The notes under the pieces: generated by a model
What the model was told of the DNA's origin: nothing
What the model saw: the letters and a program-made list of their open reading frames with translations, nothing else
Databases searched by the model: none
Source: Planctomycetota bacterium
GTDB taxonomy: Bacteria > Planctomycetota > Planctomycetia > Pirellulales > Thermoguttaceae
Length of the DNA: 50,750 bases
Assembly (NCBI GenBank): GCA_021784975.1
Contig: JAJYGU010000390.1
Span: 1 to 50,750 of the forward strand
Reading direction: 5' to 3'
Program-made: the position numbers and the translations under genes
Shown: one piece after another, positions 1 to 50,750 of the stretch
Position numbering within the stretch: position 1 is the first letter of the stretch
How the letters are laid out: every line of letters starts with the position of its first letter

Positions 1-186
1 CTGGCGCTGGAAAGCAAACCTGACTGCCCCGCCGAGGTCCACAACCACTTCGGGCTGGCCCTGGCGGCGCGCGGCCGGTTCGATGAAGCGGCAGTCCAGT
101 ACCGGGAAGCCCTTGTCCTGCGACCCCATTTCGTCGAGGCCCGCCAGAACCTTTACCGGGCCTTAGCGGCGACGGCGTTGCAATAG
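1..186 (+). CDS. 3' end of a TPR-repeat protein (5' end outside the window)
   Basis: Frame 1 is open from base 1 to TAG at 184-186. The translation ...HFGLALAARGRFDEAAVQYREALVLRPHFVEARQNLYRAL has TPR-like spacing. Confidence 0.45.
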   Translation: MALESKPDCPAEVHNHFGLALAARGRFDEAAVQYREALVLRPHFVEARQNLYRALAATALQ

Positions 187-406
187 GAGTGAGGCCCGTG
201 GCGGCTAGGACTTAGGGCAGTGGATTTGGGGACTGTAGGGATTTTGAGGATTTGGAGATTACGGCGTTTCCTTGCTTCCTGAATCCCTACGTTCCCTAAG
301 TCACCCATCCTAATTTTCCTTTTGCACTTTTCGTTTCGCATTTTGCATTTCCTAGGTCCAAGCTGATCTGGTCCGTGCGGGGGCTTCTTGGTACGATTTG
401 CCCCCC

Positions 407-1699
407 ATGAACCGATATGCCCCCCTTCTATCGTTGCTGGTCGGGTTGTCGAGTTGTTCGGCGGTTTTGGCGCAGGTTGCCTCAAGCGTGCCGCCCGCGC
501 CGGTCGCTTCGGGATCCGCGTCGGTAGGCGCGGCCGCAGGAGGACCGGCCAGTCCGCCACCGCCTGCGCCGCAAGCGGATCCGACCGCTACCTCGTCGCC
601 ACCTTCACCCGGAACAACCCCACCGCCGCCCAACCAGCCGGCCGCCCAGCCCGCACCTTACATGCCGCCGCCCGCGGTCAACCCGCCGCTGGCTCAGCCG
701 GCGCCCTATCTGCCGCCGCCGGAAGAGCCGGTCTATCCACCGCAGGTATTTCGGTGGGGGTCCCCGAGCCCGGGTCTGAGTCTGGTGCCGGGCAGCGACC
801 ATCCCCGCTGGGACGTCAGCGTCGACGCCTTGTGGCTGGAGCGCGACGCGGGCACGAGCATTCCTCTGGGCTTCACCAGCTACAACTACGGCTCACACGC
901 GATGCAGGCCATCGGGACCGATAGCCTGTGGAGCGACGACGTTTACTTCCCGTTGGCAGCCGGCCTGCGGCTGCAGGTGATTTGCCGGACCAGCGATGAG
1001 ACCGCCATCGAGGTCACCGGCTGGGGGCTGCAGCAATGGTCGGTGGGCCGAAGCATCTACGGCGATCCGCTGGGAGAGTCGGTGCTGGCGCACTCGCCTT
1101 GGCTGGCAATGTCGTCCTTGATCGGCGGCTTCGACAACGAGCTGGGCTACACCTACAACAGCCAGGTAGCCAACGTCGAAATCAATCAGCGGCGGAAGCT
1201 GTATTCATTCGATCCCTACCGGGCGTTCTCCTGGCTGTGGGGCTTCCGCTACTTTTCGCTGACGGATGACTTCGGTCTCTCCGGTTCCGACCTGTATACC
1301 GGCAATTATGAATCGCTCGATTGGCGGACCAGCAACAACTTGATCGGCATGCAGATCGGGTTGCAATGGGCTTGGGGCTGGGACCGCTTTCAATTGAGCA
1401 CCGAGGTCAAGGGAGGGCTGTTCGCCAATGCCTACTCGCAGCACGGCATCGATTCCGGCAGCCCGCTGGCCGGCTTCCAACCTTTCGACATCTCGCACGG
1501 CGGCACCGATCTGGCCGGGTTAATCGAGCTGTCGCTCACGGCCCGGTATCGCATCGCCCCCAATGTCTGGGTCCGCGGTGGTTACCAGTTTTACGGCCTG
1601 AGCGGGCTGGCGCTCGGCCCGCGGCAACTGGGCGGCTACGACGACAGCGGCAGCGTCGGCCTGGACGGGCTGTCGGTGGGCATGGAATGGACGCACTGA
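407..1699 (+). CDS. Secreted outer-membrane beta-barrel protein (BBP7-like) with a Pro-rich N-terminal linker
   Basis: ATG at 407 (the ORF track starts at TTG 398). Signal peptide MNRYAPLLSLLVGLSSCSAVLAQ, then a P/A-rich tract, then alternating aromatic/Gly beta-strand-like sequence to the C-terminus. The BBP7 assignment is from memory of the planctomycete family and is not verified. Confidence 0.6.
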   Translation: MNRYAPLLSLLVGLSSCSAVLAQVASSVPPAPVASGSASVGAAAGGPASPPPPAPQADPTATSSPPSPGTTPPPPNQPAAQPAPYMPPPAVNPPLAQPAPYLPPPEEPVYPPQVFRWGSPSPGLSLVPGSDHPRWDVSVDALWLERDAGTSIPLGFTSYNYGSHAMQAIGTDSLWSDDVYFPLAAGLRLQVICRTSDETAIEVTGWGLQQWSVGRSIYGDPLGESVLAHSPWLAMSSLIGGFDNELGYTYNSQVANVEINQRRKLYSFDPYRAFSWLWGFRYFSLTDDFGLSGSDLYTGNYESLDWRTSNNLIGMQIGLQWAWGWDRFQLSTEVKGGLFANAYSQHGIDSGSPLAGFQPFDISHGGTDLAGLIELSLTARYRIAPNVWVRGGYQFYGLSGLALGPRQLGGYDDSGSVGLDGLSVGMEWTH

Positions 1700-1753
1700 G
1701 ATCGGCGGTTGGATCCGCCCTTGCGATCGCCATAACCCGCGCAACCCGTCTGT

Positions 1754-1867
1754 AAAGCCGAAAGCCGAAAACGGAAGGCCGAGACATCGCTCCCGGTTTC
1801 GGTTTTCCGCTTTCGGTCCTCCGCCCTCCCCTCTTCCGCGTTCCGCTTTCGGCGTTCCGCTTTCGGC
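1754..1867. repeat. Imperfect inverted plus tandem CCGAAAGC/GCTTTCGG repeats between the porin gene and cpaF (probable terminator/REP-like)
   Basis: aaagccgaaagccgaaaacggaagg (1754-1778) pairs imperfectly with ccggtttcggttttccgctttcgg (1793-1816). A 14-bp unit gttccgctttcggc is tandemly duplicated at 1840-1853 and 1854-1867. Confidence 0.5.
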
Positions 1868-1948
1868 TTTTGCGCCCGGTAAGCTATCCTTTACGGGATC
1901 AATGCGCCGTGGTGGATTTGCGGCGTTTCATCATCTTACTCGACGATC

Positions 1949-3268
1949 ATGGCAAAATTGGCTACACCTTCGCGGCCGGCTGACTCCAAAGAGGGCGACT
2001 TCGAAGACCTCAAGCAGCGGATCCATAGCAAGCTGGTCGACAAGCTCGACCTGTCGCGGGTCGGCGAGCTGGACGGCGACACCCTGCGGCGCGAAATCCG
2101 CATGGTGGTCGAGCACCTCTGCGACACCGAAAACACGCTCCTAAACCGCAGCGAGCGGGAGCGGCTGGTCGGCGAAGTGCTCGACGAAACCTTCGGCCTC
2201 GGCCCGCTGGAGATGCTTCTGAAGGACCCGTCGATCAGCGATATTTTGATCAACGGGCCGAAGAGCGTGTACTGCGAGCGGCGGGGACGGATGGAAAAGA
2301 CCAACGTGGTCTTTCGCGACAACAACCACCTGATGCAGATCATCGACCGGATCATTTCCAAGGTGGGCCGGCGGGTGGACGAGACCTGTCCGATGGTCGA
2401 TGCCCGGATGGCCGACGGCTCGCGTTTCAACGCCATCATTCCGCCGCTGGCCCTGGACGGGGCCTGCGTGTCGATCCGCCGCTTCGGGGCCAATCCGTTG
2501 AAGCTCGAAGACCTGCTGCACTTCAAGGCCTTCACGCCCGAGATGGTGATGCTCTTGGAGGGGGCCATCAAGGCCCGGCTGAACATCCTCATCTCCGGGG
2601 GCACCGGCTCGGGCAAGACCACCCTGCTGAACACGCTTTCCAGCTTCATTCCCAACACCGATCGCATCGTGACCATCGAGGACGCGGCCGAGTTGCAGTT
2701 GCAGCAGGACCACGTGGTCCGCCTTGAGACCCGGCCGCCCAACATCGAAGGCAAGGGGGCCATGACCGCCACCGACCTGGTTCGCAACGCTTTGCGGATG
2801 CGGCCGGAACGGATCATCATCGGCGAGTGCCGCGGGGCGGAGGCCCTGGACATGCTGCAAGCCATGAACACCGGCCACGAAGGCTCGATGACCACCCTGC
2901 ACGCCAACAGCCCGCGGGACGCCGTCGCCCGCCTGGAAACCATGATTATGATGGCCGGCTTCGAGCTTCCCTTGAAGGCCATGCGGACCCAGATCGCCAG
3001 CGCCATCGACTTGATCGTGCAGGCCACCCGGCTGCAAGGCGGCCCACGGAAGATCATCAACATTACCGAGGTGGTGGGCATGGAGCAGGACACGGTGGTG
3101 ATGCAAGACATCTACCGCTTCGACAAGCAGGGGGTCGACGAGACCGGCCGGGCCTACGGCCGCTTCCTGGCCACGGGCGTCCGGCCGGCCTTCATGAGCC
3201 GCCTGGAGGCGTCCGGGGTGCGGCTCCCGTCGAGCGCCTTCCGCGAGCGAATCATGTTGGAGGATTGA
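1949..3268 (+). CDS. cpaF: CpaF/TadA-family type II/IV secretion ATPase (Tad pilus)
   Basis: 439-aa ORF with ATG start. Walker [10 protein letters not shown], Walker B/Asp box VTIEDAAEL, His box [12 protein letters not shown], all typical of the CpaF/VirB11 superfamily. Confidence 0.95.
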
Positions 3269-3271
3269 GCG

Positions 3272-4237
3272 GTGACTCCCCTGCTGATCGGACTGATGGT
3301 GTTCGTGGGGGTGGCCGCCCTGGTGGGCGCGGTGAGTCTCTTCCTCCGCGATAAGCCCGCCAGCCGGATCGAGAACCGGCTCGACCTGTTGACCGGCACC
3401 AACGTCTCCGCCGCCAAGGAGGCCCTAAGTAAGGAGACCAGCATCCTCTCCCAGCCGTTGGACGACGGTGTGGGCATGTTCCAGAGTTTTCTGGAGCGGT
3501 TCAACGTCGCCCTGCTGTTTGAACAGGCCGACGCCAATTTGAACGTGGGGAAGTTCCTGGCCGTCTCGGCGGTGCTGGGCGGGCTGGGGATCGCCCTGGC
3601 AGTGATCATTCACATCCACCCCGCCCTGCTGCCGCTGGTGGGCGTGGGCATGGGCTCGTTGCCGCTTTTCTGGATCCTGTTTCGCCGCAAGCGGCGGATC
3701 AAGGCCTTCGCCGCCCAGCTTCCCGACGCCCTGGAGATGTTGGCCCGCGGCTTGCGTTCCGGGCAGAGCCTGGCCTTCGGGTTCAATATGGTGTCCCATG
3801 AGATGCCGGCGCCGATCGGCAGGGAGTTCGGCCGGGTGTTCGAGGAGCAAAACCTCGGTCTTGCCATGGACGAAAGCCTCAAGGCCATGACCAATCGCAT
3901 CCCCAACCTGGACTTGAAGTTTTTTGTCACCGCGGTGATTCTGCAGCGTCAGACCGGCGGCGACTTGGCCGAGATCCTCGACAAGATCGGCAACCTGATC
4001 CGCGATCGCTTCCGGATCTGGGGGCAAGTGCAGGCGTTAACCGGCGAAGGCCGGCTCTCGGGCGTGGTCCTGCTGGCCCTGCCTTTTGTGCTCTTCCTGG
4101 CCGTCTACCAGTTGAATCACGACTACCTCATGACGCTGTTCACCGATCCGCTGGGCACCAAGATGCTGGCGGTGGCGGTGGCCATGCAAATCCTCGGGGC
4201 TCTGGTGATCCGACATATCGTCAATATCAAGGTGTAA
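3272..4237 (+). CDS. tadB: Type II secretion system F-family inner-membrane protein (TadB-like)
   Basis: GTG start 3 nt after the cpaF stop, preceded by GGAGGA. N- and C-terminal TM segments flank a GspF/T2SSF-like cytoplasmic domain (LPDALEMLARGLRSGQSL). Confidence 0.85.
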   Translation: MTPLLIGLMVFVGVAALVGAVSLFLRDKPASRIENRLDLLTGTNVSAAKEALSKETSILSQPLDDGVGMFQSFLERFNVALLFEQADANLNVGKFLAVSAVLGGLGIALAVIIHIHPALLPLVGVGMGSLPLFWILFRRKRRIKAFAAQLPDALEMLARGLRSGQSLAFGFNMVSHEMPAPIGREFGRVFEEQNLGLAMDESLKAMTNRIPNLDLKFFVTAVILQRQTGGDLAEILDKIGNLIRDRFRIWGQVQALTGEGRLSGVVLLALPFVLFLAVYQLNHDYLMTLFTDPLGTKMLAVAVAMQILGALVIRHIVNIKV

Positions 4238-4241
4238 TGCC

Positions 4242-5213
4242 GTGCTGCTGGCCGCTGGTCTGGTGAATTTCGAGTCGCTGATTCCGCTGGCGATGTTCGG
4301 CATGGTGGCGGCGCTGGCCTGGTGGGCACTGGAGATGCTGGCCGCCGGGAAGAACCGGACGGCCGAACGGCTCGACGAGCTCAAGTCGCCGCGGAAACGC
4401 CGCGAGGCCCTGGAAAGCGCGCTGAAGAAGCCCGACCCCTTCGTGCAGATCCTTGAGAAGGCCACCCCCGCCTTGGCCAAGCCGCTGCAGCCCACCAATG
4501 AAGCCGAACTGAGCAAGCTCCGCCTGCGGCTCTCGGCCGCCGGCTTCCGCGGGGAAACCGCCGGCAGCATCTACCTCGGCCTGAAGTTCGCCGGCCTGGT
4601 GGGCGGTTTCCTGCTGGGCGGCGGGACGCTGGCCACCCTCCGCGGGGCCAGCCTGCATACCTTGGAGATGACCGTCGGTCTGGCGGCGATCTTCTTTTAT
4701 CTGCCGGCCTTTGTGGTCGACTTTCTGGGCAGCCGCCGCAAACAGGCCATCTTCCTGGCCCTGCCCGACGCCCTGGATCTGATGGTGGTCTGCGTGGAGG
4801 CCGGTCTGGGGCTGGACCAGGCGATGCGCCGGGTGGCCGAGGAGATGAAACGCACCTACCGGGTGCTGGCCGGCGAGTTCGCCCTGAGCAACTTCCAATT
4901 GCAGATGGGGCGGCCGCGGGCGGAAGTGCTGCACGAGCTGGGCGCGCGGACCGGCGTGTCCGATCTCCGCGCCTTGGCGGCCGTGCTCATTCAGGCCGAC
5001 AAGTTCGGCGGCAGCGTGGCCCAGGCCCTCCGCACCCAGAGCGACTCGATGCGGATCCGCCGCCGCCAGTTGGCCGAGGAGAAAGCCGCCAAGACGGCGG
5101 TGAAACTCATCTTCCCGCTGGTGCTGTTCATTTTTCCGGGCATCTTCGTGGTGCTGGTCGGCCCGGCCGCCATCACCATGGTGCGGCAGATGTTCCCCTT
5201 AATGGGCGGGTAG
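4242..5213 (+). CDS. tadC: Type II secretion system F-family inner-membrane protein (TadC-like)
   Basis: GTG start 4 nt after the tadB stop. T2SSF motif LPDALDLMVVCVEAGLGLDQA with flanking TM helices. Confidence 0.85.
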   Translation: MLLAAGLVNFESLIPLAMFGMVAALAWWALEMLAAGKNRTAERLDELKSPRKRREALESALKKPDPFVQILEKATPALAKPLQPTNEAELSKLRLRLSAAGFRGETAGSIYLGLKFAGLVGGFLLGGGTLATLRGASLHTLEMTVGLAAIFFYLPAFVVDFLGSRRKQAIFLALPDALDLMVVCVEAGLGLDQAMRRVAEEMKRTYRVLAGEFALSNFQLQMGRPRAEVLHELGARTGVSDLRALAAVLIQADKFGGSVAQALRTQSDSMRIRRRQLAEEKAAKTAVKLIFPLVLFIFPGIFVVLVGPAAITMVRQMFPLMGG

Positions 5214-5333
5214 CTCGGTTGATCGGGGGCGCCGCCCCGCGGCCCCGCACGGAATTGGGATATGTGGCTGTCGGGTCAGGTGGTATCATCCAACTCGGGC
5301 AGGAATCAGGAAAGGATCGGAGGAGGACTTGCG

Positions 5334-5768
5334 ATGAAAACGAAAACAGCCCTATTGGTGACTGCGGCGCTGGCGCTGTCAGCGGTACCCTGGTCGTCGG
5401 CCCAGGCCGGAATAGGGATTGGCATCGGCATCGGACTGCCCGTGTACGCGCCGCCTCCCGTGTATTACTATCCGCCGCCGTATTACTATCGGCCTTATTA
5501 TGCCCGTCCCTATGCGTACCCCTACTCTTACCGCTACCCTTACCGAGTCTACGTAGCACCCGCTCCCGTGTATAGTGCGCCGGCGCCGGCCTACGTGGCG
5601 CCGACGCCGGTTTATACGCCGCCCGCACCGGCCCCGCAGCCATCTTATTACGGCACGGCGTCGGCCCCCCGTACGTTCGCGCCTACGCCACCCGCCCCGG
5701 TGCCCGCAGCCAATGTGCCCGCTCCGAGTCTGCCGCCGCCGACAAGCTCCGGGCCCGCGATGCAATAA
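5334..5768 (+). CDS. Secreted low-complexity Pro/Tyr-rich protein
   Basis: ATG at 5334 after GGAGGAGGA. Signal peptide MKTKTALLVTAALALSAVPWSSAQA, then GIGIGIGIG, then the run PPPVYYYPPPYYYRPYYARPYAYPYSYRYPY. Confidence 0.6.
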   Translation: MKTKTALLVTAALALSAVPWSSAQAGIGIGIGIGLPVYAPPPVYYYPPPYYYRPYYARPYAYPYSYRYPYRVYVAPAPVYSAPAPAYVAPTPVYTPPAPAPQPSYYGTASAPRTFAPTPPAPVPAANVPAPSLPPPTSSGPAMQ

Positions 5769-5771
5769 CCG

Positions 5772-6785
5772 TCAATCCCTGGGAGCCGGCTCGCGGATGA
5801 AGCGGCATTGCGGTTGGGCGCCCTTCTGGCCGGACATCACCAGCGTCTCCACCAACAACCGTTGGCGGTTCTTGCCCTTGGGCGGACGAATGTTGTCACC
5901 CTTCTGCATGATAGGGTCCAACTGGGTGATCCCGCCGAATTGGCGGGCCGAGCCCTTGGAACCGATCGACTGGCAGGGGAACCAGTGTCCCTGTCCTTGT
6001 CCGTCCACCAAATAAAACTCGGGATAGACGTGGCCATACACCCAGACGGTGCGGGCGGGGATTTCGGCCGCCCGACAAATGGCGACAAACAAAGAAGTAA
6101 ACCCTTCGCAGTCGCCATGGCCGCTGCGAAGCACGTCGAGGGCCCCGATGGCCGGGCGGCCTGTGGCCTGGGCCGCCGCGATTTCCGCCCTACTCTTGTG
6201 CTGGTAGCCCATGTGCCCGCGGACCCAATCGTAGATGGCTTCCACCCGTTGCCAGGCCTTCTTTTTGTCGGCGCCGATCCGTTTGGCCAGCTCGCGGATT
6301 TTCGGGTCGCGACATTCGATCTTCGGACTGGGCGACAGGTAGCGTTTGACGTTCGCCGGGACCTTTTTGGGATCGGGAAGTACATAGGCGTCGGTGTTCT
6401 CCGGGGGGAGGATTTCCGTGCGGCGGACCTCGAAGGTGACCAGTGCCTTGGCCTCGGCGTTGGCCGGAAGCTGGGCGATGCTGACCATCATGATCTTCAC
6501 GCCGCCATCGACCGTCTCGTAGCGGAGCCGCGCCCCCGGCGACACCTCTTCCTTGAGGACCTGCACTTGCTGCTCGGGCCACTCGGCGGGGACCGGGACA
6601 TAGCCGACAATGCCTTTGCAGGGCCCGCCCGTGGACCGGATCATCATGCCAATCCGCCATCGCGAGACCTGCGACTTGCCGGTAACCTGCGGGCCGCCCG
6701 GCTCGCCGTCCTTGAATTGGGCCGCAGCCGAGGCGGCCACGCCCAGCAGCAAAGCAACTACTAAGGGACTATTGGGTACGCGCAT
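5772..6785 (-). CDS. Transglutaminase-like (papain-fold) domain protein, secreted
   Basis: ATG at 6785 gives the signal peptide MRVPNSPLVVALLLGVAASAAAQ. The transglutaminase-core Cys motif is GHGDCEGFTSLFVAICRAAEIPARTVW, followed by H..E/D. Confidence 0.8.
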   Translation of the reverse strand: MRVPNSPLVVALLLGVAASAAAQFKDGEPGGPQVTGKSQVSRWRIGMMIRSTGGPCKGIVGYVPVPAEWPEQQVQVLKEEVSPGARLRYETVDGGVKIMMVSIAQLPANAEAKALVTFEVRRTEILPPENTDAYVLPDPKKVPANVKRYLSPSPKIECRDPKIRELAKRIGADKKKAWQRVEAIYDWVRGHMGYQHKSRAEIAAAQATGRPAIGALDVLRSGHGDCEGFTSLFVAICRAAEIPARTVWVYGHVYPEFYLVDGQGQGHWFPCQSIGSKGSARQFGGITQLDPIMQKGDNIRPPKGKNRQRLLVETLVMSGQKGAQPQCRFIREPAPRD

Positions 6786-7158
6786 CAAAGCACCTCTCAA
6801 CACCTGGGACCTCTTTCTTCCTTTATTCTAATTCGAGATTTGCCGACTGCGGCCACCGCACCCATCTTACTGGTGGATGCCTGGCTCGGAGTATTCACCA
6901 CGGAGGAGGCCGAGGACGCAAGCGGGGATTTGCGACAAGAAATTGACTATTCCAAGCGGCGCAGGGCGTTTCGTTGCATGTTGGGAATCTCTGTTTTCCT
7001 CTGCGTCTCTTACGTCCTCCGCGGTTCCAGAATGATCTGGTCTGGGGCATACCACGATTGGTGATTCGCCCTCCGCCTTTCCTATCGCACCCCACGATTG
7101 GGGAATCGCCTCATTGCGGCCAATGCGTTATAGTGCTCGCGGGAGAAAATGAATGATC

Positions 7159-7249
7159 GTAACCCGAAGCGTAAGCGAGGGTCGTGAGTTGTTGCCTCGC
7201 TTACGCTTCGGGTTACGTGAGTTGTCCCCTCGCTTACGCTTCGGGTTAC
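7159..7249. repeat. 22-bp hairpin arm present three times (one inverted pair plus one direct copy)
   Basis: gtaacccgaagcgtaagcgagg (7159-7180) is the exact reverse complement of cctcgcttacgcttcgggttac. That sequence occurs at 7195-7216 and again at 7228-7249, each time preceded by gtgagttgt. Confidence 0.8.
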
Positions 7250-7328
7250 GATGTCCGTCGCGGCAAAAGTCCCATTTTCGCCCGCGAATAGCATAGTTGG
7301 AAGAAGTTGGAGGAAAGGAGGAGTTATC

Positions 7329-8330
7329 ATGCCCAAACCACGACCTGACCGGCAGCAGATTCTGGAGATGATGAACGGATTCCGCTCAGCGTGCGTGATA
7401 GGAGCCGCCGCGGAATTGGATGTCTGGAGCGTATTGAGCGAGTGCCCGCGAACCGCCGAGGCGTTGGCCAAGATACTGCATTGCGACCTGCGGGCGCTGA
7501 CCATGCTGTTGGACGCCGTGGTCGCGCTGGACCTGCTCGAGAAAGAGGACGGGCGCTATCGGGTTGCGCCTGAGCTGCAGGATTGGTTGGCGGCTGGCGG
7601 ACAGCAAACACTGCTGCCGATGCTGTTGCACGCCGGCAATATCCTGCGGGGCTGGTCGCAGTTGGCGTGGACCGTCAAGGGCGGTGTCTCCCCGCCGCGG
7701 CCGGCGAGCATTCGCGGGGCTGCCGCCGATCGCGAGAGCTTCATCGCCGCCATGCACGCCATCTCCGGCCCGATGGCCGACGGCCTGGTCGCCCAACTCC
7801 AACCGTTGCACTTTCGCCACTTGCTCGACGTGGGCGGGGCGTCGGGCACGTGGACCTTGGCGCTGCTGCGTGCAGTCCCCAACGCCACGGCCACCATCTT
7901 CGATTTGCCCGATGCCATCGAGCAGGCCCAACAGCGACTAAGCGAAAGCCCGCTGGCGGGCCGGGTGAGCCTCGCGGCCGGCAATTTCTATGTCGACGAC
8001 TTGCCCCGAGGCGCCGACTTCGCCTGGGTAAGCGCCATCTGTCATCAGCACTCGCGGCAGCATAACCGGGAACTGTTTGGCAAAGTGTTTGCGGCATTGG
8101 CACCGGGCGGACGGATCGCCCTCCGCGACGTGGTCATGGAGCCCGACCGCACCCGCCCCCGCGACGGCGCCCTGTTCGCCATCAACATGCTGGTCAACAC
8201 CGAAAGCGGCGGCACCTTCACCTTCCCCGAATACGCCGAGGATCTGCAAGCAGCCGGATTCGAGAAACCGGTGCTGGCGGTCAAACATGACGCGATGAAC
8301 TCGGTGGTCATGGCTTCGAAGCCGGGGTGA
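7329..8330 (+). CDS. Class I SAM-dependent O-methyltransferase (Methyltransf_2-like with N-terminal dimerisation/wHTH domain)
   Basis: ATG at 7329 after GGAGGAAAGGAGGAG. SAM motif I LLDVGGASGTWTLALL, then the acidic residue in IFDLP. Confidence 0.85.
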   Translation: MPKPRPDRQQILEMMNGFRSACVIGAAAELDVWSVLSECPRTAEALAKILHCDLRALTMLLDAVVALDLLEKEDGRYRVAPELQDWLAAGGQQTLLPMLLHAGNILRGWSQLAWTVKGGVSPPRPASIRGAAADRESFIAAMHAISGPMADGLVAQLQPLHFRHLLDVGGASGTWTLALLRAVPNATATIFDLPDAIEQAQQRLSESPLAGRVSLAAGNFYVDDLPRGADFAWVSAICHQHSRQHNRELFGKVFAALAPGGRIALRDVVMEPDRTRPRDGALFAINMLVNTESGGTFTFPEYAEDLQAAGFEKPVLAVKHDAMNSVVMASKPG

Positions 8331-8381
8331 TAGGCGGTCATCCTAAGCGCAGCGAAGGATCTAGCCCCGCATCCGACGAGG

Positions 8382-10730
8382 TTACTTGATGGGCCGCAGG
8401 GGGCTTTGGCTGAGAACGAACCGTTTGCGGCCGGTTGGGGGGCCGAAGTCGACGGTGGCCTTGCGGGCTTGTCCGGCGCCGCTGAGGGCCGCTACGCGGC
8501 CCAGGCCGAGCGTCGGATGGCGGACCAACATGCCTTGCCGAAAGGCGTTGGGGTCGGTCGGCGGCGCGGCCGCGCCGCCGTTGGCCAACTCGGCCGCCGT
8601 GGTCAGCCGGAAAGAGGGCGGGGTTGGCGCCGCCTGCTTGGCCACCGCCGAACCGCTATGGGCGATGCCGATTTGTAAACCAGTTGGCCCGTTGAAATCC
8701 GGACCGGGAAGTTGAGAACTCATCGGCGATGCCAGCGTGGCCGCTTCTTCGGGCCGCACTTGGCTGAAAGGATCGCTGGCATAGACCTGGCCAACTACCT
8801 GCTCGCCGCCGGCATAGCTCACGTCCATTTCGTGGCGCGGCAGTTCCATCAGAAACGAGCTGGGGATGGCGTTGGTCCGCTGCCCGCGATAGTCGCGATG
8901 GATGGCGTGGCTGATTTGCAGCTCCTGCTGGGCGCGGGTAATGCCGACGAACATCAGCCGGCGTTCCTCTTCGAGCTGCTCGGGATGCTGGCGGCTGCGT
9001 TCGTGCGGAAGCAGGCCCTCTTCCACGGCGGCGAGATAGACGACCGGGAACTCCAGACCTTTCGAGGCGTGCAGAGTCATCAGGGTCACGCGGTCGGCAT
9101 TGACCTCCCAGGCGTCGGTGTCATTGATCAGACAGGTCTCCTCCAAAAAGGCCTCCAGTTGGCCGGCGCCGCCGCTGCGCTCGTCGAACTCGCGGGCGAC
9201 AGTGAGCAGCTCTTCGATGTTCGCCAGCCGCTCCTGGTCTTCCTCGTTGTCCGACTGGCGGAGCATCTCGTGATAGCCGCTTTCGCTCAACACGAAACCC
9301 AGCGTTTCCTCCATCGGGCCGCCCAGCGAGGCCACCAGCCGATCGAACAAGTCGACGAACTGCCGCAATTTGGCAGCGATCCGCGGGCTGATTCCCTCAA
9401 TTTCGCCTGCCTGGCGGGCCGCATCCAGCATCGTCCGGCCGCGCCGGGCGGCGTAGTCGGAGAGCCGGCCGACGGTGGTCTTGCCGATGCCGCGGGGCGG
9501 GGTGTTGATGACCCGCAGCAGGGCGACCTCGTCGTGCGGATTGTTCAGCAGGTGCAGATAGGCCAAAACGTCCTTGATTTCCTTGCGTTGGAAGAACTCC
9601 AGGCCGTTGACCATCTGGTAGGGCACGCCGAACTCGCGCAAGGCGAACTCGAAGGCCCGGCTCAAGGCGTTGACGCGATAGAAGACGGCGAAATCGCTGG
9701 GGCGGCGGCGGCCCGAGCGGATGGCGGCGGCGATCTGGGCGGCGATGCCGTTGGCCTCGTCGTGCTGGGTGGCGTAGGTGGCCAGCCGCACCGGCTCGCC
9801 CAGCCCGTTCTCGGTAAACAGGCCTTTTTCCTTGCGGCGGAGGTTGTAGCCGATCAGTTCCGAGGCCACCCGCAGGATGCGCTGGGTGCTGCGGTAGTTG
9901 CGCTCCAGCCGCACCACCCGGACCTCGGGAAAATCCCGCTCGAACTCCAAAATGTTGTTCAGATTCGCTCCCCGCCAGCCGTAGATCGACTGGTCGGGGT
10001 CGCCGGTGACGGCCAGGTTCGGGCAATCGATCGAAAGTGCGCGGGCAATGGCGTACTGGGCCAGGTTGGTGTCCTGATATTCATCGACCAGGATGAAGCG
10101 ATAGCGCTGGTCAAGGGCCGCGCGGACCTCGGGGTTTTCACGCAGCAGAGTGGCCACGTGCAGCAGCAGATCGTCGAAATCGGCGGCGTTCGAGGCGAGA
10201 AGCTGCGATTGATACTGCGGATAGACCTGCTGGACGGCCAATCCGATCGCGCTGCCGGGCCGAGGCTGATAATCGGCGGGCGAGATCAGGTTGTTCTTGG
10301 CCCAGCTTATGGCTTTGGCCAGCGTGTCCGGGGTGAATCGCTCGCTGTCGAGCCTTGCATGAGAGATGGCCCGGCGGAGGGCCTGGGCGCTGTCGGCCAC
10401 GTCGTAGATCGTGTAGTTTTCCTGAAGCCCGACCAGCGGCGCGTACTTCCGCAACAATCGTGCGCAGAAACGGTGGAACGTCCCGACCCACACACCGGAG
10501 GGTTCGGCCAGTTCCTCGATCCGACGAGCCATTTCGTCGGCGGCCTTGTTGGTGAACGTCAGAGCGAGGACCTGATGGCCCGGTATGCCGTTGGCCAGTA
10601 GCCAGGCGACGCGATGCGTTACCACGCGGGTCTTGCCGCTGCCGGGGCCGGCGAGGATCAGCAGCGGCCCCTCGATATGGGTGACCGCCTCGCGCTGGGC
10701 ATCGGTGAGTCCGTTCAAGAGCTGTTCCAA
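8382..10730 (-). CDS. UvrD/PcrA/Rep-family ATP-dependent DNA helicase
   Basis: Walker A AGPGSGKT, motif II ILVDEYQDTN, and further superfamily 1A motifs. The open frame runs up to 10994, but that stretch crosses a palindromic repeat. I prefer TTG at 10730 (GAAGGA 6 nt upstream, TATACT box at 10784-10789). ATG at 10865 is an alternative. Confidence 0.9.
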   Translation of the reverse strand: MEQLLNGLTDAQREAVTHIEGPLLILAGPGSGKTRVVTHRVAWLLANGIPGHQVLALTFTNKAADEMARRIEELAEPSGVWVGTFHRFCARLLRKYAPLVGLQENYTIYDVADSAQALRRAISHARLDSERFTPDTLAKAISWAKNNLISPADYQPRPGSAIGLAVQQVYPQYQSQLLASNAADFDDLLLHVATLLRENPEVRAALDQRYRFILVDEYQDTNLAQYAIARALSIDCPNLAVTGDPDQSIYGWRGANLNNILEFERDFPEVRVVRLERNYRSTQRILRVASELIGYNLRRKEKGLFTENGLGEPVRLATYATQHDEANGIAAQIAAAIRSGRRRPSDFAVFYRVNALSRAFEFALREFGVPYQMVNGLEFFQRKEIKDVLAYLHLLNNPHDEVALLRVINTPPRGIGKTTVGRLSDYAARRGRTMLDAARQAGEIEGISPRIAAKLRQFVDLFDRLVASLGGPMEETLGFVLSESGYHEMLRQSDNEEDQERLANIEELLTVAREFDERSGGAGQLEAFLEETCLINDTDAWEVNADRVTLMTLHASKGLEFPVVYLAAVEEGLLPHERSRQHPEQLEEERRLMFVGITRAQQELQISHAIHRDYRGQRTNAIPSSFLMELPRHEMDVSYAGGEQVVGQVYASDPFSQVRPEEAATLASPMSSQLPGPDFNGPTGLQIGIAHSGSAVAKQAAPTPPSFRLTTAAELANGGAAAPPTDPNAFRQGMLVRHPTLGLGRVAALSGAGQARKATVDFGPPTGRKRFVLSQSPLRPIK

Positions 10731-10851
10731 TGGTAGTCCTTCGATCTGATTGCACCGGGGCGGGTGAGTCCAACTAGTGTAACAGTATATGGGATTTGGG
10801 GCGGCGGGCGAGAGACGGGGCGCGAGGTCGGAGGGGGGAGGCTGGTCCAAG

Positions 10852-10903
10852 GGGGACCGTCCCATTCTTGTGGCGTCCTGCCACAAAAATCGGGACAGTC
10901 CCC
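10852..10903. repeat. Palindromic double-GGGACNGTCCC element, copy 1 (intergenic, in a divergent promoter region)
   Basis: ggggaccgtcccattcttgtggc-gtcct-gccacaaaaatcgggacagtcccc, with 11-bp palindromic boxes at 10853-10863 and 10892-10902. Confidence 0.85.
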
Positions 10904-10976
10904 GCCCCCTACTCACCATTATTTGAATTGTGTTATACTGACTCGTTAGTGTTCGGACCGTTTCTGAAAGGGCAAG

Positions 10977-11306
10977 ATGGTCCGTCGATCTCACCCCCTA
11001 GCTGGGAGGGAACCCATGGGCACGCGGATTCCGCTTCAGACTACCGATGCCAAGGCGAAAGAGCTGGCCGACAAGCTGGAAATGAGCACCGCCGAGATTG
11101 GTCTTTCCGTCCGGACGACCAATTGTCTGGAAGAGCGAGGGATTTTCACGGTCGACGACCTGCTGCACTGTACCCGCGAAGAGTTGCTGAGCATCTCCAA
11201 CTTCGGCGAAAAGACGTTGGAAGAGGTCTACAAATCGCTGGAAGGCATCGGCTTCCATCGTCGAGCGGGGAGCGAGTCGAGCGGCCCTCCCCCGCAACCT
11301 CGCTGA
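10977..11306 (+). CDS. Standalone RNA polymerase alpha-subunit C-terminal-domain (alpha-CTD, HhH) protein
   Basis: LSVRTTNCLEERGIFTVDDLLHCTREELLSISNFGEKTLEEVYKSL matches the RpoA CTD helix-hairpin-helix signature. The alternative ATG at 11016 has a better GGGAGGG site. Confidence 0.8.
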   Translation: MVRRSHPLAGREPMGTRIPLQTTDAKAKELADKLEMSTAEIGLSVRTTNCLEERGIFTVDDLLHCTREELLSISNFGEKTLEEVYKSLEGIGFHRRAGSESSGPPPQPR

Positions 11307-11336
11307 GGCGGCCGCGTTGTAGCGGAGCAATCCACT

Positions 11337-12647
11337 TTGGCCCGCAGTTTCCGCTATTACGAAAAGAAGCGCGGCCATCGGCGGACCGGCTCGCCGGCCC
11401 TGGCCAGCGCCGGGGAGACGGCCTTTTTCGCCGCCCTGTTGACTCTGGGGTGCGGCGGGCTGATCGTGCTGTTTGTCACGCTGGTCGTGCCCCAATGGCG
11501 GGTGAACGTGGAGTTCGTCCAACAGGCGTGCAAGGTCCGCGACAAGGAAATCAAAGAAGCCCGCGACAAAGACGGCCTCCACTTTGCGCCCAAGATCAAG
11601 ATCGAGTACGAAGTGGGCGGCGAGACCAACCGGGCTTGGACCTATGATATCCAAAACACCGCCTTCAGCCGCCGCGAGGACGCCCAAGCGGTTCTCGATC
11701 AATTTGACCTCTACGACAAGGTCAAAGACAACCTTTATCCTTGCTGGTACAATCCGGCCAATCCCGGCGAGGCGGTCCTGATCCGCGGTTACCGCTTGTG
11801 GATTTGGCTGGTGTTCACTGTGCCCATCGCCTTTGTGCTGATCGGGGCCGGCGGGCTGATCTACGCCTGGTTGCACTGGGGCAAATCGGCCGAGCGGCAA
11901 GCGGCGTCGGCCCAACGCGGGCAGCAGCGCGATCGGTTCGCCGCCGTGGACGGCGACGACCGCCGATATCCGTTTGTTCCCCAAGGGGCCGACGTGACCA
12001 ATAGTCCGGGCACGCGGCTCCGCTTTCGCCTGCCAGCCGCGCGGCCGGCAGGTTGGCGGCTGTTCGGGGCCACCGTCTTCTGCCTGGTTTGGAACGCCTG
12101 CGTGGCGGTGGCGATGGTGTTGGCGGCCCGCGGCTTTCTCGCCGGCAGGCCGGACTGGATCTTCACCATCCTCATCCTGCCCTTTCTGCTGATTGGCGCC
12201 GGGGCCCTCGTCTTGCTGATTCGAGGGGCGCTGATTGCTACCGGCATCGGCCCCACCCTGGTCGAGATCTCCGCTCATCCGCTGCGCCCCGGCGGGCAGT
12301 ATCGCCTGTTTGTCTCACAGGCGGGGGCATTGCGAATGAACCTGCTCCGGGCCTCGCTGGTGTGCGAGGAGTCGGCCGCCTATCGACAAGGGACCAACAC
12401 CCGTACCGAAACCCAAGAAGTCTACCGGCAAGAACTGCTCCGCCGCGAGGCCTTTCGGATCCAGCGGGGGCGGCCGTTCGAGACCGAGTTCGAGTTGCGC
12501 GTGCCCGACCACGCCATGCACTCCTTCGTGGCCGAACACAACCAGGTCGGCTGGCGACTGGTGGTCGAGGGCGAGGCGGCCGATTGGCCCAGCTTCTCTC
12601 GTGCCTTTACGGTGATCGTCCAGCCGGGAAACGGGGAGGCCGACTGA
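11337..12647 (+). CDS. DUF3592-like multi-pass membrane protein with a C-terminal arrestin-like beta-sandwich module
   Basis: TTG is the first start codon after the in-frame stop at 11304-11306. One TM segment, then a beta-rich extracytoplasmic domain, then several TM segments. The C-terminal module carries HPLRPGGQY...FELRVPDHAMHSF...VGWRLVV. Confidence 0.7.
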   Translation: MARSFRYYEKKRGHRRTGSPALASAGETAFFAALLTLGCGGLIVLFVTLVVPQWRVNVEFVQQACKVRDKEIKEARDKDGLHFAPKIKIEYEVGGETNRAWTYDIQNTAFSRREDAQAVLDQFDLYDKVKDNLYPCWYNPANPGEAVLIRGYRLWIWLVFTVPIAFVLIGAGGLIYAWLHWGKSAERQAASAQRGQQRDRFAAVDGDDRRYPFVPQGADVTNSPGTRLRFRLPAARPAGWRLFGATVFCLVWNACVAVAMVLAARGFLAGRPDWIFTILILPFLLIGAGALVLLIRGALIATGIGPTLVEISAHPLRPGGQYRLFVSQAGALRMNLLRASLVCEESAAYRQGTNTRTETQEVYRQELLRREAFRIQRGRPFETEFELRVPDHAMHSFVAEHNQVGWRLVVEGEAADWPSFSRAFTVIVQPGNGEAD

Positions 12648-13057
12648 TGGGCGCGGAGCCGGCAATCATTATTCGGCTGGAAGGCAATGGCCGGGTGTAT
12701 CGGCCGGGCGAGTCGCTCTGCGGCGAATATTGGATCCAATCGCTGCCGGGCGACCAACTCAAGGCGATCGAAGCTTCGGTGCTCTGGTACACCGAAGGCA
12801 AGGGCGACGAGGACATGGCGGTGCAGGAGTTCTGGCGGCGGGACTTCGACGCGGAATGCTCCCTCGACCCCAGCCGCCCGGAGCCTTTTGGGGTCCGATT
12901 GCCCGGCAGCCCCTTGAGCTATGAAGGACGGATTGTCAAGATCCGTTGGTGCGTGCGGGTGCGGGTGTTTCTGCAGCGCGGCAAGGAGCTGCTTGGTCAA
13001 AAGGTATTTCAACTGGGCGACGTGCCCAGCCCGCAAGCCGGAGGTCTGTCCGGATGA
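12647..13057 (+). CDS. Small arrestin-N-like beta-sandwich protein
   Basis: Its ATG overlaps the upstream TGA (ATGA at 12645-12649). The motifs YRPGESL...FGVRLPGSPLSYEG...IRWCVRV parallel the C-terminal module of the preceding protein. Confidence 0.6.
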   Translation: MGAEPAIIIRLEGNGRVYRPGESLCGEYWIQSLPGDQLKAIEASVLWYTEGKGDEDMAVQEFWRRDFDAECSLDPSRPEPFGVRLPGSPLSYEGRIVKIRWCVRVRVFLQRGKELLGQKVFQLGDVPSPQAGGLSG

Positions 13058-13695
13058 GTGGATCGCTCTCTTGCACCGCCGAGGAGAACCCTTTTTGCTC
13101 GCGGCGCATTCGCCCGGGGGCGATGCCTTATCTGTTCCCGCCTGGCCAGTCCGCCCAAGACCTGGTTGCAGTCTTGCGGCGGGCGGATTGGTGGGGAGAG
13201 ATCATCGGTCCGCATGGTTCGGGCAAGTCGGCGCTGCTGGCCGCGTGCACGGCGGTCCTCGATCAAGCCGGCCGGCCGACACGGTTGGTGGCGCTCCACG
13301 ACGGCCAACGCAGATTGCCGCCGGGACTGACCGACGATCGGCAGCTAGCGCCGTCCACCGTGGTAATGGTTGACGGCTATGAGCAACTGAGTTGGTGGAG
13401 CCGCTGGCGGCTGAAGGGCCGCTGCCGGCGGGGCGGGTTGGGGCTGCTGGTGACCGCCCATCGCACCGTGGGCCTGCCGCGGATCGCGCAAACCGCCCCA
13501 AGTCTGGAGTTGGCGGAGCGGATTGTCGCGCAGTTGACGGCCGATCGCCGCCCGCCGGTGGATTCCGGGTCGATCCGCGAGTGCTATGCCCGCCACCGCG
13601 GCAATTTGCGCGAAGTGCTCTTCGATCTTTACGATCTTACCGAGCAGCACCTCAGCCGGACGGAGACTCAGCCCCGAAGGGGCGTCAGTCATTAG
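13054..13695 (+). CDS. P-loop NTPase (small AAA-like protein)
   Basis: ATGA overlap with the upstream stop (13054-13057). Walker A GPHGSGKS; Walker B-like VVMVDGYEQL. Confidence 0.7.
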   Translation: MSGSLSCTAEENPFCSRRIRPGAMPYLFPPGQSAQDLVAVLRRADWWGEIIGPHGSGKSALLAACTAVLDQAGRPTRLVALHDGQRRLPPGLTDDRQLAPSTVVMVDGYEQLSWWSRWRLKGRCRRGGLGLLVTAHRTVGLPRIAQTAPSLELAERIVAQLTADRRPPVDSGSIRECYARHRGNLREVLFDLYDLTEQHLSRTETQPRRGVSH

Positions 13696-13991
13696 GCGAC
13701 CAAGCAAGGCCCGCGGCTTTTCACCCGCCAGCACAGTCCGGTTGGCCGCACGCCGGCAAAAAGTGACCTAGGCTTGAAGTGAAGTGTCGGCGGCCGGACA
13801 TGGTCCGAGAGCGGAGTGTTGGGCTTGACCGGCAGAGTTTGTCTGAGCGGCAAAGACCGCACAATCGGAAAGTGCAACCAACTGTGCGGCCGAGCCGCCC
13901 GATTGCTTGACATTTTTATTCAAGAACGCTCTGATGAACCAAGTGGGGTTTGTCAATCGCCGGAGCGAGAACTCTATCGGGAGCCAGTGCC

Positions 13992-14945
13992 ATGTTACGT
14001 GCTAGCGTGCGAACGAAAATGATCGCGGTGGTGACAACCGCAGCCGTACTCGCCTTGCCCGGAGAAAGCAGGGCTGGCTGCGGTTTGTGTGATTGGCTGT
14101 TCGGCCGGCATTGCGCGGCGCCGACTTGCGCTCCGGCTTATGTGGCCCCGCCGGCGTGCAGCGCGACCGCGTGTTATGCGCCGGCCTGCGCGCCGATCGT
14201 TCCGGCGTGCGGCAGTTGCGCGACCCAAGTCGTCGGCTATCCGCCGGCGTTTGCGTATTCCACCTACCGGCCGATCTTCGGCTATCCGCGACTGGTGCCC
14301 TACACCACCTACCGCATGGCCTACACGCCGATCGTGCCGTACGTCGCCTACAGCCCCTGCCTCGGCGGTTGCGCAACCTGCGCGGCCCCGTGTGCGACGT
14401 GCGCCAGTCCGTGCCTGAGTTGCGCCGCCCCATGTGCAAGCTGCGCGAGCCCGTGTACTTCGTGTGGCAGCTCGTGCACCACGTATATGCCGCCGGCTCC
14501 GATCGCCGCAGTAGCCGCGGCCCCTGCCGTCCCTGCCCCGGTCCCGGTGCCTTCGGGCCCTGCCCCTGCCCCGGCGGCCCAAGCCGCCCCGGCTCTGCCA
14601 CCCGCCAATCCGGCCCCCGGATGTGCTTCGGGCATCGGGCCGGCGACCTACCCCGCCGGGCCGGCCATCGGTGGAACGCCCCCTTCCCCGACACCGGCGC
14701 CCCCGAAGACTTTTCAGGAGAACAAGCCGTCGGATGCGCCACAGCCCGTGCCACTGCCCGCCGATAAGAAGTCGAAGCCGGACGTGAACACCAATCCGAC
14801 CTCGACCGGACCGCGATTGATCGATCCGCAGAGCCGCACTGCCATGCTGCCGCTCCGCGAAGCCGCCCGCATTCAACTCATCGGCGCGGCGATGCAAGCG
14901 GGCACTCCGCCGGAGAATGCCGGCTGGCAGGCGTCCAAGGACTAA
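13992..14945 (+). CDS. Secreted Cys/Pro/Ala-rich low-complexity protein with tandem CxxCxxP heptads
   Basis: ATG at 13992 (the track starts at TTG 13950). Hydrophobic signal segment MIAVVTTAAVLALPGESRA, 30+ Cys, and the run CATCAAPCATCASPCLSCAAPCASCASPCTSCGSSC. Confidence 0.6.
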   Translation: MLRASVRTKMIAVVTTAAVLALPGESRAGCGLCDWLFGRHCAAPTCAPAYVAPPACSATACYAPACAPIVPACGSCATQVVGYPPAFAYSTYRPIFGYPRLVPYTTYRMAYTPIVPYVAYSPCLGGCATCAAPCATCASPCLSCAAPCASCASPCTSCGSSCTTYMPPAPIAAVAAAPAVPAPVPVPSGPAPAPAAQAAPALPPANPAPGCASGIGPATYPAGPAIGGTPPSPTPAPPKTFQENKPSDAPQPVPLPADKKSKPDVNTNPTSTGPRLIDPQSRTAMLPLREAARIQLIGAAMQAGTPPENAGWQASKD

Positions 14946-15937
14946 TGCCGGCTAACCTCACTCCTCAATACCTGAAGGCCGAAGAGGATTACCGCCGGGC
15001 AGCTACGCCGGAAGAAGAGATCGCCTGCCTTCAGGTGATGTTGAAGGAAATCCCCAAGCACAAGGGGACCGATCACCTCCAGGCGGATCTGAAAGCGAAG
15101 CTGGCCAAGCTTCGCAAGGAACTGACGGCCGAGAAGGCCGGCGGGAAGAAAAGCCGCGGGCTGCGGATTCCGCGGCAGGGCGCGGGCACGGCCATTCTGC
15201 TGGGCGGCCCGAACACCGGCAAGAGCCAACTGGTGGCCAAGCTCACTCGTGCGACCCCAGAGGTGGCGCCCTACCCATTTACCACCAAGGTGCCGGCGCC
15301 GGCGATGATGCCCTGGGAGGACGTGAGCGTGCAGTTGATCGATACGCCGCCGGTCACCACCGACTACCTCGACCCGCATCTGCACAATTTGATCCGCGCC
15401 GCCGATCTTGCCTTGTTGACGGTCGACCTCGAAAATGACAATGGAATCGAAGACTGCCAGGACGTGCTCGACCGGCTGGCGCAGACCAAGACCCGGCTGG
15501 CGTCGAAATCGTATCTCGCTGAGGAAGACGTGGGGCTGTCGTACACGCAAACCTTCGTGGTACCGAACAAGATCGACGCCCCCGGGGCGGCCGAGCGGCT
15601 CGATTTGTTCCACGAGCTCTGCCGGCTGGATTTCCCGGAATATGTGGTCTCGGCCCAACACGGCACGGGGCTGGAGGTGTTGCGCGAGGCAACCTACCGG
15701 TCGCTCGACGTGGTGCGGGTCTACTCGAAGCTTCCGGCCGCTAAGGAGCCCGACCGGGACCGCCCCTTCACCTTGCGCCGCGGTTCCACCTTGCTGGAAC
15801 TGGCCGGCCTGGTACACAAGGATTTTGTCGAGGGACTGAAGTTCGCGCGGGTATGGGGCTCGGCAGTCCACGACGGGACGCAAGTCAAAGGCGACTATGT
15901 GTTGCACGACCGGGATGTGGTGGAATTGCATATGTGA
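14945..15937 (+). CDS. OBG/DRG-family GTP-binding protein with C-terminal TGS domain
   Basis: G1 GGPNTGKS, G3 DTPP, G4 NKID, and a C-terminal TGS-like segment (RVYSK...GSTLLELAGLVHKDF). Its ATG overlaps the upstream TAA (TAATG). Confidence 0.9.
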   Translation: MPANLTPQYLKAEEDYRRAATPEEEIACLQVMLKEIPKHKGTDHLQADLKAKLAKLRKELTAEKAGGKKSRGLRIPRQGAGTAILLGGPNTGKSQLVAKLTRATPEVAPYPFTTKVPAPAMMPWEDVSVQLIDTPPVTTDYLDPHLHNLIRAADLALLTVDLENDNGIEDCQDVLDRLAQTKTRLASKSYLAEEDVGLSYTQTFVVPNKIDAPGAAERLDLFHELCRLDFPEYVVSAQHGTGLEVLREATYRSLDVVRVYSKLPAAKEPDRDRPFTLRRGSTLLELAGLVHKDFVEGLKFARVWGSAVHDGTQVKGDYVLHDRDVVELHM

Positions 15938-16067
15938 GCTGCGGAGTTGTGGTAGCGTTGCGACGGTGGGATCGCTGTTCGATTTCGCGCGGGTGCCGTA
16001 TAATCCTGGTTGACTAGAGAGCGCTAGGCGAAGTGTTTCCCTAACCGCTTTGGTGGTGAGGTGATTA

Positions 16068-16520
16068 ATGGCTCAAGATCAGTTGCGAGCGTTCCTTCAG
16101 GAGAAAAAGCAAAAGGCGAATCCTGCCAACATCGACTGGGGCGCCAAGCGTGACGCTTGGATCAAGGCCGTCAACGATCTGTATCGGACAATCGAAGAAG
16201 ACTATCTGAAGGATGCCAAACACGATGTGGAACTCACCCGCCAGGACACGACCGTGCGGGAATTCTTCATCGGTGTCTACCAAGTTCCGGAACTCTTTCT
16301 CCGCGTTGGCGACGAAGAGGTAATCTTCTCGCCTCAGGGCGCAAACATCGTCGGCGCCCTGGGGAGAATTGATGTTACGGGACTGGGTGGGCTCGCCACG
16401 ATCGTCTGGCAAGGTGGCAATCACTGGAGCGTTGTCGTGTCGCGGACGCCTTCGCTCGAGCTGGTTGAGTTAACGGCCGACACCTTGACAGACGTTCTAA
16501 AGCAAGTCATGCGGCCATGA
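16068..16520 (+). CDS. Hypothetical protein (first gene of the low-GC cassette)
   Basis: 150-aa ORF with ATG start. I recognise no motif. The G+C content is visibly lower than in the flanking genes. Confidence 0.6.
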   Translation: MAQDQLRAFLQEKKQKANPANIDWGAKRDAWIKAVNDLYRTIEEDYLKDAKHDVELTRQDTTVREFFIGVYQVPELFLRVGDEEVIFSPQGANIVGALGRIDVTGLGGLATIVWQGGNHWSVVVSRTPSLELVELTADTLTDVLKQVMRP

Positions 16521-17092
16521 GCCGGCGATTGCGATTGAGCACCCTCTCCAACGAAGAGGAAAGCCTCTCCGAACTGTGGGAGTGGCGCGAGCTTCAGCCC
16601 GCCCTGATCAACGCGGAAAGGGCCCGCTTATTTGCTGCCCTCGAGAGGGGTGAAAGTCTTGCGGAACCGCGTTATTTCGCGAAGACCAAGGAGGAACTTG
16701 ATTCGAACTTCGCTTTCCAGAGCACCGAGACAGATTTGTTGAGCATGCTCGGGATGTTTGCGTGCGTGGAAGCATCGTTGCGGGTTGATTTTGTCAAACG
16801 AATCACTTACCGACGAAAGGACGATGTGTCTCGCAAATTCCGGGCGGCCGACAAGGCCCGGGCAAAACAGATCCGCCTTGAGGAGGACGTTCTCGACGTA
16901 TGGCAAGCACAGCCGATAGCCGGAATCTACAGGGCCGTTTCCGACTTTAAGGGCGCCCTCAAACTCCGACATTGGTTGGCACAGGGGCGCTACTGGAATG
17001 CCAAACTCGGCCGCGCTTCCGGATACAACGCGCTGGATGTCTTCGAGATTTGCAATAGACTGTTGTGTTCAGTTGCCGCGTACGCGGGGTAA
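16517..17092 (+). CDS. Hypothetical protein (second gene of the low-GC cassette), with a weak HEPN-like C-terminal motif
   Basis: ATGA overlap with the upstream gene (16517-16520). The helical protein ends with FKGALKLRHWLAQGRYW, which resembles the RxxxxH(G) HEPN signature with Q in place of H. Confidence 0.6.
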   Translation: MSRRLRLSTLSNEEESLSELWEWRELQPALINAERARLFAALERGESLAEPRYFAKTKEELDSNFAFQSTETDLLSMLGMFACVEASLRVDFVKRITYRRKDDVSRKFRAADKARAKQIRLEEDVLDVWQAQPIAGIYRAVSDFKGALKLRHWLAQGRYWNAKLGRASGYNALDVFEICNRLLCSVAAYAG

Positions 17093-17117
17093 CCGCTGGT
17101 CCTTCCGATCCTGACCA

Positions 17118-18848
17118 ATGACCAACCACGAAATCGCCGCGGTTTTCGAGCAAATCGCCGATTTGCTGGAGTTTCAAGGGGCCAATCCGTTTCGGGTCCG
17201 CGCCTATCGCAACGTTGCGCGGACAGTCCACGATCAGACGGAGTCGGTGGCCGACATCGCCGCCGATGAGAAGCGGTCGCTCAGCGACCTCGAAGGCATC
17301 GGCAAGGACCTGGCCGATAAGATCCGCACGCTGGTGCAGACCGGCTCGCTGCCCATGCTCGACGAGTTGCGGGCGGAAGTGCCCGAGAGCGTCTTGGCCA
17401 TTCTTCGCGTGCCGGGTCTGGGGCCCAAGCGGGCGGCACAACTCTTTCACGAGCTGCACGTGGCCACGCTGGAAGACCTGCGGACGGCCTGCGAGTCGCA
17501 CCGGGTGCAGGTGCTCAAAGGCTTTGGCGCCAAGACTGAGGCCGCCATCTTGCAGGGCCTGGGGATCGCCGCCGAAGCCGAGCAGCGCATCCTGTGGGCG
17601 GAAGCCGAGGAGCACGTCGAGGAGATCCTGGCCCACATGGGCAAGTGCCGGGCGGTGCAGCAGATCTCGGTGGCCGGCAGTTACCGCCGCGGCAAGGAGA
17701 CCGTCGGCGATCTCGATTTCCTGGTGGTCGCGCGCGACGTAGAGACCGCGATGGACCATTTCGGGATCTTCCACGGTGTGGCCAGCGTGCTGGCTCGCGG
17801 CCCCACCAAGATGTCCATCCGCTTGTCGGCCGGCGTGCAAGTCGATCTGCGGGCAGTCGAGGCCAAGTCGTTCGGCGCGGCTATGCAGTACTTCACCGGC
17901 TCGAAGGAACACAACATCATCCTCCGCGGCCGGGCGAAGGCCCTCGGGCTGAAGATCAACGAGTACGGGGTGTTTCGCGGCGAGAAGGTGATTGCCGGAC
18001 GGACCGAAGAGGAAGTCTACGGCTGCCTGGATCTGCCCTGCTTTCCGCCGGAGCTCCGCGAGGCCCGTCGCGAGTTTGACTGGGCCGAGGCCGGCGAGTT
18101 GCCCAAATTGTTGGAAGTGGGCGATATCCGCGGCGACCTCCACGACCATAGCACCTGGACCGACGGCCAGGCGTCGATCGAGCAGATGGCTGCCGCTGCC
18201 AAACAGCGCGGCCACAAGTATCTCGCCATTACCGACCATTCCAAGCGGGTCACCATGGTCAACGGCCTGGACGCGAAACGCATCCTTGAGCAGTGGGCGG
18301 AAATTGACCGACTCAATAAACGGCTCGAAGGCATCACGCTCCTAAAAGGCGTCGAGGTGGATATTCTGGAGCGCGGCGGGCTCGACCTACCCGATGACGT
18401 GCTGGCCCAGGCGGATTGGGTGGTGGCGAGCGTGCATTACGGGCATCAGCAATCGCGGCAGCAGATCACCGCGCGGGTCATCGAAGCCCTCGAAAACCCG
18501 TACGTGGCGAGCATCGGCCATCCCACCGGGCGGATGCTGTTGCGGCGGAAAGCCTATGAAATCGACATGGACGCGGTCATGCGGGCGGCTCGCCAACACG
18601 GTAAGATGCTCGAGCTCAACGCCCACCCGATGCGGCTCGACCTGGACGACGTGGCCTGCGCGGCCGCCAAGAGCCTGGGTGTGCCGGTGGTCATCGCCAC
18701 TGATGCCCACGCCGTCGAGGGCCTCGACGCCATGCGGTTCGGCGTCTTACAGGCCCGCCGGGGTGGGCTCACCAAACAGGACGTGGCCAATACCCGCACC
18801 TGGCCGCAACTGAAGAAGATGATTGGCAAGCCGGGTCAGAAGACGTAG
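17118..18848 (+). CDS. polX: Family X DNA polymerase with C-terminal PHP 3'-5' exonuclease domain
   Basis: The N-terminal HhH region [25 protein letters not shown], the [17 protein letters not shown] nucleotidyltransferase motif, and the PHP histidines ([16 protein letters not shown]) are all present. Confidence 0.95.
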
Positions 18849-20149
18849 CGATTGACCACGTTCTCAAACAGCTCTTGCCGGCCGCTTTGGTTTGGGGCTG
18901 CTTCGCCTTTGGCGAGCATGTACTTCTCCAGCGACTCGAAGCCGTGCCGGCCGGCCTCGATCTCGGCCCCGACGCCGCTCTGCCAGGAGGCGTAGCGGTC
19001 GGCGACCATCTTGGCCAGCGCGCCGTCGGCGCGGATGGCGGCCGCGATTTTCAGCCCCTTGGCGAAGGCGTCCATGCCGCCGATGTGCGCATAGAACAAG
19101 TCGATCGGCTCGAAACTCTCGCGGCGGACCTTGGCGTCGAAGTTAAGCCCGCCGGTGGTGAGGCCCCCGTATTTCAAGATCACCAGCATGATCTTGGCCG
19201 TGAGATAAATGTCGGTCGGAAATTGGTCCGTGTCCCATCCCAGGAGCAAATCGCCGGTGTTGGCGTCGACCGATCCCAGGAAACCCTGTGAGCCGGCGTA
19301 GTCCAACTCATGCTCGACCGAATGGCCGGCCAGGGTGGCGTGGTTGGTCTCGATGTTCATCTTCACGTGCTCCGCCAGGCCGTAAGCGCGAAGGAAGTTG
19401 ATACAGGCGGCCGAATCGAAGTCGTACTGATGCTTGGTCGGCTCCTTTGGCTTCGGCTCGAAATAGAACTGGCCGGTGAAGCCGATTCTCTGGGCATAGT
19501 CGACGGCCAGGTGCATGAAGGCGGCCAGGTGATCGAGCTCGCGCTTCATGTCGGTGTTCCACAGACATTGATAGCCCTCGCGGCCGCCCCAGAACACATA
19601 GCCCGCCCCGCCCAGCTCTTTGGTCACCTCCAATGCCTTCTTGACCTGGGCGGCGGCGAAGGCGAAGGCGTCGGCGTTGCAACTGGTGGCCGCACCGTGC
19701 ATGTAGCGGGGATTGCTAAACAGATTGGCGGTGCCCCAAAGGAGCTTGATGCCCGTGCGCCGCTGCTCTTCTTTGAGCACCTTCACCACGGCGTCGAGGT
19801 TCTTGTTGGTTTCGGCCAAGGTGGCGCCTTCGGGGGCGACATCGCGGTCGTGGAAGCAGTAGAACGGCGCACCCAGCTTCTCGATGAACTCGAAGGCCAC
19901 GCGGGCACGGCGCATGGCATTTTCCACCGTGTCGGTCGGGCCTTCCCAGGGCCGCAGCATCGTGCCCGGCCCAAAAGGATCGCTGCCGGTGCCGCGGAAG
20001 GTGTGCCAATAGGCCACGCTGAACCGCAAATGGTCCTTCATCGGCTTGCCTTCGACCAGTTCGTCCTGGTTGTAGCAGCGGAAGGCCAGCGGGTTCTTGG
20101 AATCGGGTCCTTCGTACTTGATTGTGGAAACATCGGGAAATGCCGACAT
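18836..20149 (-). CDS. xylA: Xylose isomerase
   Basis: 437 aa. The N-terminus ([18 protein letters not shown]...[15 protein letters not shown]) and the FEPKP and WDTDQF motifs are diagnostic of class II XylA. Confidence 0.97.
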
Positions 20150-20150
20150 G

Positions 20151-20399
20151 CTACGACTCCTTCTTCAACTCGCCTTCCAAGGCTCTAATTGTGTCTTCCA
20201 GAGTATTCATTCGCTTCTCGTTCCACCGCAGCCCACTGGCGACGAGCACGCCGAGCAGCCCAAGGCCAATGAACGTCGGAGTAATGCTAGTCCCCGTCGG
20301 ACCTAAGAAACACACCACCACGCCGCAAAACAGCCATACCAAGGAGAGGAGGGTGCTAATGGTTGCCAAAATGTAGGTCGGACATCGCGTTTCGCGCAT
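20151..20399 (-). CDS. Small two-TM membrane protein with a C-terminal coiled-coil tail
   Basis: ATG at 20399 after GGAGAG. Its stop lies 1 nt upstream of the xylA ATG. No recognisable family. Confidence 0.5.
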
Positions 20400-20576
20400 T
20401 GTGCTCTCCTGGAAAACGAGGAACCGGCACCGCCATGCGTCGCGCCCCTCGCCCGTGAACAAGCAAGAGTTCTTTGGAGTGCGGCAATCTATTGCCGTTT
20501 TTCCGGCGTTTTTTGCAGCTTAGGCGGCACGCGGGGTTCACCTGAAAAGAGAGTTTCGCAAGCTTCTCCGCGGCCC

Positions 20577-20600
20577 AGAAAAGCGGTGATGAATCACCGC
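20577..20600 (-). terminator. Intrinsic terminator downstream of the ThuA-like gene
   Basis: On the minus strand, GCGGTGAT-TC-ATCACCGC is followed by TTTTCT, 13 nt after the stop at 20613. Confidence 0.5.
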
Positions 20601-20612
20601 ATTCCAAAATCG

Positions 20613-21500
20613 CTATCTCGCCCTCAACAGCACTTCGGCGTCCGGCGTCACCTCGGCGATATTAGGCGGCACCTCGGCCTTGGCGTTGCCCAACGACCAG
20701 GCCAGGCCGCCGGTTAGGACTTGGCGGAAAATCTTGTTCTTCTCCCAGGTCCGATTGCCGTGGCCCATGGAGGTGTAGAACACGTGGCCCTTGCCAGACA
20801 AATGGGCCCAAGTGGCCGGATAGGGCGGCCGTTGGTACATGCGGCCGCGCATGCCCTCGGTCTCCTGCACCAGAATCACGTGCAGGTCCTTGGCAAACTT
20901 GTACAAGGTGTACCATTCGTCCCAGGACTTGAACGAGCCGTCCAGGCCTTGCATGCCGGGGAACTTCGGGTCAGTGACTTTCATGACGGCCGTCTGCTGC
21001 GGGCCGTGGATGATGAACTCGCCGCCAATCATGGCAGTATAGGGATCAATGCGATTGGGCGGGGTATGAAAGGCGTCGGTGGCGGAGTGAATGCCGACGA
21101 AGCCCTTGCCGCCCTTGACGGCGTCGAGGAATTTCTGCTTGCCGGTGGCGGACATCGGCGCGCCGGGGTTCGCCCGCGGGTCGCTGCAGGGCTTGGTCAG
21201 GTCGCCGGTCACGTAGAAGATGAAGCCGTCGTATTGGTCGAGGTCGCCGTCGAACACCGCGCCGTCCTTCGTGCAGACGAATTCGATGCCGGCCTTCTGA
21301 CCCAACTTGGTGAACCACTCGTCGGAGAGGCTCGGTCCGCCGTGGCGGAGCTTGACGGGATCGTGCTCGAAGGTCTGGCTGCGGCTGAAGTAGAGCACCT
21401 TTTGTTTCTTCTTGTCTTGCGCGGCCACCCAACGAACGGGAAACGCCGACAGTCCGAGGGCCGCGGCGCCACTGGCCAACAACATTTCACGACGGTTCAT
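20613..21500 (-). CDS. ThuA-domain (trehalose-utilisation-like) protein with a Tat-type signal
   Basis: N-terminus MNRREMLLASGAAALGLSA. The ThuA-like core includes GKGFVGIHSATDAF. Confidence 0.85.
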   Translation of the reverse strand: MNRREMLLASGAAALGLSAFPVRWVAAQDKKKQKVLYFSRSQTFEHDPVKLRHGGPSLSDEWFTKLGQKAGIEFVCTKDGAVFDGDLDQYDGFIFYVTGDLTKPCSDPRANPGAPMSATGKQKFLDAVKGGKGFVGIHSATDAFHTPPNRIDPYTAMIGGEFIIHGPQQTAVMKVTDPKFPGMQGLDGSFKSWDEWYTLYKFAKDLHVILVQETEGMRGRMYQRPPYPATWAHLSGKGHVFYTSMGHGNRTWEKNKIFRQVLTGGLAWSLGNAKAEVPPNIAEVTPDAEVLLRAR

Positions 21501-21512
21501 GGCTTTTCACTC

Positions 21513-23339
21513 CTATCCACGGAAGTAAAGGTAGGCCCCGAGAATGGCTGCCAGGATGGCCGCGGACGCCAGCACGTCGCGCCAATCCCAACTGGCGCGG
21601 GTCAGGCGGCGGTCCTCCGCGGCAGCGGTCCCAAAGGTGAGTCCCGCCATCTTACCATATTCCGGCTGGGATGTCAGGTGGCTGACCAGCACCATGACCA
21701 CCGCCGAAACCAGCGTAATCAGCACGCTAAAATACTGGAAATTAATGTTGTTGACGATCCACAGCAGCGATCCCTCGGCATAGCCGTTCTCGAAACCGGG
21801 CAGTCTCATCATCACCGGGGTATCCACCAACATGCGAAACACGCCGATTACAAATCCGGCCACCAGGGCCGCCAAACATCCCTGGGCATTGAGCCGCTTA
21901 AAAAATACGCCAAAAAAGAAGACCACGAAGATCGGCGGGGCCAGGTAGCCCTGCACCGCCTGCAAGTATTCGTAGAGCCCATGCGAACCGCGGACCACCG
22001 GCACCCACGCCAAGGCGATCAACACCATCACCACGGTGGCCGCCCGGCCCATCCGCACCAACTGGTGCTGGCTGGCCCTGGGCCGCCATTTTTCGTAGAG
22101 GTCCACGGTAAACAACGTGGAACACGCATTGAAGACCCCGGCCAGCGAGCCCATCAAGGCCGAAAGCAGGCCCGCCACCACAATGCCCCGCAGCCCGCTG
22201 GGCAGCAGATACTTGACCATCATCGGGAAGGCGGCTTGCGCCTCCTGCGGCACGGCGACGCCGTTGTGAACGATCGGCGCCAGCCCGGGCACCTTTCCGC
22301 TCTTGGCCAGGGCGAAGCAGATCAGGCCGGGGATGATGAACAGGTACACGGGGAACAATTTCAAGAAGGCGGCGAAGATGCTGCCGCGGCGGGCGATCTG
22401 CTGGTTGGGCGCCCCCAAGGCCCGCTGCACGATGTACTGGTCGGTACACCAATACCACAGGCCGATGATCGGGGCACAAATGGCCATGCCCAGCCAGGGG
22501 AAATTGCTGTTGAAGTACCAGGCCTCGCGCACCACGTTTCCAGATGCGCTCTTCGCGATGATCGGCGCCCAGGTTCCTTCCACGCCGGCCGGAATCAACG
22601 GTTTCCAAAGGTTGAACATCTCCGAGCCGCAGATCCGCCGCAATTCCCCCCAGCCGCCGAGCGTGTGCAGGCCGTAGATGGTCAGCACCGCCGAGCCGGT
22701 GATCAGGACCAGGGTTTGCACGGCATCGTTGTAGGCCACCGCCCGCATCCCGCCCAACGCGGTGTATAAGCCCGTCAAGACGATCACCAGCACCGAGCCG
22801 ATCCAAAAGCTGTCGATCACGTGGCCGCCCAGGTACAGTCTCATATCCGGCAGAAGCGTTTCGAAGACCACCCCGCCGGCAAAGATGCCCACCGCGATCT
22901 TCGAGACGATAAAGGTAATCAGCGACACCACCGAGAGCATGTACCGCGAGGCCGGCGAAAAACGCCGCTCCAGGAACTCGGGCATGGTGAACACCAACGA
23001 CCGCGCGTAGAAGGGTACGAAGACCCACGCCAACACCAGCAGGCACCAGGCGTGCAGCTCATAGTGCGCCATGGCCACGCCGTCCTTGGCCCCCGAGCCG
23101 GCCAGCCCGACGATGTGCTCCGAGCCGATGTTCGAGGCGAAGATCGAGGCCCCGATGACCCACCAGCCGAGGTTGCGTCCGGCGAGAAAGTAGTCGGCGG
23201 CCGTGTCCTTCCCCCGCCGCACCACCCAGCAGGCCACGCCCAGCAAGACCGCAAAGTACACGGCGATCATCAGCCAGTCGGGAGCGTCCAACGCCGCGCC
23301 GGTCTCAGCGGCGGCCAAGAGAGGGGAGAGACAACTCAT
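21513..23339 (-). CDS. Sodium:solute symporter family (SSS, SGLT-like sugar transporter)
   Basis: 608 aa with about 14 TM segments. N-terminal SSS signature DYFLAGRNLGWWVIGASIFASNIGSEHIVG. Confidence 0.95.
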   Translation of the reverse strand: MSCLSPLLAAAETGAALDAPDWLMIAVYFAVLLGVACWVVRRGKDTAADYFLAGRNLGWWVIGASIFASNIGSEHIVGLAGSGAKDGVAMAHYELHAWCLLVLAWVFVPFYARSLVFTMPEFLERRFSPASRYMLSVVSLITFIVSKIAVGIFAGGVVFETLLPDMRLYLGGHVIDSFWIGSVLVIVLTGLYTALGGMRAVAYNDAVQTLVLITGSAVLTIYGLHTLGGWGELRRICGSEMFNLWKPLIPAGVEGTWAPIIAKSASGNVVREAWYFNSNFPWLGMAICAPIIGLWYWCTDQYIVQRALGAPNQQIARRGSIFAAFLKLFPVYLFIIPGLICFALAKSGKVPGLAPIVHNGVAVPQEAQAAFPMMVKYLLPSGLRGIVVAGLLSALMGSLAGVFNACSTLFTVDLYEKWRPRASQHQLVRMGRAATVVMVLIALAWVPVVRGSHGLYEYLQAVQGYLAPPIFVVFFFGVFFKRLNAQGCLAALVAGFVIGVFRMLVDTPVMMRLPGFENGYAEGSLLWIVNNINFQYFSVLITLVSAVVMVLVSHLTSQPEYGKMAGLTFGTAAAEDRRLTRASWDWRDVLASAAILAAILGAYLYFRG

Positions 23340-23421
23340 TACCGCATGATTCCTCGTACGGGCGCATGGGCATCGTTAGGCGACATTTTATAAGAACGGA
23401 GACCTATTGCAATCGGCCTGG

Positions 23422-23455
23422 GTAAGCGCAGCGTGATGAGCACGCTATTGCTTAC
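23422..23455. promoter_or_regulatory. Nested palindrome in the divergent SSS / GH20-like promoter region (candidate operator)
   Basis: GTAAGC-GC-AGCGTG-ATGAG-CACGCT-ATT-GCTTAC: an outer 6-bp and an inner 6-bp inverted repeat. Confidence 0.3.
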
Positions 23456-23476
23456 GTTGTTCCACACGCTACGATC

Positions 23477-25588
23477 ATGGAGAGCAACCAGAGCACATTT
23501 GTGAGGTTCACCATGTTGTCGTGTCTCCATACCTCGGCGGTTCGCATAGGGCTAGTGGCAGCAATGGCCGTCGTAGCGGTGTCTCAGGCCACGGCCCTGG
23601 AAAACGACCCAAGAAGAGTGGCCGAGTTGCTCACTCGTGCCGATGTGTGGATCATGCCGCAACCTAAAGCGGTTGCCGTCGGCGGCCAGGGGTTCGATCT
23701 TGCCGGCTGCCAAGGCATCTGCCTGGCGGGCGAAGCCGGCGAGGACGCGAATTGCGCCGGCAGTCTGCCGTCGCTCCTGCGGCAGAGTTCGGGCGTGTCG
23801 CTGCGATTTGCAGCCGGCCAGCCGAAGGCGCGTCAAATCGTGCTCGGGGTGTTCCCCGGCGGCAAACCGGCGGCCGGTTTCCCCAAAGCCACCGCGGCCG
23901 ATTTGAAGGACCTCGGCGAGCAAGGCTACTGGTTGAGCATCGACCCGGACGCAATTGCCGCCGCGGCCACCAGTAAGGTCGGTCTGTACTACGCGGTGAG
24001 AACCATCGCCCAGATCGCGACCGACCGGACCAGGCTGCCGGGCGTAACGATTCGCGATTGGCCGTCGCTACGGTATCGCGGCGCTCTGGAGGACGTCAGT
24101 CGCGGCCAGATGCCGAGGCTGGGCACCCTGAAGCGGCTGGCCGATGTGATCGCCATCGCCAAAATGAACATCTTCGAGTTGTACATCGAGCATCTTTACA
24201 AGTGGAAGAAATATCCCGACATCGCCCCGCCCGAGGGCATCTCCGCCGAGGAAGGCCGAGAACTGTTCCGCCATGCGGCCGGCAAGAACATCGAGGTCCA
24301 CCCGATGCTGCAAGTCCTCGGTCATTCCTACGGCATTCTGAGCAAGCCCCGCTATCAGCATCTGCGGGTGGGCCCGTGCCGAAAAGAGCCGTGGATCATG
24401 ACCTTCGACATCCGGAAACCGGAGGCCGTGTCATTGGTCCTTGACCTGGTGCGGGAGGTGTGCGACACCTTTCCGGGCAAGTTCCTAAACGTTGACATCA
24501 CCGAAATCGACCTCGACGGCTTCAAAGCCAGCGGCACCAGCGAGGAGCAGATCTCCGAGTTGACGTATCGCTACCTGCTCAAGCTGCGGGAGGCGATCAA
24601 GCCGCACGGCACGCGATTGATGGCCGCCCAAGGGCCGCTTTCCAGCACCGGCGCGCTCAACGGCCTTCGGCCGGTGCTCGGCCGCCTTCCCAAAGAGATC
24701 GTGATCTCCAGCTACTACACCGTGCCGCCCGGACCGTACGGAACCGCCTGGGCGACGGATTTTCCACTGCTCAAGAAGCAGGGCCGCGACTTCTTTGTCA
24801 TGCCGTGGATCGAGTCGCACATCCGCATCATGCCCGACGTGAGCCGGGCCGCCGATTTCTCGGACGCTGAAGTACGTAAGGGCCAGGAGTTCCACGCGCT
24901 GGGCAGCGTAACCGACGACTGGGGCGACGACGGCCACTACCATTTGGTCGGCCAGACCTGGTATCCATTTCTCTATCACGGCGTCTGCGCTTGGACGGGC
25001 GGGCGGCTTGACCGGCGTTATTTCCATCAAGCTTTCTGCCGCCTTCTTTACGGGATGAAGAACGACCGCATCGCCACGGCAATTCACCTGATCGGCGACA
25101 TCAATTCGCAGAAGATCAAGTGCCGTGATGATCAAGGTCGGATCGTGGAAAAACCGAGCCAACACTATTGGGAGTTCTGGCACGACCCATTCACCGCTAC
25201 TGACATCGTATCCATGGCCGACCCAATTGCCACCGGCAACGAAATCCTTGTTCCCGCGGAGAGAGCCCTCGCGATGCTTCAAGAATCCGCCAAGGAAGCC
25301 AGCCGGAATCGGGATCACGTGGAACAGTTGATCTTCGCCGCCAAGAACTACGCGGCCATGGGCCGGAAATTGATCGCCGCCGGCCATTGGCGCGACGCGA
25401 AGTACCCGCGGCGAAAGGTCGCCGAGGAATTGAAACAGATCGTGGCCGTTTACGAGCAGCTACGAAACGACTTCCGCCGGCTCTGGTTGGCGGAAGACTG
25501 CGAAAACGACGGCTTCCGTGTCCTCCTAAACCGATTCGACGAAACCATCGTCCCCTGCCGCCAGAAGGCGACCGAGCTTTTCAAATAG
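23477..25588 (+). CDS. Secreted glycoside hydrolase family 20-like (hexosaminidase-type TIM barrel) protein
   Basis: IRDWPSLRYRGALEDVSRGQMP and the following NIFELYIEH resemble the GH20 N-domain/barrel junction. The signal peptide is best from ATG 23513 (MLSCLHTSAVRIGLVAAMAVVAVSQATA). A catalytic D-E pair is not clearly seen. Confidence 0.65.
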   Translation: MESNQSTFVRFTMLSCLHTSAVRIGLVAAMAVVAVSQATALENDPRRVAELLTRADVWIMPQPKAVAVGGQGFDLAGCQGICLAGEAGEDANCAGSLPSLLRQSSGVSLRFAAGQPKARQIVLGVFPGGKPAAGFPKATAADLKDLGEQGYWLSIDPDAIAAAATSKVGLYYAVRTIAQIATDRTRLPGVTIRDWPSLRYRGALEDVSRGQMPRLGTLKRLADVIAIAKMNIFELYIEHLYKWKKYPDIAPPEGISAEEGRELFRHAAGKNIEVHPMLQVLGHSYGILSKPRYQHLRVGPCRKEPWIMTFDIRKPEAVSLVLDLVREVCDTFPGKFLNVDITEIDLDGFKASGTSEEQISELTYRYLLKLREAIKPHGTRLMAAQGPLSSTGALNGLRPVLGRLPKEIVISSYYTVPPGPYGTAWATDFPLLKKQGRDFFVMPWIESHIRIMPDVSRAADFSDAEVRKGQEFHALGSVTDDWGDDGHYHLVGQTWYPFLYHGVCAWTGGRLDRRYFHQAFCRLLYGMKNDRIATAIHLIGDINSQKIKCRDDQGRIVEKPSQHYWEFWHDPFTATDIVSMADPIATGNEILVPAERALAMLQESAKEASRNRDHVEQLIFAAKNYAAMGRKLIAAGHWRDAKYPRRKVAEELKQIVAVYEQLRNDFRRLWLAEDCENDGFRVLLNRFDETIVPCRQKATELFK

Positions 25589-25605
25589 CTATAAGCCAAG
25601 AGTCC

Positions 25606-27069
25606 ATGCCGCCCGTGGCCGGTGAAAGGAACCGCGTCTTGAAGATCAACGGCTATCTGTTGGGTTGCGTGGTGGTGGCTGCCTTGGGCGGCTTGTTGTT
25701 TGGCTTCGACGCGGCCGTGGTTTCGGGGACCACCGAGGCGCTCAAGAAGGTCTTTCAACTGGAGGATTCCTGGCTGGGGCTGCCCGGCTCGTTCTGGCTC
25801 GGCTTTACCGTGGCCAGCGCCATGATCGGCACGATTGTCGGCTCGATCGCGGTCGGCCGGCCGACCGACCGCTTCGGGCGACGGACGGTGTTGATCGCCA
25901 TTGCCGCCTTGTACGTGATCTCGTCGTTGGGAACCGCTCTTCCGCGGCACTGGACGACCTTTCTGCTCTTTCGCTTCATGGGCGGGCTGGCGATCGGCGG
26001 GGCCTCGGTGGTCTCGCCCATGTACATCGCCGAGATTTCCCCGGCCGCCTATCGCGGACGGCTGGTGGCGGTTACCCAATTCAACATCGTCTTCGGTATC
26101 CTGCTGGCCTTCTTCTCCAACTACCTGATTGCCCAGATGGACCTCGGCGACAACGAGTGGCGATGGATGTTCGGCGTGGTGGCGGTCCCGTCGGCAATTT
26201 TCTTCTTGCTGCTGTTTGTCACCCCCAACAGTCCGCGCTGGCTGGTGGCCCAAGGGAGGACCGAGGAAGCCCGCCGCATCTTTCGGCGACTGGGGGCGGA
26301 CGACGTAGAAGGCGAGCTGGGCGACATCCGGGCCTCGCTCGACACGGCCCATCACAGCCTTCGCGAACCGTTCTTCCGCAAAAGCTATCGCACACCGATC
26401 CTGCTGGTGGTGGCCATCGCCGTGTTCAACCAGCTTTCCGGCATCAACGCGCTGATGTTCTACGCGCCGGCCATTTTCAGCATGGCTGGGGCGGACAAGA
26501 GCGCTGCCCTGTTGCAGGCGGTGGCCGTCGGCGGCACGAATCTGGTGTTCACCATCGCGGCCATGGCGATCATCGATCATTTTGGGCGGCGGCGGCTGAT
26601 GATCGTGGGTTCGATCGGCTACATCCTCAGCCTGGGGGCCACCGCCTGGGCGTTTTACAGCTACGGCGACGCCTTTGCGGCGGCTGCCGACGCCGTCCGC
26701 TCCGGCGCTGCGGTCCCCGCCAGCGTGGCGGCGGCCGCTTCTTCCGGGGCCCTGACGGTGTTGATCAGCCTGTTGGTGTTTATCGCCTCGCACGCCTTCG
26801 GCCAGGGGGCGGTGATCTGGGTGTTCATCAGCGAGATTTTTCCCAATCGCGTGCGGGCGCGAGGGCAGGCCCTGGGCAGCTTCACCCACTGGTTCATGGC
26901 CGCCGCCGTGACTTGGACCTTCCCCGTCTTCGCCAAGCTCTCGGGCGGGCATACCTTTGCCTTCTATACGGTGATGATGGTCTTGCAATTGCTGTGGGTA
27001 TGGTTCATCATGCCGGAGACCAAGGGCGCATCGCTGGAAGAGATTCAATGTAAACTGGGGATTGAGTGA
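25606..27069 (+). CDS. MFS sugar porter (XylE/GalP-like)
   Basis: ATG at 25606. Sugar-porter signatures LGGLLFGFDAAVVSG, GRPTDRFGRR, PMYIAEISPAAYRGRL and PETKGASLEEI. Confidence 0.9.
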   Translation: MPPVAGERNRVLKINGYLLGCVVVAALGGLLFGFDAAVVSGTTEALKKVFQLEDSWLGLPGSFWLGFTVASAMIGTIVGSIAVGRPTDRFGRRTVLIAIAALYVISSLGTALPRHWTTFLLFRFMGGLAIGGASVVSPMYIAEISPAAYRGRLVAVTQFNIVFGILLAFFSNYLIAQMDLGDNEWRWMFGVVAVPSAIFFLLLFVTPNSPRWLVAQGRTEEARRIFRRLGADDVEGELGDIRASLDTAHHSLREPFFRKSYRTPILLVVAIAVFNQLSGINALMFYAPAIFSMAGADKSAALLQAVAVGGTNLVFTIAAMAIIDHFGRRRLMIVGSIGYILSLGATAWAFYSYGDAFAAAADAVRSGAAVPASVAAAASSGALTVLISLLVFIASHAFGQGAVIWVFISEIFPNRVRARGQALGSFTHWFMAAAVTWTFPVFAKLSGGHTFAFYTVMMVLQLLWVWFIMPETKGASLEEIQCKLGIE

Positions 27070-27094
27070 CCGCTTTTGCCAAGGAGAACCAACC

Positions 27095-28147
27095 ATGAAC
27101 GAAACTTCAACCACCCGCCGCGACTTCTTGAAAACCGCCTCGGCGGCGGTGGCGGGCGTCTCAGTAGCCTCGCTGGCCGCGGCCCAGCCGGCCGACACCG
27201 CCAAGATCCTCAACTACAACCCGAAGATGGGCTACCGGCCGTTGGGCAGCACGGGGTTCATGATCTCGGAGATTGCCCTGGGCGGACACGGCGGCCGAAC
27301 GCCTGAGGATCGCGTGCCGGTCCTCGAGCGGGCCGTCGAGCTTGGCATGAACTATGTGGACAACAACATGGCGAGCGAGTGCGAGATGTACGGGGCGGCC
27401 ATGGCCAAGTCGTCGGCTGCCCAACGCGACAAGTGGTTCATCGGCTTTGCTTCGTGGCCCGAAAAGATCACCAGCGAGTACGAGGACCAGTTGACGCCCC
27501 AGGGCATGATGAAGAACATCGAGGCCCGGCTCAAGACCTACCGCACCGAGATGCTCGACATGTGGCGGCCAGTCGGGGCGACCTGGGGCGAGGGGCAGAC
27601 CAAGATCGCCACCCTGTTGATGGTCAACCGCAAGGCGCTCGACATGGTGGTCTCGGTGTTTGAAAAGGCCAAGCGGCAGGGGAAGGTTCGTTTTTTGGGC
27701 GTATCGGCGCACAACCCCAAAGTTTTTCGCCGCGTGCTGCAAGAGTACCCCCAGTTCTCGGTGATTATCTTCCCGTACCTGTTCCTCACCGAAGAGTTCG
27801 GCGGCGACAGCCTCTTGAAGCTGGCGGACGAAAAGAAGGTGGGCGTGATCGGGCTCAAACCGTTCGGCGCCGGCACCACTTTCGGCGTCAAGCCGCAGCA
27901 GATCCATGGCAGAGTCGACCGGCGGGCACACGTGCTGCTAAAGGAGATGCTCAAGGAGCGGCGGATTTCGGCAGTCATCCCCGGCGTGAACATCCCCCAC
28001 CAACTCGACGAAAACGCAAAAGGCTCCCACGAAAAAGGCAAGCCGGCCAGCGACGCGGAAAAGCAGGCCCTGCTGGAATGCACCCGGAACTACCACGCCC
28101 ACCTCACTCCGAACTATCAGTGGCTGCACCAATGGGAACGCGTCTAA
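27095..28147 (+). CDS. Aldo/keto reductase-family protein with a twin-arginine signal peptide
   Basis: AAGGAGA then ATG at 27095. Tat motif TRRDFLKTASAAVAGVSVASLAAAQ. AKR-like elements GMNYVDNN...EMYG and LGVSAHN. The usual TK lysine position reads FAS. Confidence 0.85.
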   Translation: MNETSTTRRDFLKTASAAVAGVSVASLAAAQPADTAKILNYNPKMGYRPLGSTGFMISEIALGGHGGRTPEDRVPVLERAVELGMNYVDNNMASECEMYGAAMAKSSAAQRDKWFIGFASWPEKITSEYEDQLTPQGMMKNIEARLKTYRTEMLDMWRPVGATWGEGQTKIATLLMVNRKALDMVVSVFEKAKRQGKVRFLGVSAHNPKVFRRVLQEYPQFSVIIFPYLFLTEEFGGDSLLKLADEKKVGVIGLKPFGAGTTFGVKPQQIHGRVDRRAHVLLKEMLKERRISAVIPGVNIPHQLDENAKGSHEKGKPASDAEKQALLECTRNYHAHLTPNYQWLHQWERV

Positions 28148-28728
28148 GAGGGTGTCCAATCCCCGGAGCGCGGGCGTCTCGCCCGCCCTGCCGTCGGCAG
28201 AGCCGTCAACGTATTAGGCCGCCATCTGTCAGCCGTGCATTCGGCGCGACGGCGGTCGGCCTGGCCGTTCTGGCCGTCGTGGCGACTGCCCTCTGGGCCG
28301 GAGGTATCACCTCCGCACGCGCTGAAAAAACGGCCGGCAGGAAACCTACCATGGCTGCCGTCCCGCCGGATGAAGATGCCATCGATCCTCTCGGGGCGAA
28401 TGCGGCCTGCTACGTGTGCCACATGACCTTTGTCAAGGAGGAATTGGCCAAGGTCCACCTCAAGGCGAAGGTAGGCTGCATCCAGTGTCACGGCCTAAGC
28501 GCCAAACACGCCAACGACGAAAACATCGGCGCCACCAAGCCGGATATCACCTTCAAGCGTGAGCAGGTCGACGCCTCCTGCGCAAAATGCCACCAAACGC
28601 ACGATGCGCCGGCCCAAAAAGTCGTCGCCCGTTTCGTCGAGCGGCACCTGGCAGCCAATAAGCCGCCCATCTGCACCGATTGCCACGGCCAGCACAAAAT
28701 CGCCCGGGCAGCGGAGAAGAAACCATGA
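28132..28728 (+). CDS. Membrane-anchored tetraheme c-type cytochrome
   Basis: Four CxxCH motifs (CYVCH, CIQCH, CAKCH, CTDCH) follow a TM/signal segment AVGLAVLAVVATALWAG. The start is uncertain (ATG 28132 or 28078), and both choices overlap the AKR 3' end. Confidence 0.8.
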   Translation: MGTRLRGCPIPGARASRPPCRRQSRQRIRPPSVSRAFGATAVGLAVLAVVATALWAGGITSARAEKTAGRKPTMAAVPPDEDAIDPLGANAACYVCHMTFVKEELAKVHLKAKVGCIQCHGLSAKHANDENIGATKPDITFKREQVDASCAKCHQTHDAPAQKVVARFVERHLAANKPPICTDCHGQHKIARAAEKKP

Positions 28729-28880
28729 CGCCCTTCTCCGGCGAGATTCTGGGCACGATGCTGCTGTTGCTGTTGGGCGACGGCACGGTCGCCAACGTTG
28801 TCTTGGCTACCCTGCGCCACCCGGATTGCCAAACAATCAGGGCCGGCGGCCCACGGCAGAAACTCTGGAAAACACATTGA
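28725..28880 (+). pseudogene. Truncated N-terminal stub of a MIP/aquaglyceroporin (GlpF-like) gene
   Basis: MTPFSGEILGTMLLLLLGDGTVANVVL matches TM1 of MIP channels. The ORF then degenerates and stops after 51 codons. No NPA motifs occur in any downstream frame. Confidence 0.6.
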
Positions 28881-28988
28881 ACCTTGCGGACGCAACCTGC
28901 GGCTTCTACCTTGGAGTTGGCGCATGCCGTGGCTCAGACTTCGGTAACTAAGGGGTGCAAGTCTTCGTCAATAAGCGCTCCGGTCCCC

Positions 28989-29882
28989 CTATCTCGCACG
29001 CAATTGCGCCAGCGTGCCCAGCCCGTAGTAGGTGTACTCTACGTCGGCGGCGTCGTCGCCGGGGCAGGCCAGGAAACCTCCGCCGCTTTGGCTGGTTTCG
29101 CGCACGAATCGGGCTGTGCCCGGCATGTCGACGGTATCGAGTCCGTCGAGGGCGGCTAGTGTTGTCAGGCCGGTGAAGGTGGAGAGCAGGTCGCCGGTCG
29201 GCGCGCCGGCGTGGGCCTTCAGGCCGCCGTCAGGGCTTTGCACACTGCTAAGAAAGCCGATCACCTGGGTGCGGTGACTGGAACACAGCGCATCGCGCAT
29301 AGTCAAGAAGGCGACGGCCGCGGCCGTGGCGTTGGTCTGCGACGCCGGCTGGCCGTCTAGTTCGGCAAAGCCGCCGTCGGCCCGACCGAGTGCCTCCACC
29401 GCCTGGATCGCGCCGTCGACGCCCGGCATGGGCTCGCCCAGCATCTGAAAGCACAGCGCCCCGAAAAACGTATAGTAGGCGCTCGTGCGCGAATCGCCGG
29501 GCCACCGAGTTAGCCCCCCGCCGGGCAGCAAATACCCGCGAAGCACCTCCAACACGCCCTGCCGGTCGAGCGACACTCGACCCGCTCCCAACGTGCGACC
29601 CACATTCAGGAGGCTGAATGCGTCCACGAGGTTTCGGGGGCAGCCGGTGTGCCGGCCCAGATAGTTTGTTGCCCGGTCGAAGGCCGGATCGTCGGGCGCC
29701 AGAATCGCGAGGCTCCGCAGGGCGAAGTCGGTATAGTACAGGTCGCTGCCGCCTTGGCGACCGCGAAATCCGCCGTCGGACTGCTGGCACTCCGTCACGA
29801 AGCGGACCTGGGCGCCGACAAATTCATCGCTCAAGCCTTGCAGACCGAGGCGGATCGCCTCATCCAGCAGATCGAGATACAT
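28989..29882 (-). CDS. Prenyltransferase/squalene-oxidase-repeat (alpha-alpha toroid) protein
   Basis: Repeated Q..DGGF / DGGL motifs (QQSDGGFRGRQGGSDLYYT, GRADGGFAE, QSPDGGLKA, SQSGGGFLACPGDDADVEYTYY). ATG lies 4 nt after the upstream stop. Confidence 0.8.
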   Translation of the reverse strand: MYLDLLDEAIRLGLQGLSDEFVGAQVRFVTECQQSDGGFRGRQGGSDLYYTDFALRSLAILAPDDPAFDRATNYLGRHTGCPRNLVDAFSLLNVGRTLGAGRVSLDRQGVLEVLRGYLLPGGGLTRWPGDSRTSAYYTFFGALCFQMLGEPMPGVDGAIQAVEALGRADGGFAELDGQPASQTNATAAAVAFLTMRDALCSSHRTQVIGFLSSVQSPDGGLKAHAGAPTGDLLSTFTGLTTLAALDGLDTVDMPGTARFVRETSQSGGGFLACPGDDAADVEYTYYGLGTLAQLRAR

Positions 29883-29886
29883 GCGT

Positions 29887-31683
29887 TCATTCCTGCAGAA
29901 TCATCCGCACGAAGAACTGCATCAGTTCTTGCAGGTCGGGCGTAGGAAACTCGGCGGCGGCGGCCAGGGCGCGGTCGCGCAACCTCGCGTACAACTGCTC
30001 AACCTTCGCCAGCGCGCCCGATTCGCAGTAGACCTGGTACACCTGGTCGAGCAACTCGTCGCTGGTCGAGTTCTCCATCAGCTCGGCCAGTTGCGCCAAC
30101 CGCGGTCCATGCCCGCCTTCCGTCGCGAAAATGTGCAACAGAGTGACACGGCCGGCGCGGGCGTCGAGGCCGCGATGCCGCTTGTTGTGTTGGTCTTCTT
30201 GCCAGTCATCGAGGTCGTTACGAACCTGGAACCCTTCGCCGAGATAGGTGGCAAAGCGGCGGAGGATCGTCGGGTCGACGTCCGCTTGGGCCGCCCGCAG
30301 CCCCGCATAGAGGGCCGCCTCGAAGGCCGGGGCCGTCTTCTGCGCGGCGGCCTGCATTGCTTGGGCCGCCGCATAGGGCGGCCGGTGATCCTGGCTTTGC
30401 AGTTCGGCTCCCTGCCCGCGGCACAGTTCCAAGTGGGCGCGCGAAAGCCGGTCGAGAATATCGCCACTGCAATCGGCCCCCAGCGGCACGCTTTGCCCGG
30501 CAATCAGCCGGTAGCCCAGGCCGATGAGGAAATCGCCGACGTTGATGGTCTGGGCCACGCCGTGAATGCGGTGCAGCGTGGGAAGGCCGTAGCGGTAGTG
30601 GTCGTTGTCTTCGATATCGTCGTGGACCAGCGAGGCCTTGTGCAAGGCTTCAATGGCTAAGGCGATGCGGCGGACCGCCACTGGCAGTCGCTCCGCCAGA
30701 TCGCTGCCCGGGTCCGCCTGCTCCAGAACGCCGGTTCCGTGTTTGGCCACCGCATAGGCTGCCAGGGTCACGAACGGCCGCAAGCGTTTGCCGCCCTCTT
30801 GGAGCCATTGCAAGGCTATCTCTTGAACCGTTGGCCCCAAGGGGGGCCGTCCCATTTCCACAGCCTCCTGCCGCGAAAATTGGGACAGTCCCCGTGAACC
30901 GTTACCAAGCTGCCCGGCTAATTCGGCAACCTCGATATAAGGCGCGAGCAGCTCGGCGAACGTCGGCTGGCGAAACATCCGACCGGTCTCGCGGAGCAGA
31001 CCGAGGTAGCTCCGCCGCGAGGTCGGCGTCAAGACCGCCGTCGGCGCGGACTGCGCCGCCAAGAGACTGCGAATCTGGCCGATTTCCGCTTCGGTGTCCT
31101 TGCAACCGTCTCTCAGCAACGGTACGGCGACGTGCGGGATGCCGAGCTCGACGACGCGTTGGAAGGATCGCTCCAGGGAATCGAGGCAGGCGACGCCGAG
31201 GATCGCATCCGCGTCCCCTTCCAACACGCGAAAAAGAACCGACGAGGTGCCTTCCGCCACGATCACCGAGTAGCCCAACTGCTCGGCTTCGGCCTTCAAG
31301 GCGTGGATCTCGCAACTGCCGCAGCCGGCGCAGTGCAGGCCCACGGAATCATAGCTGCCCGCGCACGCGGTCTGGTCGCGCAAGCAATGCGGCAGCAGGA
31401 ACAACCGGCGATGAAGGGCGACAGTCTCGAAGATCGGCAGCCAGAATTCGTTGCTGACCGCTACCATGGTGAAACCAAGTAGAGTCCGCGGCAGCTCCAA
31501 CCGCTGCAAAATCTCCTTGCCGATTTGCTCCAATCCCTCCCGCGACATGGGACGCGAGCGGTCCAGCCCGGCCGCTGCTCGGGCCGCGGCCGAGCGAATC
31601 GCCTGCCGCAGGGTGGCGCTTTCAGGAACGCGCTTGATCTCGTCGTGGCGGCGGTGAGCGGCTTTCAGAGGCTTAGAGGTCAT
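29887..31683 (-). CDS. Fusion protein: DUF116-like Cys-rich domain plus trans-polyprenyl diphosphate synthase domain
   Basis: ATG at 31683 overlaps the cyclase TGA (ATGA). The N-terminal half has LFLLPHCL...CAGCGSCEI...GYSVIVAEGTS...GVAC (DUF116 pattern). The C-terminal half has GKRLRP, LVHDDIEDND (first Asp-rich motif) and FQVRNDLDDW (variant second motif). The track's longer ORF to 32319 is an artefactual extension. Confidence 0.8.
   Translation of the reverse strand: MTSKPLKAAHRRHDEIKRVPESATLRQAIRSAAARAAAGLDRSRPMSREGLEQIGKEILQRLELPRTLLGFTMVAVSNEFWLPIFETVALHRRLFLLPHCLRDQTACAGSYDSVGLHCAGCGSCEIHALKAEAEQLGYSVIVAEGTSSVLFRVLEGDADAILGVACLDSLERSFQRVVELGIPHVAVPLLRDGCKDTEAEIGQIRSLLAAQSAPTAVLTPTSRRSYLGLLRETGRMFRQPTFAELLAPYIEVAELAGQLGNGSRGLSQFSRQEAVEMGRPPLGPTVQEIALQWLQEGGKRLRPFVTLAAYAVAKHGTGVLEQADPGSDLAERLPVAVRRIALAIEALHKASLVHDDIEDNDHYRYGLPTLHRIHGVAQTINVGDFLIGLGYRLIAGQSVPLGADCSGDILDRLSRAHLELCRGQGAELQSQDHRPPYAAAQAMQAAAQKTAPAFEAALYAGLRAAQADVDPTILRRFATYLGEGFQVRNDLDDWQEDQHNKRHRGLDARAGRVTLLHIFATEGGHGPRLAQLAELMENSTSDELLDQVYQVYCESGALAKVEQLYARLRDRALAAAAEFPTPDLQELMQFFVRMILQE
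30843..30893. repeat. Palindromic GGGACNGTCCC element, copy 2 (degenerate left box), inside the DUF116-synthase ORF
   Basis: ggggccgtcccatttccacagcctcctgccgcgaaaattgggacagtcccc is 51 nt long. It is read through in frame as ...GNGSRGLSQFSRQEAVEMGRPPLG... about 15 codons before GKRLRP. Confidence 0.75.
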
Positions 31684-33044
31684 CTGCGGGTTGCTCTGCC
31701 AAGGGCCTCGATCGTCCAGATCAGCGGATACAGCCGTTCCGAGTACCAAAGCCGGGAAAAATACAGGCCGATGGCCGCCGGCCGGTCGCACCCCTGGCGG
31801 ACGTTTGCCACCAGGTACTTCACTCCTCGCGACACGCAGTGGCCGGCCGCCGGATTTTGCGGCCAACCGGCCAGGGCCGCCACGGCCAGCGCCGTCTCCT
31901 CGACCGATGACGCAATGCCGGTGGAGCCGCCCCAGCCGCCGTCGGCGTTTTGCGCGCGGCACAGATATTCTACGCCACCGGCCGCCTGGGCACCATTGCC
32001 GTCGACGATTTCCAAGGCCCGGAGCACCAATGAGGTGCCAATCACCGGATTGTGCTGACCCGGTGCGGCCTGGTTGCCAAACCAGAGCGGCAGCCAAGAG
32101 CCATCGGACTCTTGGACGCGGCCCAGATAGTCCCCTCCGCGGCGGAGTGCGCGCCGCAGCCGGGCGGTCGATACGCGGTGCGTAGAAGGGGACAGTCCCA
32201 TTTTTGCGGCATCCTGCCACAAAAATTGGGACCGTCCCCGGCGGTTGATACCACCCAGGGCGCGGAGCACGTGGGCCGTCACATCCGGGGCGCTGCGGTC
32301 GAAGAGGAGCTTTCCCCATCCACGGCAGAAGGTCGGCCAGCCGCCGTCGCGGTTTTGCAAGTTAAGCAGCCAGTTTACGCCGGCAACGGCGCCGGCGTGG
32401 TGCCCCAGTTCCGCCAGCGCGATCAGGGCCCCGGCCGTGTCATCCGCGTCGGGCACCCCGCCCGGCAGATGCGTCCATGCCCAGGCGCCCGCCGCCGCCT
32501 GCGTGTAGGGGTGCGCGGAGGCCGTTTGTCGAGCGGCGACCCATGGGCCGGTCGTAGGGCAATCAAGTTGTCCTAGCGATCCGGCCGCCGCCAGCGCGGT
32601 AACCGCCGATGTGGTCAGCCATACCGCCAGGTTCGTGTCGATCGGCCAACTGCCGTCGGCCCGCTGCGATTGGCGAAGGAATTGCAGGCAGCGGGCGGCT
32701 ACCGGCTGTTCCGGTCCGAATGACGAAACCAGGCCCATGGCGACGAAGCTGGTTAGCGGGGCCGCATCCAGGAATCCGCCATGTTCCGGCTGAATCTGCT
32801 GAAGCTTCGCCAAGGCCCGCGGCGTCGTCGCTCGCCGTAACGCGCGCAGCAAGCCACTGTGGGGCGGACCATGGTGGTGGATTGCCAGGCCAATGGCAAT
32901 CAGGGCCGGCAGGGCATAGCTGACCACGTGGAGCCGGAGCAGTCTATAGCACCAAGGCGGCAGCACCGACAACTCGAAGGGCAGGCCGGGAACCTCCGGC
33001 CAAGAAACCAACCCGGCCAGGGCGCAGTTCATCAAGATCGGCAC
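31680..33044 (-). CDS. Class II terpene cyclase (squalene-hopene-cyclase-like), C-terminal about 75 percent; same frame as 33066-33488
   Basis: DxDDTA catalytic motif (VPDADDTAG) and QW-like repeats QRADGSWP, QNRDGGWPTF, QESDGSWLPLWFGN, QNADGGWGG. The track start is a GTG with no SD, 21 nt after an in-frame TAG. Confidence 0.8.
   Translation of the reverse strand: MPILMNCALAGLVSWPEVPGLPFELSVLPPWCYRLLRLHVVSYALPALIAIGLAIHHHGPPHSGLLRALRRATTPRALAKLQQIQPEHGGFLDAAPLTSFVAMGLVSSFGPEQPVAARCLQFLRQSQRADGSWPIDTNLAVWLTTSAVTALAAAGSLGQLDCPTTGPWVAARQTASAHPYTQAAAGAWAWTHLPGGVPDADDTAGALIALAELGHHAGAVAGVNWLLNLQNRDGGWPTFCRGWGKLLFDRSAPDVTAHVLRALGGINRRGRSQFLWQDAAKMGLSPSTHRVSTARLRRALRRGGDYLGRVQESDGSWLPLWFGNQAAPGQHNPVIGTSLVLRALEIVDGNGAQAAGGVEYLCRAQNADGGWGGSTGIASSVEETALAVAALAGWPQNPAAGHCVSRGVKYLVANVRQGCDRPAAIGLYFSRLWYSERLYPLIWTIEALGRATRR
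32188..32239. repeat. Palindromic GGGACNGTCCC element, copy 3, inside the cyclase ORF
   Basis: ggggacagtcccatttttgcggcatcctgccacaaaaattgggaccgtcccc. It is translated in frame as ...RRGRSQFLWQDAAKMGLSPS..., between a DVTAHVLRAL helix and the next QW repeat. Confidence 0.85.
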
Positions 33045-33065
33045 CGCAAACGTGCGATCGGCGCC

Positions 33066-33488
33066 CTAGGCGCGTTGAATTGCACAGGCAATCTCGCGGG
33101 CCGAAAGGGGAGAAGCACACTTGCACTGTGTGACCACGTACTCTTCGGCCCCCAGCTTCATGTCTGGCGCGGATGGGATGCGGAGCGCGCCTGCCAACCT
33201 CAAGGCGGCGAGGGCCAACAGCGTGGTCGCCAGGTTGCTGGGGCTATCAGTCGTGTCGCCCCAACCGCCGTCGGCGTTCTGATGCGCGGCCAGCCAGGCT
33301 ACGCCACTGCGGACGCCTTCGCGGTCGCTGTCCACTTTGGCCAGGGCGAGCGCGCTGATGGCGGTCGCGGTCGAAAGCGCCGACGAAGAAAGCTCCCCCT
33401 CCCAAAAGCCCTCGGGCCGCCGCGCCTCGATCAGCCGGCCGCAGAGGAATTGAAGCGTGTCGGCCATGACCGCCTGGAAGGTCAGCAT
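33066..33488 (-). CDS. Class II terpene cyclase, N-terminal fragment, ending at an in-frame TAG
   Basis: MLTFQAVMADTLQFLCGRLIEARRPEGFWEGEL and AAHQNADGGWGDT resemble the SHC N-terminus. ATG at 33488 lies 30 nt after the radical SAM stop. Longer starts (33590, 33653) would overlap that gene. Confidence 0.6.
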   Translation of the reverse strand: MLTFQAVMADTLQFLCGRLIEARRPEGFWEGELSSSALSTATAISALALAKVDSDREGVRSGVAWLAAHQNADGGWGDTTDSPSNLATTLLALAALRLAGALRIPSAPDMKLGAEEYVVTQCKCASPLSAREIACAIQRA

Positions 33489-33517
33489 TTCGGACGCATT
33501 TGCGTTGGCAGGCGTGG

Positions 33518-35020
33518 TCAAGTTCGCGCCCTCCAGGCATGCCAGGCCAACAAGAACTTCCACTGCAAGATCTGGCCGCGACCCAGACATTGCAAGGCGA
33601 CGCGACGGAACCGCGGTACGCCCGCCGCCTGCTGGTTGTCGGCGTAGATCCAAGGCACCCAGCGAAAATTGAGTCGGTAGCAGGTCCTTATCAACGACCA
33701 GTGTAGCGGCCGCAGGCGCCGCCGGTCGATCGGCGCCGCGCCATCGACCGGGGCAAAGAGCAAGGGAAAAACAGCGATCCGCTCCTTGCTCAGGCTGCGC
33801 ACCCAGTCCAGCGTCTCCACGAGGTGTTCGTCGCCTTCGCCGGGCAGGCCGATCATGAGGCTGACCATCGGAAAGAAGCCGGCCCGGCAGAGCCGCCGCA
33901 CCTGTTCGGCGCAGAAGGCGCCCCAGTCGCCGGCTTGGCGGCCGTGCATCTTGGCCGCCCCGCCGATCTTCCGGAGCAAGTCGCCTGAGGCGGTTTCCAC
34001 GCCCAAGTTGACCCAGACGCGGCGATCGAGGTCGCGGCCCACGAGCAGATCGTGCAACGCGGCAAGCTGCCGATCGTCATACTGAGCGACGCTCGACACG
34101 TTGGCATGATCCAGTTGAATGAGCCGCACCCGCGAGAGCTGTCGAATCCTCTGAAGCAAAGAAATCAGTGCGTCGGGCCGGGCGTTGAGACCCTCGGCGC
34201 CGTAGCGGAAGAAATCCTCGCTCAAGACGGCCACATTGTGCAAGCCGGCGCTAAGGTTCGTATCGACATCGGCTATTACCGTCTCTGGCGGAAGATGGAC
34301 CATTGGCACCCGGGCGATGGTGCAATACGAGCAGCCCAGCCCGCAGCCCCGGCTGATCTCCACCGCGCCCATGGTGGTGGCGCCGCGGATCGGAGGAATT
34401 GGTGCCGCCGCATGCCAGCCGCCTTCGATCACTTCCGGGGTTGGGTTTTTTTGCACTAGCCGGCGGAAGGCGGCCGCCACCTTTTCTTCCGCATAGCCGG
34501 TCAGCAGATGATCGATGCCCAACGCCTTGCGCTCGGCGGGGCGGCCGGCAAGCTGCCAGGCCCCCGGTCCGCCCAACACCACCGCGGCCGAGGTGCGCCG
34601 GCGGAGCCGCCGCACTTTGCGCATCAGGCGGCGAAACATCGCCTGCGGGTAAATCCGCCCGCCGGCCACGGCGGTCATGGTCGAGCTGTTCATGCCCAAG
34701 CCCGCCGGCTCGCCGGAGGAGATGCCGATCACGCGGGTCGCCGGCCCGATGGCGTAGTCGAGTTGATCGTCGCGGACTACGGCCACCTCTTCCGCCGTGA
34801 ATCCATCGGCCAGCAAGGCGGCTTCGACGCGTCGCAATCCCAGCGGGGCCAGGCTGGCCCGATCTGCCGCCCCGCGGGGACGCGGCATCAGCAGGCCCGC
34901 GAACAGTGCCGGCGGGGCGGTGGTGGTCTGGCTGGCGGCCAACATCCCGTCGAACAACAGCCGGTAATCCGCCGTCAGCGTTCGGTCGGCCGTCAGGACG
35001 ATCGGGAAGCCGTGGAACAT
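33518..35020 (-). CDS. Radical SAM enzyme with an N-terminal B12-binding-like domain
   Basis: CxxxCxxC cluster motif in AVEISRGCGLGCSYCTIARVP. The N-terminal roughly 200 aa look like a Rossmann-type domain. ATG lies 6 nt after the ferredoxin-gene stop. Confidence 0.9.
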   Translation of the reverse strand: MFHGFPIVLTADRTLTADYRLLFDGMLAASQTTTAPPALFAGLLMPRPRGAADRASLAPLGLRRVEAALLADGFTAEEVAVVRDDQLDYAIGPATRVIGISSGEPAGLGMNSSTMTAVAGGRIYPQAMFRRLMRKVRRLRRRTSAAVVLGGPGAWQLAGRPAERKALGIDHLLTGYAEEKVAAAFRRLVQKNPTPEVIEGGWHAAAPIPPIRGATTMGAVEISRGCGLGCSYCTIARVPMVHLPPETVIADVDTNLSAGLHNVAVLSEDFFRYGAEGLNARPDALISLLQRIRQLSRVRLIQLDHANVSSVAQYDDRQLAALHDLLVGRDLDRRVWVNLGVETASGDLLRKIGGAAKMHGRQAGDWGAFCAEQVRRLCRAGFFPMVSLMIGLPGEGDEHLVETLDWVRSLSKERIAVFPLLFAPVDGAAPIDRRRLRPLHWSLIRTCYRLNFRWVPWIYADNQQAAGVPRFRRVALQCLGRGQILQWKFLLAWHAWRART

Positions 35021-35026
35021 GGCCGA

Positions 35027-35992
35027 TCAGCCTCTCCGCTGCATGGCTCGGTCGAGCTGATCCACCAGATCGTCGAGATCGCTGAAGGCCCGCCGCTGGG
35101 CGGATTCGCCGGACTCCTTCGGAGGCGTGTGGGTCATGGCTTCACGCCCCGCGGGCGGGCGGGCGGATTGCGTTAGCTCCGCCAGCGGGCAGCCACATTC
35201 AGGACAGGCGCCGTTGCCCGCCACCGCCGCCCGCGACTTCTTGGCGACCTTTTGGCCGCAGGCCGGACAGGGCCGGCCGGTGCGGGAGTAGAACATCCGG
35301 CGGGCGGCGGCATCGAGGGCCACCAACTTGCCCGGCGCTCCGGCAATGGCCGCGTCCTTCTCATAGAGCGGAAACATAAGGGCGCTTTGCGGGCAGATAC
35401 GTGCGCAGGCCGGACAGCCCGGCTTGCACTGGTCCGGTTGCCGGACCTGGACCTTCCCATCTCCGTCCAACTCGTACACGCCGAATAGACAGAACTGCAA
35501 ACAATGCTGACAGTTGGTGCACCGCGACTGGTCGACCACCGGGTACCAGCGCGGCTTGGTCGGGGCTCGCAATTCTACCAATCGCCCGGCGTCAAAGGGG
35601 GCAGTCCCAGTTTCGCGGCGGTCAACCGCGTGAGTACGGCTAGATCGCTGGCGCCGCGAGAATGGGGATAGTCCCCCGGCCGCGGCGAAGGCCGACTTGG
35701 CGTCGGCAAACGTGCGGAGATCGAGAATGTGCGATTCGGCGAGGTGAATCTGGTGCCGATGTAAGAGCCAGCTCACCGCCCGCGGATGCAACCATCCGAG
35801 CAAGACTGCCTGCTCCACGCCGTCCGCCAATGCCTTCCAGAGCTTGCTCGACTCAGCCAGGTGATACAGCGGCGGCACGACAAGACAATCGACATCCTCG
35901 GCCCCACATCGTTCGATGATGTCCTGCTCGAGCGCGACCGTCCGCGCATCGGGATGCTCGTGCTTCGAGAGAATGATCCGGTTGGGGCGCAT
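35027..35992 (-). CDS. Two-domain protein: unknown N-terminal domain plus 2x[4Fe-4S] ferredoxin domain and a C-terminal CxxC...CxxC tail
   Basis: ATG at 35992. Cluster motifs CTNCQHCLQFC and CKPGCPACARICP, then CPACGQK...CPECGC near the C-terminus. Confidence 0.8.
   Translation of the reverse strand: MRPNRIILSKHEHPDARTVALEQDIIERCGAEDVDCLVVPPLYHLAESSKLWKALADGVEQAVLLGWLHPRAVSWLLHRHQIHLAESHILDLRTFADAKSAFAAAGGLSPFSRRQRSSRTHAVDRRETGTAPFDAGRLVELRAPTKPRWYPVVDQSRCTNCQHCLQFCLFGVYELDGDGKVQVRQPDQCKPGCPACARICPQSALMFPLYEKDAAIAGAPGKLVALDAAARRMFYSRTGRPCPACGQKVAKKSRAAVAGNGACPECGCPLAELTQSARPPAGREAMTHTPPKESGESAQRRAFSDLDDLVDQLDRAMQRRG
35597..35675. repeat. Degenerate palindromic GGGACNGTCCC-type element, copy 7, inside the ferredoxin ORF
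   Basis: ggggcagtcccagtttcgcggcg ... gccgcgagaatggggatagtcccc. It is translated in frame as ...GGLSPFSRRQRSSRTHAVDRRETGTAPF... and links the two domains. Confidence 0.5.
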
Positions 35993-36024
35993 GGAAAGGG
36001 GGTTCCGTGGCGATGGCGAGCAGT

Positions 36025-36915
36025 TCACTCGACTCGGCTGGGGAAAATCGCCTTGAGATACTTGCGGTTGGCAACGTAATCCACCATCAGCCCGTGCGGA
36101 GCGGCGGCTTCGAGCTGAATCCAGCCGCTGTAGTGGATGTCATCAAGCGCCTTGCGGACCTGGCGGAAGTCGATCCGGCCTTGGCCGAGCAGGTAGCCGG
36201 CGTCTTTGGCGTGGAATTCGCAGATCAGCGGCCCGAGCGTGCGGATCTCCTTGAGGATGTCGCGGCCCTTGTCGGTCGAGTTGCCCACGTCGTAGTAGAC
36301 CTTGACGGCCGGGGAGCCGACACGATCGATGATCCGCATGTTGTCCTCGGCGCTCAAGTAATCCTCGATGCCAATCCGCACCCCTTGTTTTTCCGCCTTG
36401 GGGGCCACGTCTTTCAGCACTCCCACCAGGTGGTCGATCTCGGCAGTGCGGCGCAAGTCGAGGTCGCCCGCGTAAAAGCAGGCCGGCATGACGACCGTCA
36501 GCCCGAGGGCCGTGCAGACGTCGATGCTGTCGGCCAACCACCGGGCTGCCCGCGGATCGCGTTTCAGCGGCACGCTGTTCATCTCGCCGATGGCCAGCGA
36601 AGCGATCTGAAGGCCGGTCCGTTTGGCGGCCTCGCGGTAGCTCTGCTGCACATCGGGGCGCCGCAGGTGCATGTTGTTGCCGACCGACCCCATTTCGACC
36701 TGCACGCCATCGAGCCCGAGGGCCTTGGCGACATCGAAGGCCGCTGTGTCACCGCGTTTGCCCAGCGACCAGTCGCAGGCCCCGATTTTAAAGCCACGCG
36801 ACTGCGGGGCGGCCAGGAGCGGTTCGAGGCCGCCCGCCGCCGCGGCAAAGGCGGCTGCCTGGGCTGAGCGGATAAGCATGGCGCGGCGGGTCAATTGAGG
36901 GCGTGTCGGTTTCAT
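36025..36915 (-). CDS. Sugar phosphate isomerase/epimerase (xylose-isomerase-like TIM barrel) with a Tat signal
   Basis: ATG at 36915. N-terminus MKPTRPQLTRRAMLIRSAQAAAFAAAAGG. AP-endonuclease-2/TIM-barrel-like body. Confidence 0.85.
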   Translation of the reverse strand: MKPTRPQLTRRAMLIRSAQAAAFAAAAGGLEPLLAAPQSRGFKIGACDWSLGKRGDTAAFDVAKALGLDGVQVEMGSVGNNMHLRRPDVQQSYREAAKRTGLQIASLAIGEMNSVPLKRDPRAARWLADSIDVCTALGLTVVMPACFYAGDLDLRRTAEIDHLVGVLKDVAPKAEKQGVRIGIEDYLSAEDNMRIIDRVGSPAVKVYYDVGNSTDKGRDILKEIRTLGPLICEFHAKDAGYLLGQGRIDFRQVRKALDDIHYSGWIQLEAAAPHGLMVDYVANRKYLKAIFPSRVE

Positions 36916-36954
36916 GGCAGACTCCAATTGGGGACTTCTCACAATATCCAGCCG

Positions 36955-36994
36955 CCCTCACCCCTAGCCCCTCTCCCGCACGCGGGAGAGGGGA
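36955..36994. repeat. CCCTCACCC-TAGCC...hairpin element, copy 1 (intergenic, terminator-like)
   Basis: ccctcacccctagcccctctcccgcacgcgggagagggga. The stem is cccctctcccg / cgggagagggg (36968-36978 / 36983-36993). Confidence 0.55.
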
Positions 36995-37003
36995 ATTCGT
37001 CAT

Positions 37004-38329
37004 TCACCACGCCTTGGTGACGCCGGGCATGGCGCAGGGATAGCAGCCGTCGGGGCCCGGCTTGACCAGTGTCTTGCCGTCCCACGCCAGCTTTTTCGGC
37101 GTCAGGTCCAGTTGCGAGTTGACGGCCGCCTCCCAGGTGACCAGCTTGCCGGAGTACGTCGCCATCCGGCCGAGGATGGCGGTCATGGTGCTGTCGGCAG
37201 CCCGGTCCACCTCATTATAGGTCTTGCCGGCTGCCAGGGCCGCCAGCAGATCATCCATCTCAATCTGGTGACCGTCGTGGGCTCGGCGCCATTTCTTGGG
37301 CGGCTGGCCGGCGACCTGCATCACAGCGCTGCCGTGGCCCACAATATCGGCGCTGCCTTGGGTGCCGGTGGCATGTTGCGAGAAGCTGTCCCAGCAGCCG
37401 GCGATCTGACGGCAATAGCTGAACATCTTGACTCCGCTGGCATAGGTGAACTCGACCGCGTGGTGATCGAAGATTTCGCCCACGTCCTTGCCCACGCGGA
37501 CCTGCCGGCCGCCCATCCCTTGGGCCTCGATGGGATGCTCGCGGGCCATCCAATTGCCGACATCCAGGTCGTGGACGTGCTGCTCGACGATGTGGTCTCC
37601 GCTGAGCCAAGTGAAGTAGTACCAGTTGCGGACCTGATACTGCATCTCGGTCTGGTTCGGCCTGCGGGGCCGGATCCACAAGGGACCCATGTCGAAATAC
37701 ACCCTGAGATACTTCAGCTCGCCGATCTCGCCCCGGTGGATGCGGCCTACGATGTCGCGATATTGACGCTCATGCCGCAAATGATGGCCGACGGCCACCG
37801 CCAGCTTCTTTTGTTTGGCTGTTTCGTTGGCCGCCCGGATACGACGGATGCCGGGGGCGTCGGTGGCCAGCGGCTTCTCCATGAAGACGTGCTTGCCCGC
37901 CTTCACCGCGGCCTCGAATTGCATCGGCCGAAAGCCGGGCGGGGTACAAAGCAGAACGAGATCGACGCCGCTCTCCATGGCCTTCTGGTAGCCGTCCAGG
38001 CCGACGAACTTTCGCTCGTCGGGCACGTCGACGCGGTCCTTGAATTGCTTCCGGAGGGCGCCCAGGCTGGCATCCAAGGAATCCTTGAACGCGTCGGCCA
38101 TAGCCACCAGCCTAACGTTGGCCTTGGTGCTGAGCGCGTTGGCGGCCGCGCCGGTGCCGCGTCCGCCGCAGCCGATCAGGGCGATCTTGACCAGGTCGCT
38201 GCCAGCCGCGTGGGCGCTGCGGGCGAGCGACAGGCCGCCCAACGCGGCGGCGCCAGCCGCGAAAGTTGATGCCTTGAGAAAGTCGCGGCGCGAGGCGGAA
38301 TGGGGCTGAGAGTTAGGGTCTTGGTTCAT
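37004..38329 (-). CDS. Gfo/Idh/MocA-family oxidoreductase with a Tat signal
   Basis: ATG at 38329. Tat motif SRRDFLKASTFAAGAAALGG. Rossmann motif IALIGCGGRGTGAA. Confidence 0.9.
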   Translation of the reverse strand: MNQDPNSQPHSASRRDFLKASTFAAGAAALGGLSLARSAHAAGSDLVKIALIGCGGRGTGAAANALSTKANVRLVAMADAFKDSLDASLGALRKQFKDRVDVPDERKFVGLDGYQKAMESGVDLVLLCTPPGFRPMQFEAAVKAGKHVFMEKPLATDAPGIRRIRAANETAKQKKLAVAVGHHLRHERQYRDIVGRIHRGEIGELKYLRVYFDMGPLWIRPRRPNQTEMQYQVRNWYYFTWLSGDHIVEQHVHDLDVGNWMAREHPIEAQGMGGRQVRVGKDVGEIFDHHAVEFTYASGVKMFSYCRQIAGCWDSFSQHATGTQGSADIVGHGSAVMQVAGQPPKKWRRAHDGHQIEMDDLLAALAAGKTYNEVDRAADSTMTAILGRMATYSGKLVTWEAAVNSQLDLTPKKLAWDGKTLVKPGPDGCYPCAMPGVTKAW

Positions 38330-38407
38330 GAATGTTTCTCCAAAAAAACTTGGCTTACAACCGCGGGGTGAAACTCGCGATGGCAATCGCATTCCTGCTT
38401 CCAATCT

Positions 38408-38460
38408 CCCTCACCCTAGCCTTCTCCCGACCAACCTTCGGTCGGTGCCCGGAGAGGGGA
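38408..38460. repeat. CCCTCACCC-TAGCC...hairpin element, copy 2 (intergenic)
   Basis: ccctcaccctagccttctcccgaccaaccttcggtcggtgcccggagagggga. It shares both ends with copy 1 and carries an extra internal hairpin ccgacc/ggtcgg. Confidence 0.55.
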
Positions 38461-38464
38461 CCGA

Positions 38465-39937
38465 TCAGAAGGATAGCAACAGTTGCCAGAGGTAGGTGTT
38501 TGCCAGGCCGTCAATACGCTCCCACACATGTTGGACGAGACTTTCATCACCGGAAACCGAGGGGATCTGCTTACGCTTTTCGCCCCAAGGAACACAGGCG
38601 CCGGCCGGTATTCTGCCGACGGCCGGCGCCAAGGGCGGGCGGCCGTCGCCCCGGCCCGCGCCCGCCACCGGAGCGGGTTCCGCCGGCAGCGAATGGCCCC
38701 GCGAATAAACCCCGTGCTCGCGGGTGAAATCGGTCATGGCCCGGATGTTTTCCACCTTGGCGTCGTTCTGCACGATCGCGCTGGCGTCCATGATGTAGCC
38801 GCCGTCGCGGCCGACGCCGTCAATGATCTCTTGGCAGCGCCGGCGGACATCCTCCGGCGAGCCGAAGGCCAGCAAGGTGTTGGGAACGCCGCCGCTGAGG
38901 CAGAACTTGCCGCCCAGCACTCGATGGGCTTGGAAGATATCGCCCTGATCGACGTGGTAGATGATACTGCCTTCGGGCAATTCAGCGAACGACTCGAGAT
39001 GGTGGTCCCACTTGCCTTCGGCGTAGAACAGCGTTTGCCGGCCCTCGGCCCAAAGCTCTTGGATGATGGGCTTGACGGTGGCCCAATAGATATTCTGGAA
39101 GACCTCCGGCGATACAAAGGGGACGCCGCCGCGGTGCATCCAATAGCCGATCGGCACCAGCCGCTGCGGGTCGGCGGTGGTGCGGGCGACATGGCACAAG
39201 TGGGGCATGAGGGCCTCGCAGGCGGCCACCACCTTGTCGCGGCGTTCGAACAAGTCTTCGACCAGGCCGAGGTAACCGCGGAGCTTGTCGGCCAGAATGT
39301 CCATGGGCGCCTTGAAGATGCCGGCGAGGGCGGAGACGGTGCCCGATTCCGCCCTGAGCTGGGCATTTTGGGCGGCAAAGGCCCCAAAATACTCCATCAT
39401 CGCCATGCCGCCCTTGAGAAACGAGAGGTTGTTCCGCGGGGTGACGGGCTCGCCCGGCCGGCAGACTTCGCTGGATACCCGCGGCAGCCAGACGTTCAGC
39501 AAGAAGCCGGTGGGGTCTTCGATCAGTGGGTCATATTCGTCGGGCCGCATGAAGGCGTCTTGCTGAGGCGGCTCGCGGTACTGGAAGCCCGTGCCGGCGG
39601 GAACGTCGATGCCCGGGATGCCGTAATACTTCAGACCGATCGCCTGGGTGAGTCCGGTCCAGACGTAGACCATGTTTGAGACCACGGCGTCCCAGTCGAA
39701 GCCGGCGGCGCATTTTCGGGCGGCGGCAAACGCCTTTTGGTAATCGTGGGCCAATTCCTGGCAGGTATAGCCGGCGTAGACGCCGGTGAACTCGGCCACG
39801 AACGGGCGGATGGGGATCATGTCCGGCTGGCCGTGGCGCATGGCGGTGACATAACGGTCCAGCCGGCTCTGATACAAGGCTTCCATGTCGGTTGCCCCAG
39901 GCGGACGGGTCGCAGTGGCGGTGGTCATCCTCGACAT
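38465..39937 (-). CDS. Uroporphyrinogen-decarboxylase (URO-D/MtaA-like) family protein
   Basis: 490 aa. The N-terminus RLDRYVTAMRHGQPDMIPIRPFVAEFTGVYAGYTCQE and the overall pattern resemble the URO-D-family TIM barrel. Alternative starts at 39928 or 39886. Confidence 0.75.
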   Translation of the reverse strand: MSRMTTATATRPPGATDMEALYQSRLDRYVTAMRHGQPDMIPIRPFVAEFTGVYAGYTCQELAHDYQKAFAAARKCAAGFDWDAVVSNMVYVWTGLTQAIGLKYYGIPGIDVPAGTGFQYREPPQQDAFMRPDEYDPLIEDPTGFLLNVWLPRVSSEVCRPGEPVTPRNNLSFLKGGMAMMEYFGAFAAQNAQLRAESGTVSALAGIFKAPMDILADKLRGYLGLVEDLFERRDKVVAACEALMPHLCHVARTTADPQRLVPIGYWMHRGGVPFVSPEVFQNIYWATVKPIIQELWAEGRQTLFYAEGKWDHHLESFAELPEGSIIYHVDQGDIFQAHRVLGGKFCLSGGVPNTLLAFGSPEDVRRRCQEIIDGVGRDGGYIMDASAIVQNDAKVENIRAMTDFTREHGVYSRGHSLPAEPAPVAGAGRGDGRPPLAPAVGRIPAGACVPWGEKRKQIPSVSGDESLVQHVWERIDGLANTYLWQLLLSF

Positions 39938-40209
39938 CCTTGGGAAGTTTGCAGCGAATACGTCGTCTCTGCGGCCGCGGTAGCGTTACACTCTCGGCAG
40001 GAAACGCCATTTTAATCTCGATGACTTGACGGATCAACATGCGGCGGGACGGTGCCGCGAGGGAGCCAGGCGGTCGAATCGTTACATCGGTCAAGGTCGC
40101 GCCGGAAAGTCGCGACGCAATTTGCCTCGCGGGAAAGTTGCGGGCATATTTGTGATGGGGATCGCCGCCCCGGAATGAATGCCTGTCATTCGTAGGAAGG
40201 AGTCGACCC

Positions 40210-40632
40210 ATGCAATGGAGGGATTGGTTATCCGCGGCCGTGTTGGCCAGCAGCTTGAGCACGGTGACGCTGGCCGCCGCGGCGGATTGCGGCTGTCGCG
40301 GGGCCGCGCTGATGAACTACCCGGGCTACGCCGCCTTGTGCGGGGAGGCGTGTTGCTGCTCGCCGGGTTATGCGCTGGTGCCTGGTTGCTGCGAGAATTA
40401 TAAGCCGTGTTGCGACAATGCCTGGGCGGGCTATTGCGAGCACCGGGCCAAGGTGGACGCCCGCCGGAGTCGGGTGGGGGTGCCTCACGCGGGGCGGCAC
40501 GCGGCGGTGTGCTGCGGGTGGGCCGCCATCGAGACCGAAGAGTCGCCGTTGCAGCCCATCCCGGCCGCTCCGGCTGAGCCGCCGGAAAAGTCTCGCCAAC
40601 GCGCGGCGCCCAACCCAGCGACCGGCAAGTGA
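40210..40632 (+). CDS. Small secreted Cys-rich protein
   Basis: AGGAAGGAG then ATG. Signal peptide MQWRDWLSAAVLASSLSTVTLAAAA. Cys clusters: CGC, CGEACCC, GCCENYKPCCDN, YCEH, VCCG. Confidence 0.65.
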   Translation: MQWRDWLSAAVLASSLSTVTLAAAADCGCRGAALMNYPGYAALCGEACCCSPGYALVPGCCENYKPCCDNAWAGYCEHRAKVDARRSRVGVPHAGRHAAVCCGWAAIETEESPLQPIPAAPAEPPEKSRQRAAPNPATGK

Positions 40633-40647
40633 GGCGGGCAAGTCCAA

Positions 40648-40718
40648 GGGGGACAGTCCCATTTTTGTGGCCGGGCACCGTGCGAAGCATGGTCGCCACA
40701 AAAATCGGGACAGTCCCC
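40648..40718. repeat. Palindromic GGGACNGTCCC element, copy 4 (long-loop variant, intergenic)
   Basis: gggggacagtcccatttttgtggc-[24-nt loop]-gccacaaaaatcgggacagtcccc, with boxes at 40650-40660 and 40707-40717. Confidence 0.85.
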
Positions 40719-40939
40719 GCTTTCCGCTGAATCCCAGCCACGCTTCGGCCGATAACCCGAAATGGACCTGCCGGGAGGGCGGGGCACGCTGTGTCCCGTT
40801 TCAGGATTCGAGATCATGGCGACCATGGATCGGCTGCCATGATCTTTTCTATGGCTTGCGACGGAAAGCGAATCCGACGTTCTTCGCGGACGACGGTCGG
40901 TGTCTCCTCAGGCCGTTGCGCGTATCGTTTGCCGGCCGC

Positions 40940-42322
40940 CTACTTGGCCAATTGCTGCCAGAGCGATTGCGCCTCTTGCCGCTGCAAGAAGGGCCCTTTG
41001 GTCTTCAGGGCCGATTCGAGCAGTTGCCGGGCATCGCGGTCGCGGCCGCGATCGACCGAGAGGCGGGCGAGATAGAATTTGGTGTCGGCATCCATGGCGC
41101 CGTTGGAGGCCACCACCCCGAGGACCCGTTCGGCCTCGTCCAGCCGCCCCAGCTTGTAGAGCACCCAACCGTAGGTCGAAATGGCGTCGGCCCGGTTGCG
41201 AAATTGCCGCACGTTCGCGGCCGCGTACTCCAGGGCCTTCTGCTTCTTGGCCTCATCCTTCTGCTCGACCAGCGCCAGGGCAAGGTAGTTGGCGGCGGCG
41301 AAATCGCCGGGCGCCTGCAAGTGAGCCGACTCGAAATACATTTCCGCCGTGTCGTAGTCCTTTTGGAACAAAGCCACCAGGCCGCTGAGGACCTTGACGC
41401 CCAGCGACTTGGGATCGAGTTTCATGGCGGCGTCGGCCTGAGCCTTGGCCTCGCCAAGGTCCCCGCTCTGAAACGCCCACTGGGCCGCCATCAGCCGGAT
41501 CTTGACATCCTTGGGAGCGGCGCTGAGGGCCGCCGTCAGCCACTTCTTCGCATTGACTTGATCGCCGGCTTGCCGAAAGAACTGGGCGACGGTGGCCTCC
41601 GGGAGCATCGCTTCAGGATTGCCCTTGGCCGCCCGGCGAAGCTTGTCCAACGCGCCGGCAGTGTCCTTCTGTTCGAACCGGCAGCGGGCCAGTCGCTGCA
41701 AGGCCACCCCATTGTTCGGATCGAGCGTCAGCCAGACTTCGAGCTGCTTCTGGGCGGACCGCCAGTCGCCATGGGCCTCGGCTACCGAAGCCAAACCGCC
41801 GCAGACCATCGGCCGCATGGCCTTCTTCCGCTTGGCACTCTTGGTGAACCGATTCAGCAGGCTGTCAGCCTTTTCAAACAGCAGGCCGGCCTCCGTGATC
41901 CGCCCCTCGCGGACTGCCATATCTCCCAGATACAGATAGGCCTCGGGATCATCGGGGGTCTCAAACGTGGCCTTTTCCAGGCACGCCCGCGTCCCGGCGG
42001 CAAGGTTGCTTCGCGAGAACAACTGGGCCAGGATAACCTGGGCCGGCGGCATGTCGGGATCCTTCTTGGCCGCTTCGGCCAGCAGCTTCAGCGCCCCTTC
42101 AACATCGCGGGCTTGGAAGCGTGCGATGGCTGCGGCGATCTCGGGGTTCTGCGCTGCCGCCGGCTTCGCAGTTCCGGCCGGGGCCGACTTGCCCAAATCG
42201 CTCTCCGAGATGGGGTCGGCCGACAGGCGGGCGGCTGCCGCCGCCAACACCAGAACCAGGACTCCGCCGCCCACCACCAACCGCGAAATAACCATTCGCA
42301 TATCGTTCCTCTCGAATGTCAT
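40940..42322 (-). CDS. Secreted TPR-repeat protein
   Basis: Signal segment MRMVISRLVVGGGVLVLVLAAAAARLSA, then multiple 34-aa TPR-like units (A..Y..LG..).. The start could be 42322, 42301 or 42295. Confidence 0.75.
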   Translation of the reverse strand: MTFERNDMRMVISRLVVGGGVLVLVLAAAAARLSADPISESDLGKSAPAGTAKPAAAQNPEIAAAIARFQARDVEGALKLLAEAAKKDPDMPPAQVILAQLFSRSNLAAGTRACLEKATFETPDDPEAYLYLGDMAVREGRITEAGLLFEKADSLLNRFTKSAKRKKAMRPMVCGGLASVAEAHGDWRSAQKQLEVWLTLDPNNGVALQRLARCRFEQKDTAGALDKLRRAAKGNPEAMLPEATVAQFFRQAGDQVNAKKWLTAALSAAPKDVKIRLMAAQWAFQSGDLGEAKAQADAAMKLDPKSLGVKVLSGLVALFQKDYDTAEMYFESAHLQAPGDFAAANYLALALVEQKDEAKKQKALEYAAANVRQFRNRADAISTYGWVLYKLGRLDEAERVLGVVASNGAMDADTKFYLARLSVDRGRDRDARQLLESALKTKGPFLQRQEAQSLWQQLAK

Positions 42323-42605
42323 CGCAAACTCCAAGCCACCCGCCAGCCGCGAGAAACACGCCGTAACCGACACCATAAATCTAGCCTACGGCAAGCGTCC
42401 CCGATTGGCAAGACGACGGACCGTCGGCTTGGCGAAACCGCTCGCCGTGCGCGCGGCTCAAGGCGTTGGCCAAACTGGTGATACGTACACCACCATGCAG
42501 AGTTATACCAACCGGCTCACGGTAGCTTCCCCTTGGGGACCACTTCTGCTACGTTGGTGATCGTGGTTCGTCTGTCCAGGTTTCCTTTGCATAAGGAGAG
42601 TTCCG

Positions 42606-43040
42606 ATGAGGCGAATGATTGGGGTGCGAATGGCGACGATGCTGCTAACCGGTTTGGTGGTGGTGTGGGCGGCCACACAGTCGGCGCCTGGCGCCGACAA
42701 CAATCCCGGCGCGCCGGCCAAAACCGGCAAGAAAACCAGGGCTTCGTCGAACCGTCTGCCGCGGTACTTCAGCAAAGTGGTTGATAAGCAACAGCGCGAA
42801 AAGATCTACACGATTCAGAACGAGTACCGGCCCAAGATCGCCGCTGCCCGCAAAGTCTTGACCGACCTGCTGAAGCAGCAGAGCGACAAGATGCTGGCCG
42901 TGCTCACGCCGGAGCAGCAGAAGCAGGTTCAAGACGCCGCCGCCAGCGCGAAAAAGAAGAGGTCCGCCGCGGCTTCCAGCAAACGCACCGCCGGGCAACC
43001 GGCCGGCTCCAAACCGGCAGCCGCGACCGCCGCCAAGTAG
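42606..43040 (+). CDS. Secreted LTxxQ-motif (Spy/CpxP-like) protein
   Basis: AAGGAGAG then ATG. A signal peptide, a helical basic body, and LTPEQQKQV. Confidence 0.6.
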   Translation: MRRMIGVRMATMLLTGLVVVWAATQSAPGADNNPGAPAKTGKKTRASSNRLPRYFSKVVDKQQREKIYTIQNEYRPKIAAARKVLTDLLKQQSDKMLAVLTPEQQKQVQDAAASAKKKRSAAASSKRTAGQPAGSKPAAATAAK

Positions 43041-43202
43041 CCGGATTCATCATCGCTGTCCCTTGTAAGGCAAGCATCGGGCAGATATGATTCTTGCGCG
43101 TTTAAGGGAGGATGGAGTCCCTCTGAAATCGCCGGCGTTCCGGCTGATGACTCCTACCAGGGCGAATCATCCCTCGGTGGGGGCCAAGGGGCGAATTAGG
43201 TG

Positions 43203-43237
43203 GCTCCCGCAGGGCAAGCCCGGCGGGAGCTTTTTTT
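43203..43237 (+). terminator. Strong intrinsic terminator
   Basis: gctcccgc-agggcaagcccg-gcgggagc followed by TTTTTTT (43231-43237). Confidence 0.75.
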
Positions 43238-43330
43238 CGAATGGGCTAGCAGCAGTAGTCGGAAATCGGCGGCCAGGGAGGCCCGTGCCCACGCCCGCGA
43301 AAGCTCCGCAGATAGTAGCCGACGATGCTA

Positions 43331-43430
43331 AGCGGCCGTCCAAGAACAAGTTGGGGACTGTCCCAATTTTCGTCCGACGAAAATGGGACTGTCCCCTTGG
43401 CGAAAGTGGAAGTTGTTGCTGGACGGCCGC
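43331..43430 (+). mobile_element. 100-bp MITE-like palindromic element, copy A (contains two GGGACTGTCCC boxes)
   Basis: It is the exact reverse complement of 46788-46887. The internal palindrome is ggggactgtcccaattttcgtc/gacgaaaatgggactgtcccc. The near-palindromic outer ends are gcggccgtccaagaacaa / ttgttgctggacggccgc. Confidence 0.85.
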
Positions 43431-43504
43431 TAACTCCGCTGCACAAGAACGTCCTGCTTACCGGTTTTCTGGACGTTGAGAACCGGCTGAAGCAAATGGT
43501 CAAA

Positions 43505-43672
43505 TCACTCCTTTTCTTCCCGCTCGCAATCTTCCTCCCGGCCTTGAAGCCAGCCATCGTGCCAAACGGAGGCTTCGTCGGAGTCGCGCGGGTAGGGATT
43601 GTCGCTCAACTCGGTCCCGACCCAATACGCATCATAACCTTCCACATAGGTGTCCTTCGTGACGCTGGACAT
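43505..43672 (-). CDS. Ribosome-modulation-factor (Rmf)-like small protein
   Basis: AAGGAGA then ATG at 43672. GYDAYWVGTELSDNPYP....WHDGWLQGRE follows the Rmf pattern GY.AG..G....CPY....W..GW. Confidence 0.55.
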   Translation of the reverse strand: MSSVTKDTYVEGYDAYWVGTELSDNPYPRDSDEASVWHDGWLQGREEDCEREEKE

Positions 43673-43829
43673 TTGAGTTCTCCTTTCGGGCGAAAACCAC
43701 TCGGCTGCCAACTCACGATCCCTGCGGCATCGGTGAGTACCGCGTGCCCCGGGATTAACATGACCGTGAGAATTGTATGCCCACGCACAGACCGGTCAAC
43801 GCGCCTGGCCCCTGAACGCGCAGACATTT

Positions 43830-43859
43830 GGAGTGCGGTGATTTATCACCGCTTTTCTG
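43830..43859 (+). repeat. GGAGTGCGGTGAT..ATCACCGCTTTTCTG hairpin element (one of three related copies)
   Basis: Stem 43835-43842 / 43845-43852 plus TTTT. Related copies occur at 20479-20502 (plus orientation) and 20575-20604 (minus orientation). Confidence 0.6.
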
Positions 43860-43980
43860 AACCGGCGGAAAGATTGCTATACGATTTTTAGGTGAACCTC
43901 GACTGGCGCCCGTGTTGCGGAGAACGCCGGAAAAGCGGCAACAAATTGCCGACTCCAAAGAAAGCTCGCTTGTTTAAGGC

Positions 43981-44664
43981 CTAGCGGCCCAGAACGCCTA
44001 CCAGGCCCTCGACGACGTGGTTCGGCAGCGGGGCCGAGCGTAGCAGTTCGGCGGTGCGGCCCACGTCGTAAGGGATCCGTTTCAGGTGCATCTGGCCATC
44101 GCGAAATACCGCGTAACAGGCTTGGCCGTGAATATCGCGGGCCAGGCCGACGCTGCCGGGATTGACCACCGTCCGCTTGCCGAACGTCCGTATGCCTTGG
44201 ACGTGGGTGTGGCCCAGAAGCACAAAGTCGCCGTCCAACTCCGCGACTCGCGAGCCCCACTGGTCCATGCTGAGATATTCAAACAGATCGCCCTGCGGAG
44301 TCGCGTGGGCCATGCGGAAGTGCCGCCCCTCCCATTGAAAAAGGTCCACCACCTGCATGGTGCGCAAGAATTCGCATTCGTCGTCGCTCAACAGCGTGCG
44401 GTGCCAGGCGCGAGTGGCCAGCGAATACTCGCGGAAAGTTCCCATGCAGCGGCAGTCCACCCCGTAGCCCAAGGCGTTGTCGTGGTTTCCCCGGACAAGG
44501 TGGTCGGCGTTTTCTCTCAGCCAGCGGAGACATTCCGCCGGCTGCGGCCCGTAATCAACCACGTCCCCGCAGAATACCACTGCATCGTGTTCGGGCTCGG
44601 CTGCCAGCACCGCCTCCAGGGCTGGCCAGTTGCCGTGGATGTCGGACAAAATCAACAAGGTCAT
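43981..44664 (-). CDS. Metallophosphoesterase (YfcE/MJ0936-like)
   Basis: Motifs LSDIHGN, CGDVVDYG, GNHD, GHTH. Its ATG overlaps the MFS stop (ATGA at 44661-44664). Confidence 0.9.
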   Translation of the reverse strand: MTLLILSDIHGNWPALEAVLAAEPEHDAVVFCGDVVDYGPQPAECLRWLRENADHLVRGNHDNALGYGVDCRCMGTFREYSLATRAWHRTLLSDDECEFLRTMQVVDLFQWEGRHFRMAHATPQGDLFEYLSMDQWGSRVAELDGDFVLLGHTHVQGIRTFGKRTVVNPGSVGLARDIHGQACYAVFRDGQMHLKRIPYDVGRTAELLRSAPLPNHVVEGLVGVLGR

Positions 44665-46259
44665 GTTGTCTCCAATGCGGACCTGGGGTGAAGGACGCGT
44701 CGCGCCAGCGTCCCTACGATGGTGATGCCGGCCAGCAGAAGGGCGGCCTGGCAGAAGCTGCCGTACATTTCGGCGTAGGTCAGGTTGTCGGCCTGGTAGT
44801 TGACTGCCCGGTAGAAGAGCGAGCGGGCCTTGCGTTCGGCCACGCTGGGTGAGGCCCCGGATTGGACCAGCACCTCTTGCAATCGGGCCATCTCGGCCGA
44901 GAGCTCCGCGGCTTGGGTGGTGCCGACGTTCTCAGAAACGTAAACATACTGGGTTTGATGTCCGATGATCAGCCAGGTCACCAGCAGCCCGATGGACAGG
45001 CCACCGGCCATCGTCTGGAAGACCGGAAATAGCTGCCGAATATGCAGTTCAACGCTGGTTCGGCGAGAGACCATGGCGGTCAGCGAGGCGAACAGCCAAC
45101 CGAGGCCGAAGCCGGTGACGGCACGGCCCGGGGCCAGTTGCCAATGGAGCGGGGCCATAAACCAATCCAGGCGCATCGTATTTTCCACCCGCCAAAAGGG
45201 CCAGTCCATGGTGGTGCGGTTCAACAGCCACATTCCCAGGGCCAAGATCAACAAGCCCGAGACCGCGCCCCCGCTGCCCAAGGGGCGGCGGCGGAGCCAG
45301 AGGCTGGCGATGGCCAGCGCTAAGGCGGTGCCGATCGGCATCGACCAGACGAGCCAGGAGCGTTGCCACACATCGTAATTGATCAGCAGCCCGCTGTAGA
45401 TCGTCATGGTGGTGCCGTGGAAGAATTGGACGGCCCCGGCGAAGGCCATCAAGCCCAGGCGGAGTCCATTCTCGCGGACCGCTGCCAAGTCGAGCGCTCC
45501 GCGGAGCAGCCAGCACGTGCCAACCAGGCCGAGGCCGCCGGCCGCATAGGCGAGGAGGACCAGCGGACTTTCTGACCAACCTTGAAGCTGTCCCCAATGG
45601 AGGCAGTACCAGCCGGCAGCCACGGCGAGGACCAGCCAGGGCAAGTACAGAATCGGCCCGGCAGGCAACAGACGCGGCGGCTGGGCAGCCTTCGTCGGGG
45701 GCATCGCCAGGACCGCCGCGAAGCACACCAGCCCCAAGAGCCCCTCGAAAAGGAATCCGCCCTCCCAAGCCGCCGTCCCGTAGAGAAAACTTGCCCCGCC
45801 GATCAACGGTGCTCCCAGCGGCGGCAGGAGGATCGCCGCCCAGGCGACCGTGCGGTCCCAACGCGGCTCCAAGAGCATCGGGGTGTAGAAGAGCACCAGC
45901 CCGCCGCCGATGCCCGCCAGCACCCGGCCGGTCAGAAATCCCCATAGCGGCCACTCGACGAAGAAGCCGTTCAGCGCCGAGCCGCCCGCGAAGGCCGCCA
46001 ATCCGAACAAGACCGGGCCGCGGAAACCGAGCCATGGAAAATGACGCAAGAGGTGGGGACTGGCCAACAAGGTCAAGGCGATGGCCAACAGATAGCCGCT
46101 GTGGAGACTATAGGCCTCGGCCGTGACCCAGCCGCGGGCGTTGTACATTTCCCGGAAGTTCAGCGTATGGCCGGCGGTGGTCAACCAGATCACTGCGATG
46201 GCCGCCAAGGGCGCCGCCGCCAATAGCCGGTCCCAGAGAGAACTGGCGCGCGCGATCAT
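44661..46259 (-). CDS. MFS efflux transporter (14-TM DHA2/EmrB-like)
   Basis: ATG at 46259 (the track ORF extends to 46469 over the neighbouring gene). About 14 hydrophobic segments. It is encoded downstream of HlyD and TolC-like genes. Confidence 0.8.
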   Translation of the reverse strand: MIARASSLWDRLLAAAPLAAIAVIWLTTAGHTLNFREMYNARGWVTAEAYSLHSGYLLAIALTLLASPHLLRHFPWLGFRGPVLFGLAAFAGGSALNGFFVEWPLWGFLTGRVLAGIGGGLVLFYTPMLLEPRWDRTVAWAAILLPPLGAPLIGGASFLYGTAAWEGGFLFEGLLGLVCFAAVLAMPPTKAAQPPRLLPAGPILYLPWLVLAVAAGWYCLHWGQLQGWSESPLVLLAYAAGGLGLVGTCWLLRGALDLAAVRENGLRLGLMAFAGAVQFFHGTTMTIYSGLLINYDVWQRSWLVWSMPIGTALALAIASLWLRRRPLGSGGAVSGLLILALGMWLLNRTTMDWPFWRVENTMRLDWFMAPLHWQLAPGRAVTGFGLGWLFASLTAMVSRRTSVELHIRQLFPVFQTMAGGLSIGLLVTWLIIGHQTQYVYVSENVGTTQAAELSAEMARLQEVLVQSGASPSVAERKARSLFYRAVNYQADNLTYAEMYGSFCQAALLLAGITIVGTLARRVLHPRSALETT

Positions 46260-46269
46260 TCTGGTCACC

Positions 46270-46812
46270 TCACTCGCCGTGCAGCAGCCTTTCCCGCGGG
46301 AACATTCCATTGATCCACGCCAGTAGCAGCCCCTGCGGAGTCTGCAAGGTGAGCGTCGGCCGGTAGGGATGGTCGAGGCCGGCACGCTCCAGTCGCCCGG
46401 CCAACTCCTCATAGATGCCGGCGATGAACTTCTCCTGTTGCTCCGCGCCGAGCTCGCCCCAGCCTGCACCGGTGGTGAGAATCACCGGTAGACGCGGCTC
46501 TTGTTGGTAAACTCCGACGCCGTAGGGCAGAAGGGTTTGGGCGACCGGCAGGACCTCGGTGCGGCTGAACAGCGGACGGCCTTTAGGGCTCCTGTTGGCG
46601 GTCTGCACCCAACGCTGGAATTCCTCTGCGACGCGAAGCAGCTTAGGCTCGCTGATGACCGAACGAAGGTATGCCGGCGGAAGGCTTTCCGGCTGGCCTT
46701 CCGGAACATTCGGAGAAGGCTGGCCGCAACCGGACAAGATCACCAACATCAGGCCCGCAACGGCTGCCTGCTTCGCAACGCTCCTGAGCGGCCGTCCAGC
46801 AACAACTTCCAC
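46270..46812 (-). CDS. Lipoprotein of unknown function
   Basis: Lipobox LSGC. GTG at 46812 (inside the element copy) gives MEVVAGRPLRSVAKQAAVAGLMLVILSGC. The only in-frame ATG (46749) leaves an 8-aa signal, which is too short. Confidence 0.5.
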   Translation of the reverse strand: MEVVAGRPLRSVAKQAAVAGLMLVILSGCGQPSPNVPEGQPESLPPAYLRSVISEPKLLRVAEEFQRWVQTANRSPKGRPLFSRTEVLPVAQTLLPYGVGVYQQEPRLPVILTTGAGWGELGAEQQEKFIAGIYEELAGRLERAGLDHPYRPTLTLQTPQGLLLAWINGMFPRERLLHGE

Positions 46813-46887
46813 TTTCGCCAAGGGGACAGTCCCATTTTCGTCGGACGAAAATTGGGACAGTCCCCAACTTGTTCTTGGACGGCCGCT
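46788..46887 (-). mobile_element. 100-bp MITE-like palindromic element, copy B
   Basis: It is the exact reverse complement of 43331-43430. It lies between two co-directional genes of the efflux operon. Confidence 0.85.
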
Positions 46888-46913
46888 AAGCACTGTTGGC
46901 TGGGGCATGCTAT

Positions 46914-47669
46914 TCACTTCCGCGCCGGCAGGTCGGGGGCATAAATGGTGAACGGGGTAGTGGCGGGCAGCGGCCGGTAGGAGCACTTGCCCACCACAAC
47001 CTGAAAGCTATCGCCGGGCTGTAAGGTGGCCTCCGCCCCGTGTTGCACGCCGATATAGGCGACGGCCGCCAGCAGGCCGATGCCCGCCCCGCTGCCAATC
47101 AACACCGGGTTGCTCTGGGCCAGTTGGGCGCCGAGGGCGGCCCCGATTCCGGCCCCCTCGAATTCCAGAAGCAGGCTGAGCATCTGCCGCTTCATGAGGG
47201 TGCTCCAGCGGCGGTCGTTCATGTCGATCGAGACGGCGCGGGGCACCGGGTATTTCTCATCCGTGGCTACCAGTTCCAGCAGGGTGATCTCCAGGTGTCC
47301 AGGCCGGCGAAAGGTCCCCGGGGGATGAATTTGCGTAATCGTGCCGCCCAGCAAGATACCGCACGGCACGCCGCCTCGCAGGACCTCGGCCACGAAGCGG
47401 TCTCCGGCCATCAAAGGCGGCCGGCTGTTGAGCACTCGTTCGCCGGGGCTGAGCGAATCGCAGGGGACCACCTCGCGGACCTTCAGGTCCAAGGTCTGCC
47501 CGGCGCCGAGCAACCCCGCGTCCGCACCGGCTGAAGTAACGGGCCGCCCACCGGCGCCCACTCCCCGTCCTCCGCTGTCGTCGCTCCGAGCTCTTGGCGA
47601 GGGGAACGAGACAACCAACAGCCAGCCACAGGCGATAAGAGCCACGATCAGTCGAAGTTCATCGCGCAT
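46914..47669 (-). CDS. Hypothetical membrane/secreted protein with a Gly-zipper segment
   Basis: ATG at 47669. N-terminal TM segment LIVALIACGWLLVV and C-terminal GAGIGAALGAQLAQSNPVLIGSGAGIGLLAAVAYIG. Confidence 0.6.
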   Translation of the reverse strand: MRDELRLIVALIACGWLLVVSFPSPRARSDDSGGRGVGAGGRPVTSAGADAGLLGAGQTLDLKVREVVPCDSLSPGERVLNSRPPLMAGDRFVAEVLRGGVPCGILLGGTITQIHPPGTFRRPGHLEITLLELVATDEKYPVPRAVSIDMNDRRWSTLMKRQMLSLLLEFEGAGIGAALGAQLAQSNPVLIGSGAGIGLLAAVAYIGVQHGAEATLQPGDSFQVVVGKCSYRPLPATTPFTIYAPDLPARK

Positions 47670-47697
47670 CTTGTGCCTTTCCGATCAATGGGTGCCG

Positions 47698-49305
47698 TTA
47701 CTGAAAAAGCCCCGCCAGCCAACTGCTCTTTTTCGGAGCTTCCTGGGGCGGACACGGAGGAACTACGTGCTCGACGTAATCCAGCAGCAATTCGGTGGCC
47801 CGGAGCACGTCCAGCCGGGCAAGCTGCAGGTTGTACCACGCCGTCCAGCGATTGGCGTCCGCCTGCACGACGTTCAGCCGCGCCCCCAACACGTCGAGCA
47901 CGATCGCCTGGCGGTTTTGATACCGCTGGACCTGGCGGGCATACTGCTGGCTGGCCAGTTCCACCTCGGTTTCCTTCTGCTGCCAATTCTGGATGGCCAG
48001 TTGCCACTGGTCCCAGGAGTTGCCGGCATCGACGGCCACGTCCACCAAGGCTTTTTCCAAGTCCAACTCCGAGCGGACCACGTCGAGCTTGGCGCGCCGT
48101 AAATTAGCCCAGAGGCCCACGTCGAAGGCCGGGATTTCATCGTAGAAGCCGAACACCAGCCCGAGCGAAGTTGGGCCGCTGAGCTCGCGATTGGCCAGCC
48201 CCAACGGCAGCGTGCCCAGCCCGAGGAACCGCAGGACGCTCCGCTGCTGTTGCAGCCGGGCAATGGTCACGCCCTCCAGCAGCATCCGCACCTCGAAACG
48301 CTGCCGTTTGGCCAGGGCGACCGCTTCTTGCCGGCTGGCAGGGAAGTTCGCAACGCAGTGCAGGTCGATCGGCTCGGCATCGGCCAGGTCGAACTCGAAA
48401 TCCTCTTGCGGCCCAATCGGCAGCGGGCCACGATCCTGGGGCACCAGCAGCCGGCTGCGGTGCATCACCGAACCCAGCTCCCGCTGGGTCTGCCGTTGGT
48501 CCCGCTGAAGGGCCGCTAAGTTGACGCGGACCTTGCCCTGGTCGATCCGCGCCTGCTCGACCTCAATCGGATACGCCTGCCGTTCTTCCAGCCGGTGTTG
48601 GAGCACGGAGACCGTTTGGTCGGCCACCTGCACCCCCAATTCCGCCACGTGGAGATGGTAGAGCACCTGCTTGGCGTCGAAGTAGCGCTGAGCGACCAAC
48701 ACCATCTGACTGCGGCGGACGAGTTGTTCCGCGATCTGCTTGAACTGGATGCCGTGCTCGGCGATCGGCAGGGCGGTGATCTGGCCCGAGGGGTCCAGCG
48801 GGAAGAACAGGTTGACCCCGTTGGAGGCCACCCGGTCCAAGCCGGGAAAACCGTTGAAGGTCGAACCGCTAAAGGTGATGCCCGGAAAGGCGATTTGCGG
48901 CACCCCCACGCCCTCCGCCCGCCAAAGCCCGTAGGCCAGTTGCGGCATGGACGCCAGCGGAAGAAACGACTTCAGGGCCTCGAACTTCGCCACCGCGGCT
49001 GTACGGGTGGCTACCTGAGCCTGGACGACCTGGACGGCGGCCAGCCCGGAGGCGAAGGCGTCGCTGAGATGAAGGACTCCCGGATGCAGGCTCGTCGAAA
49101 GGGGCGGAGGGGCCGGGATGGGCTCCGGCCTTTTCTCGTCGCCCAAGGCTGGCTTGCCGAGTACAATGGCCAGACCAGCCAGAGCTGCCGAGCAGGCGGT
49201 TGCCCACGGGCGCAAAACGTGCGTGCCTCGACGCAGCGTGCGACCTGCGACGGGGAAGAATGCAAAATGAAAATTGAAAACTGAAAATTGAAAATTGAAA
49301 ATCAT
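47698..49305 (-). CDS. TolC-family outer-membrane efflux protein
   Basis: Two repeated coiled-coil/beta modules typical of OEP proteins. The ATG at 49305 lies inside an A/T heptamer repeat, so TTG at 49215 (MRPWATACSAALAGLAIVLG) is a plausible true start. Confidence 0.8.
   Translation of the reverse strand: MIFNFQFSVFNFHFAFFPVAGRTLRRGTHVLRPWATACSAALAGLAIVLGKPALGDEKRPEPIPAPPPLSTSLHPGVLHLSDAFASGLAAVQVVQAQVATRTAAVAKFEALKSFLPLASMPQLAYGLWRAEGVGVPQIAFPGITFSGSTFNGFPGLDRVASNGVNLFFPLDPSGQITALPIAEHGIQFKQIAEQLVRRSQMVLVAQRYFDAKQVLYHLHVAELGVQVADQTVSVLQHRLEERQAYPIEVEQARIDQGKVRVNLAALQRDQRQTQRELGSVMHRSRLLVPQDRGPLPIGPQEDFEFDLADAEPIDLHCVANFPASRQEAVALAKRQRFEVRMLLEGVTIARLQQQRSVLRFLGLGTLPLGLANRELSGPTSLGLVFGFYDEIPAFDVGLWANLRRAKLDVVRSELDLEKALVDVAVDAGNSWDQWQLAIQNWQQKETEVELASQQYARQVQRYQNRQAIVLDVLGARLNVVQADANRWTAWYNLQLARLDVLRATELLLDYVEHVVPPCPPQEAPKKSSWLAGLFQ
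49268..49302. repeat. Five tandem heptamers TGAAAAT/TGAAAAC
   Basis: tgaaaat tgaaaac tgaaaat tgaaaat tgaaaat: an A/T island between the HlyD and TolC-like genes. Confidence 0.8.
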
Positions 49306-49362
49306 TTCATTACGTCTACTAACCCTTCACCAGGCCCCAGCCCGCGGAACGCCCCACGCCCC

Positions 49363-50736
49363 TCACCACCGTCCGGCTGCCTTCTGGTTCTCATGGCGGA
49401 CCAAGCGAGTAGTGTCGATGGTGATCCGCGCCGACATCCCCGGCCGAATACGCATCTGCCAATTCTCCTTTTCGGTAAAGCGGATACGGACTGGCAGTCG
49501 CTGCACCACGCGGGTGAAATTGCCGGTCGCATTATCGGGCGGAAAGAGCGAGAACACCGCGCCTGTCCCTCCCTCCACGCTCTCCACGTAGCCGCCAAAC
49601 TCCCGACCGGGAATCCCGTCCAGCCGGATGCGGACCGGCTGGCCGATCTGCACCCCGGCCATCTGTTCTTCCCGCAAGTTGGCCACGATCCAGACATTGT
49701 TGAAGTCCAAAGGCACAATGCTCAGAAACGCTTGTCGAGCGGCCAGGGTCTGGCCCAACTGGATAGTCCGCCGGCTCACGATTCCGGCCTGGGGCGCGCG
49801 GACCAGCGTGTAGCCCAGGCGGAGCTTGGCTTCCCGCAACTTCGCCTCGGCTTGGGTCACCTTGTTGGCCTGGGCCAATGCGGCCGCCTCGGCTACCTTC
49901 GGTTGGAGCTGGGTGGCCTGGGCCTGGCCGAGCCCTGCCCGGACCTGCTCCAACTGATTTTGGGTCTGCCCCACTTTGACGGTCGCCTGGTTGAGGGAAA
50001 CCTTGTCCGCAGCCACCTGGCGTTCGGCGGCCGCCATGTTCGCTCGCAGCGCCGCCAGCCGCGCCTGGGCGTCCCGCCAGGCCGCCTGTTTGTCGTCGAA
50101 CGCCTGCCCGGAAACCGCCCCGGCGGCTGCTAGTCGGGCAAATCGCTGTTGATAATCGCGGGCATTCTCCAACAGGGCTTCCAGGCCGGGCGCCTGGGCC
50201 CGCAACGCATCGAGCGCTTGGCCGTCTTTTTCCAACAGATAGCGCTTGCTATCCACGTCGAGGCGGGCGGCCTGCAGTAGCCGCTCGTACTCGGGGACCT
50301 TCGCCTGCGCGCCTTGCAGCACTGCCGCCTGGTTTTGCGTGTTTAGCCGGACGGTCGTTTCCGCCGCCAAGGCATCGGCCTTCGCTTGCGCCAGGTCGGC
50401 GGTTGCCTGATCGACGGCGATCTGATAAGGAATTGGATCCAATTGCGCCAGCGGCTCTCCTGATCGGACCACCATGTTGTCGTCCGTGTACAGGGCCACC
50501 ACCTGGCCGGCCACCTCGGCGCCGATTGGGGTGATATTGCCCACCACGTAGGCATTGTCGGTGGAGACGTTGATGCGCGATTGCCGCCACCACCAGAAGC
50601 CGCCGGCCGCCAGCAGGACGAGTAATGCTGCCAACAAGATTCCCCCCGCCCAGCGGGTCAGCTTCTCGACGGCCGCCCGAGAACGCACCGAGGGGCGGGG
50701 CCTTCGCGAAACCGCATTCGCCGGAGCGTGGGACAT
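49363..50736 (-). CDS. HlyD-family membrane fusion protein (EmrA-like)
   Basis: An N-terminal TM segment, then NAYVVGNITPIGAEVAGQVVALYTDDNMVVRSGEPLAQLD (biotinyl-lipoyl-like hairpin), a long coiled coil, and a C-terminal beta-barrel domain. Confidence 0.9.
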   Translation of the reverse strand: MSHAPANAVSRRPRPSVRSRAAVEKLTRWAGGILLAALLVLLAAGGFWWWRQSRINVSTDNAYVVGNITPIGAEVAGQVVALYTDDNMVVRSGEPLAQLDPIPYQIAVDQATADLAQAKADALAAETTVRLNTQNQAAVLQGAQAKVPEYERLLQAARLDVDSKRYLLEKDGQALDALRAQAPGLEALLENARDYQQRFARLAAAGAVSGQAFDDKQAAWRDAQARLAALRANMAAAERQVAADKVSLNQATVKVGQTQNQLEQVRAGLGQAQATQLQPKVAEAAALAQANKVTQAEAKLREAKLRLGYTLVRAPQAGIVSRRTIQLGQTLAARQAFLSIVPLDFNNVWIVANLREEQMAGVQIGQPVRIRLDGIPGREFGGYVESVEGGTGAVFSLFPPDNATGNFTRVVQRLPVRIRFTEKENWQMRIRPGMSARITIDTTRLVRHENQKAAGRW

Positions 50737-50750
50737 GCGAGCACCTCAGG

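Follow-up and report, generated by a model that had tools for sequence, protein, structure and literature searches.

What are the palindromic repeats that recur along this stretch of a planctomycete genome, and by what route did so many of them come to lie there? We analyzed the whole stretch of 50,750 nt (the window), in which a first-pass annotation had described a dispersed, high-density family of palindromes built from paired 11-bp boxes. Our results indicate that the window copies belong to a family of miniature mobile elements, and we put the probability at roughly 80% that these are non-autonomous DNA elements, mobile in Planctomycetia, that combine a MITE-like anatomy with a behavior like that of the Rickettsia palindromic elements (RPEs).

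Seven copies in the window

The family is real, as a position-weight scan with both half-sites over the 50.75-kb window returned exactly seven copies and no others, or one copy per 7 kb, with no matches in 10 shuffles. The exact box sequence GGGACNGTCCC was observed 11 times versus 0.10 expected, a count that none of 100 shuffles reached. With up to two mismatches allowed there was no excess (41 observed, 45.9 expected), and the signal is therefore carried by near-perfect copies. The features are as follows:

10841..10903 (core 10852-10903), plus strand: short-form copy, 11-nt stub and 52-nt core; scan scores 18.7 and 34.2
30831..30893 (core 30842-30893), plus strand: short-form copy, in frame within a DUF116-polyprenyl synthetase fusion gene (minus strand), in its linker
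32177..32239 (core 32188-32239), plus strand: short-form copy, in frame in a squalene-hopene-cyclase-like gene (minus strand)
35597..35676, plus strand: long-loop degenerate copy, one mismatch in each box, inside a 4Fe-4S ferredoxin-domain gene (minus strand), in its variable linker
40638..40718 (core 40649-40718), plus strand: nested-hairpin copy, with an additional hairpin within the loop
43331..43430, minus strand: 100-bp composite unit, 44-nt core 43353-43396 (reverse) within an outer palindrome AGCGGCCGTCCA...TGGACGGCCGCT
46788..46887 (core 46822-46865), plus strand: second copy of the 100-bp composite unit, inverted relative to 43331-43430
7268..7285, plus strand: possible relic of uncertain membership, below threshold

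Re-examination confirmed the coordinates of all copies in the first-pass annotation. Its box spacings of 57 nt (one copy) and 31 nt (two copies) were also correct, but the 39-nt spacing occurs in three copies rather than two; in the degenerate copy the boxes are 67 nt apart. The supposed solo half-site at 7268-7285 consists only of the 12-mer GTCCCATTTTCG (the junction of box and A/T tract), scored too low to pass the scan and can at most be a relic. Moreover, the true unit exceeds the paired boxes to which it had been limited, with a conserved stub of ~11 nt located 5' of the left box. These real unit boundaries, like the in-frame insertions in coding sequence described below, were absent from the earlier annotation.

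The three copies of the 50-nt type represent the short form of the element, and the other four are variants (one nested hairpin, one degenerate long loop and two with a 100-bp outer palindrome). All are small units (52-106 bp) without coding capacity and are dispersed. The first copy, whose core is identical to that of a metagenome copy (L128) at 51 of 52 positions, sits in a divergent intergenic spacer, upstream of a minus-strand UvrD-like helicase gene and more than 100 nt away from where this gene probably starts; the coding signal stops near 10740. The nested-hairpin copy is intergenic between convergent genes, based on the GC3 profile and on gene calls in a 99.9%-identical MAG contig. The two 100-bp units are identical in sequence and opposite in orientation, and the composite recurs with ~90% identity in another MAG locus (L001). 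The unit at 43331-43430 is flanked by a fluoride riboswitch on one side and the 3' end of an rmf gene on the other; the second is intergenic, immediately upstream of the start of a lipoprotein gene whose lipobox signal peptide directly follows the unit.

Anatomy, spread and route of insertion

The family was found in many Planctomycetia MAGs and metagenomes, its ends conserved and its center variable, with the right end common to at least 120 metagenome loci and an estimated density in family-positive loci elsewhere of ~1 copy per 15-22 kb. Such abundance well outside the window favors the mobile or recruited element that the first-pass annotation had proposed. Metagenome copies whose cores are 96-98% identical (50-51/52) to the window cores fall into two discrete forms. 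The long form, of 89-91 nt, has terminal inverted repeats that have diverged from each other: its left end GGGCCTGTACGGATTTTTGTG and the reverse complement of its right end GGGGACTGTCCCGATTTTTGTG match at ~18 of 22 positions. It opens with the left terminal repeat, GGG[G/A/C]CTGTACGG.ATTTTTGTG; next come a spacer of 11 nt, an internal copy of the right repeat in inverted orientation and a loop, before the right terminal repeat closes the element with ...AAAAATCGGGACAGTCCCC. Within the core, this internal copy and the right end are inverted repeats of each other except at the central base and for a bulge of 1 nt, and they are the paired boxes seen in the window. The short form is 63 nt in length and sharply bounded, comprising an 11-nt stub, which corresponds to the long form's spacer, and the 52-nt core; conservation falls off abruptly at -12. 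The left flank has the consensus ...G[T]GCG[A/G]CCGA[A/G] next to GGGG, and the right flank is variable. The two boxes have A (or C) as their central base, both read on one strand (A/A in 88 of 89 copies in relatives), and hence the element is polar and would fold as a long hairpin with a conserved mismatch and a 1-nt bulge.

Target-site duplications, whose presence the first-pass annotation had suggested checking, were found in related copies of the long form. When the 7-mer to the right of the element was sought 37-39 nt to the left of the core (null expectation ~0.8% per copy), 49 of 100 unique metagenome copies among the matches listed had a 7-bp duplication exactly at the long-form ends. 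No target-site duplication was identified in 40 independent copies of the short form, which also has no left terminal repeat, nor was a convincing one seen for the window's own copies, two of which have 9-12-nt flanking repeats whose implied inserts of 71 and 77 nt misfit the reading frame. No insertion polymorphism was detected among three near-identical assemblies of the window organism. Comparison with orthologous loci, also suggested previously, pointed to mobility, since the corresponding sites in the nearest relatives are without copies; 26 kb of the two nearest relatives contained none. Together, the 7-bp duplications and the empty orthologous sites indicate that copies arrive by insertion.

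The exact 7-bp duplications of the long form are the signature of staggered-cut (DDE-type) transposition. The boxes are best taken as a transposon's terminal repeat, to which a transposase encoded elsewhere would bind; any protein that binds them is most likely such an enzyme, and the elements may be regarded as selfish, with effects on transcripts or proteins presumably being by-products. The termini of the repeats and the length of the duplication point to a mobilizing enzyme that is probably of the IS1595 family and IS1016-group-like. This assignment is an inference, as no transposase was found: there was no transposase gene in the window or beside the copies in other loci, and a crude IS1595 motif screen of ~1.7 Mb of locus fragments had no match. 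Similarly, neither the window nor those ~1.7 Mb yielded an autonomous element whose terminal repeats match, and no long left-end/right-end pair flanks an ORF in the fragments.

The DDE route does not account for the short form, with its missing left repeat and lack of duplication. Potentially, an HUH-type tyrosine transposase moves this form in a single-stranded state, as in REP/RAYT or IS200/IS605 systems, with DDE chemistry restricted to the long form; the enzyme would recognize the imperfect hairpin together with its unpaired 5' stub. Several features are in keeping with this: the short form is sharp-ended and duplication-free in independent copies, its hairpin has the conserved central A/A mismatch and bulge, the conserved unpaired 11-nt stub at one end is the general anatomy of a REP, and 11 of 33 copies are nested within larger palindromes, as though hairpin loops were preferred targets. 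However, neither end adjoins a conserved target tetranucleotide, the GTAG/CGTC tag is absent, no Y1 transposase is encoded in the window or by neighboring genes, and the same core in the long form clearly moves with 7-bp duplications. In addition, these elements insert into coding regions, unlike the extragenic REPs. We therefore consider single-strand mobilization of the short form unlikely. The corresponding broader proposal, that the 63-nt form is an independently mobile, coding-compatible parasite that spreads without duplication, so that one family would employ two transposition chemistries, is likewise tentative and doubtful. If it were true, an exact 21-codon, stop-free unit would repeatedly add loops to planctomycete proteins, and a single-strand, hairpin-recognizing pathway would be the candidate duplication-free route.

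Copies inside genes and proposed host functions

Three of the seven window copies are in frame inside genes. The copy in the squalene-hopene-cyclase-like gene contributes exactly 63 nt, or 21 residues (RSQFLWQDAAKMGLSPSTHRV), and among 120 aligned homologs only the window protein has it, the nearest homolog (74% identity) being without the insert. The copy in the DUF116-polyprenyl synthetase fusion encodes GLSQFSRQEAVEMGRPPL within one ORF that has Pfam domains on either side; in the relatives L120 and L121 this fusion gene is present but has no 18-residue insert, and a distant relative (L112) has a different element subtype in the same linker. The cyclase loop and the fusion linker are thus both filled in the window and empty in its nearest relatives. 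The degenerate copy is covered by the NCBI gene call for a protein (P0121) identical to the window's ferredoxin-domain product, the linker of which is 14 residues longer than that of its nearest homolog, and another homolog (P0166) has its own independent in-frame copy, GTVPIFVPAKMGLSP. Further coding insertions in other loci are in purL (L081), a ubiE/menG-like gene (L018) and UbiD (L107). All six reading frames are free of stop codons in the four window copies of 50 and 68 nt, and the short form is 21 codons long; insertions in loops and linkers are therefore tolerated inside genes. The squalene-hopene-cyclase-like gene additionally contains an in-frame TAG, however, so it is not certain in that case that a working protein accommodates the insert.

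These locations bear on the proposal that the 11-bp palindromic box is a selected host cis-regulatory site bound by a dimeric regulator or nucleoid protein, which the first-pass annotation had thought plausible. The near-invariance of the boxes in distant genomes, with a center that varies in both sequence and length, is what such a site would display, and some copies lie in 5' regions (10852 and 46822). Nevertheless, the presence of copies in coding sequence, both in the window and in purL, the ubiE-like gene and UbiD, is at odds with a regulatory site, as are the unrelated housekeeping nature of the flanking genes and the heterogeneous placement and orientation of the copies (5' region, convergent, co-directional and intragenic). 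The 7-bp duplications denote insertion rather than a site evolving locally, the nearest relatives have no copy at the orthologous sites, and the long form's left terminal repeat is non-palindromic yet serves as an end. Consequently, a role as host regulatory sites is highly improbable.

A second functional proposal, that the elements are retained as stable RNA hairpins acting as terminators, 3'-end protectors or processing sites, has precedent in that roles in 3'-end protection, processing or termination have been proposed for REPs and some MITEs. The predicted folds are indeed very stable, at -35 to -47 kcal/mol with z-scores of -5 to -9 (-43.5 kcal/mol and z -8.8 for 10841-10903; -44 to -47 kcal/mol for the nested-hairpin copy), and the 100-bp unit at 43331-43430 reaches -61.6 kcal/mol (z -8.9). 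The location of the copy at 40649, 17 nt past the stop of the plus-strand ORF 40210-40632 and between convergent genes, would suit such a role, as would that of 46822 between co-directional minus-strand genes, and in three window copies the C/A central bases give G.U wobbles on the minus strand. On the other hand, the T-run forms part of the stem instead of following it and the sequence 3' of the hairpin is not rich in U, copies also occur within coding regions and upstream of genes, and the 15 copies embedded in coding sequence are distributed ~9 versus 6 by direction of transcription, indicating no orientation bias. There was no Rfam family match, and copies arrive by insertion. A purely RNA-level hairpin, the other option considered previously, is thus unsupported, and we regard retention for RNA function as very unlikely.

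Two other structures were considered and rejected. Intrinsic terminators do not fit, since the T/A runs base-pair with each other as part of the stem, T is not abundant in the 3' flanks and copies are present in coding sequence and 5' regions. Integron attC sites have conserved R''/R' core sites (RYYYAAC/GTTRRRY) that bound promoterless cassettes in an array; the elements here end in GGGGAC/GTCCCC and their neighbors are conserved syntenic housekeeping genes, not cassettes.

Comparison with known mobile elements

Non-autonomous mobile elements, our preferred reading of the family, are a known kind of element, and the family appears to be a new member of that kind in a group where it was previously undescribed; our literature search returned no account of such elements in Planctomycetota. 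Its anatomy is most like that of a MITE derived from an insertion sequence of the IS1595 family (IS1016 group), as both are short, non-coding, multi-copy and dispersed with terminal inverted repeats. The target-site duplication of the IS1595 family is usually 8 bp, and that of IS1016-group elements is 7-9 bp (PMC12561309), a range that includes the 7 bp of the planctomycete long form. The repeat of ISApl4 (IS1016 group), GGGGCTGTACTAGA, can be compared with the planctomycete termini, which start GGG[G/A/C]CTGTAC: GGGACTGTACGG and GGGCCTGTACGG have GGGgCTG-type termini, and 9 of the first 10 bases match, an agreement so short that a link to the IS1016 group is only suggested. The planctomycete family differs from an IS1595-derived MITE in its host phylum, in having an additional internal inverted repeat copy that makes the right two-thirds of the element a hairpin, and in having a second form of 63 nt without left repeat or duplication. 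In addition, a cognate transposase was not found for it in the window or the ~1.7 Mb of fragments.

There are also similarities to REPs and REPINs, including an imperfect palindrome, one end of which bears a conserved unpaired tag, frequent nesting or pairing, a high copy number and, for the short form only, the lack of a target-site duplication. However, the planctomycete elements do not have the GTAG/CGTC tag by which REPs are defined (PMC3733652), they occur inside genes, no RAYT gene was seen, and their long form has 7-bp duplications.

In behavior, the elements are analogs of the RPEs, with which they share in-frame palindromic insertion in genes as well as intergenic copies. As described in a review (PMC10969869, reviewing Ogata et al. 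2000), RPEs are palindromic elements of ~100-150 bp in the reduced genomes of obligate intracellular bacteria, inserted in frame in unrelated metabolic and housekeeping genes at fold-compatible spots such as variable loops and inter-domain linkers, and found in intergenic DNA too. The planctomycete elements are 52-106 bp and reside in free-living Planctomycetia with contigs of up to 7-8 Mb. They also differ from RPEs in having a related long form with clear duplications, which provides a lead on the mechanism of transposition.

The palindromic element and its seven copies

The window holds 11 exact instances of the 11-bp box GGGACNGTCCC, where 0.10 would be expected, and no shuffled sequence attained 11. 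At two mismatches no excess of the box over expectation was found in the window, so the signal is held by near-perfect copies. A position-weight scan of the window for two half-sites returned exactly seven copies (0 in shuffles), which corresponds to one copy per 7 kb. The window itself is ordinary chromosome (G+C ~64%), matches contig DAHWSS010000552.1 of the NCBI MAG GCA_027342305.1 at 99.9% identity, and carries housekeeping genes with no transposase among them.

On reading the sequence, the arrangement proposed by the first-pass annotation, paired boxes enclosing A/T tracts and a hairpin, was present at every position where it had been placed. The reported 39-nt box spacing was confirmed, but in three copies rather than two. 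The central base (A, sometimes C) is the same in both boxes on one strand; the long hairpin consequently contains a mismatch that is conserved, together with a 1-nt bulge. The supposed solo half-site near 7268 is just a 12-mer. Single-strand folds of the units are very stable, with energies of -35 to -47 kcal/mol (z -5 to -9) and of -62 kcal/mol for the 100-bp units, and no Rfam family matched at any copy at gathering or permissive thresholds. All six reading frames are open in the four copies of 50 and 68 nt. Three of the window's copies lie in frame within genes, and the four intergenic copies occupy unlike settings.

Settings of the seven copies in the window
32188-32239: in frame in a variable-length loop of a squalene-hopene-cyclase-like gene
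30842-30893: in frame in a DUF116-polyprenyl synthetase fusion, within its linker
35597-35676: variable linker of a ferredoxin-domain gene, spanned by the NCBI gene call
Intergenic: divergent spacer, upstream of a UvrD-like gene
Intergenic: between convergent genes, starting 17 nt past a stop codon
Intergenic, 100-bp unit: fluoride riboswitch on one side, rmf 3' end on the other
Intergenic, 100-bp unit: between co-directional genes, just upstream of a lipoprotein gene

Long and short forms and their movement

A metagenome scan queried with the right-hand end of the 50-nt subtype seen in the window identified at least 120 loci. Their cores are identical to the window copies at 50-51 of 52 positions and sort into two discrete forms. 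Of 100 unique metagenome copies, about half have a conserved left arm of 37-39 nt ahead of the core, and in 49 of the 100 the 7 bases that follow the element on its right recur without change at the arm's left edge, compared with ~0.8% expected. The arm and the exact repeat together define the long form as an element of 89-91 nt with 7-bp target-site duplications, demonstrating that it transposes by a staggered cut. The left end (GGGCCTGTACGGATTTTTGTG and variants) is related to the reverse complement of the right end (GGGGACTGTCCCGATTTTTGTG), of which it is a diverged copy. These two ends are the true terminal inverted repeats, and what had been taken as the left box is an internal, inverted third copy of the terminal repeat. 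The paired boxes are repeat copies of the element's end.

The short form, to which the window's three 50-nt-type copies belong, is 63 nt long and keeps only the arm's final 11 nt, with a sharp drop in conservation at -12. None of 40 independent short copies showed a duplication, whatever the length or nearby boundary considered, and no target motif was seen at the element ends. Direct repeats of 9-12 nt flanking the two cleanest coding copies were at first read as duplications; this was rejected because the implied inserts (71 and 77 nt) would break the frame and the alignment at 32188 shows an addition of 63 nt. In combining an unpaired tag with an imperfect hairpin and in having no duplication, the short form resembles the substrates of REP/RAYT and IS200/IS605 systems, which would make HUH-type single-strand mobilisation a possible, though less likely, route; neither the tags nor the target motifs of those systems are present, and the short form inserts into genes.

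The boxes would be bound by a transposase supplied in trans. The termini of the long form (GGG[G/A/C]CTGTAC...) and its 7-bp duplication resemble those of the IS1016 group of the IS1595 family, a putative assignment based on a 10-base similarity and a length. The IS1016 group makes duplications of 7-9 bp, and the repeat of ISApl4 is GGGGCTGTACTAGA (PMC12561309); the traits of the IS1595 family have been described (PMC8101967). No autonomous partner was identified by searching for half-site pairs 0.5-6 kb apart, by Pfam analysis of neighbouring ORFs or by a transposase motif regex.

Copies within and between genes

Gene calls beyond the homolog-checked cases were made by a crude GC3 method, which misses the cyclase and ferredoxin genes, and coding claims were therefore checked against homologs. 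In an alignment of 120 squalene-hopene-cyclase homologs, the 21-residue insert RSQFLWQDAAKMGLSPSTHRV is found only in the window protein, whose gene is longer by exactly 63 nt at 32188, and it is absent from the nearest homolog (74% identity). In the relatives L120 and L121 the DUF116-polyprenyl synthetase fusion is called as one gene, in both cases without the 18-residue insert, and the two nearest relatives have no copy in the 26 kb examined. The possibility of mobility raised by the first-pass annotation is thus supported by empty orthologous sites at both the cyclase loop and the fusion linker, and we conclude that copies arrive by insertion. A copy of a different subtype occupies the same fusion linker in the distant MAG locus L112, and the ferredoxin-domain homolog P0166 has an independent copy, GTVPIFVPAKMGLSP, in the corresponding linker. 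Additional in-frame coding copies were found in purL (L081), a ubiE/menG-like methyltransferase gene (L018) and a UbiD-family gene (L107), and in-frame copies are retained in conserved genes. Under a crude test for coding, copies embedded in coding sequence are mainly of the short form (5/34 versus 1/41 for the long form), which fits a stop-free, duplication-free unit of 21 codons.

The same cyclase loop has other lineage-specific inserts in homologs P0003, P0004, P0006, P0007, P0014, P0015, P0018, P0019, P0034, P0052, P0061 and P0072, including GDCPN (a translated lone box), ARTGSTPAN-like 9-mers and PSPFGRGAGGEG, which suggests a repeated landing site of several repeat families. Elsewhere in the gene, a single in-frame TAG at 33066-33068 (minus strand; AIQRA*GADRTF versus AIQLAYGADRTF) replaces a Tyr conserved in homologs, leaving two ORFs, 33653-33066 and 33044-31680; a nonsense mutation, recent pseudogene formation or an error in sequencing could account for it. 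A peptide search with the translated 100-bp unit (14 cluster representatives) matched mostly N-terminal over-extensions or low-complexity sequence. Two of the proteins, P0243 (276 aa; three translated short cores, GLSQFSSDENGTVPF-like, interleaved with another repeat) and P0244 (a TPR/CHAT protein of 1201 aa whose called N-terminus includes elements of two types), may reflect gene calls extended too far or genes invaded several times.

Two inverted, identical 100-bp units flank a 3.4-kb segment; the features in and beside it are:
43099-43163 (+): fluoride riboswitch (Rfam RF01734, 43.6 bits)
43164-43504: 100-bp element, then the 3' end of minus-strand rmf
43331-43430 and 46788-46887: the identical 100-bp units
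43431-46787: 3.4-kb segment with rmf, metallophosphoesterase, 602-aa ORF and lipoprotein genes
43505-43672 (minus): rmf, 55-aa ribosome modulation factor (Pfam RMF, E 3e-7)

The riboswitch has no plus-strand gene downstream and looks orphaned. Recombination between the units would invert the segment and place the lipoprotein or metallophosphoesterase genes downstream of it. The 99.9%-identical MAG contig, in which rmf (below the 100-aa size of our ORF list) is annotated, shows this arrangement over the part that it covers, containing only the 43331 unit and ending short of 46788. Adjoining another copy, at 30894-30905, is the near-palindromic motif GTGAACNGTTAC (or its complement), whose single occurrence in the window is not above chance; it recurs beside copies and elsewhere in related metagenome contigs (L028, L050, L082, L118, L165, L178, L189 and L231) and may be part of another repeat family.

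Two functional readings had been offered for the boxes. Against their being binding sites of a dimeric host regulator stand the copies in coding sequence, the orthologous sites found empty, the varied positions relative to genes and the target-site duplications, all of which contradict it. That they act primarily as RNA hairpins is contradicted by the missing U-tract and by copies in coding and 5' locations. An orientation bias relative to transcription (7/7 in the window) vanished when more coding copies were included (~9 versus 6), and the argument for a strand-specific RNA role was dropped. Secondary RNA effects are possible at some intergenic copies of what we regard as inserted mobile DNA.

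Distribution and comparison with known elements

The family is abundant beyond the window. A paired-box scan of one genome per species found at least 119 loci. Among the matches listed, about 25-30 loci belong to Planctomycetaceae, Pirellulales, Thermoguttaceae and other Planctomycetia MAGs. They share the same type of ends (GGGGACAGTCCCATTTT ... AAAAT[C/T]GGGACAGTCCCC), and their centres vary in sequence and length and always form a hairpin. Family-positive loci imply ~1 copy per 15-22 kb, an estimate from the matches listed, and the neighbouring genes are unrelated housekeeping genes. Outer inverted repeats surround 11 of 33 copies (null 2.8%), including the window's two 100-bp units; rather than as part of the core, we read them as nesting in other, larger palindromes. 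Paired boxes in Lachnospiraceae, Bacillus, Acidobacteriota and others are not this family, being unrelated hairpins or tandem arrays caught by the pattern. Examples in unrelated phyla are the GGGGAC[A/T/G]GTCCCC arrays or hairpins, with periods of about 20-60 nt, of L095 (Latescibacterota), L116 and L038 (Lachnospiraceae), L034 (Acidobacteriota), L065 (Kiritimatiellia) and L021 (Pseudoduganella).

A conspicuous Planctomycetia repeat is explained as mobile DNA, with a warning that annotators should not take its palindromes for regulatory sites and should expect to meet them within real genes. The copies are also of use as markers in strain typing and in detecting rearrangements, an example being the two inverted 100-bp units around the 3.4-kb segment. 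In the literature searched, neither this family nor palindromic repeats or MITEs of planctomycetes were described, and the literal motif matched solely eukaryotic primers. By structure the family is a MITE, without the defining features of REP/RAYT elements, intrinsic terminators or attC sites. In behaviour it parallels the palindromic elements of Rickettsia, whose insertions in metabolic genes are in frame (reviewed in PMC10969869), and it provides a second large case, outside Rickettsia, of in-frame palindromic elements in housekeeping genes (purL, ubiE-like, UbiD and isoprenoid genes), bearing on how selfish DNA adds loops to proteins. Its one real puzzle is the duplication-free 63-nt form of exactly 21 codons, whose presence alongside a duplication-making long form poses a testable question about the movement of miniature elements.

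Follow-up and report, generated by a model that had tools for sequence, protein, structure and literature searches.

A conserved planctomycete five-gene operon that may direct oxygen-independent synthesis of a cyclised isoprenoid lipid

Operon structure and conservation

Five genes on the minus strand of the window (the whole 50,750-nucleotide stretch of planctomycete DNA that was analysed) form one operon, and we propose, with moderate confidence, that it encodes an oxygen-independent pathway from a precursor other than squalene to a cyclised isoprenoid lipid. The genes and their features are listed below.

35027..35992, minus strand: ferredoxin-domain protein, 321 aa, 2x[4Fe-4S] (Pfam Fer4_10/Fer4_7 at residues 150-205)
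35597-35676: REP-like sister copy in the linker of the ferredoxin protein
35393..35521, minus strand: two 4Fe-4S motifs of the ferredoxin protein, CxxCxxCxxxC and CxxxCxxCxxxC (translation CTNCQHCLQFC...CKPGCPACARIC)
33518..35020, minus strand: radical SAM enzyme, 500 aa, with N-terminal Rossmann (B12-binding-like) domain, radical SAM core and C-terminal helices (PF04055, 2.9e-11)
34322..34345, minus strand: CxxxCxxC motif CGLGCSYC for the radical SAM [4Fe-4S] cluster (translation, family alignment)
31680..33488, minus strand: SHC-like class II (protonation-type) terpenoid cyclase, 602 codons with one in-frame TAG (Pfam SQHop_cyclase_N and _C)
33066..33068, minus strand: in-frame TAG at the codon for the Tyr that is invariant in the family motif YGxDRTF (orthologue alignment, contig L081)
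32433..32450, minus strand: catalytic-acid motif DADDTA (DxDD), aligned with SHC PDVDDTA (D374/D376/D377)
32188..32240, no strand assigned: REP-like palindromic element, an in-frame insertion within a loop of the cyclase (17-19 residues absent from orthologues)
29887..31683, minus strand: fusion of DUF116 (Cys-rich, flavodoxin-like) and trans-polyprenyl diphosphate synthase, 598 aa (PF01976, PF00348)
31102..31386, minus strand: cysteine-rich core of DUF116, C100, C107, C118, C121, C124, C166 and C194 (alignment)
30842-30894: REP-like sister copy in the synthase linker
30607..30621, minus strand: DDIED, the first Asp-rich motif of the prenyl synthase, following HKASLVH, which places Ala at -5
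28989..29882, minus strand: single alpha-alpha toroid protein, 297 aa, prenyltransferase-beta-like (PF00432, 3.7e-19)

The ORF list and Pfam agree with a first-pass annotation of this DNA on the coordinates and domains of the five tightly packed genes, although its text spoke of six ORFs where its own list holds five genes. The gaps of 6 nt between the ferredoxin-protein and radical SAM genes and 4 nt between the synthase and toroid genes, as well as the ATGA overlap at the cyclase-synthase junction, were given correctly, whereas the radical SAM-cyclase gap is 29 nt and not 30. The starts at 35992 (ferredoxin protein) and 33488 (cyclase) are consistent with the orthologue alignments. Pfam, together with the alignment of DxDD to the SHC aspartates, bears out the view of a compact single operon with its own prenyl-chain synthase and protonation-type cyclase.

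Related loci whose flanks are long enough to be informative number 58, and in 50 of them the complete set of five genes runs colinear on a single strand. Gene order is kept in at least seven phyla (Planctomycetota, Armatimonadota, Verrucomicrobiota, Acidobacteriota, WS1, Zipacnadia and Firestonebacteria), an arrangement far beyond chance; the genes are strongly co-conserved, and the absence of co-conservation that the annotation named as a refutation is not seen. Between phyla the radical SAM enzyme keeps 45-70% identity and the cyclase 50-60%, which indicates strong purifying selection on the gene set. The ferredoxin-protein gene adjoins the radical SAM gene in 73 of 76 loci; some genomes (L004, L005, L007) encode the radical SAM enzyme alone. 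In other loci the cassette is accompanied by accessory genes, among them GT4 (21 loci), NuoE/F-type genes (17) and FtsX (8). Polyferredoxins and NuoEF-like genes are among the redox-rich neighbours, and secreted beta-propellers are also among the conserved ones.

The cyclase and its in-frame stop

The SQHop_cyclase_N and _C matches fall on both halves of the split cyclase, and the best PDB match of its profile is the squalene-hopene cyclase (SHC) of A. acidocaldarius (3.9e-42). The alignment spans the DxDD region of class II cyclases, as the first-pass annotation required of its assignment; D347, D349, D350 and T351 are invariant in the family, and so is the assisting His. However, the Hopene_cyclase model TIGR01507 scored only 57.6 against a cut-off of 431.1, indicating that the protein is no SHC equivalog.

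The interval 33488-31680 had been taken as one open reading frame, overlooking a premature stop that bears directly on the annotation's own test for a decaying cluster. The TAG at 33066-33068 replaces Y141, invariant in 23 sequences, and splits the cyclase into ORFs 33066..33653 and 31680..33044; the public database product is accordingly only 450 aa long. A pseudogene in a decaying remnant of the pathway could be read from a stop in an invariant codon and the truncated gene call, yet we consider this highly improbable. Contig L081, from an independent assembly, is 99.9% identical (3883/3887 positions) and has TAC at the site, so either a strain SNP or an error in the consensus, and not decay, explains the TAG. 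Two of the four differences from L081 sit within 20 nt, like local consensus errors. The gene has no frameshifts and no further stops, both halves are about 50-65% identical to orthologues, similar to the other four genes, and in the related loci each of the 67 cyclase orthologues is one uninterrupted ORF.

The radical SAM enzyme and its ferredoxin partner

The only invariant cysteines of the radical SAM family are C226, C230 and C233. The family is small and tight (of 1.84 billion searched, 198 representatives fall at E<=1e-30), and the best NCBIfam match of the window protein, TIGR04013, reached 67.8 bits, under its cut-off of 251. The AF2 model (pLDDT 84.8) has MgmA (9ccb, 3.8e-16), TsrM, AprD4 and MiaB as top Foldseek matches. 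MgmA and TsrM, the best of these, are cobalamin-dependent (class B) methylases with the same predicted architecture of Rossmann domain, core and C-terminal helices, but the TM-scores are only about 0.5, the identity about 15% and the sequence E-values 4e-4 or worse. The fold is thus predicted to be class-B-like, and cobalamin use is putative. The label 'B12-like' given earlier holds for the fold and for the precomputed Pfam annotation of three homologues, which includes a B12-binding domain, and fails for the window protein itself, in which Pfam detected none. The C-methylation or C-C chemistry suggested in the annotation is plausible for such a fold; its neighbours also include the non-methylating AprD4 and MiaB.

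The ferredoxin protein combines an N-terminal domain (about 100 aa) that matches no family with both [4Fe-4S] motifs, a variable linker rich in Cys and an acidic C-terminal tail with a conserved D-L-D-x-L-I-D-x-L-D pattern. All eight cluster cysteines (C158, C161, C164, C168, C189, C193, C196 and C200) are invariant in 19 orthologues.

The DUF116-polyprenyl synthase fusion and the toroid protein

PF01976 (9.5e-31) matches residues 58-206 of the fusion and PF00348 (5.4e-41) residues 286-550, and both domains are present in all of its top 120 database relatives. The seven cysteines of the DUF116 core are invariant in 26 fusion proteins; the distant members L069 and L078 lack the CxxCxxC stretch. 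In the synthase half, the first Asp-rich motif (FARM) and the IPP-binding GGKRLRP, KT and FQ residues are invariant, whereas in about 90% of members the second Asp-rich motif is NDLxDW and has Asn in place of its first Asp, so the enzyme may be other than a standard elongating synthase. The nearest structures are medium- and long-chain synthases, and the nearest folds to the AF2 model (pLDDT 82.3, pTM 0.84) are hexa- to decaprenyl synthases, including HepPPS 9kp1. Position -5 before the FARM is Ala, where the C20 enzyme 1wy0 has Tyr; our estimate of chain length is drawn from the fold neighbours and from this single heuristic, which looks for a small residue at -5.

The best PDB matches of the toroid profile are the beta subunits of RabGGTase (5e-19) and FTase (5e-13), which share with it the full alpha-alpha barrel of PFTB repeats. 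However, the Zn triad D238/C240/H290 aligns with D231/L233/Y283, so that Leu and Tyr stand where the zinc-binding Cys and His would be and the zinc site is absent. In addition, Pfam found no alpha subunit encoded near the toroid gene or in the flanks.

Proposed pathway and alternative readings

The domain identities, conserved catalytic motifs, operon structure and synteny across phyla are directly observed, and from them we infer the following substrate, chain length and order of steps. The synthase half of the fusion would extend an allylic diphosphate with IPP into a regular prenyl diphosphate, all-trans and probably exceeding C20, which the zinc-less toroid protein might receive or hold. 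The SHC-like enzyme would then cyclise the chain, its DxDD acid protonating the terminal double bond either directly or after loss of the diphosphate. The radical SAM enzyme, reduced by its dedicated 2x[4Fe-4S] partner, would make one further radical modification, most likely a C-methylation, with 5'-deoxyadenosyl addition or C-C bond formation as alternatives. The Fe-S DUF116 domain could serve as electron donor or acceptor, perhaps in a reduction acting on the diphosphate. The product is probably a cyclic isoprenoid lipid; the GT4 glycosyltransferase, FtsX-type exporter and NuoEF-like electron-input module beside the cassette in other phyla suggest that this lipid is glycosylated and belongs to the envelope.

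Alternatively, the cyclase could act on squalene produced by genes in another part of the genome, with the fused synthase only boosting FPP and the radical SAM enzyme decorating a triterpene like HpnH, HpnP or HpnR. No other solved structure is nearly as close to the cyclase as SHC, radical SAM enzymes are used in hopanoid pathways (PMC13459092), and a Bipolaricaulota cluster groups DUF116, IspH, SHC, 'adenosyl-hopene transferase' and polyprenyl synthetase. We nevertheless regard this reading as unlikely, given the low hopene_cyclase score, the unmatched HpnH, HpnP and HpnR models, a FARM context unlike that of FPP synthase and the non-squalene precursor argued by Santana-Molina 2020 (PMC7306690). 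By Pfam and NCBIfam, neither the cluster nor its flanks within the window hold a squalene synthase, a class I terpene synthase or a P450, as the first-pass annotation had said, and no squalene synthase occurs among the recurrent neighbours of 80 related loci.

Transfer of the cyclised prenyl group to an acceptor, giving a meroterpenoid or a prenylated cofactor or nucleoside, appears distinctly unlikely. The cyclase would act on a prenyl diphosphate or a prenylated head group and the toroid would be the transferase, resembling Rv3377c/Rv3378c, MstE or the sister-clade Lon15/AtoE. The toroid is indeed homologous across the whole barrel to beta subunits that bind prenyl diphosphates, McShea 2025 (PMC12324236) places the unknown clade as sister to meroterpenoid epoxy-polyprenyl cyclases, and the redox-rich neighbours would suit a quinone-like product. 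Yet the cassette holds no aromatic-precursor, UbiA-type or ABBA-type prenyltransferase gene by Pfam and NCBIfam, the toroid is missing the zinc site for canonical thiol prenylation, and there is no epoxidase, while the DxDD acid suits an unactivated alkene. A non-terpenoid role in protein or peptide modification or in an electron-transfer complex, with the toroid and cyclase-like proteins as binding modules, would accord with MgmA, the top structural neighbour of the radical SAM enzyme, which methylates a protein, with the closest toroid relatives, which act on proteins, and with neighbouring redox proteins and secreted beta-propellers. It is very improbable, since binding alone would not require the cyclase DxDD and the synthase catalytic and IPP-binding residues to be invariant across phyla. 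No conserved small precursor-peptide ORF was seen, at a clustering minimum of 110 aa that would miss one.

Comparison with known systems

The claim of an 'undescribed system' was overstated, as the idea is not wholly new. A planctomycete 'SHC-like' clade that keeps the catalytic residues and, from an unusual genomic context, probably uses precursors other than squalene was described in PMC7306690 and listed as of unknown function in PMC12324236, and PMC5898192 had already pointed out the fusion of DUF116 with a polyprenyl synthase. The window cyclase shares with this clade two domains, about 600 aa, the conserved catalytic residues, an occurrence in PVC bacteria and Acidobacteriota and a context pointing away from squalene, and by these properties, rather than by a common tree, it appears to be a member. 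The five-gene cassette, the radical SAM/ferredoxin pair and the Armatimonadota members are not described in the main texts of the two papers, and no orthologous cluster with an assigned product was found.

None of the five proteins reached the family cut-offs tested (SHC, HpnH/P/R, Tes, methylthiotransferases and Zn prenyltransferases), and the annotation's statement that the operon fits neither hopanoid nor diterpene clusters stands. Hopanoid biosynthesis (HpnCDE, SHC/HpnF and the radical SAM enzymes HpnH, HpnJ, HpnP and HpnR) likewise combines an SHC-superfamily protonation-type cyclase with radical SAM tailoring. However, the cassette has no linked squalene synthase, its cyclase is far under the SHC cut-off and its radical SAM enzyme matches no Hpn model; it has the fusion and the toroid instead. 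The cassette enzyme resembles Tes/GDGT-MAS and further lipid-acting radical SAM proteins (Mss, Gms, GrsA/B, Cds, Jaw5 and the ladderane enzymes) in being a radical SAM enzyme whose gene lies next to genes for an isoprenoid lipid and a ferredoxin; a ferredoxin adjoining a Tes homologue was noted in a review (PMC13459092). Tes gave no PDB sequence match to the cassette enzyme even at E<=10, and the ladderane B12-radical SAM model matched only at 7e-5, far under its cut-off.

The cassette lacks a YtpB-type enzyme, and its cyclase is not SqhC-like by NCBIfam. These belong to the Bacillus sesquarterpene pathway, in which heptaprenyl diphosphate synthase, YtpB and SqhC act and a regular chain is cyclised (see also PMC12324236). 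That pathway is not known to have radical SAM, ferredoxin, DUF116 or toroid partners. Similar to the route we propose, a regular head-to-tail prenyl chain rather than squalene is cyclised there by an SHC relative, and the medium- and long-chain enzymes that the cassette synthase resembles have HepPPS 9kp1 among them.

Organization of the gene cluster

Five minus-strand genes, nearly spacer-free between 28989 and 35992, were recovered by Pfam and NCBIfam searches with the domains that the first-pass annotation had claimed for them. Starting from the ferredoxin gene, gaps of 6 nt and 29 nt are followed by an ATGA overlap and a gap of 4 nt. DADDTA, CGLGCSYC, DDIED and two 4Fe-4S motifs all lie at the expected places.

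Genes of the cluster
35027-35992 (-): ferredoxin-domain protein, 321 aa, 4Fe-4S dicluster domain (Pfam/NCBIfam)
33518-35020 (-): radical SAM enzyme, 500 aa, PF04055
31680-33488 (-): class II cyclase, 602 codons, SQHop_cyclase N and C domains
29887-31683 (-): prenyl synthase fusion, 598 aa, DUF116 (1e-30) and polyprenyl_synt (5e-41)
28989-29882 (-): toroid protein, 297 aa, Prenyltrans alpha-alpha toroid

The same searches bear out that squalene synthase (hpnCDE/sqs) is absent from the five genes and from the flanking ORFs of the window, and that neither the cluster nor its flanks encode a class I terpene synthase or a P450. The flanks encode a xylose-isomerase-like TIM barrel, a GFO/IDH oxidoreductase, a URO-D-like protein, a multihaem cytochrome c, an aldo-keto reductase and a sugar transporter, with no isoprenoid-metabolism genes among them, and tblastn found none of these genes as recurring neighbours of the cassette in other loci. 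The xylose-isomerase-like TIM gene (36025-36942), on the same strand and 32 nt upstream, was rejected as a cluster member because it recurs in none of 80 related loci; its sole match, in locus L025, is weak (48 bits), on the opposite strand and 6 kb downstream. The genes for the multihaem cytochrome c (28078-28728, +) and a TAT-signal aldo/keto reductase (27062-28147, +) converge on the cluster end, and neither is conserved with the cassette. A promoter scan found no sigma-70-like site, and terminator-like matches were weak.

Scattered over the window is a palindrome of about 53 nt, GGGGACAGTCCCATTTTTGCGG...CCACAAAAATTGGGACCGTCCCC, with 12 half-site matches versus 0.04 expected. The copies within cluster genes are in frame and add 17-19 residues that all orthologues lack. 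In-frame palindromic elements are known from Rickettsia, and the element in the window resembles them.

Copies of the palindromic element
32188-32240: cyclase loop, in frame
30842-30894: synthase linker, in frame
35597-35676: ferredoxin-protein linker, in frame
10852-10903, 40649-40718, 43353-43396 and 46822-46865: elsewhere in the window

Conservation across phyla and accessory genes

A genome scan with the radical SAM alignment yielded 181 loci, 80 of which were analysed, with gene order assigned by tblastn using the window proteins. By record title these belong to Planctomycetota (23), Armatimonadota (23), Verrucomicrobiota (10, including one Methylacidiphilum MAG and one Victivallales MAG), Acidobacteriota (9), Zipacnadia (3), WS1 (2) and Firestonebacteria (1), with 9 unclassified. 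The order ferredoxin protein, radical SAM enzyme, cyclase, DUF116-synthase and toroid is kept almost everywhere, and all five genes are colinear on one strand in 50 of the 58 loci with enough flank; the other eight comprise five with no toroid nearby, one with the first three genes only and two with the radical SAM gene alone. Therefore, the objection that the genes might not be co-conserved in related genomes fails, and their co-conservation is clearly upheld. The cassette is common to aerobes and anaerobes of at least seven phyla. Some Pirellulaceae and Anammoximicrobium MAGs carry radical SAM orthologues on their own, 66-68% identical (L004:9995-11512, L005:4038-5546 and L007:1844-3352), next to unrelated genes for a pyridine nucleotide-disulphide oxidoreductase with a rhodanese domain, an RDD protein and a sigma-54 activator.

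When the ORFs that flank the cassette in the 80 loci were clustered, a set of recurrent neighbours emerged. None of these accessory genes of other phyla occurs in the window, and they were rejected as part of this cluster.

Recurrent neighbours of the cassette
BamB/PQQ-like beta-propellers: 48 loci, with several per locus and frequently one between cyclase and synthase
GT4 glycosyltransferase: 21 loci, next after the toroid gene, or else between the synthase and toroid genes
Membrane polyferredoxin: 20 loci
NHL-repeat protein: 19 loci
NuoE/NuoF-type flavoprotein fusion: 17 loci
TAT-signal ferredoxin: 11 loci
Large FtsX-type permease: 8 loci
GcvH-like protein: 8 loci
Second rSAM-SPASM protein: 1 locus (Blastocatellia)

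The glycosyltransferase (for example L012:15902-17182 and L052:15207-16511, and in 19 further loci) takes the position between synthase and toroid in Verrucomicrobia, and its place beside the toroid hints at a glycosylated product. The NuoE/NuoF fusion, membrane polyferredoxin, TAT-signal ferredoxin, NHL-repeat protein and PQQ/BamB-like beta-propellers form a conserved, usually divergent operon. In Armatimonadota and some Planctomycetota it precedes the cassette by about 1-9 kb; the window lacks it.

Loci with the NuoE/NuoF-type operon
L010-L013, L017, L019, L024-L028, L030-L035, L043, L044, L062, L071

By inference, the accessory genes could provide electrons, glycosylation and export, roles in keeping with an envelope lipid.

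The cyclase and its premature stop codon

The cyclase aligns across the DxDD region as a two-domain toroid, with DADDTA falling onto D374/D376/D377 of 1gsz, as would be expected of the class II cyclase named in the first-pass annotation. In the family alignment PDaDDta pairs with PDVDDTA of squalene-hopene cyclase (SHC), and the DxDD motif and the acid-assisting His are invariant. The best structural match of the family profile is the A. acidocaldarius SHC (3.9e-42), followed by lanosterol synthase, drimenyl diphosphate synthases and ent-CPS. The window gene has 602 codons, its orthologues encode proteins of 570-710 aa, and a prenyl synthase gene adjoins the cyclase gene in nearly all loci. 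Assignment as the hopanoid SHC equivalog was rejected, since the TIGR01507 whole-protein cut-off is missed: the C-terminal part scores 57.6 bits and the N-terminal part 36.5 bits against a curated cut-off of 431.1 bits.

The cyclase had been described as an intact reading frame (33488-31680), which does not hold. An in-frame TAG at 33066-33068 splits the gene, and the public gene call covers the distal 450-aa part only. The stop stands in place of the Tyr in the motif YGxDRTF, a residue invariant in 23 family members. A decaying remnant with a broken cyclase would account for such a stop; nevertheless, none of the 67 orthologous cyclases in related loci is interrupted. In addition, L081, a 3887-bp contig from another assembly, shares 3883 of 3887 positions with window 29212-33098 and has TAC at 33066-33068. 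This makes the TAG either a strain-level mutation of very recent date or an error in the consensus. A second difference lies 20 nt away at 33086 (TGT in the window, CGT in L081), and the remaining two are at 31806 and 30846. Pseudogenization is hardly credible on this comparison, and the cluster in this genome appears not to be decaying.

The DUF116-prenyl synthase fusion

The synthase domain matches PF00348 at 5.4e-41 over profile positions 4-249 of 251. The first Asp-rich motif (FARM, DDxxD) and the residues that bind IPP, namely GGKRLRP, KT and FQ, are invariant in all 26 fusion proteins. The second Asp-rich motif is NDLxDW (NDLDDW in the window, 30202-30219); in about 90% of members Asn takes the place of its first Asp. 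Product length of such enzymes follows an established rule that depends on the residue at position -5 before the FARM. This residue is Ala in the family and Tyr in the C20 enzyme 1wy0; the rule thus predicts a product longer than C20. A structure model of the fusion, built on database homologues, finds its nearest folds mostly among C30-C50 (hexa- to decaprenyl) synthases by Foldseek; the matches are prenyl synthases only, with none to the DUF116 fold.

The DUF116 domain has seven invariant cysteines in the 26 fusion proteins. It has been described as a predicted flavodoxin-like metal-binding domain and is fused to a polyprenyl synthetase in Pirellula staleyi Psta_0175 (PMC5898192). A literature search swamped by DUF1162 found no further published comment on it. 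The longest ORF over the synthase gene (29887-32319, 810 codons) extends about 640 nt into the cyclase. Its extra N-terminal part is low-complexity and rich in Arg, Gly and Pro, a high-G+C artefact, and the synthase start at the ATG at 31683 is backed by orthologue alignment.

The radical SAM enzyme, the ferredoxin protein and the toroid

Like class B radical SAM enzymes, the radical SAM protein carries a CxxxCxxC cluster motif, here CGLGCSYC, and C226, C230 and C233 are the only invariant cysteines of the family. Hundreds of full-length relatives are 55-84% identical and carry generic labels only, and no close solved relative was found by sequence. Among the Foldseek matches listed, a confident model (pLDDT 84.8) fits best to MgmA and TsrM, both cobalamin-dependent methylases; AprD4 and MiaB/RimO come next, and TM-scores are about 0.5. 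The B12-binding domain PF02310 is undetected in the window protein and found in 3 of 120 homologues; the N-terminal fold resembles that of MgmA/TsrM. Several known enzymes were rejected as its identity. No HpnH, HpnP or HpnR model is among its 13 NCBIfam matches. The three N-terminal auxiliary-cluster cysteines of MiaB/RimO methylthiotransferases are missing, with scores far below the cut-offs. A Tes-, Mss- or Grs-type enzyme is disfavoured, as Tes gave no PDB sequence match even at E <= 10, and Tes (Tes/GDGT-MAS) is absent from the best 50 Foldseek matches. The ladderane B12-radical SAM model does not fit either, its hit (7e-5) being far below its cut-off.

The family is small: at 50% clustering, a search of 1.84 billion proteins gives 198 representatives at E <= 1e-30, and scores fall sharply after about 20 full-length core members. 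The radical SAM proteins of a second tier (representatives P0382-P0510) score 170-370 bits and are full-length, at 500-550 aa, which points to the existence of sister families.

The ferredoxin protein has eight invariant cluster cysteines and an N-terminal domain that lacks a family match. Its acidic C-terminal tail, D-L-D-x-L-I-D-x-L-D (35027-35060 in the window), is kept across phyla after a hypervariable linker, and may serve as a peptide on which the radical SAM enzyme docks.

The toroid is a full prenyltransferase-beta-like barrel (RabGGTase beta match, 5e-19), sharing the alpha-alpha barrel with PFTB repeats of protein prenyltransferase beta subunits. A canonical zinc prenyltransferase was rejected: in the HMM alignment the Zn triad D238/C240/H290 of RabGGTase beta corresponds to D231/L233/Y283, giving D/L/Y where D/C/H is needed. 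The cluster and its flanks contain no PPTA-repeat protein, the partner alpha subunit.

Proposed pathway

Judged from sequence, the cassette is a real and strongly conserved unit with a predicted terpenoid function, probably a variant of class II cyclase pathways. We propose that a prenyl diphosphate would be made in situ by the cassette's own synthase and cyclized through protonation by the class II cyclase. The cyclized product would then be altered in a radical reaction that proceeds without molecular oxygen, with the Fe-S domains delivering electrons. This general scheme has about an even chance of being right, and any single detail of it much less.

A squalene-based, hopanoid-like pathway would suit the close structural match of the cyclase to SHC; the recurrent neighbours of the 80 loci include no squalene synthesis genes, and we regard this reading as unlikely. 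Transfer of the cyclized prenyl group to an acceptor would give the beta-like barrel of the toroid a role, to be set against its altered zinc triad, and is quite improbable. A role outside terpenoid metabolism, against which the invariant catalytic residues of the cyclase and the synthase speak, is very improbable.

Within the proposed scheme, the cassette could be the long-sought bacterial route to regular head-to-tail polycyclic polyprenoids, in which DUF116 would be an Fe-S domain of a new kind that reduces the diphosphate and the radical SAM enzyme would add one or more carbons O2-free. This is a long shot; if true, orphan sedimentary biomarkers (cheilanthanes or tetracyclic polyprenoids) would gain both a biological source and an enzymology. 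Extended tricyclic terpanes (cheilanthanes) and tetracyclic polyprenoids are such orphans, and a hypothetical 'tricyclohexaprenol' is said to go back to Ourisson. A literature search found nothing relevant on tricyclohexaprenol or cheilanthane biosynthesis. The existence of orphan terpanes is documented (PMC12324236, PMC13547773).

Cyclic terpenoids regulate membranes and are also the chief molecular fossils that bacteria leave. The cassette offers a concrete minimal gene set for finding the predicted lipid by expression, and could give DUF116 its first function and show isoprenoids undergoing a new radical SAM reaction. Should the product be a regular polycyclic polyprenoid, an orphan biomarker class could be tied to its producers.

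Comparison with known systems

Hopanoid (hpn) clusters have linked hpnCDE or sqs, whereas the window cassette lacks both. Bacterial class II/class I diterpene clusters include a class I synthase and/or P450 partner, whereas the cassette has neither. A 2026 review of lipid-modifying radical SAM enzymes covers Tes, Mss, Gms, GrsA/B, Gmm, Cds, HpnH/J/P/R, Jaw5 and the ladderane enzymes (PMC13459092); neither the Tes structure nor the HpnH/P/R and ladderane B12-radical SAM models fit the window enzyme.

The closest counterpart is the clade of divergent 'SHC-like' cyclases defined by Santana-Molina et al. in 2020 (PMC7306690). McShea et al. in 2025 reported it in PVC, FCB, Spirochaetota and Acidobacteriota, at 550-700 aa, and the clade was named as a gap limiting evolutionary scenarios for triterpenoid cyclases (PMC12324236). 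Its members are two-domain proteins of 550-700 aa with conserved catalytic residues, as is the window cyclase. Their distribution in the PVC group and Acidobacteriota, and a context hinting at a non-squalene precursor, agree with the taxa and context of the cassette. The window cyclase thus appears to have every clade property tested, a likeness of properties and not of tree position. Since a clade with matching properties is described in PMC7306690 and PMC12324236, the core idea of the 'undescribed system' in the first-pass annotation is already in print as a hypothesis, and what stands as possibly new is the five-gene unit with its radical SAM, ferredoxin, DUF116 and toroid partners. Relative to the main texts of the two papers, the occurrence of the unit in Armatimonadota and candidate phyla may likewise be new, as may the accessory modules. 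To specialists in triterpenoid evolution the cassette will be no surprise, and it bears on a recognized open question. It shows a cyclase with the properties of the 'SHC-like' clade as a member of a fixed set of five genes.

Follow-up and report, generated by a model that had tools for sequence, protein, structure and literature searches.

Trans-(E)-polyprenyl diphosphate synthases, represented by the P. horikoshii GGPP synthase (1WY0), the C. crescentus enzyme (3OYR) and the E. coli octaprenyl diphosphate synthase (3WJK), have one fold and a common set of motifs: GGKRLRP, the DDxxD of the first Asp-rich motif (FARM), KT, FQ and the D-x-x-D of the second Asp-rich motif (SARM). We know of no characterised enzyme of this type that is fused to a Cys-rich domain. 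To our knowledge, DUF116/COG1852 has gained neither a function nor a structure since the first archaeal genomes. An earlier study predicted a flavodoxin-like module that binds metal and transfers electrons, and described the stand-alone archaeal members (DUF116/COG1852/arCOG02078, e.g. MMP0162) as having two N-terminal TM helices and as neighbors of genes for sulfite/nitrite reductase or of ArsA type (PMC5898192). The same study, Makarova et al. 2015, already remarked the fusion of DUF116 to a prenyl synthase in Psta_0175 of Pirellula staleyi (PMC5898192), and it was the only report found in a literature search on PF01976, COG1852, Psta_0175 and MMP0162.

Class II cyclases that act on non-squalene substrates have been described. 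In the Bacillus C35 pathway (HepS/HepT, YtpB and SqhC), a head-to-tail synthase leads through a non-squalene substrate to an SHC-family cyclase (PMC7306690), and in the epoxy-polyprenyl cyclase clusters (Lon15, AtoE, PlaT2, Bra4) a class II cyclase acts on head-to-tail chains that come from a clustered prenyl synthase (PMC12324236). Sister to the cyclases of head-to-tail epoxy-polyprenyl substrates is an 'SHC-like' clade of undemonstrated function (PMC12324236), whose PVC members were flagged in 2020 and again in 2025 as having no known substrate or product (PMC7306690, PMC12324236).

The DNA analysed here, a window of 50,750 nucleotides, encodes on its minus strand a DUF116-polyprenyl synthase fusion of 598 aa that ends in TGA (29887..31683), identified from its open reading frame, Pfam matches to both domains, an identical database protein and an AF2 model. 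A sequence-only reading of the window had proposed one 598-codon frame joining the two domains; the frame is intact, both domains score above their Pfam cut-offs, and each of the motifs it quoted (LLPHCL, CAGCGSC, GVAC, GKRLRP, HDDIED and FQVRNDLDDW) is present in the translation. In the list of open reading frames the frame is open from 32319 to 29887, and the ATG at 31683, which yields 598 aa, was taken as the start because the database protein P0001 (598 aa) is identical to the fusion protein (100% identity and coverage) and homologues align at the N-terminus. The window sequence contains no stop and no frameshift between the DUF116 and synthase domains, and AF2 returned a full-length model with a pLDDT of 89 and a pTM of 0.90 for the two-domain chain. 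The best explanation of the protein is a predicted soluble two-domain enzyme. A promoter and terminator scan gave nothing that exceeded shuffled controls.

The fusion is encoded in at least 597 GTDB species genomes from Planctomycetota, Armatimonadota, Verrucomicrobiota and others, which rules out an artefactual fusion. All of the protein matches listed (120/120) have the DUF116-synthase architecture, and the short matches (<400 aa) in the representative search resemble pieces of fusion genes, not stand-alone DUF116 proteins. The single case seen of a stand-alone DUF116 beside a prenyl synthase is a Bipolaricaulota cluster, as given in a figure legend. The fusion is not new as an observation; it is genuine and widely conserved in bacteria.

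The DUF116 domain (aa 58-206; 31066..31512, minus strand) matched Pfam PF01976 across profile positions 6-153 of 155, with an E-value of 9.5e-31 and a score of 106.8 bits (cut-off 25), confirming the assignment of the N-terminal half. Translation and conservation together define a segment of seven cysteines (C100, C107, C118-x2-C121-x2-C124, C166 and C194; 31102..31386, minus strand), which, CxxCxxC included, are kept in every member of two comparison sets of the family (69/69 and 85/85) and in about 107/110 of a third. The fused DUF116 has the at least six conserved cysteines, including CxxCxxC, of the Makarova 2015 criterion. The segment is a putative Fe-S or other metal site, most likely with one or two centres. 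Metal binding is predicted from the pattern of cysteines, and the pattern is just as compatible with a structural Zn site.

The secondary structure of the DUF116 half is alpha/beta in the AF2 models, and a flavodoxin-like alpha/beta fold is predicted; in the AF2 model this module appears to be packed rigidly against the synthase domain. When aa 1-235 were modeled separately (pLDDT 81), the best Foldseek match in the PDB reached only E 0.048, and such weak hits as there were, all of flavodoxin/Rossmann type, comprised the B12-binding domain of methylmalonyl-CoA mutase, receiver domains and DPOR/NifEN. Foldseek with the whole fusion model matched only prenyl synthases in the PDB and left the N-terminal half unmatched, a profile of the DUF116 half retrieved no relatives from PDB sequences at E ≤ 10, and no NCBIfam model named the domain. 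The earlier statement that DUF116 has no known function therefore holds for NCBIfam names and for PDB relatives by sequence (E ≤ 10) or fold (E < 0.04). Like the stand-alone archaeal proteins, the fused form has the conserved cysteines, CxxCxxC and the predicted flavodoxin-like fold. Unlike them, it lies within an isoprenoid cluster and has no TM-grade segment in place of the two N-terminal TM helices, its highest 19-residue Kyte-Doolittle mean being 1.43 (below 1.6) and that of helix 66-87 being 1.28.

The trans-polyprenyl diphosphate synthase domain (aa 286-550; 30034..30828, minus strand) matched PF00348 with an E-value of 5.4e-41 and 140.9 bits (cut-off 27). Its best phmmer matches in the PDB were 3OYR (1.5e-20) and 1WY0 (2e-20), and Foldseek gave TMt values of 0.75-0.82 against GGPP and long-chain synthases. 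The domain shares the fold of the trans-polyprenyl synthases and their GGKRLRP, FARM, KT, FQ and SARM D-x-x-D motifs. FARM, seen in the translation and the phmmer alignment as HDDIED followed by RYG where RRG is canonical (30586..30624, minus strand), reads D355-D356-I-E-D359, agrees with DDxx(xx)D and is invariant in 85/85 relatives. SARM, identified in the same way, is FQVRNDLDDW (30202..30231, minus strand), which phmmer aligned with FQLADDALDY of 3OYR, FQIWDDVLDL of 1WY0 and FQLVDDIMDY of 4JXY; it reads N489-D-L-D-D493 and departs from a strict DDxxD in that Asn replaces the first Asp.

The sequence-only reading had singled out this NDLDD as unusual for a chain-elongating synthase. Its placement at SARM is confirmed, since the phmmer alignments to solved synthases put no alternative DDxxD elsewhere in the synthase half. 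The reading needs correction in that the Asn is typical of the clade (114/120 listed matches and 84/85 close relatives) and alternates with Asp across the family. Among 110 diverse representatives of the wider fusion family the first SARM residue is Asp in 61 cases and Asn in 43, and the two residues are interleaved even at 44-50% identity. Asn and Asp look interchangeable at this position, and given their alternation NDxxD would by itself be no sign of new chemistry or of a switch in mechanism. The resemblance that the same reading saw to class I terpene synthases is superficial, because NDLDDWQED has Asp, not Ser/Thr, at position 5 of the NSE/DTE pattern (N,D)D(L,I,V)x(S,T)xxxE, and because no terpene-synthase or SQS/PSY Pfam family matched the fusion protein at E ≤ 0.01, PF00348 being the only match in the synthase half.

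A substitution that the sequence-only reading did not mention, RRG to RYG at the IPP site, is more telling than NDLDD. R364-Y365-G366 is found in 85/85 close relatives and the Tyr in 100/110 representatives, and phmmer placed RYG opposite the RRG of 3OYR, 1WY0 and 4JXY. In human FPPS, Lys57, Arg60 and Arg113 salt-bridge the IPP diphosphate directly (PMC4106277). By motif register these positions correspond to K299, R302 and Y365 of the fusion, so two of the three basic residues are kept and the third is Tyr. The allylic-substrate and Mg2+ site is complete, with DDxxD, R364, K449/T450, Q486, (N/D)DxxD and R512, and FARM, K299, R302, K449/T450, Q486, D490 and D493 are conserved in the 85-member comparison. 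Positions -5 and -4 ahead of FARM hold small residues (A350 and S351), as in enzymes with products of C20 or longer, which disfavours a short pocket of the FPP type but goes no further. Compared with the trans-polyprenyl synthases, the fusion differs in RRG to RYG family-wide, in GKxT to GRxT, in the SARM Asp to Asn change and an invariant Trp after SARM within its clade, and in an N-terminal extension of 285 aa that contains DUF116. The hallmarks of the whole family are the seven essentially invariant cysteines and the RYG, in which a conserved IPP-binding Arg is lost.

Upstream of the fusion gene, on the same strand, is a gene for an 'SHC-like' class II terpene cyclase (31680..33653) with a DxDD of the sequence DADD and an in-frame TAG at 33066-33068, recognised by Pfam SQHop_cyclase_N/C, alignment and synteny. 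The cyclase TGA and the fusion ATG overlap as ATGA, suggesting translational coupling of the two genes. In 60/70 loci, from several phyla, a cyclase gene of the same orientation lies no more than 2.5 kb upstream of the fusion gene, and in 50/70 the distance is at most 600 nt. The cyclase matches PF13243 and PF13249 (SHC N and C domains), and DADD is kept in 16/16 aligned sequences (the window gene and 15 intact homologues), whereas its score of 56.5 bits with the hopene-cyclase model TIGR01507 is far under the cut-off of 431. These features point to an enzyme that has the SHC domains and catalytic DxDD and is probably not a bona fide hopene cyclase. From the taxonomy of the loci (Gemmataceae and other PVC) and from published descriptions, we infer membership of the 'SHC-like/Unk' clade (PMC7306690, PMC12324236). 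The SHC-type dimer surface of the cyclase has been reported to be fast-evolving (PMC12324236). Recoding of TAG is ruled out as the cause of the in-frame stop in the window's cyclase, as TAG terminates 8/29 confident genes of the window.

Two further genes of the minus strand encode Fe-S-type proteins. The radical SAM protein (CGLGCSYC; 33518..35020; Pfam Radical_SAM) weakly resembles B12-binding/TIGR04013-like proteins (NCBIfam TIGR04013, 67.8 bits, under cut-off), and its gene is upstream in 16/57 loci. The other protein (35027..36028) has a central 2x[4Fe-4S] ferredoxin domain, recognised by Pfam Fer4_10 and related families and by NCBIfam as PorD/HgcB-like; its translation probably begins at a codon downstream of the GTG at 36028. 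The ferredoxin-domain gene is upstream in 29/57 loci, including some without the radical SAM gene (e.g. the Gimesia locus L044). No paper linking SHC, polyprenyl, radical SAM and Planctomycetes came up in the literature searched.

We propose, with about an even chance of being right, that the fusion is a metal-cofactored synthase of a non-squalene, head-to-tail polyprenyl precursor for the 'SHC-like' cyclase. The sequence-only reading had offered the covalent joining of DUF116 to an isoprenoid enzyme as a clue to its function; this clue is real and is strengthened by the conserved cyclase neighbor, and the coupling to and co-inheritance with the cyclase suggest that the fusion is probably the supplier of its substrate. 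The synthase domain would build the head-to-tail precursor and the cyclase would fold this product into rings, while the DUF116 metal centre, itself fed by the co-encoded ferredoxin-domain protein, would give the making of the precursor a redox step or place it under redox control. The domains, their motifs and conservation, the synteny and the lack of a solved or named relative of DUF116 are observed, whereas the metal binding, the electron flow, the substrate-product relation of fusion and cyclase, and the chain length are what we infer. The changes from RRG to RYG and, in the clade, from Asp to Asn affect residues of known importance in canonical elongation, so the reaction may be other than ordinary IPP condensation. 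The proposal resembles the Bacillus C35 pathway in its order of steps, although that pathway has a cyclase of another clade, a YtpB-type class I step and a HepT without an Fe-S-like domain. It also resembles the epoxy-polyprenyl clusters, but these use epoxidised substrates and oxygenases, whereas the fusion loci have no conserved epoxidase and their cyclase keeps the alkene-protonating DxDD. Against the proposed role, 10/70 loci have no adjacent cyclase and the window's own cyclase gene carries the premature TAG, which may leave this organism without a working pathway.

The fusion might alternatively be an ordinary elongating synthase for GGPP or longer chains, in which N489 binds Mg2+ as Asp does and DUF116 is a structural (Zn), regulatory or redox-sensing, or cyclase-docking appendage. 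The Asn/Asp swap within the family, the conservation of the catalytic and substrate-binding residues from FARM and K299 to D493, and the GGPP and long-chain synthases at the top of the PDB and fold matches are what such an enzyme would have. It would not be expected to carry Tyr so consistently at the second Arg of RRG, an IPP salt-bridge position in FPPS (PMC4106277), and seven invariant cysteines with a co-inherited ferredoxin-domain gene exceed the needs of a passive appendage; we regard it as a possible but tentative alternative. An acceptor other than IPP is a further idea, in which the fusion would be an all-alpha prenyltransferase, as Ord1/XiaM is with indole; its acceptor might be what the cyclase makes, or a compound bound by the toroid protein encoded downstream. 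The Ord1 structures 9V4G-I are among the Foldseek matches, and the F/Y485-Q486 of the fusion family recalls the Tyr-Gln pair that stands ahead of a degenerate 'pseudo-SARM' in Ord1-type enzymes, which keep FARM (PMC12510300). The SARM of the fusion is nearly intact, however, with (N/D)DxxD against the DDxxA of Ord1, the IPP diphosphate site has its K299 and R302 without exception, and genes for the biosynthesis of aromatic acceptors are not conserved near the fusion loci, all of which makes this reading highly improbable.

A non-canonical reductive enzyme was also considered, in which the synthase fold ionises a polyprenyl diphosphate and an Fe-S centre in DUF116 gives electrons, yielding a hydrocarbon that the DxDD cyclase would protonate. 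Reduction could proceed by irregular or reductive coupling of two prenyl diphosphates, as a functional analogue of squalene synthase, or by reductive loss of diphosphate with IspH-like chemistry. SHC-type cyclases normally use hydrocarbons, which fits such a route, but the substrate need not be a hydrocarbon, since class II cyclases accept diphosphates too. Also in favor of the reading, the homoallylic site has been remodelled to RYG with two diphosphate-binding residues kept, and the cluster encodes up to three proteins of Fe-S type, counting DUF116 as a putative one beside the radical SAM and ferredoxin-domain proteins, while none of its conserved genes was seen to encode an NAD(P)H- or flavin-dependent reductase. 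On the other hand, the reading is wholly inferential, we know of no PF00348 enzyme with an Fe-S partner, and Asn is not universal at the first SARM position of the family. The last point limits a parallel that favors the reading, that with chrysanthemyl diphosphate synthase, whose NDxxD and irregular coupling were reportedly described by Rivera et al. 2001. This plant enzyme, derived from FPPS, combines the PF00348 fold with NDxxD as the fusion does (bioRxiv 10.1101/169417); it is a eukaryotic FPPS paralogue without an extra domain, and the alternation of Asn with Asp in the fusion family makes the likeness non-diagnostic. We consider the reductive enzyme rather unlikely. Its most specific form, with DUF116 as a catalytic [4Fe-4S] reductase for the ferredoxin-driven reductive coupling or dephosphorylation of polyprenyl diphosphates and with the hydrocarbon turned by 'SHC-like' cyclases into new polycyclic head-to-tail polyprenoids, is decidedly unlikely.

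The fixed partnership with a prenyl synthase gives DUF116/COG1852 a chemical context, and the fusion is the obvious candidate precursor synthase for the 'SHC-like' cyclase clade, which makes the question of its substrate testable. A cyclised head-to-tail polyprenoid, should that be the product, might affect the interpretation of sedimentary terpane biomarkers. Should the reductive role of DUF116 hold, it would be a new reaction in isoprenoid biosynthesis, and the lipids made by the 'SHC-like' cyclases of Planctomycetota, Verrucomicrobiota and Armatimonadota would be candidate biological sources of the orphan tricyclic terpanes (cheilanthane/'tricyclohexaprenol'); in the literature searched, tricyclohexaprenol has no reported biosynthetic gene.

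The toroid gene (28989..29882, minus strand) begins 4 nt past the stop of the fusion gene and encodes a stand-alone, prenyltransferase beta-like alpha/alpha-toroid (Pfam Prenyltrans, 3.7e-19) with matches of about 1e-10 to RabGGTase-beta and FTase-beta in the PDB. It lies directly downstream of the fusion gene in 20/66 loci. Read by eye, the D-V-E-Y of its last repeat appears to fall opposite the D-x-C-Y in the Zn-ligand region of FTase-beta.

The DUF116-polyprenyl synthase gene lies on the minus strand in a frame that is open from 32319 to 29887, with its ATG at 31683, and encodes 598 aa in the ORF list. We take this ATG as the start because homologues can be aligned from residue 1 on (MTSKPLKAA.../MSSKPLKAA...) and because P0001, a protein in the public data, is the same 598-aa protein, identical to ours. 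Pfam places DUF116 at residues 58-206 (E 9.5e-31, 106.8 bits, cut-off 25) and polyprenyl_synt at residues 286-550 (E 5.4e-41, 140.9 bits, cut-off 27), confirming the single-frame joining of the two domains that a sequence-only reading had proposed, and every motif quoted in that reading was found in the translation. In phmmer alignments with solved synthases, GGKRLRP stands opposite GGKRLRP, HDDIED opposite HDDVVD, and FQVRNDLDDW opposite FQLADDALDY, FQIWDDVLDL and FQLVDDIMDY. The second Asp-rich motif (SARM) is therefore N-D-x-x-D, as had been claimed, and these alignments placed no DDxxD elsewhere in the protein.

Both Pfam domains are present in 120/120 of the database matches listed (50-100% identity, about 560-620 aa) and at least 597 fusion relatives were confirmed with one genome taken per GTDB species, which rules out the fusion as an artefact. 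The match spans nearly the whole query length in 80 retrieved loci. Fusion loci occur in Planctomycetota (Gemmataceae, Pirellulales, Planctomycetaceae, Isosphaeraceae and Brocadiia) and also in Armatimonadota, Verrucomicrobiota, Sumerlaeota and Acidobacteriota. With the DUF116 part alone as query, 718 matches at E ≤ 1e-3 were obtained among 1.84 billion cluster representatives; among the sequences that came back for the 150 best of these, 109 were fusion-sized (≥470 aa), and the short matches read like fragments of fusions. Makarova et al. 2015 (PMC5898192) noted the fusion and predicted that DUF116 binds metal, has a flavodoxin-like fold and transfers electrons, and our literature searches found no experimental work on it. 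We conclude that the fusion family is large, genuine, previously noticed and uncharacterised, and that the fusion is a variant of a known enzyme kind, not a new kind.

The ATG of the fusion gene overlaps the TGA of the gene upstream (ATGA), which encodes an SHC-like cyclase (31680-33653, minus strand) with both SHC domains in Pfam and a DxDD motif, DADD, that is kept in 16/16 aligned cyclase sequences. Against the hopene-cyclase model this protein scores 56.5 bits, far under the cut-off of 431. 'SHC-like' cyclases were defined by Santana-Molina et al. 2020, and on the stem of their clade the SHC-type dimer surface was substituted unusually often (PMC12324236); the cyclase in the window fits the published description and is a putative member of the clade. 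A gene for a 297-aa alpha/alpha toroid (28989-29882, minus strand), most similar to RabGGTase/FTase beta (about 1e-10), starts four bases past the fusion stop, and upstream of the cyclase are genes for a radical SAM protein (CxxxCxxC, weakly TIGR04013/B12-like) and a ferredoxin-domain protein with 2x[4Fe-4S] (33518-36028, minus strand).

We counted neighbours across 84 related loci, with denominators that vary by neighbour. An SHC-like cyclase gene lies upstream of the fusion gene on the same strand within 2.5 kb in 60/70 loci and within 600 nt in 50/70, a ferredoxin-domain gene is upstream in 29/57, a radical SAM gene is upstream in 16/57, and the toroid gene is directly downstream in 20/66. 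The window's closest relatives, from Armatimonadota, 'Zipacnadia', Brocadiia, Verrucomicrobiota and Pyrinomonadaceae, have the full five-gene set (ferredoxin-domain, TIGR04013-like radical SAM, SHC-like cyclase, DUF116-synthase and prenyltransferase-beta-like toroid), and Gimesia has ferredoxin-cyclase-fusion with the radical SAM gene absent. Based on the counts and the Gimesia arrangement, the core unit is the cyclase plus the fusion, often with the ferredoxin-domain protein. The main value of the fusion is this fixed pairing with SHC-like cyclases, and the NDLDD motif is worth less; the pairing makes the questions of DUF116 function and SHC-like substrate testable by a small co-expression experiment. 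A link between DUF116 and isoprenoids beyond the fusion form is hinted at by a Bipolaricaulota isolate in which, according to a figure legend (bioRxiv 10.1101/2025.11.21.689855, Fig. S12), a stand-alone DUF116 gene is clustered with IspH, squalene-hopene cyclase, adenosyl-hopene transferase and polyprenyl synthetase.

The cyclase gene of the window carries an in-frame TAG (33066-33068, minus strand) exactly at a codon for which all 15 intact homologues have Tyr (YGxDRTF). Because 8/29 confident genes end in TAG, which thus serves as a regular stop here, the codon reflects either a nonsense mutation of one base (TAY→TAG) or an error in that base. A genuine TAG would mean that the cyclase pathway may be broken in the source genome despite the intact fusion gene.

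The fold of the synthase half resembles those of GGPP and long-chain synthases (TMt 0.75-0.82), and the residues at -5 and -4 ahead of the first Asp-rich motif (FARM) are A350 and S351, a pattern known from chain-length determination to mark enzymes with products of C20 or longer. FARM residues D355, D356 and D359 are invariant, as are R364, K299, R302, K449, T450, Q486 and D490, and D493 is nearly so (83/85). Three substrate-site residues are non-canonical: Tyr365 stands in for the second Arg of RRG (RYG; Tyr in 85/85 and 100/110), Arg512 for the Lys of GKxT (78/85), and Asn489 for the first Asp of the SARM. In human FPPS, the IPP diphosphate is directly salt-bridged by Lys57, Arg60 and Arg113 (PMC4106277), which by motif register are K299, R302 and Y365 of the fusion protein. 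On this comparison the allylic site looks intact, and the second-substrate site, with Tyr at the position of the IPP-binding Arg113, is remodelled.

The sequence-only reading had called NDLDD unusual and reminiscent of class I terpene synthases. The motif is truly NDxxD. Asn is the rule at its first position among close relatives (114/120, and 84/85 when loci with as little as 35% identity are included), but 110 representatives covering the whole fusion family have Asp there 61 times and Asn 43 times. At 44-50% identity, D-type motifs such as YQVLDDLTDW and FQVLDDLDDW are intermixed with N-type ones, and under about 35% identity most members are D-type. If the members are orthologues, Asn and Asp are interchangeable in function here; such an exchange is plausible for a Mg2+ ligand, and the first residue of NSE/DTE is likewise N or D. 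The protein is not a class I terpene synthase, since the fifth residue of the motif is still Asp and none of the terpene-synthase and SQS/PSY profiles of Pfam matched at E ≤ 0.01. NDxxD also occurs in chrysanthemyl diphosphate synthases. Ord1 and other all-alpha prenyltransferases have 'pseudo-SARMs' (PMC12510300), and both parallels would serve as leads rather than tests. RYG is more informative than NDLDD because it is family-wide.

In the DUF116 half, seven Cys (C100, C107, C118, C121, C124, C166 and C194) are kept in 69/69 and 85/85 relatives and about 107/110 diverse representatives. AlphaFold2 models this half as a small alpha/beta domain with helices ahead of it, C100, C166 and C194 at or just past the C-terminal ends of beta strands and CxxCxxC in a loop ahead of helix 126-136, a predicted layout that would match the usual cofactor sites of flavodoxin-like folds. 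The best fold match had E 0.048, the flavodoxin/Rossmann-like resemblances were weak, and a profile search found no PDB sequence relatives of DUF116 at E ≤ 10. Archaeal stand-alone DUF116 proteins have two N-terminal TM helices, whereas no segment of transmembrane hydrophobicity was found in the fused DUF116 half. The full-length model (pLDDT 89, pTM 0.90) implies that the two halves would sit in a fixed arrangement.

As the reading with the best support, we propose that the fusion protein would supply a non-squalene, head-to-tail polyprenyl precursor to the SHC-like cyclase, and that a putative metal centre in DUF116, fed by the ferredoxin-domain protein, would add a redox step or redox control. 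Stated in this general form, a precursor synthase with a DUF116 redox step or control, the proposal has roughly an even chance of being right. A possible, less probable reading is a GGPP or long-chain synthase of the ordinary kind in which DUF116 is a passive Zn-binding or regulatory domain. Three features speak against its purely ordinary form: Tyr strictly replaces the IPP-binding Arg, seven Cys are invariant, and a ferredoxin gene is inherited along with the fusion. We think it unlikely that the protein couples prenyl diphosphates reductively or irregularly, or removes diphosphate by reduction, as a functional analogue of squalene synthase or IspH on the PF00348 fold, and very improbable that it is an Ord1-like transferase with an acceptor other than IPP. 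N and D interchange, the SARM is intact and K299 and R302 are retained, all of which weighs against a wholesale change of chemistry.

In the P0121-P0269 protein set, nearly every member has RYG and the seven Cys while SARM position 1 alternates between D and N, and a few fusion-family members (P0164 and P0145, for example) are without any Asp motifs. The five-gene cluster was seen in loci L003, L006, L009, L014-L018, L029 and L041, from Armatimonadota, Planctomycetota, Verrucomicrobiota and Acidobacteriota, and its radical SAM and toroid proteins are without characterised close relatives. In the window, genes for a URO-D/MtaA-like protein (490 aa), a GFO/IDH/MocA oxidoreductase and a xylose-isomerase-like TIM barrel (36025-39937, minus strand) precede the cluster co-directionally with short gaps or overlaps, in this contig only and not kept in related loci. 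A sigma70-like match at 40037-40009 is the only one on that strand. For a 703-aa ORF (40370-42481, plus strand), Pfam gave nothing at E ≤ 0.001. Convergent to the cluster (27062-28728, plus strand) are two genes, one for an aldo/keto reductase that carries a TAT signal and one for a small multihaem cytochrome c with CXXCH repeats. On the long ENA contig of related locus L001, an N6/N4 DNA methyltransferase gene (6329-7150) stands between the cyclase and fusion genes, and the cyclase gene of L001 and L002 is split into two ORFs, which may reflect assembly frameshifts or decay.

Follow-up and report, generated by a model that had tools for sequence, protein, structure and literature searches.

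Genes of the operon and the inserts within them

The window analyzed here, a 50,750-nucleotide (50.7 kb) stretch of a Planctomycetota contig, carries on its minus strand an operon encoding a ferredoxin protein, a radical SAM protein, a class II cyclase, a DUF116::polyprenyl synthase, and a prenyltransferase-like protein. Synteny of the five genes is kept across four phyla, and the arrangement in the window is shared by four other assemblies at 99.9–100% identity with no indels; no copy of the repeat discussed below shows presence/absence polymorphism among the sibling assemblies. Three of the genes each contain one copy of this palindromic repeat (copy 2 in the synthase gene, copy 3 in the cyclase gene, and copy 7 in the ferredoxin gene). 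The radical SAM gene (33518–35020), which serves as a synteny anchor, and the last gene of the operon, which encodes a prenyltransferase-like alpha-alpha toroid protein (28989–29882), are free of elements here, and the L006 orthologue of the latter carries one.

The DUF116::polyprenyl synthase fusion gene (29887–31683, minus strand) encodes a protein of 598 amino acids that is identical in sequence and length to the called product P0121 and has both aspartate-rich motifs intact, and PF01976 and PF00348 are both present in all 120 of the best homologs listed. Of the longer, 810-aa ORF at 29887–32319, the first 212 codons are an artefact. Copy 2 (30832–30894, minus strand; translation RGLSQFSRQEAVEMGRPPLGP) comprises a palindrome at 30841–30894 and a short tail, and lies in the linker that joins the DUF116 domain to the polyprenyl synthase domain, where its read-through peptide RGLSQFSRQEAVEMGRPP makes up residues 264–281. 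An earlier note on this DNA delimited the copy as 51 nt or 17 codons, a length that fits the palindrome (50–54 nt) but not the net gain relative to the nearest orthologues, which is 60 nt or 20 codons. The copy is surrounded by direct repeats of AACGGTTCA (30903–30895 and 30832–30824, 71 nt apart), and a 9/9 repeat of this kind is found at 0.5% of random sites. In the AF2 model the insert (pLDDT 48–67) is the lowest-confidence interdomain linker.

The class II terpene cyclase gene (31680–33653, minus strand) is squalene-hopene-cyclase-like, contains the DxDD motif, and is split in this assembly by an in-frame TAG that is considered further below. Copy 3 (32178–32240, minus strand; translation RGRSQFLWQDAAKMGLSPSTH), consisting of a palindrome at 32187–32240 and the tail CTTCTACGCAC, sits in a variable loop directly ahead of a QW-type motif; its read-through gives RGRSQFLWQDAAKMGLSP, and its net gain over the nearest orthologues is 63 nt. 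The direct repeats around it, GTATCAACCGC (32251–32241) and GTATCGACCGC (32174–32164), span 32164–32251 and are 77 nt apart, and a 10/11 repeat such as this is found at 0.6% of random sites. In an AF2 model of the 450-aa C-terminal product, whose fold agrees with the SHC structures 3sqc and 1sqc, the insert is an excursion of pLDDT 66–76 between helices of 96–97, in keeping with its earlier assignment to an inter-helix loop.

The gene for the two-domain ferredoxin-type protein (35027–35992, minus strand; 321 amino acids as called in sibling assemblies) contains copy 7 (35596–35677), a long (~80-nt) diverged variant. As had been proposed, this copy makes up most of the linker joining the N-terminal domain to the 4Fe-4S dicluster domain, and it is read as GGLSPFSRRQRSSRTHAVDRRETGTAPF (residues 118–145). 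It is open in only two of the six frames, and its net gain over L081 and L082 is 42 nt (14 codons), within a linker that is unalignable. The orthologue P0245 may hold a decayed copy in its ferredoxin linker.

All three copies are thus read through on the minus strand, and the earlier claim that they lie inside open reading frames without breaking them holds at each. In the closest element-free orthologues, L081 and L082 (~79% nucleotide identity), the genes are continuous and lack 60, 63, and 42 nt at precisely these variable positions, the DNA alignment showing one gap of 60 nt and one of 63 nt for copies 2 and 3 respectively. A check for gene boundaries (stop plus start) at the three sites found none, the orthologues being continuous in 69, 68, and 29 syntenic loci, and the majority of syntenic orthologues do not have any insert. 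The copies are therefore absent from the closest orthologues; they are bounded by invariant alignment columns, and copies 2 and 3 fall in low-confidence segments between high-confidence helices or domains of the two AF2 models. The surrounding codons are under purifying selection, with dN/dS of 0.16–0.19 in the synthase and cyclase genes and 0.30 in the ferredoxin gene, and the catalytic and other invariant residues are retained.

The repeat family in the window and in metagenomes

The repeat has the organization GGGGACNGTCCC-AATTTTTGTGGC-loop-GCCACAAAAAT-GGGACNGTCCCC, and its ends read (C/G)GGGGAC... and ...GTCCCC, with neither a GTAG nor a CGTC tag. Allowing at most one mismatch, the GGGACNGTCCC pattern has 16 matches in the window vs. 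3.4 expected, a number reached in none of 100 shuffles, and 14 of the 16 pair to give seven elements, at 10853–10902, 30843–30892, 32189–32238, 35598–35675, 40650–40717, 43354–43395, and 46823–46864 when measured between the paired matches. Besides the three in the operon, one copy (10851–10904, minus strand; peptide RGLSRFLWQDATRMGRSP) is associated with an ORF for a UvrD-type helicase whose helicase domain starts at ORF residue 96; the copy precedes this domain, in the 5' leader or an N-terminal extension, and has the same orientation and frame as the operon copies. All four gene-associated copies in the window share this single orientation and frame, which the long copy 7 holds only through its first arm. 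The remaining copies are an intergenic one between convergent genes (40648–40719), a 42-nt short-type copy (43354–43395) held in a 115-nt composite hairpin (43317–43431), and another short-type copy (46823–46864) in an inverted twin (97%) of this composite (46787–46901). Canonical copies contain no stop codon in any of the six frames, which is rare compared with plain shuffles (1–3%) but ordinary compared with palindromic shuffles, of which 8–32% are stop-free, so that we make no claim of selection for coding neutrality. A search of the whole window against Rfam 15 gave no match at gathering score except a fluoride riboswitch elsewhere, and the Rfam 15 covariance models gave nothing at E ≤ 1 in 30700–35800. 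A full-text literature search for the core motif and for Planctomycetes MITEs returned nothing relevant within the searchable texts, in which we could not find an earlier description of the family.

A scan of public metagenomes recovered at least 120 stretches with an exact 22-base match to the repeat. Full-length copies consist of a 50-nt palindrome and a ~39-nt tail, giving a unit of ~90 nt in which the end of the tail is the inverted left end; compared by eye in these full-length metagenome copies, the left end GGGACTGTCCCGATTTTTGTGGCAG and the reverse complement of the right end GGGCCTGTACGGATTTTTGTGTCAA agree at ~80% over 25 nt. A perfect 8-bp target-site duplication, of varied sequence, flanks 18 of 58 copies (31%), vs. 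0.9% of flank-swapped controls. The tail measures 38–40 nt in 17 of these 18 and 27 nt in the other, the period is mostly 98 nt, and a canonical insertion adds 98 nt and breaks the frame. The window copies still have the left end and, further in, its inverted counterpart, and those in genes have short or degenerate tails.

At the family level, the terminal inverted repeats, the 8-bp target duplications, the small size, the lack of coding capacity, and the many dispersed copies are traits of MITEs. Our search for an autonomous parent, as end pairs 0.4–5 kb apart in all fetched loci, returned only adjacent 90-nt copies and the window's own twin-repeat pair, and the window ORFs scanned contain no transposase domain, RAYT-type or other. 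Neither the window nor the fetched loci yielded a transposase with matching ends, so mobility is argued from the target duplications alone. Among the metagenome copies listed, 3 of 69 (~4%) lie in ORFs supported by third-codon-position GC (GC3), a heuristic rate from a scan that favors undiverged copies; one of the three is in a polysaccharide export gene and has an atypical 96-nt period. Genes of the same operon hold independent copies in other lineages as well (P0007, P0009, P0011, P0198/L002, P0174, P0288, and L006), at the same or different sites and in different frames.

Origin and retention of the in-gene copies

We consider it probable that all three sequences derive from a non-autonomous MITE, landed in insert-tolerant sites of one conserved operon, and are translated there. 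The ~50-nt palindrome would consist of the left terminal inverted repeat together with an inverted copy of it inside the element, and the landing sites, linkers between domains in two cases and a variable surface loop in the third, would be positions that accept extra residues. Because the palindrome is stop-free and the net changes of 60, 63, and 42 nt are multiples of three, the genes remain open and a gain of 14–21 residues is translated. Copies 2 and 3 are flanked by repeats (9/9 and 10/11 respectively) that exceed 8 bp and are spaced 71 and 77 nt apart, distances that are not multiples of three and that do not match the net gains (60 and 63 nt). A simple excision of element plus target duplication was thus rejected for both copies, since removing 71 or 77 nt shifts the frame, and a clean footprint is not demonstrable. 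We infer instead a frame-breaking insertion, with 71 or 77 nt between the target duplicates, followed by the loss of 11 or 14 nt at the upstream junction, which would have restored the frame and may have been a microhomology deletion; this step is reconstructed from relatives at only 79% identity. The copies would then persist as tolerated passengers under a selection filter, whereby most insertions of the family, being 98 nt long and frame-breaking, are eliminated and few remain in genes. Passive tolerance by itself does not account for three of the seven copies lying in one operon, far above the family's in-gene rate.

A rival reading gives the copies an active role, in which they are retained as ribosome-pausing or transcript-stabilizing hairpins or as useful linker peptides; we regard it as unlikely. 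The sense-strand hairpins are predicted to be very stable (−36 to −42 kcal/mol, z −3.9 to −8.9: −35.8 kcal/mol and z −6.0 for copy 2, −42.5 and −8.9 for copy 3, and −39.4 and −3.9 for copy 7), two copies lie exactly at domain boundaries, and the same linkers have been colonized independently in other lineages. The orientation and frame common to the four gene-associated copies point the same way, but elsewhere the family occurs in genes in both orientations and all frames, most orthologues do without the insert, and linkers may simply be where inserts are tolerated. Copy 2 has diverged through transitions after which its arms still pair, as G.U, but on the sense strand alone (four G.U vs. one on the opposite strand). 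This bias is common to the family consensus (14 G.U vs. 0, in 19 unique but non-independent sequences) and is therefore inherited and not independent evidence; a transcription-linked C-to-T bias predicts the same pattern, and a polymorphism in copy 2 disrupts the canonical core. We give a similarly low probability to the broader proposal that the family repeatedly seeds the linkers and loops of this same operon in different lineages, with the retained sense-strand hairpins pausing translation or stabilizing the transcript at domain boundaries.

Less probable still is the alternative raised in the earlier note, that the operon is a decaying pseudogene cluster whose frames stay open only because stop codons are rare in DNA of 65% G+C. 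The cyclase does carry a nonsense codon in this assembly: a TAG (33066–33068, minus strand, read 33068–33066) stands in place of the codon for an invariant Tyr and truncates the protein, so that the description of the frames as unbroken, which overlooked it, is correct at the three copies and not for the cyclase gene as a whole. This is, however, the sole break of the operon's frame and was not caused by an element, and the 99.9%-identical sibling contig L083 has TAC at this position while carrying the same two elements. Three of the four differences between L083 and the window alter the protein, and long spurious ORFs do exist in this DNA, the artefactual start of the 810-aa ORF among them. 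Against decay stand the dN/dS values of the synthase and the cyclase, which are near the 0.13 of the element-free pair L081/L082, the conserved catalytic and invariant residues, the five-gene synteny over four phyla, and net insert lengths that are all multiples of three; despite the nonsense codon, we mostly reject this alternative.

Identification of the elements as REP-type repeats acted on by a RAYT tyrosine transposase, or as transcription terminators, is highly improbable: they are short GC-rich imperfect palindromes, one of them between convergent genes, and REPs in ORFs are documented in several species (PMC3733652), but REPs make no target duplications whereas 8-bp ones are made here, the ends have no GTAG or CGTC tag, the window ORFs scanned show no RAYT-type or other transposase domain, no T-tract follows the stems (tails CCTTGG or CTTCTA), and none of the 11 terminator-like calls in 28900–37000 falls on an element.

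If the copies are MITE derivatives as proposed, the locus offers a natural experiment: an element whose standard insertion of 98 nt breaks the frame occurs within genes solely as derivatives of adjusted length, placed at linkers and surface loops, and several lineages have independently had the genes of one conserved operon struck, in every frame. The repeat flags structurally permissive positions within both a class II terpene cyclase and the DUF116::polyprenyl synthase fusion, and it generates spurious small ORFs and odd motifs (GTVPIF, GDSPIF, and KMGLSP) in planctomycete annotations. Should the hairpins have a function after all, mobile DNA would here supply linker peptides together with co-translational folding signals.

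Comparison with known palindromic and miniature elements

REP and BIME sequences within ORFs are short palindromes, often found close to the N terminus or within genes for DNA repair (Di Nocera et al., 2013, PMC3733652), and the UvrD-type gene, which carries its copy at the 5' end, is comparable in this respect. None of their other features (the GTAG/CGTC tag, the linkage to RAYT, and the lack of target duplication) holds for the present repeat.

Closer in anatomy are the bacterial MITEs found in genes, which include ERIC, box C (Delihas, 2007), Nezha, and Correia/NEMIS, and whose in-frame fusions to host ORFs are called “not unusual” in a review (PMC10969869). The present repeat shares with them small size, lack of coding capacity, terminal inverted repeats, target-site duplications, many copies, and occasional in-frame ORF fusions. 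It differs in carrying a second, inverted copy of its left terminal repeat internally, which gives a nearly perfect 50-nt hairpin at one end, in that its in-gene copies are missing most of the right-hand tail, and in having no known parent insertion sequence.

The earlier note had likened the inserts to Rickettsia palindromic elements (RPEs; Ogata et al., 2000, 2002), which are ~100–150 bp long and have nearly half of their copies in ORFs (summarized in PMC10969869 and PMC3733652). The likeness is apt as a functional analogy, since both are palindromic selfish DNA that lies in frame in unrelated functional genes and is translated at positions compatible with the fold. RPEs reside in an obligate intracellular alphaproteobacterium, whereas the present repeat belongs to free-living Planctomycetota and is a much smaller MITE, a ~50-nt palindrome in a ~90-nt unit, with clear 8-bp duplications and only 3 of 69 copies in genes. 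As host phylum, size, and anatomy all differ, we claim analogy alone. The kind of event is thus already known from Rickettsia and what differs here is the repeat family and its planctomycete host, by which the phenomenon of selfish palindromes translated within working genes would be extended to free-living Planctomycetota.

Palindromic elements in a conserved terpenoid operon

The minus strand of the window (G+C content 62-67%) carries a five-gene operon, encoding a two-domain ferredoxin-type protein (35027-35992), a radical SAM enzyme (33518-35020), a squalene-hopene-cyclase-like class II terpene cyclase (31680-33653), a DUF116::polyprenyl synthase fusion (29887-31683, with a 4-nt overlap with the cyclase stop), and a prenyltransferase-like toroid protein (28989-29882). 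We gathered this operon from 80 genomes with the radical SAM protein as anchor, and searched the ferredoxin, cyclase, and synthase proteins each against a large protein collection. The five-gene synteny (28989-36028 in the window; loci L001-L030) is kept in MAGs of four phyla (Planctomycetota, Armatimonadota, Verrucomicrobiota, and Acidobacteriota), the closest relatives of the window being Thermoguttaceae and Pirellulales MAGs. In more distant loci, the cyclase gene is shifted to the cluster end.

Allowing at most one mismatch, GGGACNGTCCC occurs 16 times in the window versus 3.4 expected, and 14 of these 16 matches pair to form seven elements, each with the layout GGGGACNGTCCC-(A/G)ATTTTTGTGGC-loop-GCCACAAAAAT-GGGACNGTCCCC. 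Three of them lie within operon genes: copy 2 in the synthase (30841-30894), copy 3 in the cyclase (32187-32240), and the longer, diverged copy 7 in the ferredoxin protein (35596-35677). As the earlier note had claimed, all three are read through in frame on the minus strand, yielding the peptides quoted there. Their sense-strand RNAs are predicted to fold at -35.8, -42.5, and -39.4 kcal/mol (z -6.0, -8.9, and -3.9 for copies 2, 3, and 7, respectively); no T-tract follows the stems of these three copies, and no Rfam family matches them.

Independent copies are present in the same operon's genes of other lineages, in other frames: in the synthase linker (GDSP...GTVPFF in the homologs P0007, P0009, and P0011), the ferredoxin linker (KGTVPIFVPAKMGLSP in P0288), other cyclase loops (L002/P0198 and P0174), and the prenyltransferase-like gene of locus L006. 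For a UvrD-type helicase ORF (8382-10994), a further window copy (10851-10904) is located either in the 5' leader or in an N-terminal extension, and it matches the operon copies in orientation and frame. That the four window copies associated with genes share orientation and frame (p about 0.04-0.1) is weak evidence for constraint, because both orientations and all frames are represented among the copies in other lineages.

Other repeats are also present in the window. A second family, of roughly 160 nt, is represented by two copies in inverted orientation that are about 78% alike (20444-20608 and 43827-43988), and 7156-7252 holds two 33-nt units in tandem, with a perfect inverted repeat of 26 nt. 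Two inverted 115-nt composite hairpin repeats (97% identical) at the ends of 43317-46901 bracket a 3.36-kb segment with two minus-strand genes, encoding a 602-aa membrane protein without a Pfam hit and a metallophosphoesterase. A fluoride riboswitch (43099-43163, plus strand) has no plus-strand gene downstream, and inversion across the 115-nt repeats would put both segment genes downstream of it; the sibling contig L085 has the same segment orientation as the window.

Insertion sites and state of the host genes

When the three proteins are aligned with their syntenic orthologues (69, 68, and 29), the extra residues of the window lie exactly at the elements, in segments that are already length-variable among orthologues in all three cases. 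The inserts fall between invariant columns P248 and V286 (synthase), A444 and G485 (cyclase), and D109 and R160 (ferredoxin protein). Relative to the nearest element-free relatives, namely L081 and L082 (79% nucleotide identity for both) and L208, copies 2 and 3 correspond to single DNA gaps of 60 and 63 nt, and the ferredoxin linker, which is not alignable, to a net 14 codons. A gene boundary (stop plus start), which the earlier note had named as a contrary sign, is found at the three sites in no orthologue examined, and neither the DUF116::synthase fusion nor the two-domain ferredoxin protein is split in any of them. At these variable sites, other repeat-like inserts that look unrelated are found in L053, L046, and L080 (synthase linker), L006 (cyclase loop), and P0003 (synthase loop), for example RVCTAHQQPIGEEKVCDAHPTNY, ...SLALRASMGLL, and the 24-aa insert in P0003.

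Two AF2 models place the synthase insert in an interdomain stretch and the cyclase insert in an excursion between helices. In the fusion protein (mean pLDDT 85.7), the insert (residues 264-283) lies within the least confident interdomain stretch (block means 54, 48, and 67). In the C-terminal product of the cyclase (mean pLDDT 84.6; best PDB matches 3sqc and 1sqc), the insert (about 263-287) has a pLDDT of 66-76 between helices of 96-97, and directly precedes a QW-type motif.

The earlier note had also considered that the operon is decaying and that its frames stay open only by virtue of high GC. An in-frame TAG (33068-33066, minus strand), which that note missed, does split the cyclase gene, so that the frames are open through the elements but not throughout. 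This codon stands for a Tyr invariant in 46 sequences, and because L083, a 99.9%-identical contig of another assembly, has TAC there, the TAG is specific to the window's assembly, either a recent allele or an error in the consensus, and has no connection with the elements. The window and L083 differ at four positions, two of them within 21 nt of each other at the TAG site. General decay is not supported, given this assembly-specific stop, the absence of indels in the sibling contigs (L083-L087, from four other assemblies, 99.9-100% identical to the window and with the same copies), and host-gene dN/dS against the element-free relatives of 0.17 and 0.16 (synthase), 0.19 (cyclase), and 0.30 (ferredoxin protein), with 0.13 for the element-free pair.

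Element anatomy and frame keeping

Scanning public metagenomes with an exact 22-base match returned at least 120 stretches. Among the matches listed, with flanks oriented, the palindrome forms one end of an approximately 90-nt unit, and the tail after it (roughly 39 nt, consensus CTTCGGCAGAGCCATTGACACAAAAATCCGTACAGGCCC) ends in an inverted copy of the unit's left end. A perfect 8-bp direct repeat, varying in sequence between copies, lies immediately outside the unit in 18 of 58 listed copies versus 0.9% in flank-swapped controls. The unit has the anatomy of a MITE. An autonomous parent was not found when end pairs 0.4-5 kb apart were sought in all fetched loci. The tail also contains TTGACA, a -35-like hexamer.

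The usual period of unit plus duplication is 98 nt (34 of 43 listed perfect-duplication matches in L088-L207, a count that includes several registers of one copy), so that an insertion causes a frameshift. Consistent with this, 3 of the 69 listed metagenome copies fall in ORFs that GC content at third codon positions (GC3) supports on either side of the element. Two of these three ORFs have Pfam domains (amidohydrolase and polysaccharide export protein), and the export-protein copy has an atypical period of 96 nt. This in-gene rate predicts fewer copies in one operon than the three (of seven) observed.

The tails of copies 2 and 3 are short, and each copy lies between direct repeats, AACGGTTCA (9/9, 71 nt apart) for copy 2 and GTATC(A/G)ACCGC (10/11, 77 nt apart) for copy 3, of a quality seen at about 0.5% of random sites. 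Since these spacings compare with net gains of 60 and 63 nt, simple insertion would have shifted the frame. As reconstructed from relatives of 79% identity, the data fit a frame-shifting insertion that would have been followed by loss of 11 nt (copy 2) or 14 nt (copy 3) at the upstream junction. The 11 nt missing from the window at copy 2 are exactly ACGGGCGCGTT, which L081 retains and which is bounded by ACGG microhomology.

Relative to the family consensus, copy 2 has seven transitions, five consecutive in the right arm (CCACAA to CTGTGG) and two in the left, all of which preserve pairing as G.U only in the sense-strand RNA (four G.U in the minus-strand RNA, one in the plus-strand RNA). Position 30846 is polymorphic, with the canonical base in a sibling. 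The G.U strand bias is also present in the family consensus, and could be produced by mutational bias.

Comparison with known palindromic repeats

Palindromic repeats are well known to insert in frame, as with Rickettsia RPEs, REPs inside ORFs, and intragenic ERIC-type MITEs (PMC10969869, PMC3733652). Of the element family itself, we found no description in the searchable literature. The elements are not REP-like: REPs carry a GTAG/CGTC tag at their end, whereas the window elements have none, the family makes target duplications, and the window ORFs scanned contain no RAYT-type or other transposase domain. By anatomy, the window element is a MITE. Like the RPEs, REPs, and ERIC-type MITEs, the window elements are palindromic repeats inserted in frame, and the resemblance to Rickettsia elements drawn in the earlier note is supported by analogy, as a likeness in way of working.

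Follow-up and report, generated by a model that had tools for sequence, protein, structure and literature searches.

The invertible segments fimS and hin and the Bacteroides invertons are flanked by short inverted repeats, are served by a dedicated site-specific recombinase and have been observed in both orientations. For the Rickettsia palindromic elements (RPEs), we know of no recognised transposase partner, nor of any clear end repeats or target duplications. RPEs are palindromic and lie in frame within functional genes, to which they add a stop-free peptide (PMC3733652; PMC10969869). The bacterial MITEs, which include Correia/NEMIS of Neisseria, ERIC/YPAL, RUP and Nezha, have been reviewed (PMC10969869). 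The element described here resembles these MITEs in its size of about 100 nt, its non-coding nature, its terminal repeats matching those of an insertion sequence, its short target duplication and its many dispersed copies, and also in forming a strong hairpin if transcribed and in the frequent location of such elements within operons (PMC10969869). It differs from them in that its ends are of the ISAzo13 family and the duplication is 3 bp. The features in common do not include a promoter, an IHF site or RNase III processing.

The window (the whole stretch of planctomycete DNA analysed, 50,750 nt) contains a pump operon in which perfect inverted repeats of about 100 bp had been predicted. A script comparison bore this out: 43331-43431 was the exact reverse complement of 46787-46887, a true span of 101 nt, the originally predicted ends (43430 and 46788) being one base short. 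A repeat search returned longer arms (43317-43431 and 46787-46901, 115 nt, 97 % identity); beyond the 101-nt match, 10 of the next 14 bases agreed on one side, while on the other the similarity ended immediately. The 44-nt core had exactly two matches in the window, compared with 0.00 expected from 100 shuffles. Both copies were also present in the MAG contig L001, which was 99.9 % identical to the window over 16.8 kb. Contig L002 contained the whole of copy 1 with both flanks, L004 contained half of copy 1, and L031 entered copy 2 from its outer flank to a depth of 24 nt. L002 and L031 came from other samples; both arms are real and confirmed by independent assemblies. The features of the locus are as follows.

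43099-43163, + strand: fluoride riboswitch aptamer number 3, with no gene behind it, facing copy 1
43329-43331 and 43431-43433, no strand assigned: target-site duplication of copy 1, TAA left and TAA right, a perfect direct repeat
43332-43430, + strand: MITE copy 1, 99-nt core GCGGCCGTCCAAGAACAAGTT ... AAGTTGTTGCTGGACGGCCGC, in an intergenic region, 73 nt beyond the rmf stop
43353-43396, + strand: inner nested hairpin of copy 1, GGGGACTGTCCCAATTTTCGTCCGACGAAAATGGGACTGTCCCC, of the REP-like hairpin family of the genome
43505-43672, - strand: rmf-like gene, 55 aa, with its own promoter-like site at 43799-43772
43981-44664, - strand: metallophosphoesterase gene, its start overlapping the pump stop codon (ATGA)
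44661-46259, - strand: 532-aa inner-membrane transporter, EmrB-like MFS fold
46270-46908, - strand: lipoprotein gene, called at 212 aa, with 34 MITE-encoded residues interrupting the signal peptide
46785-46889, - strand: copy 2 plus the triplets on either side, TTA ... TCA (one mismatch)
46788-46886, - strand: MITE copy 2, 99-nt core identical to copy 1, in frame after lipoprotein codon 7
46914-47669, - strand: conserved 251-aa gene, its stop codon 5 nt before the lipoprotein ATG, as in L008
47698-49305, - strand: OEP (TolC-like) gene, outside the bracketed segment
49363-50736, - strand: HlyD-type adaptor gene, outside the bracketed segment

Each arm proved to be a complete small element, with a GCGGCC...GGCCGC core, terminal inverted repeats of 21-22 nt, a nested hairpin and a 3-bp target duplication. 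The terminal arms GCGGCCGTCCAAGAACAAGTT and GCGGCCGTCCAGCAACAACTT agreed at 18 of 21 positions. The 99-nt core, which has no coding capacity of its own, falls within the size range of MITEs (about 50-300 bp) and, together with one triplet, makes up 102 nt or 34 codons. Target duplications were perfect in four of five copies (TAA/TAA, TAA/TAA, ATA/ATA and TAA/TAA, against TTA/TCA at copy 2), and the ATA/ATA copy ruled out TAA as a part of the terminal repeat. The hairpin was predicted to be very stable (dG -58 to -64 kcal/mol, z about -8). Rfam, searched at a permissive threshold over 40000-50750, contained no family for the element, the fluoride riboswitch being the only match. The three most similar copies had no stop codons across all six frames; this was rejected as a hallmark of the family, since sediment-type relatives of the element carried one to three stops each and 3.6 % of random 101-nt windows here were also stop-free.

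The inner hairpin is one of a family of dispersed extragenic palindromes, of which the window contains at least five others; this recalls REP/BIME sequences, as does the mosaic of adjacent units in a further MAG contig (L005). Unlike REP/BIME, the unit of 99 nt has insertion-sequence-type ends and a target duplication, and no RAYT transposase was seen. Plain REP-like hairpins in the window (e.g. 30843-30896 and 32186-32241) were considered as gene interrupters and rejected, as they lay between or ahead of Pfam domains with no clear interruption.

The probable family of the ends was indicated by a metagenome contig (L029) carrying a full insertion sequence of 1685 bp with inverted ends of about 34 nt, the transposase of which was assigned to ISAzo13 (PF07592, E 7.7e-112; NF033519, E 4e-117). 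The terminal 21 nt of the MITE were the same 21 nt that begin both ends of this insertion sequence. Unlike ISAzo13 insertion sequences ('Rhodopirellula transposase', PF07592), the element has no transposase gene; only the 21 nt at each end are held in common, and the interior is an unrelated hairpin. An autonomous partner was sought by querying the window and every fetched locus of this organism with the L029 transposase using tblastn, and no match was found. Elsewhere, five whole elements of 98-100 nt were present in five unrelated metagenome contigs, with a sixth cut by the contig end, and one more family member occurred in a Planctomycetota MAG (L005); these members had the arms in common and different inner hairpins. 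L005 was the single matching MAG when the genome collection was scanned with the arm pattern, from which it follows that the source species, or its repeats, are absent from that collection. A scan of viral contigs gave nothing beyond the contigs already found.

At least three more copies, 93-99 % identical, were located on other contigs of MAG GCA_027342305.1. One lay on L038 (100 of 101 positions identical) and two on L040 (96 and 93 %) so that, with the two in the window and L001, five copies on three contigs were attributed to this organism. Other peptide matches were P0068, P0070 and P0072. Copies were searched for via called proteins, a method biased toward those within open reading frames. 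Two of the additional copies were placed in frame inside a GNAT gene and a BioD-like gene. When the GNAT protein (P0073) was compared with PDB 4ubr_A, residues 5-81 corresponded to 3-78 and residues 116-171 to 79-135, leaving a clean insertion of 34 residues at a point where 4ubr_A is contiguous and therefore represents an empty orthologous site. In the BioD-like protein (P0071), the MITE peptide fell in a segment that is missing from E. coli BioD. Including the lipoprotein, three genes thus appear, from their reading frames, to have received in-frame, stop-free insertions.

These apparent peptide additions, in the lipoprotein, GNAT and BioD-like proteins, together with the palindromic structure and similar size, make the element comparable to the RPEs. 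In contrast to RPEs, it possesses transposase-family ends and target duplications, its host is a free-living planctomycete, and so far only three in-gene copies are documented. Sequence kinship with the Rickettsia RPE families is unlikely, given the insertion-sequence-type ends.

The effect on the lipoprotein gene could be followed in detail. Its reading frame ran unbroken across copy 2, with alternative in-frame starts within the element (TTG 46821 and GTG 46812), and with 102 nt excised the gene regained a canonical lipobox signal peptide, MPQPTVLRSVAKQAAVAGLMLVILSGC. The orthologues of L008, L009 and L010 had no insertion and represent empty sites; in L008 and L009 the gene begins 5-9 nt after the upstream stop codon, and relatives without the element keep the order 250-aa gene, lipoprotein, pump. 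The original prediction had placed the lipoprotein gene between the arms along with the pump, metallophosphoesterase and Rmf-like genes; it is not wholly inside, as copy 2 lies within it, after codon 7. The description of the pump as an EmrB-like MFS protein agreed with its predicted fold but gained no support from sequence searches of Pfam and the PDB, neither of which returned a match for the transporter. The operon of the window encodes an EmrAB-TolC-like pump and lies behind fluoride riboswitches; such pump operons have this position in four related lineages, and a literature search gave no paper linking fluoride riboswitches to tripartite pumps.

We consider it highly probable that a non-autonomous element, a MITE with ISAzo13-type ends, inserted twice, recently and independently, into a native operon and so gave rise to the two arms. 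The arms belong to a multi-copy MITE that makes 3-bp target duplications, and the recent transposition proposed originally is thus upheld. The element, which encloses a GC-rich hairpin of the REP-like type found in this genome, would be moved in trans by an ISAzo13-type DDE transposase with its gene elsewhere, inserting at AT-rich triplets (TAA, TTA or ATA) and duplicating 3 bp. Because a net 102 nt is inserted and none of the three most similar copies contains a stop in any of the six frames, a hit within a gene lengthens the protein by 34 residues and does not truncate it. This is what copy 2 did to the signal-peptide n-region of the lipoprotein, whereas copy 1 lies in the spacer that follows rmf. 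On this reading the inverted arrangement and the bracketing of 3.36 kb are incidental, and the segment is native operon DNA in its ancestral orientation. The polycistronic mRNA would then be likely to hold a very stable RNA hairpin, and the lipoprotein signal peptide has likely been lengthened or re-started. Three observations speak against this reading: no transposase was matched in the window or in any fetched locus of this organism, the triplets flanking copy 2 differ by one base (TTA/TCA), and the left flanks are alike at 10 of 14 positions, which is above the expectation for independent events.

Inversion of the segment, as envisaged in the original prediction, is very unlikely. RecA-dependent recombination between the 101-nt arms, over which the homology is perfect, would flip the lipoprotein-pump-metallophosphoesterase-rmf block in part of the population, so that it would leave the HlyD-OEP unit and join the orphan fluoride riboswitch of the opposite strand. 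Inversion in silico generated an intact 207-aa lipoprotein frame from ATG 43325, directly behind an otherwise gene-less arrangement of a promoter-like site (43063-43091), the riboswitch (43099-43163) and a terminator hairpin with a T-run (about 43203-43237), although an in-frame start within a few codons is not rare. The pump gene of the relative L010 lies immediately behind a fluoride riboswitch. Homologues of the 144-aa gene (L041 and L042) did not explain riboswitch number 3, since they had different neighbours and lacked a riboswitch. Contigs of four other assemblies ended at or near the copies, but such breaks are expected from short-read assemblers at a repeat and are uninformative on orientation. 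The same orientation was seen in each of the three assemblies spanning a junction (the window, L001 and L002), and exact-protein look-ups with the rmf, lipoprotein, 251-aa and 144-aa genes yielded no contig in the inverted arrangement, most ending at or near the repeats. Moreover, the unsplit TAA/TAA at copy 1 argues against inversion, which would have split the duplication.

The suggestion that the segment is phase-variable fared no better. No recombinase family was present in the precomputed Pfam annotations for genes called within the 20.7 kb of L001 that surround the locus, and the lipoprotein frame is continuous and restored by the 102-nt excision. The repeats are not dedicated to a switch, being ordinary copies of a dispersed MITE; the locus resembles fimS, hin and the Bacteroides invertons in having inverted repeats around a DNA segment, but differs in that none of short repeats, a dedicated recombinase and both orientations was seen here. 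The synteny comparison proposed with the original prediction gave the native gene order in relatives without the elements. A single orientation with independent insertions is the outcome that the original prediction had itself listed as its refutation. It is very unlikely that the MITE copies have been recruited to serve in a rare inversion, driven by RecA, that toggles the lipoprotein/pump/phosphoesterase/rmf block between two riboswitch-controlled units (HlyD-OEP and 43099-43163), with ATG 43325 as the start in the flipped state.

That the arms became identical by local inverted duplication or gene conversion, instead of transposition, is highly improbable. There were no differences between the two copies, compared with 1-7 nt in other copies, and the flank similarity reaches 14 nt on one side; however, the boundaries coincide with the ends of the element, complete with 3-bp duplications, and a copy located on a different contig (L038) departs from them by a mere 1 nt, which indicates that near-identity is normal for this young MITE family. 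As in the composite transposons Tn5 and Tn10, two inverted copies of a mobile element surround several genes. Each copy has both transposase-recognised ends, and TAA stands at both outermost flanks when read on the + strand. It is nevertheless extremely unlikely that the pair of MITEs and the intervening 3.36 kb ever travelled, or could travel, as a single unit. With TAA the most frequent target, matching outer triplets are expected by chance, and past movement is contradicted by synteny, the gene order being the same in relatives without the elements. Unlike in Tn5 and Tn10, the genes inside the bracket are native, a separate duplication accompanies each copy (the matched TAA/TAA in the case of copy 1), and one copy lies in a gene that continues outside the bracket, where the first seven codons of the lipoprotein and its 5-nt spacing to the upstream gene are found. 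An assembly artefact, which palindromic repeats can cause by mis-joining short-read assemblies, has a negligible probability, as two long contigs (the window and L001) agree and contigs from other samples hold copy 1 with both flanks (L002) or enter copy 2 (L031).

For annotation, interpretation of the two arms as independent MITE insertions means that the 100-bp inverted repeats here should be annotated neither as a switch nor as a composite transposon, and that the 212-aa lipoprotein model includes 34 transposon-encoded residues. The pump operon with its fluoride riboswitches may be of more interest than the repeats to researchers in riboswitches and fluoride resistance. With regard to mobile-element biology, a literature search turned up no described ISAzo13-derived MITE and no paper linking ISAzo13 to MITEs. 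The element would be a planctomycete counterpart of the RPE phenomenon of Rickettsia, but one for which the transposase family is identifiable. Its insertions appear to have hit a signal peptide, GNAT motif A and a BioD-like gene, and the in-frame tolerance of such elements in proteins thereby becomes a testable question.

Direct comparison confirmed the perfect inverted repeats of the original prediction and set their length at 101 nt rather than 100, with 43331-43431 being the exact reverse complement of 46787-46887; in a repeat search of the window, the arms extended to 115 nt at 97% identity (43317-43431 and 46787-46901). The window has two exact matches to a 44-nt core, where 0.00 are expected. 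Each arm is a nested palindrome, with outer arms GCGGCCGTCCAAGAACAAGTT and AAGTTGTTGCTGGACGGCCGC around GGGGACTGTCCCAATTTTCGTCCGACGAAAATGGGACTGTCCCC, and its RNA is predicted to fold at -58 to -64 kcal/mol (z about -8). Both copies are present in L001, a contig of a MAG of the same organism (GCA_027342305.1; 99.9% identity to the window over 16.8 kb), and single copies were found in contigs from other samples (copy 1 in L002 and L004, with L031 entering copy 2), which rules out an assembly artefact.

The repeat is open in all six frames, and its six translations were therefore used as protein-database queries. This search recovered the lipoprotein encoded at 46270-46908 and several further called proteins carrying the same peptide; the DNA fetched for two of these contained three extra copies, located on L038 and L040, two further contigs of the MAG that includes L001.

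Copies of the MITE, with the triplets beside the 99-nt core
Window 43332-43430, forward strand: copy 1, intergenic, TAA/TAA
Window 46788-46886, reverse strand: copy 2, in the lipoprotein gene, TTA/TCA
L038 3598-3698: 100/101 identical, TAA/TAA
L040 4247-4347: first copy, 96% identical, ATA/ATA
L040 6285-6386: second copy, 93% identical, TAA/TAA

The triplets are 3-bp target duplications lying outside the terminal repeat, since one copy carries ATA/ATA; core and duplication together span 34 codons (102 nt). The three copies with the highest similarity are stop-free in every frame, a property of 3.6% of random 101-nt windows here that is absent from relatives with other inner hairpins. Differences among the copies number 0-7; such near-identity is the norm for this young family, and gene conversion is therefore not needed as the source of the arm identity. 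The two window copies also resemble each other in their outer flanks (10 of 14 adjoining bases equal, 43317-43330 versus 46888-46901; no likeness beyond the inner edge), a flank lacking from the remaining three copies, and each flank has an in-frame start codon, equally spaced from its copy (ATG 43325 and GTG 46893).

Classified from its sequence, the repeat is a MITE, and every feature by which one could be recognized here was found in it. An exact-pattern search for the outer arms across 185,579 species genomes matched a single Planctomycetota MAG (L005), which holds two adjoining MITE-like units at 38-250: unit A has the inner hairpin of the window with different arms, and unit B has the arms of the window with a different hairpin. 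These units show that the parts of the element are modular, in a BIME-mosaic-like arrangement. A metagenome scan for the arms gave 19 loci, five of which contain whole 98-100-nt elements that combine these arms with another, GC-rich inner hairpin; in a sixth, a contig end truncates the element. In another of the loci, the metagenome contig L029, the arms lie inverted and 1.66 kb apart, bounding a 1685-bp element with terminal repeats of about 34 nt, the reading frames of which encode an ISAzo13-family transposase (PF07592, E 7.7e-112; NF033519, E 4e-117). The alignment shows that the window arms share the outermost 21 nt of this ISAzo13-type insertion sequence. No Rfam family matched the MITE, and no description of an ISAzo13-derived MITE was found in the literature searched.

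The lipoprotein gene starts at ATG 46908, 5 nt past the 251-aa gene's stop codon, and runs through seven codons, TTA, the 99-nt core and TCA into RSVAKQAAVAGLMLVILSGC. A signal peptide with a canonical lipobox, MPQPTVLRSVAKQAAVAGLMLVILSGC, results when the 102 nt are excised in silico. In L008, the closest relative, whose pump is 74% identical, the sequence reads TGA, 5 nt, ATG and MLNQRTILCLIAALLATIMSAC with the element absent, as it also is from the lipoprotein orthologues of the related lineages L009 and L010. Together, these results place copy 2 within the predicted lipoprotein gene and not 5' of it; translation may start at 46908 or, inside the element, at TTG 46821 or GTG 46812. Two of the three extra copies are likewise in frame, one in a BioD-like gene and one in GNAT motif A. 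The acetyltransferase (P0073) aligns with PDB 4ubr_A (5-81 to 3-78 and 116-171 to 79-135) around a clean 34-residue insertion directly ahead of the R-x-x-G-x-G motif, and in the BioD-like protein (P0071) the MITE peptide lies in a segment missing from E. coli BioD. About 35 additional residues beside that peptide may be an older insertion.

The operon order in L008 and L009 is Usp, HlyD, OEP, a gene of about 250 aa, lipoprotein and pump, all on a single strand; in L010 the pump comes first. The block between the two copies is native to the operon and has kept its original orientation. The suggested composite transposon is rejected because the cargo is syntenic with relatives and the lipoprotein gene crosses the boundary.

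No Pfam match and no PDB sequence match were obtained for the pump (44661-46259). The label 'EmrB-like' is nevertheless right at the level of the predicted fold, since the closest structure to the confident model (pLDDT 89) is the EmrB of EmrAB-TolC (8zal_J, TM 0.68/0.73). Fluoride riboswitches (RF01734, 37-49 bits) precede the pump operon in L001, L008, L009 and L010; each of these four related lineages has one immediately 5' of either the whole operon (HlyD-OEP-250aa-lipoprotein-pump) or just the pump gene.

Fluoride riboswitches (RF01734)
Window 43099-43163, forward strand: third aptamer of the window
L001 1783-1860 and 3804-3876: two riboswitches
L008 2785-2862 and 5517-5589: two riboswitches
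L009 1709-1781: one riboswitch
L010 1766-1840: one riboswitch

In the literature searched, no paper ties fluoride riboswitches to tripartite MFS pumps. The third riboswitch in the window (43099-43163) has its own promoter-like site and terminator (43063-43237) and no gene downstream; it points towards copy 1 and the rmf 3' end, and its read-through would be antisense to rmf. Homologue loci of the adjoining 144-aa gene in relatives had no riboswitch.

It is highly improbable that recombination between the MITE copies flips the bracketed block, as the proposed phase-variable segment would require, even though 101 nt of perfect homology allows rare inversion by RecA recombination. Only one coincidence keeps the idea alive: in-silico inversion would put an intact lipoprotein frame, beginning at ATG 43325, behind the orphan riboswitch together with the pump, phosphoesterase and rmf genes. 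The window, L001 and L002 all share a single orientation, the 14-nt outer flank of L002 agreeing with that of copy 1 at 4/4 positions that tell the flanks apart. Recombination within the elements would also split both target duplications, whereas TAA/TAA of copy 1 is intact; no recombinase gene is annotated near the locus, and nothing in the data suggests that inversion is used. For this organism, contigs from four independent short-read assemblies (L002, L004, L031, L033, L034 and L035) end inside or within about 60 nt of a copy, which is usual assembler behaviour at repeats and uninformative on orientation. The MITE thus behaved neither as an invertible switch nor as part of a composite transposon.

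The inner hairpin of the MITE belongs to a REP-like family (GGGGACAGTCCCATTTTTGTGGC ... GCCACAAAAATNGGGACAGTCCCC) with at least five further members in the window.

REP-like hairpins in the window
10848-10906: REP-like hairpin
30843-30896: REP-like hairpin
32186-32241: REP-like hairpin
35596-35678: REP-like hairpin
40647-40721: REP-like hairpin

Most are stop-free, and open reading frames therefore run across them: one lies within a called 321-aa gene, and the open frame 29890-32361 fuses the genes for a DUF116 protein and a polyprenyl synthetase through such hairpins. The inner-hairpin peptides LSQFSSDENGTVP and GDCPNFRPTKMGLSP occur, at times repeated, in P0074, P0075 and P0076, proteins from other metagenomic planctomycete-like contigs, one being a rhodanese-domain protein. 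The hairpin GCGGTGATTTATCACCGC at 43835-43852, followed by a T-run, may represent another small repeat family, as a similar encoded peptide, SAVIHHRF, comes after a MITE copy in P0068.

The MITE structure, ISAzo13-type ends, 3-bp duplications, dispersed copies, in-frame gene insertions and empty sites in relatives are established. Mobilization in trans by an ISAzo13-type DDE transposase is what we infer, because no such transposase was found in the DNA obtained for this organism. Tolerance within genes would follow from the 102 nt preserving the frame and adding no stop codon, and the hairpin might affect mRNA stability or the translational coupling of the 251-aa gene and the lipoprotein. In behaviour the element is closest to the Rickettsia RPEs and other in-frame-fusing MITEs; it differs from RPEs in having recognizable insertion-sequence ends and a target duplication, neither of which, to our knowledge, RPEs possess. 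In-frame fusions have been reported for MITEs and Rickettsia RPEs (PMC10969869, PMC3733652). The repeats themselves are of modest interest; somewhat more attaches to the copies inserted in frame and to the setting of a fluoride-regulated pump.
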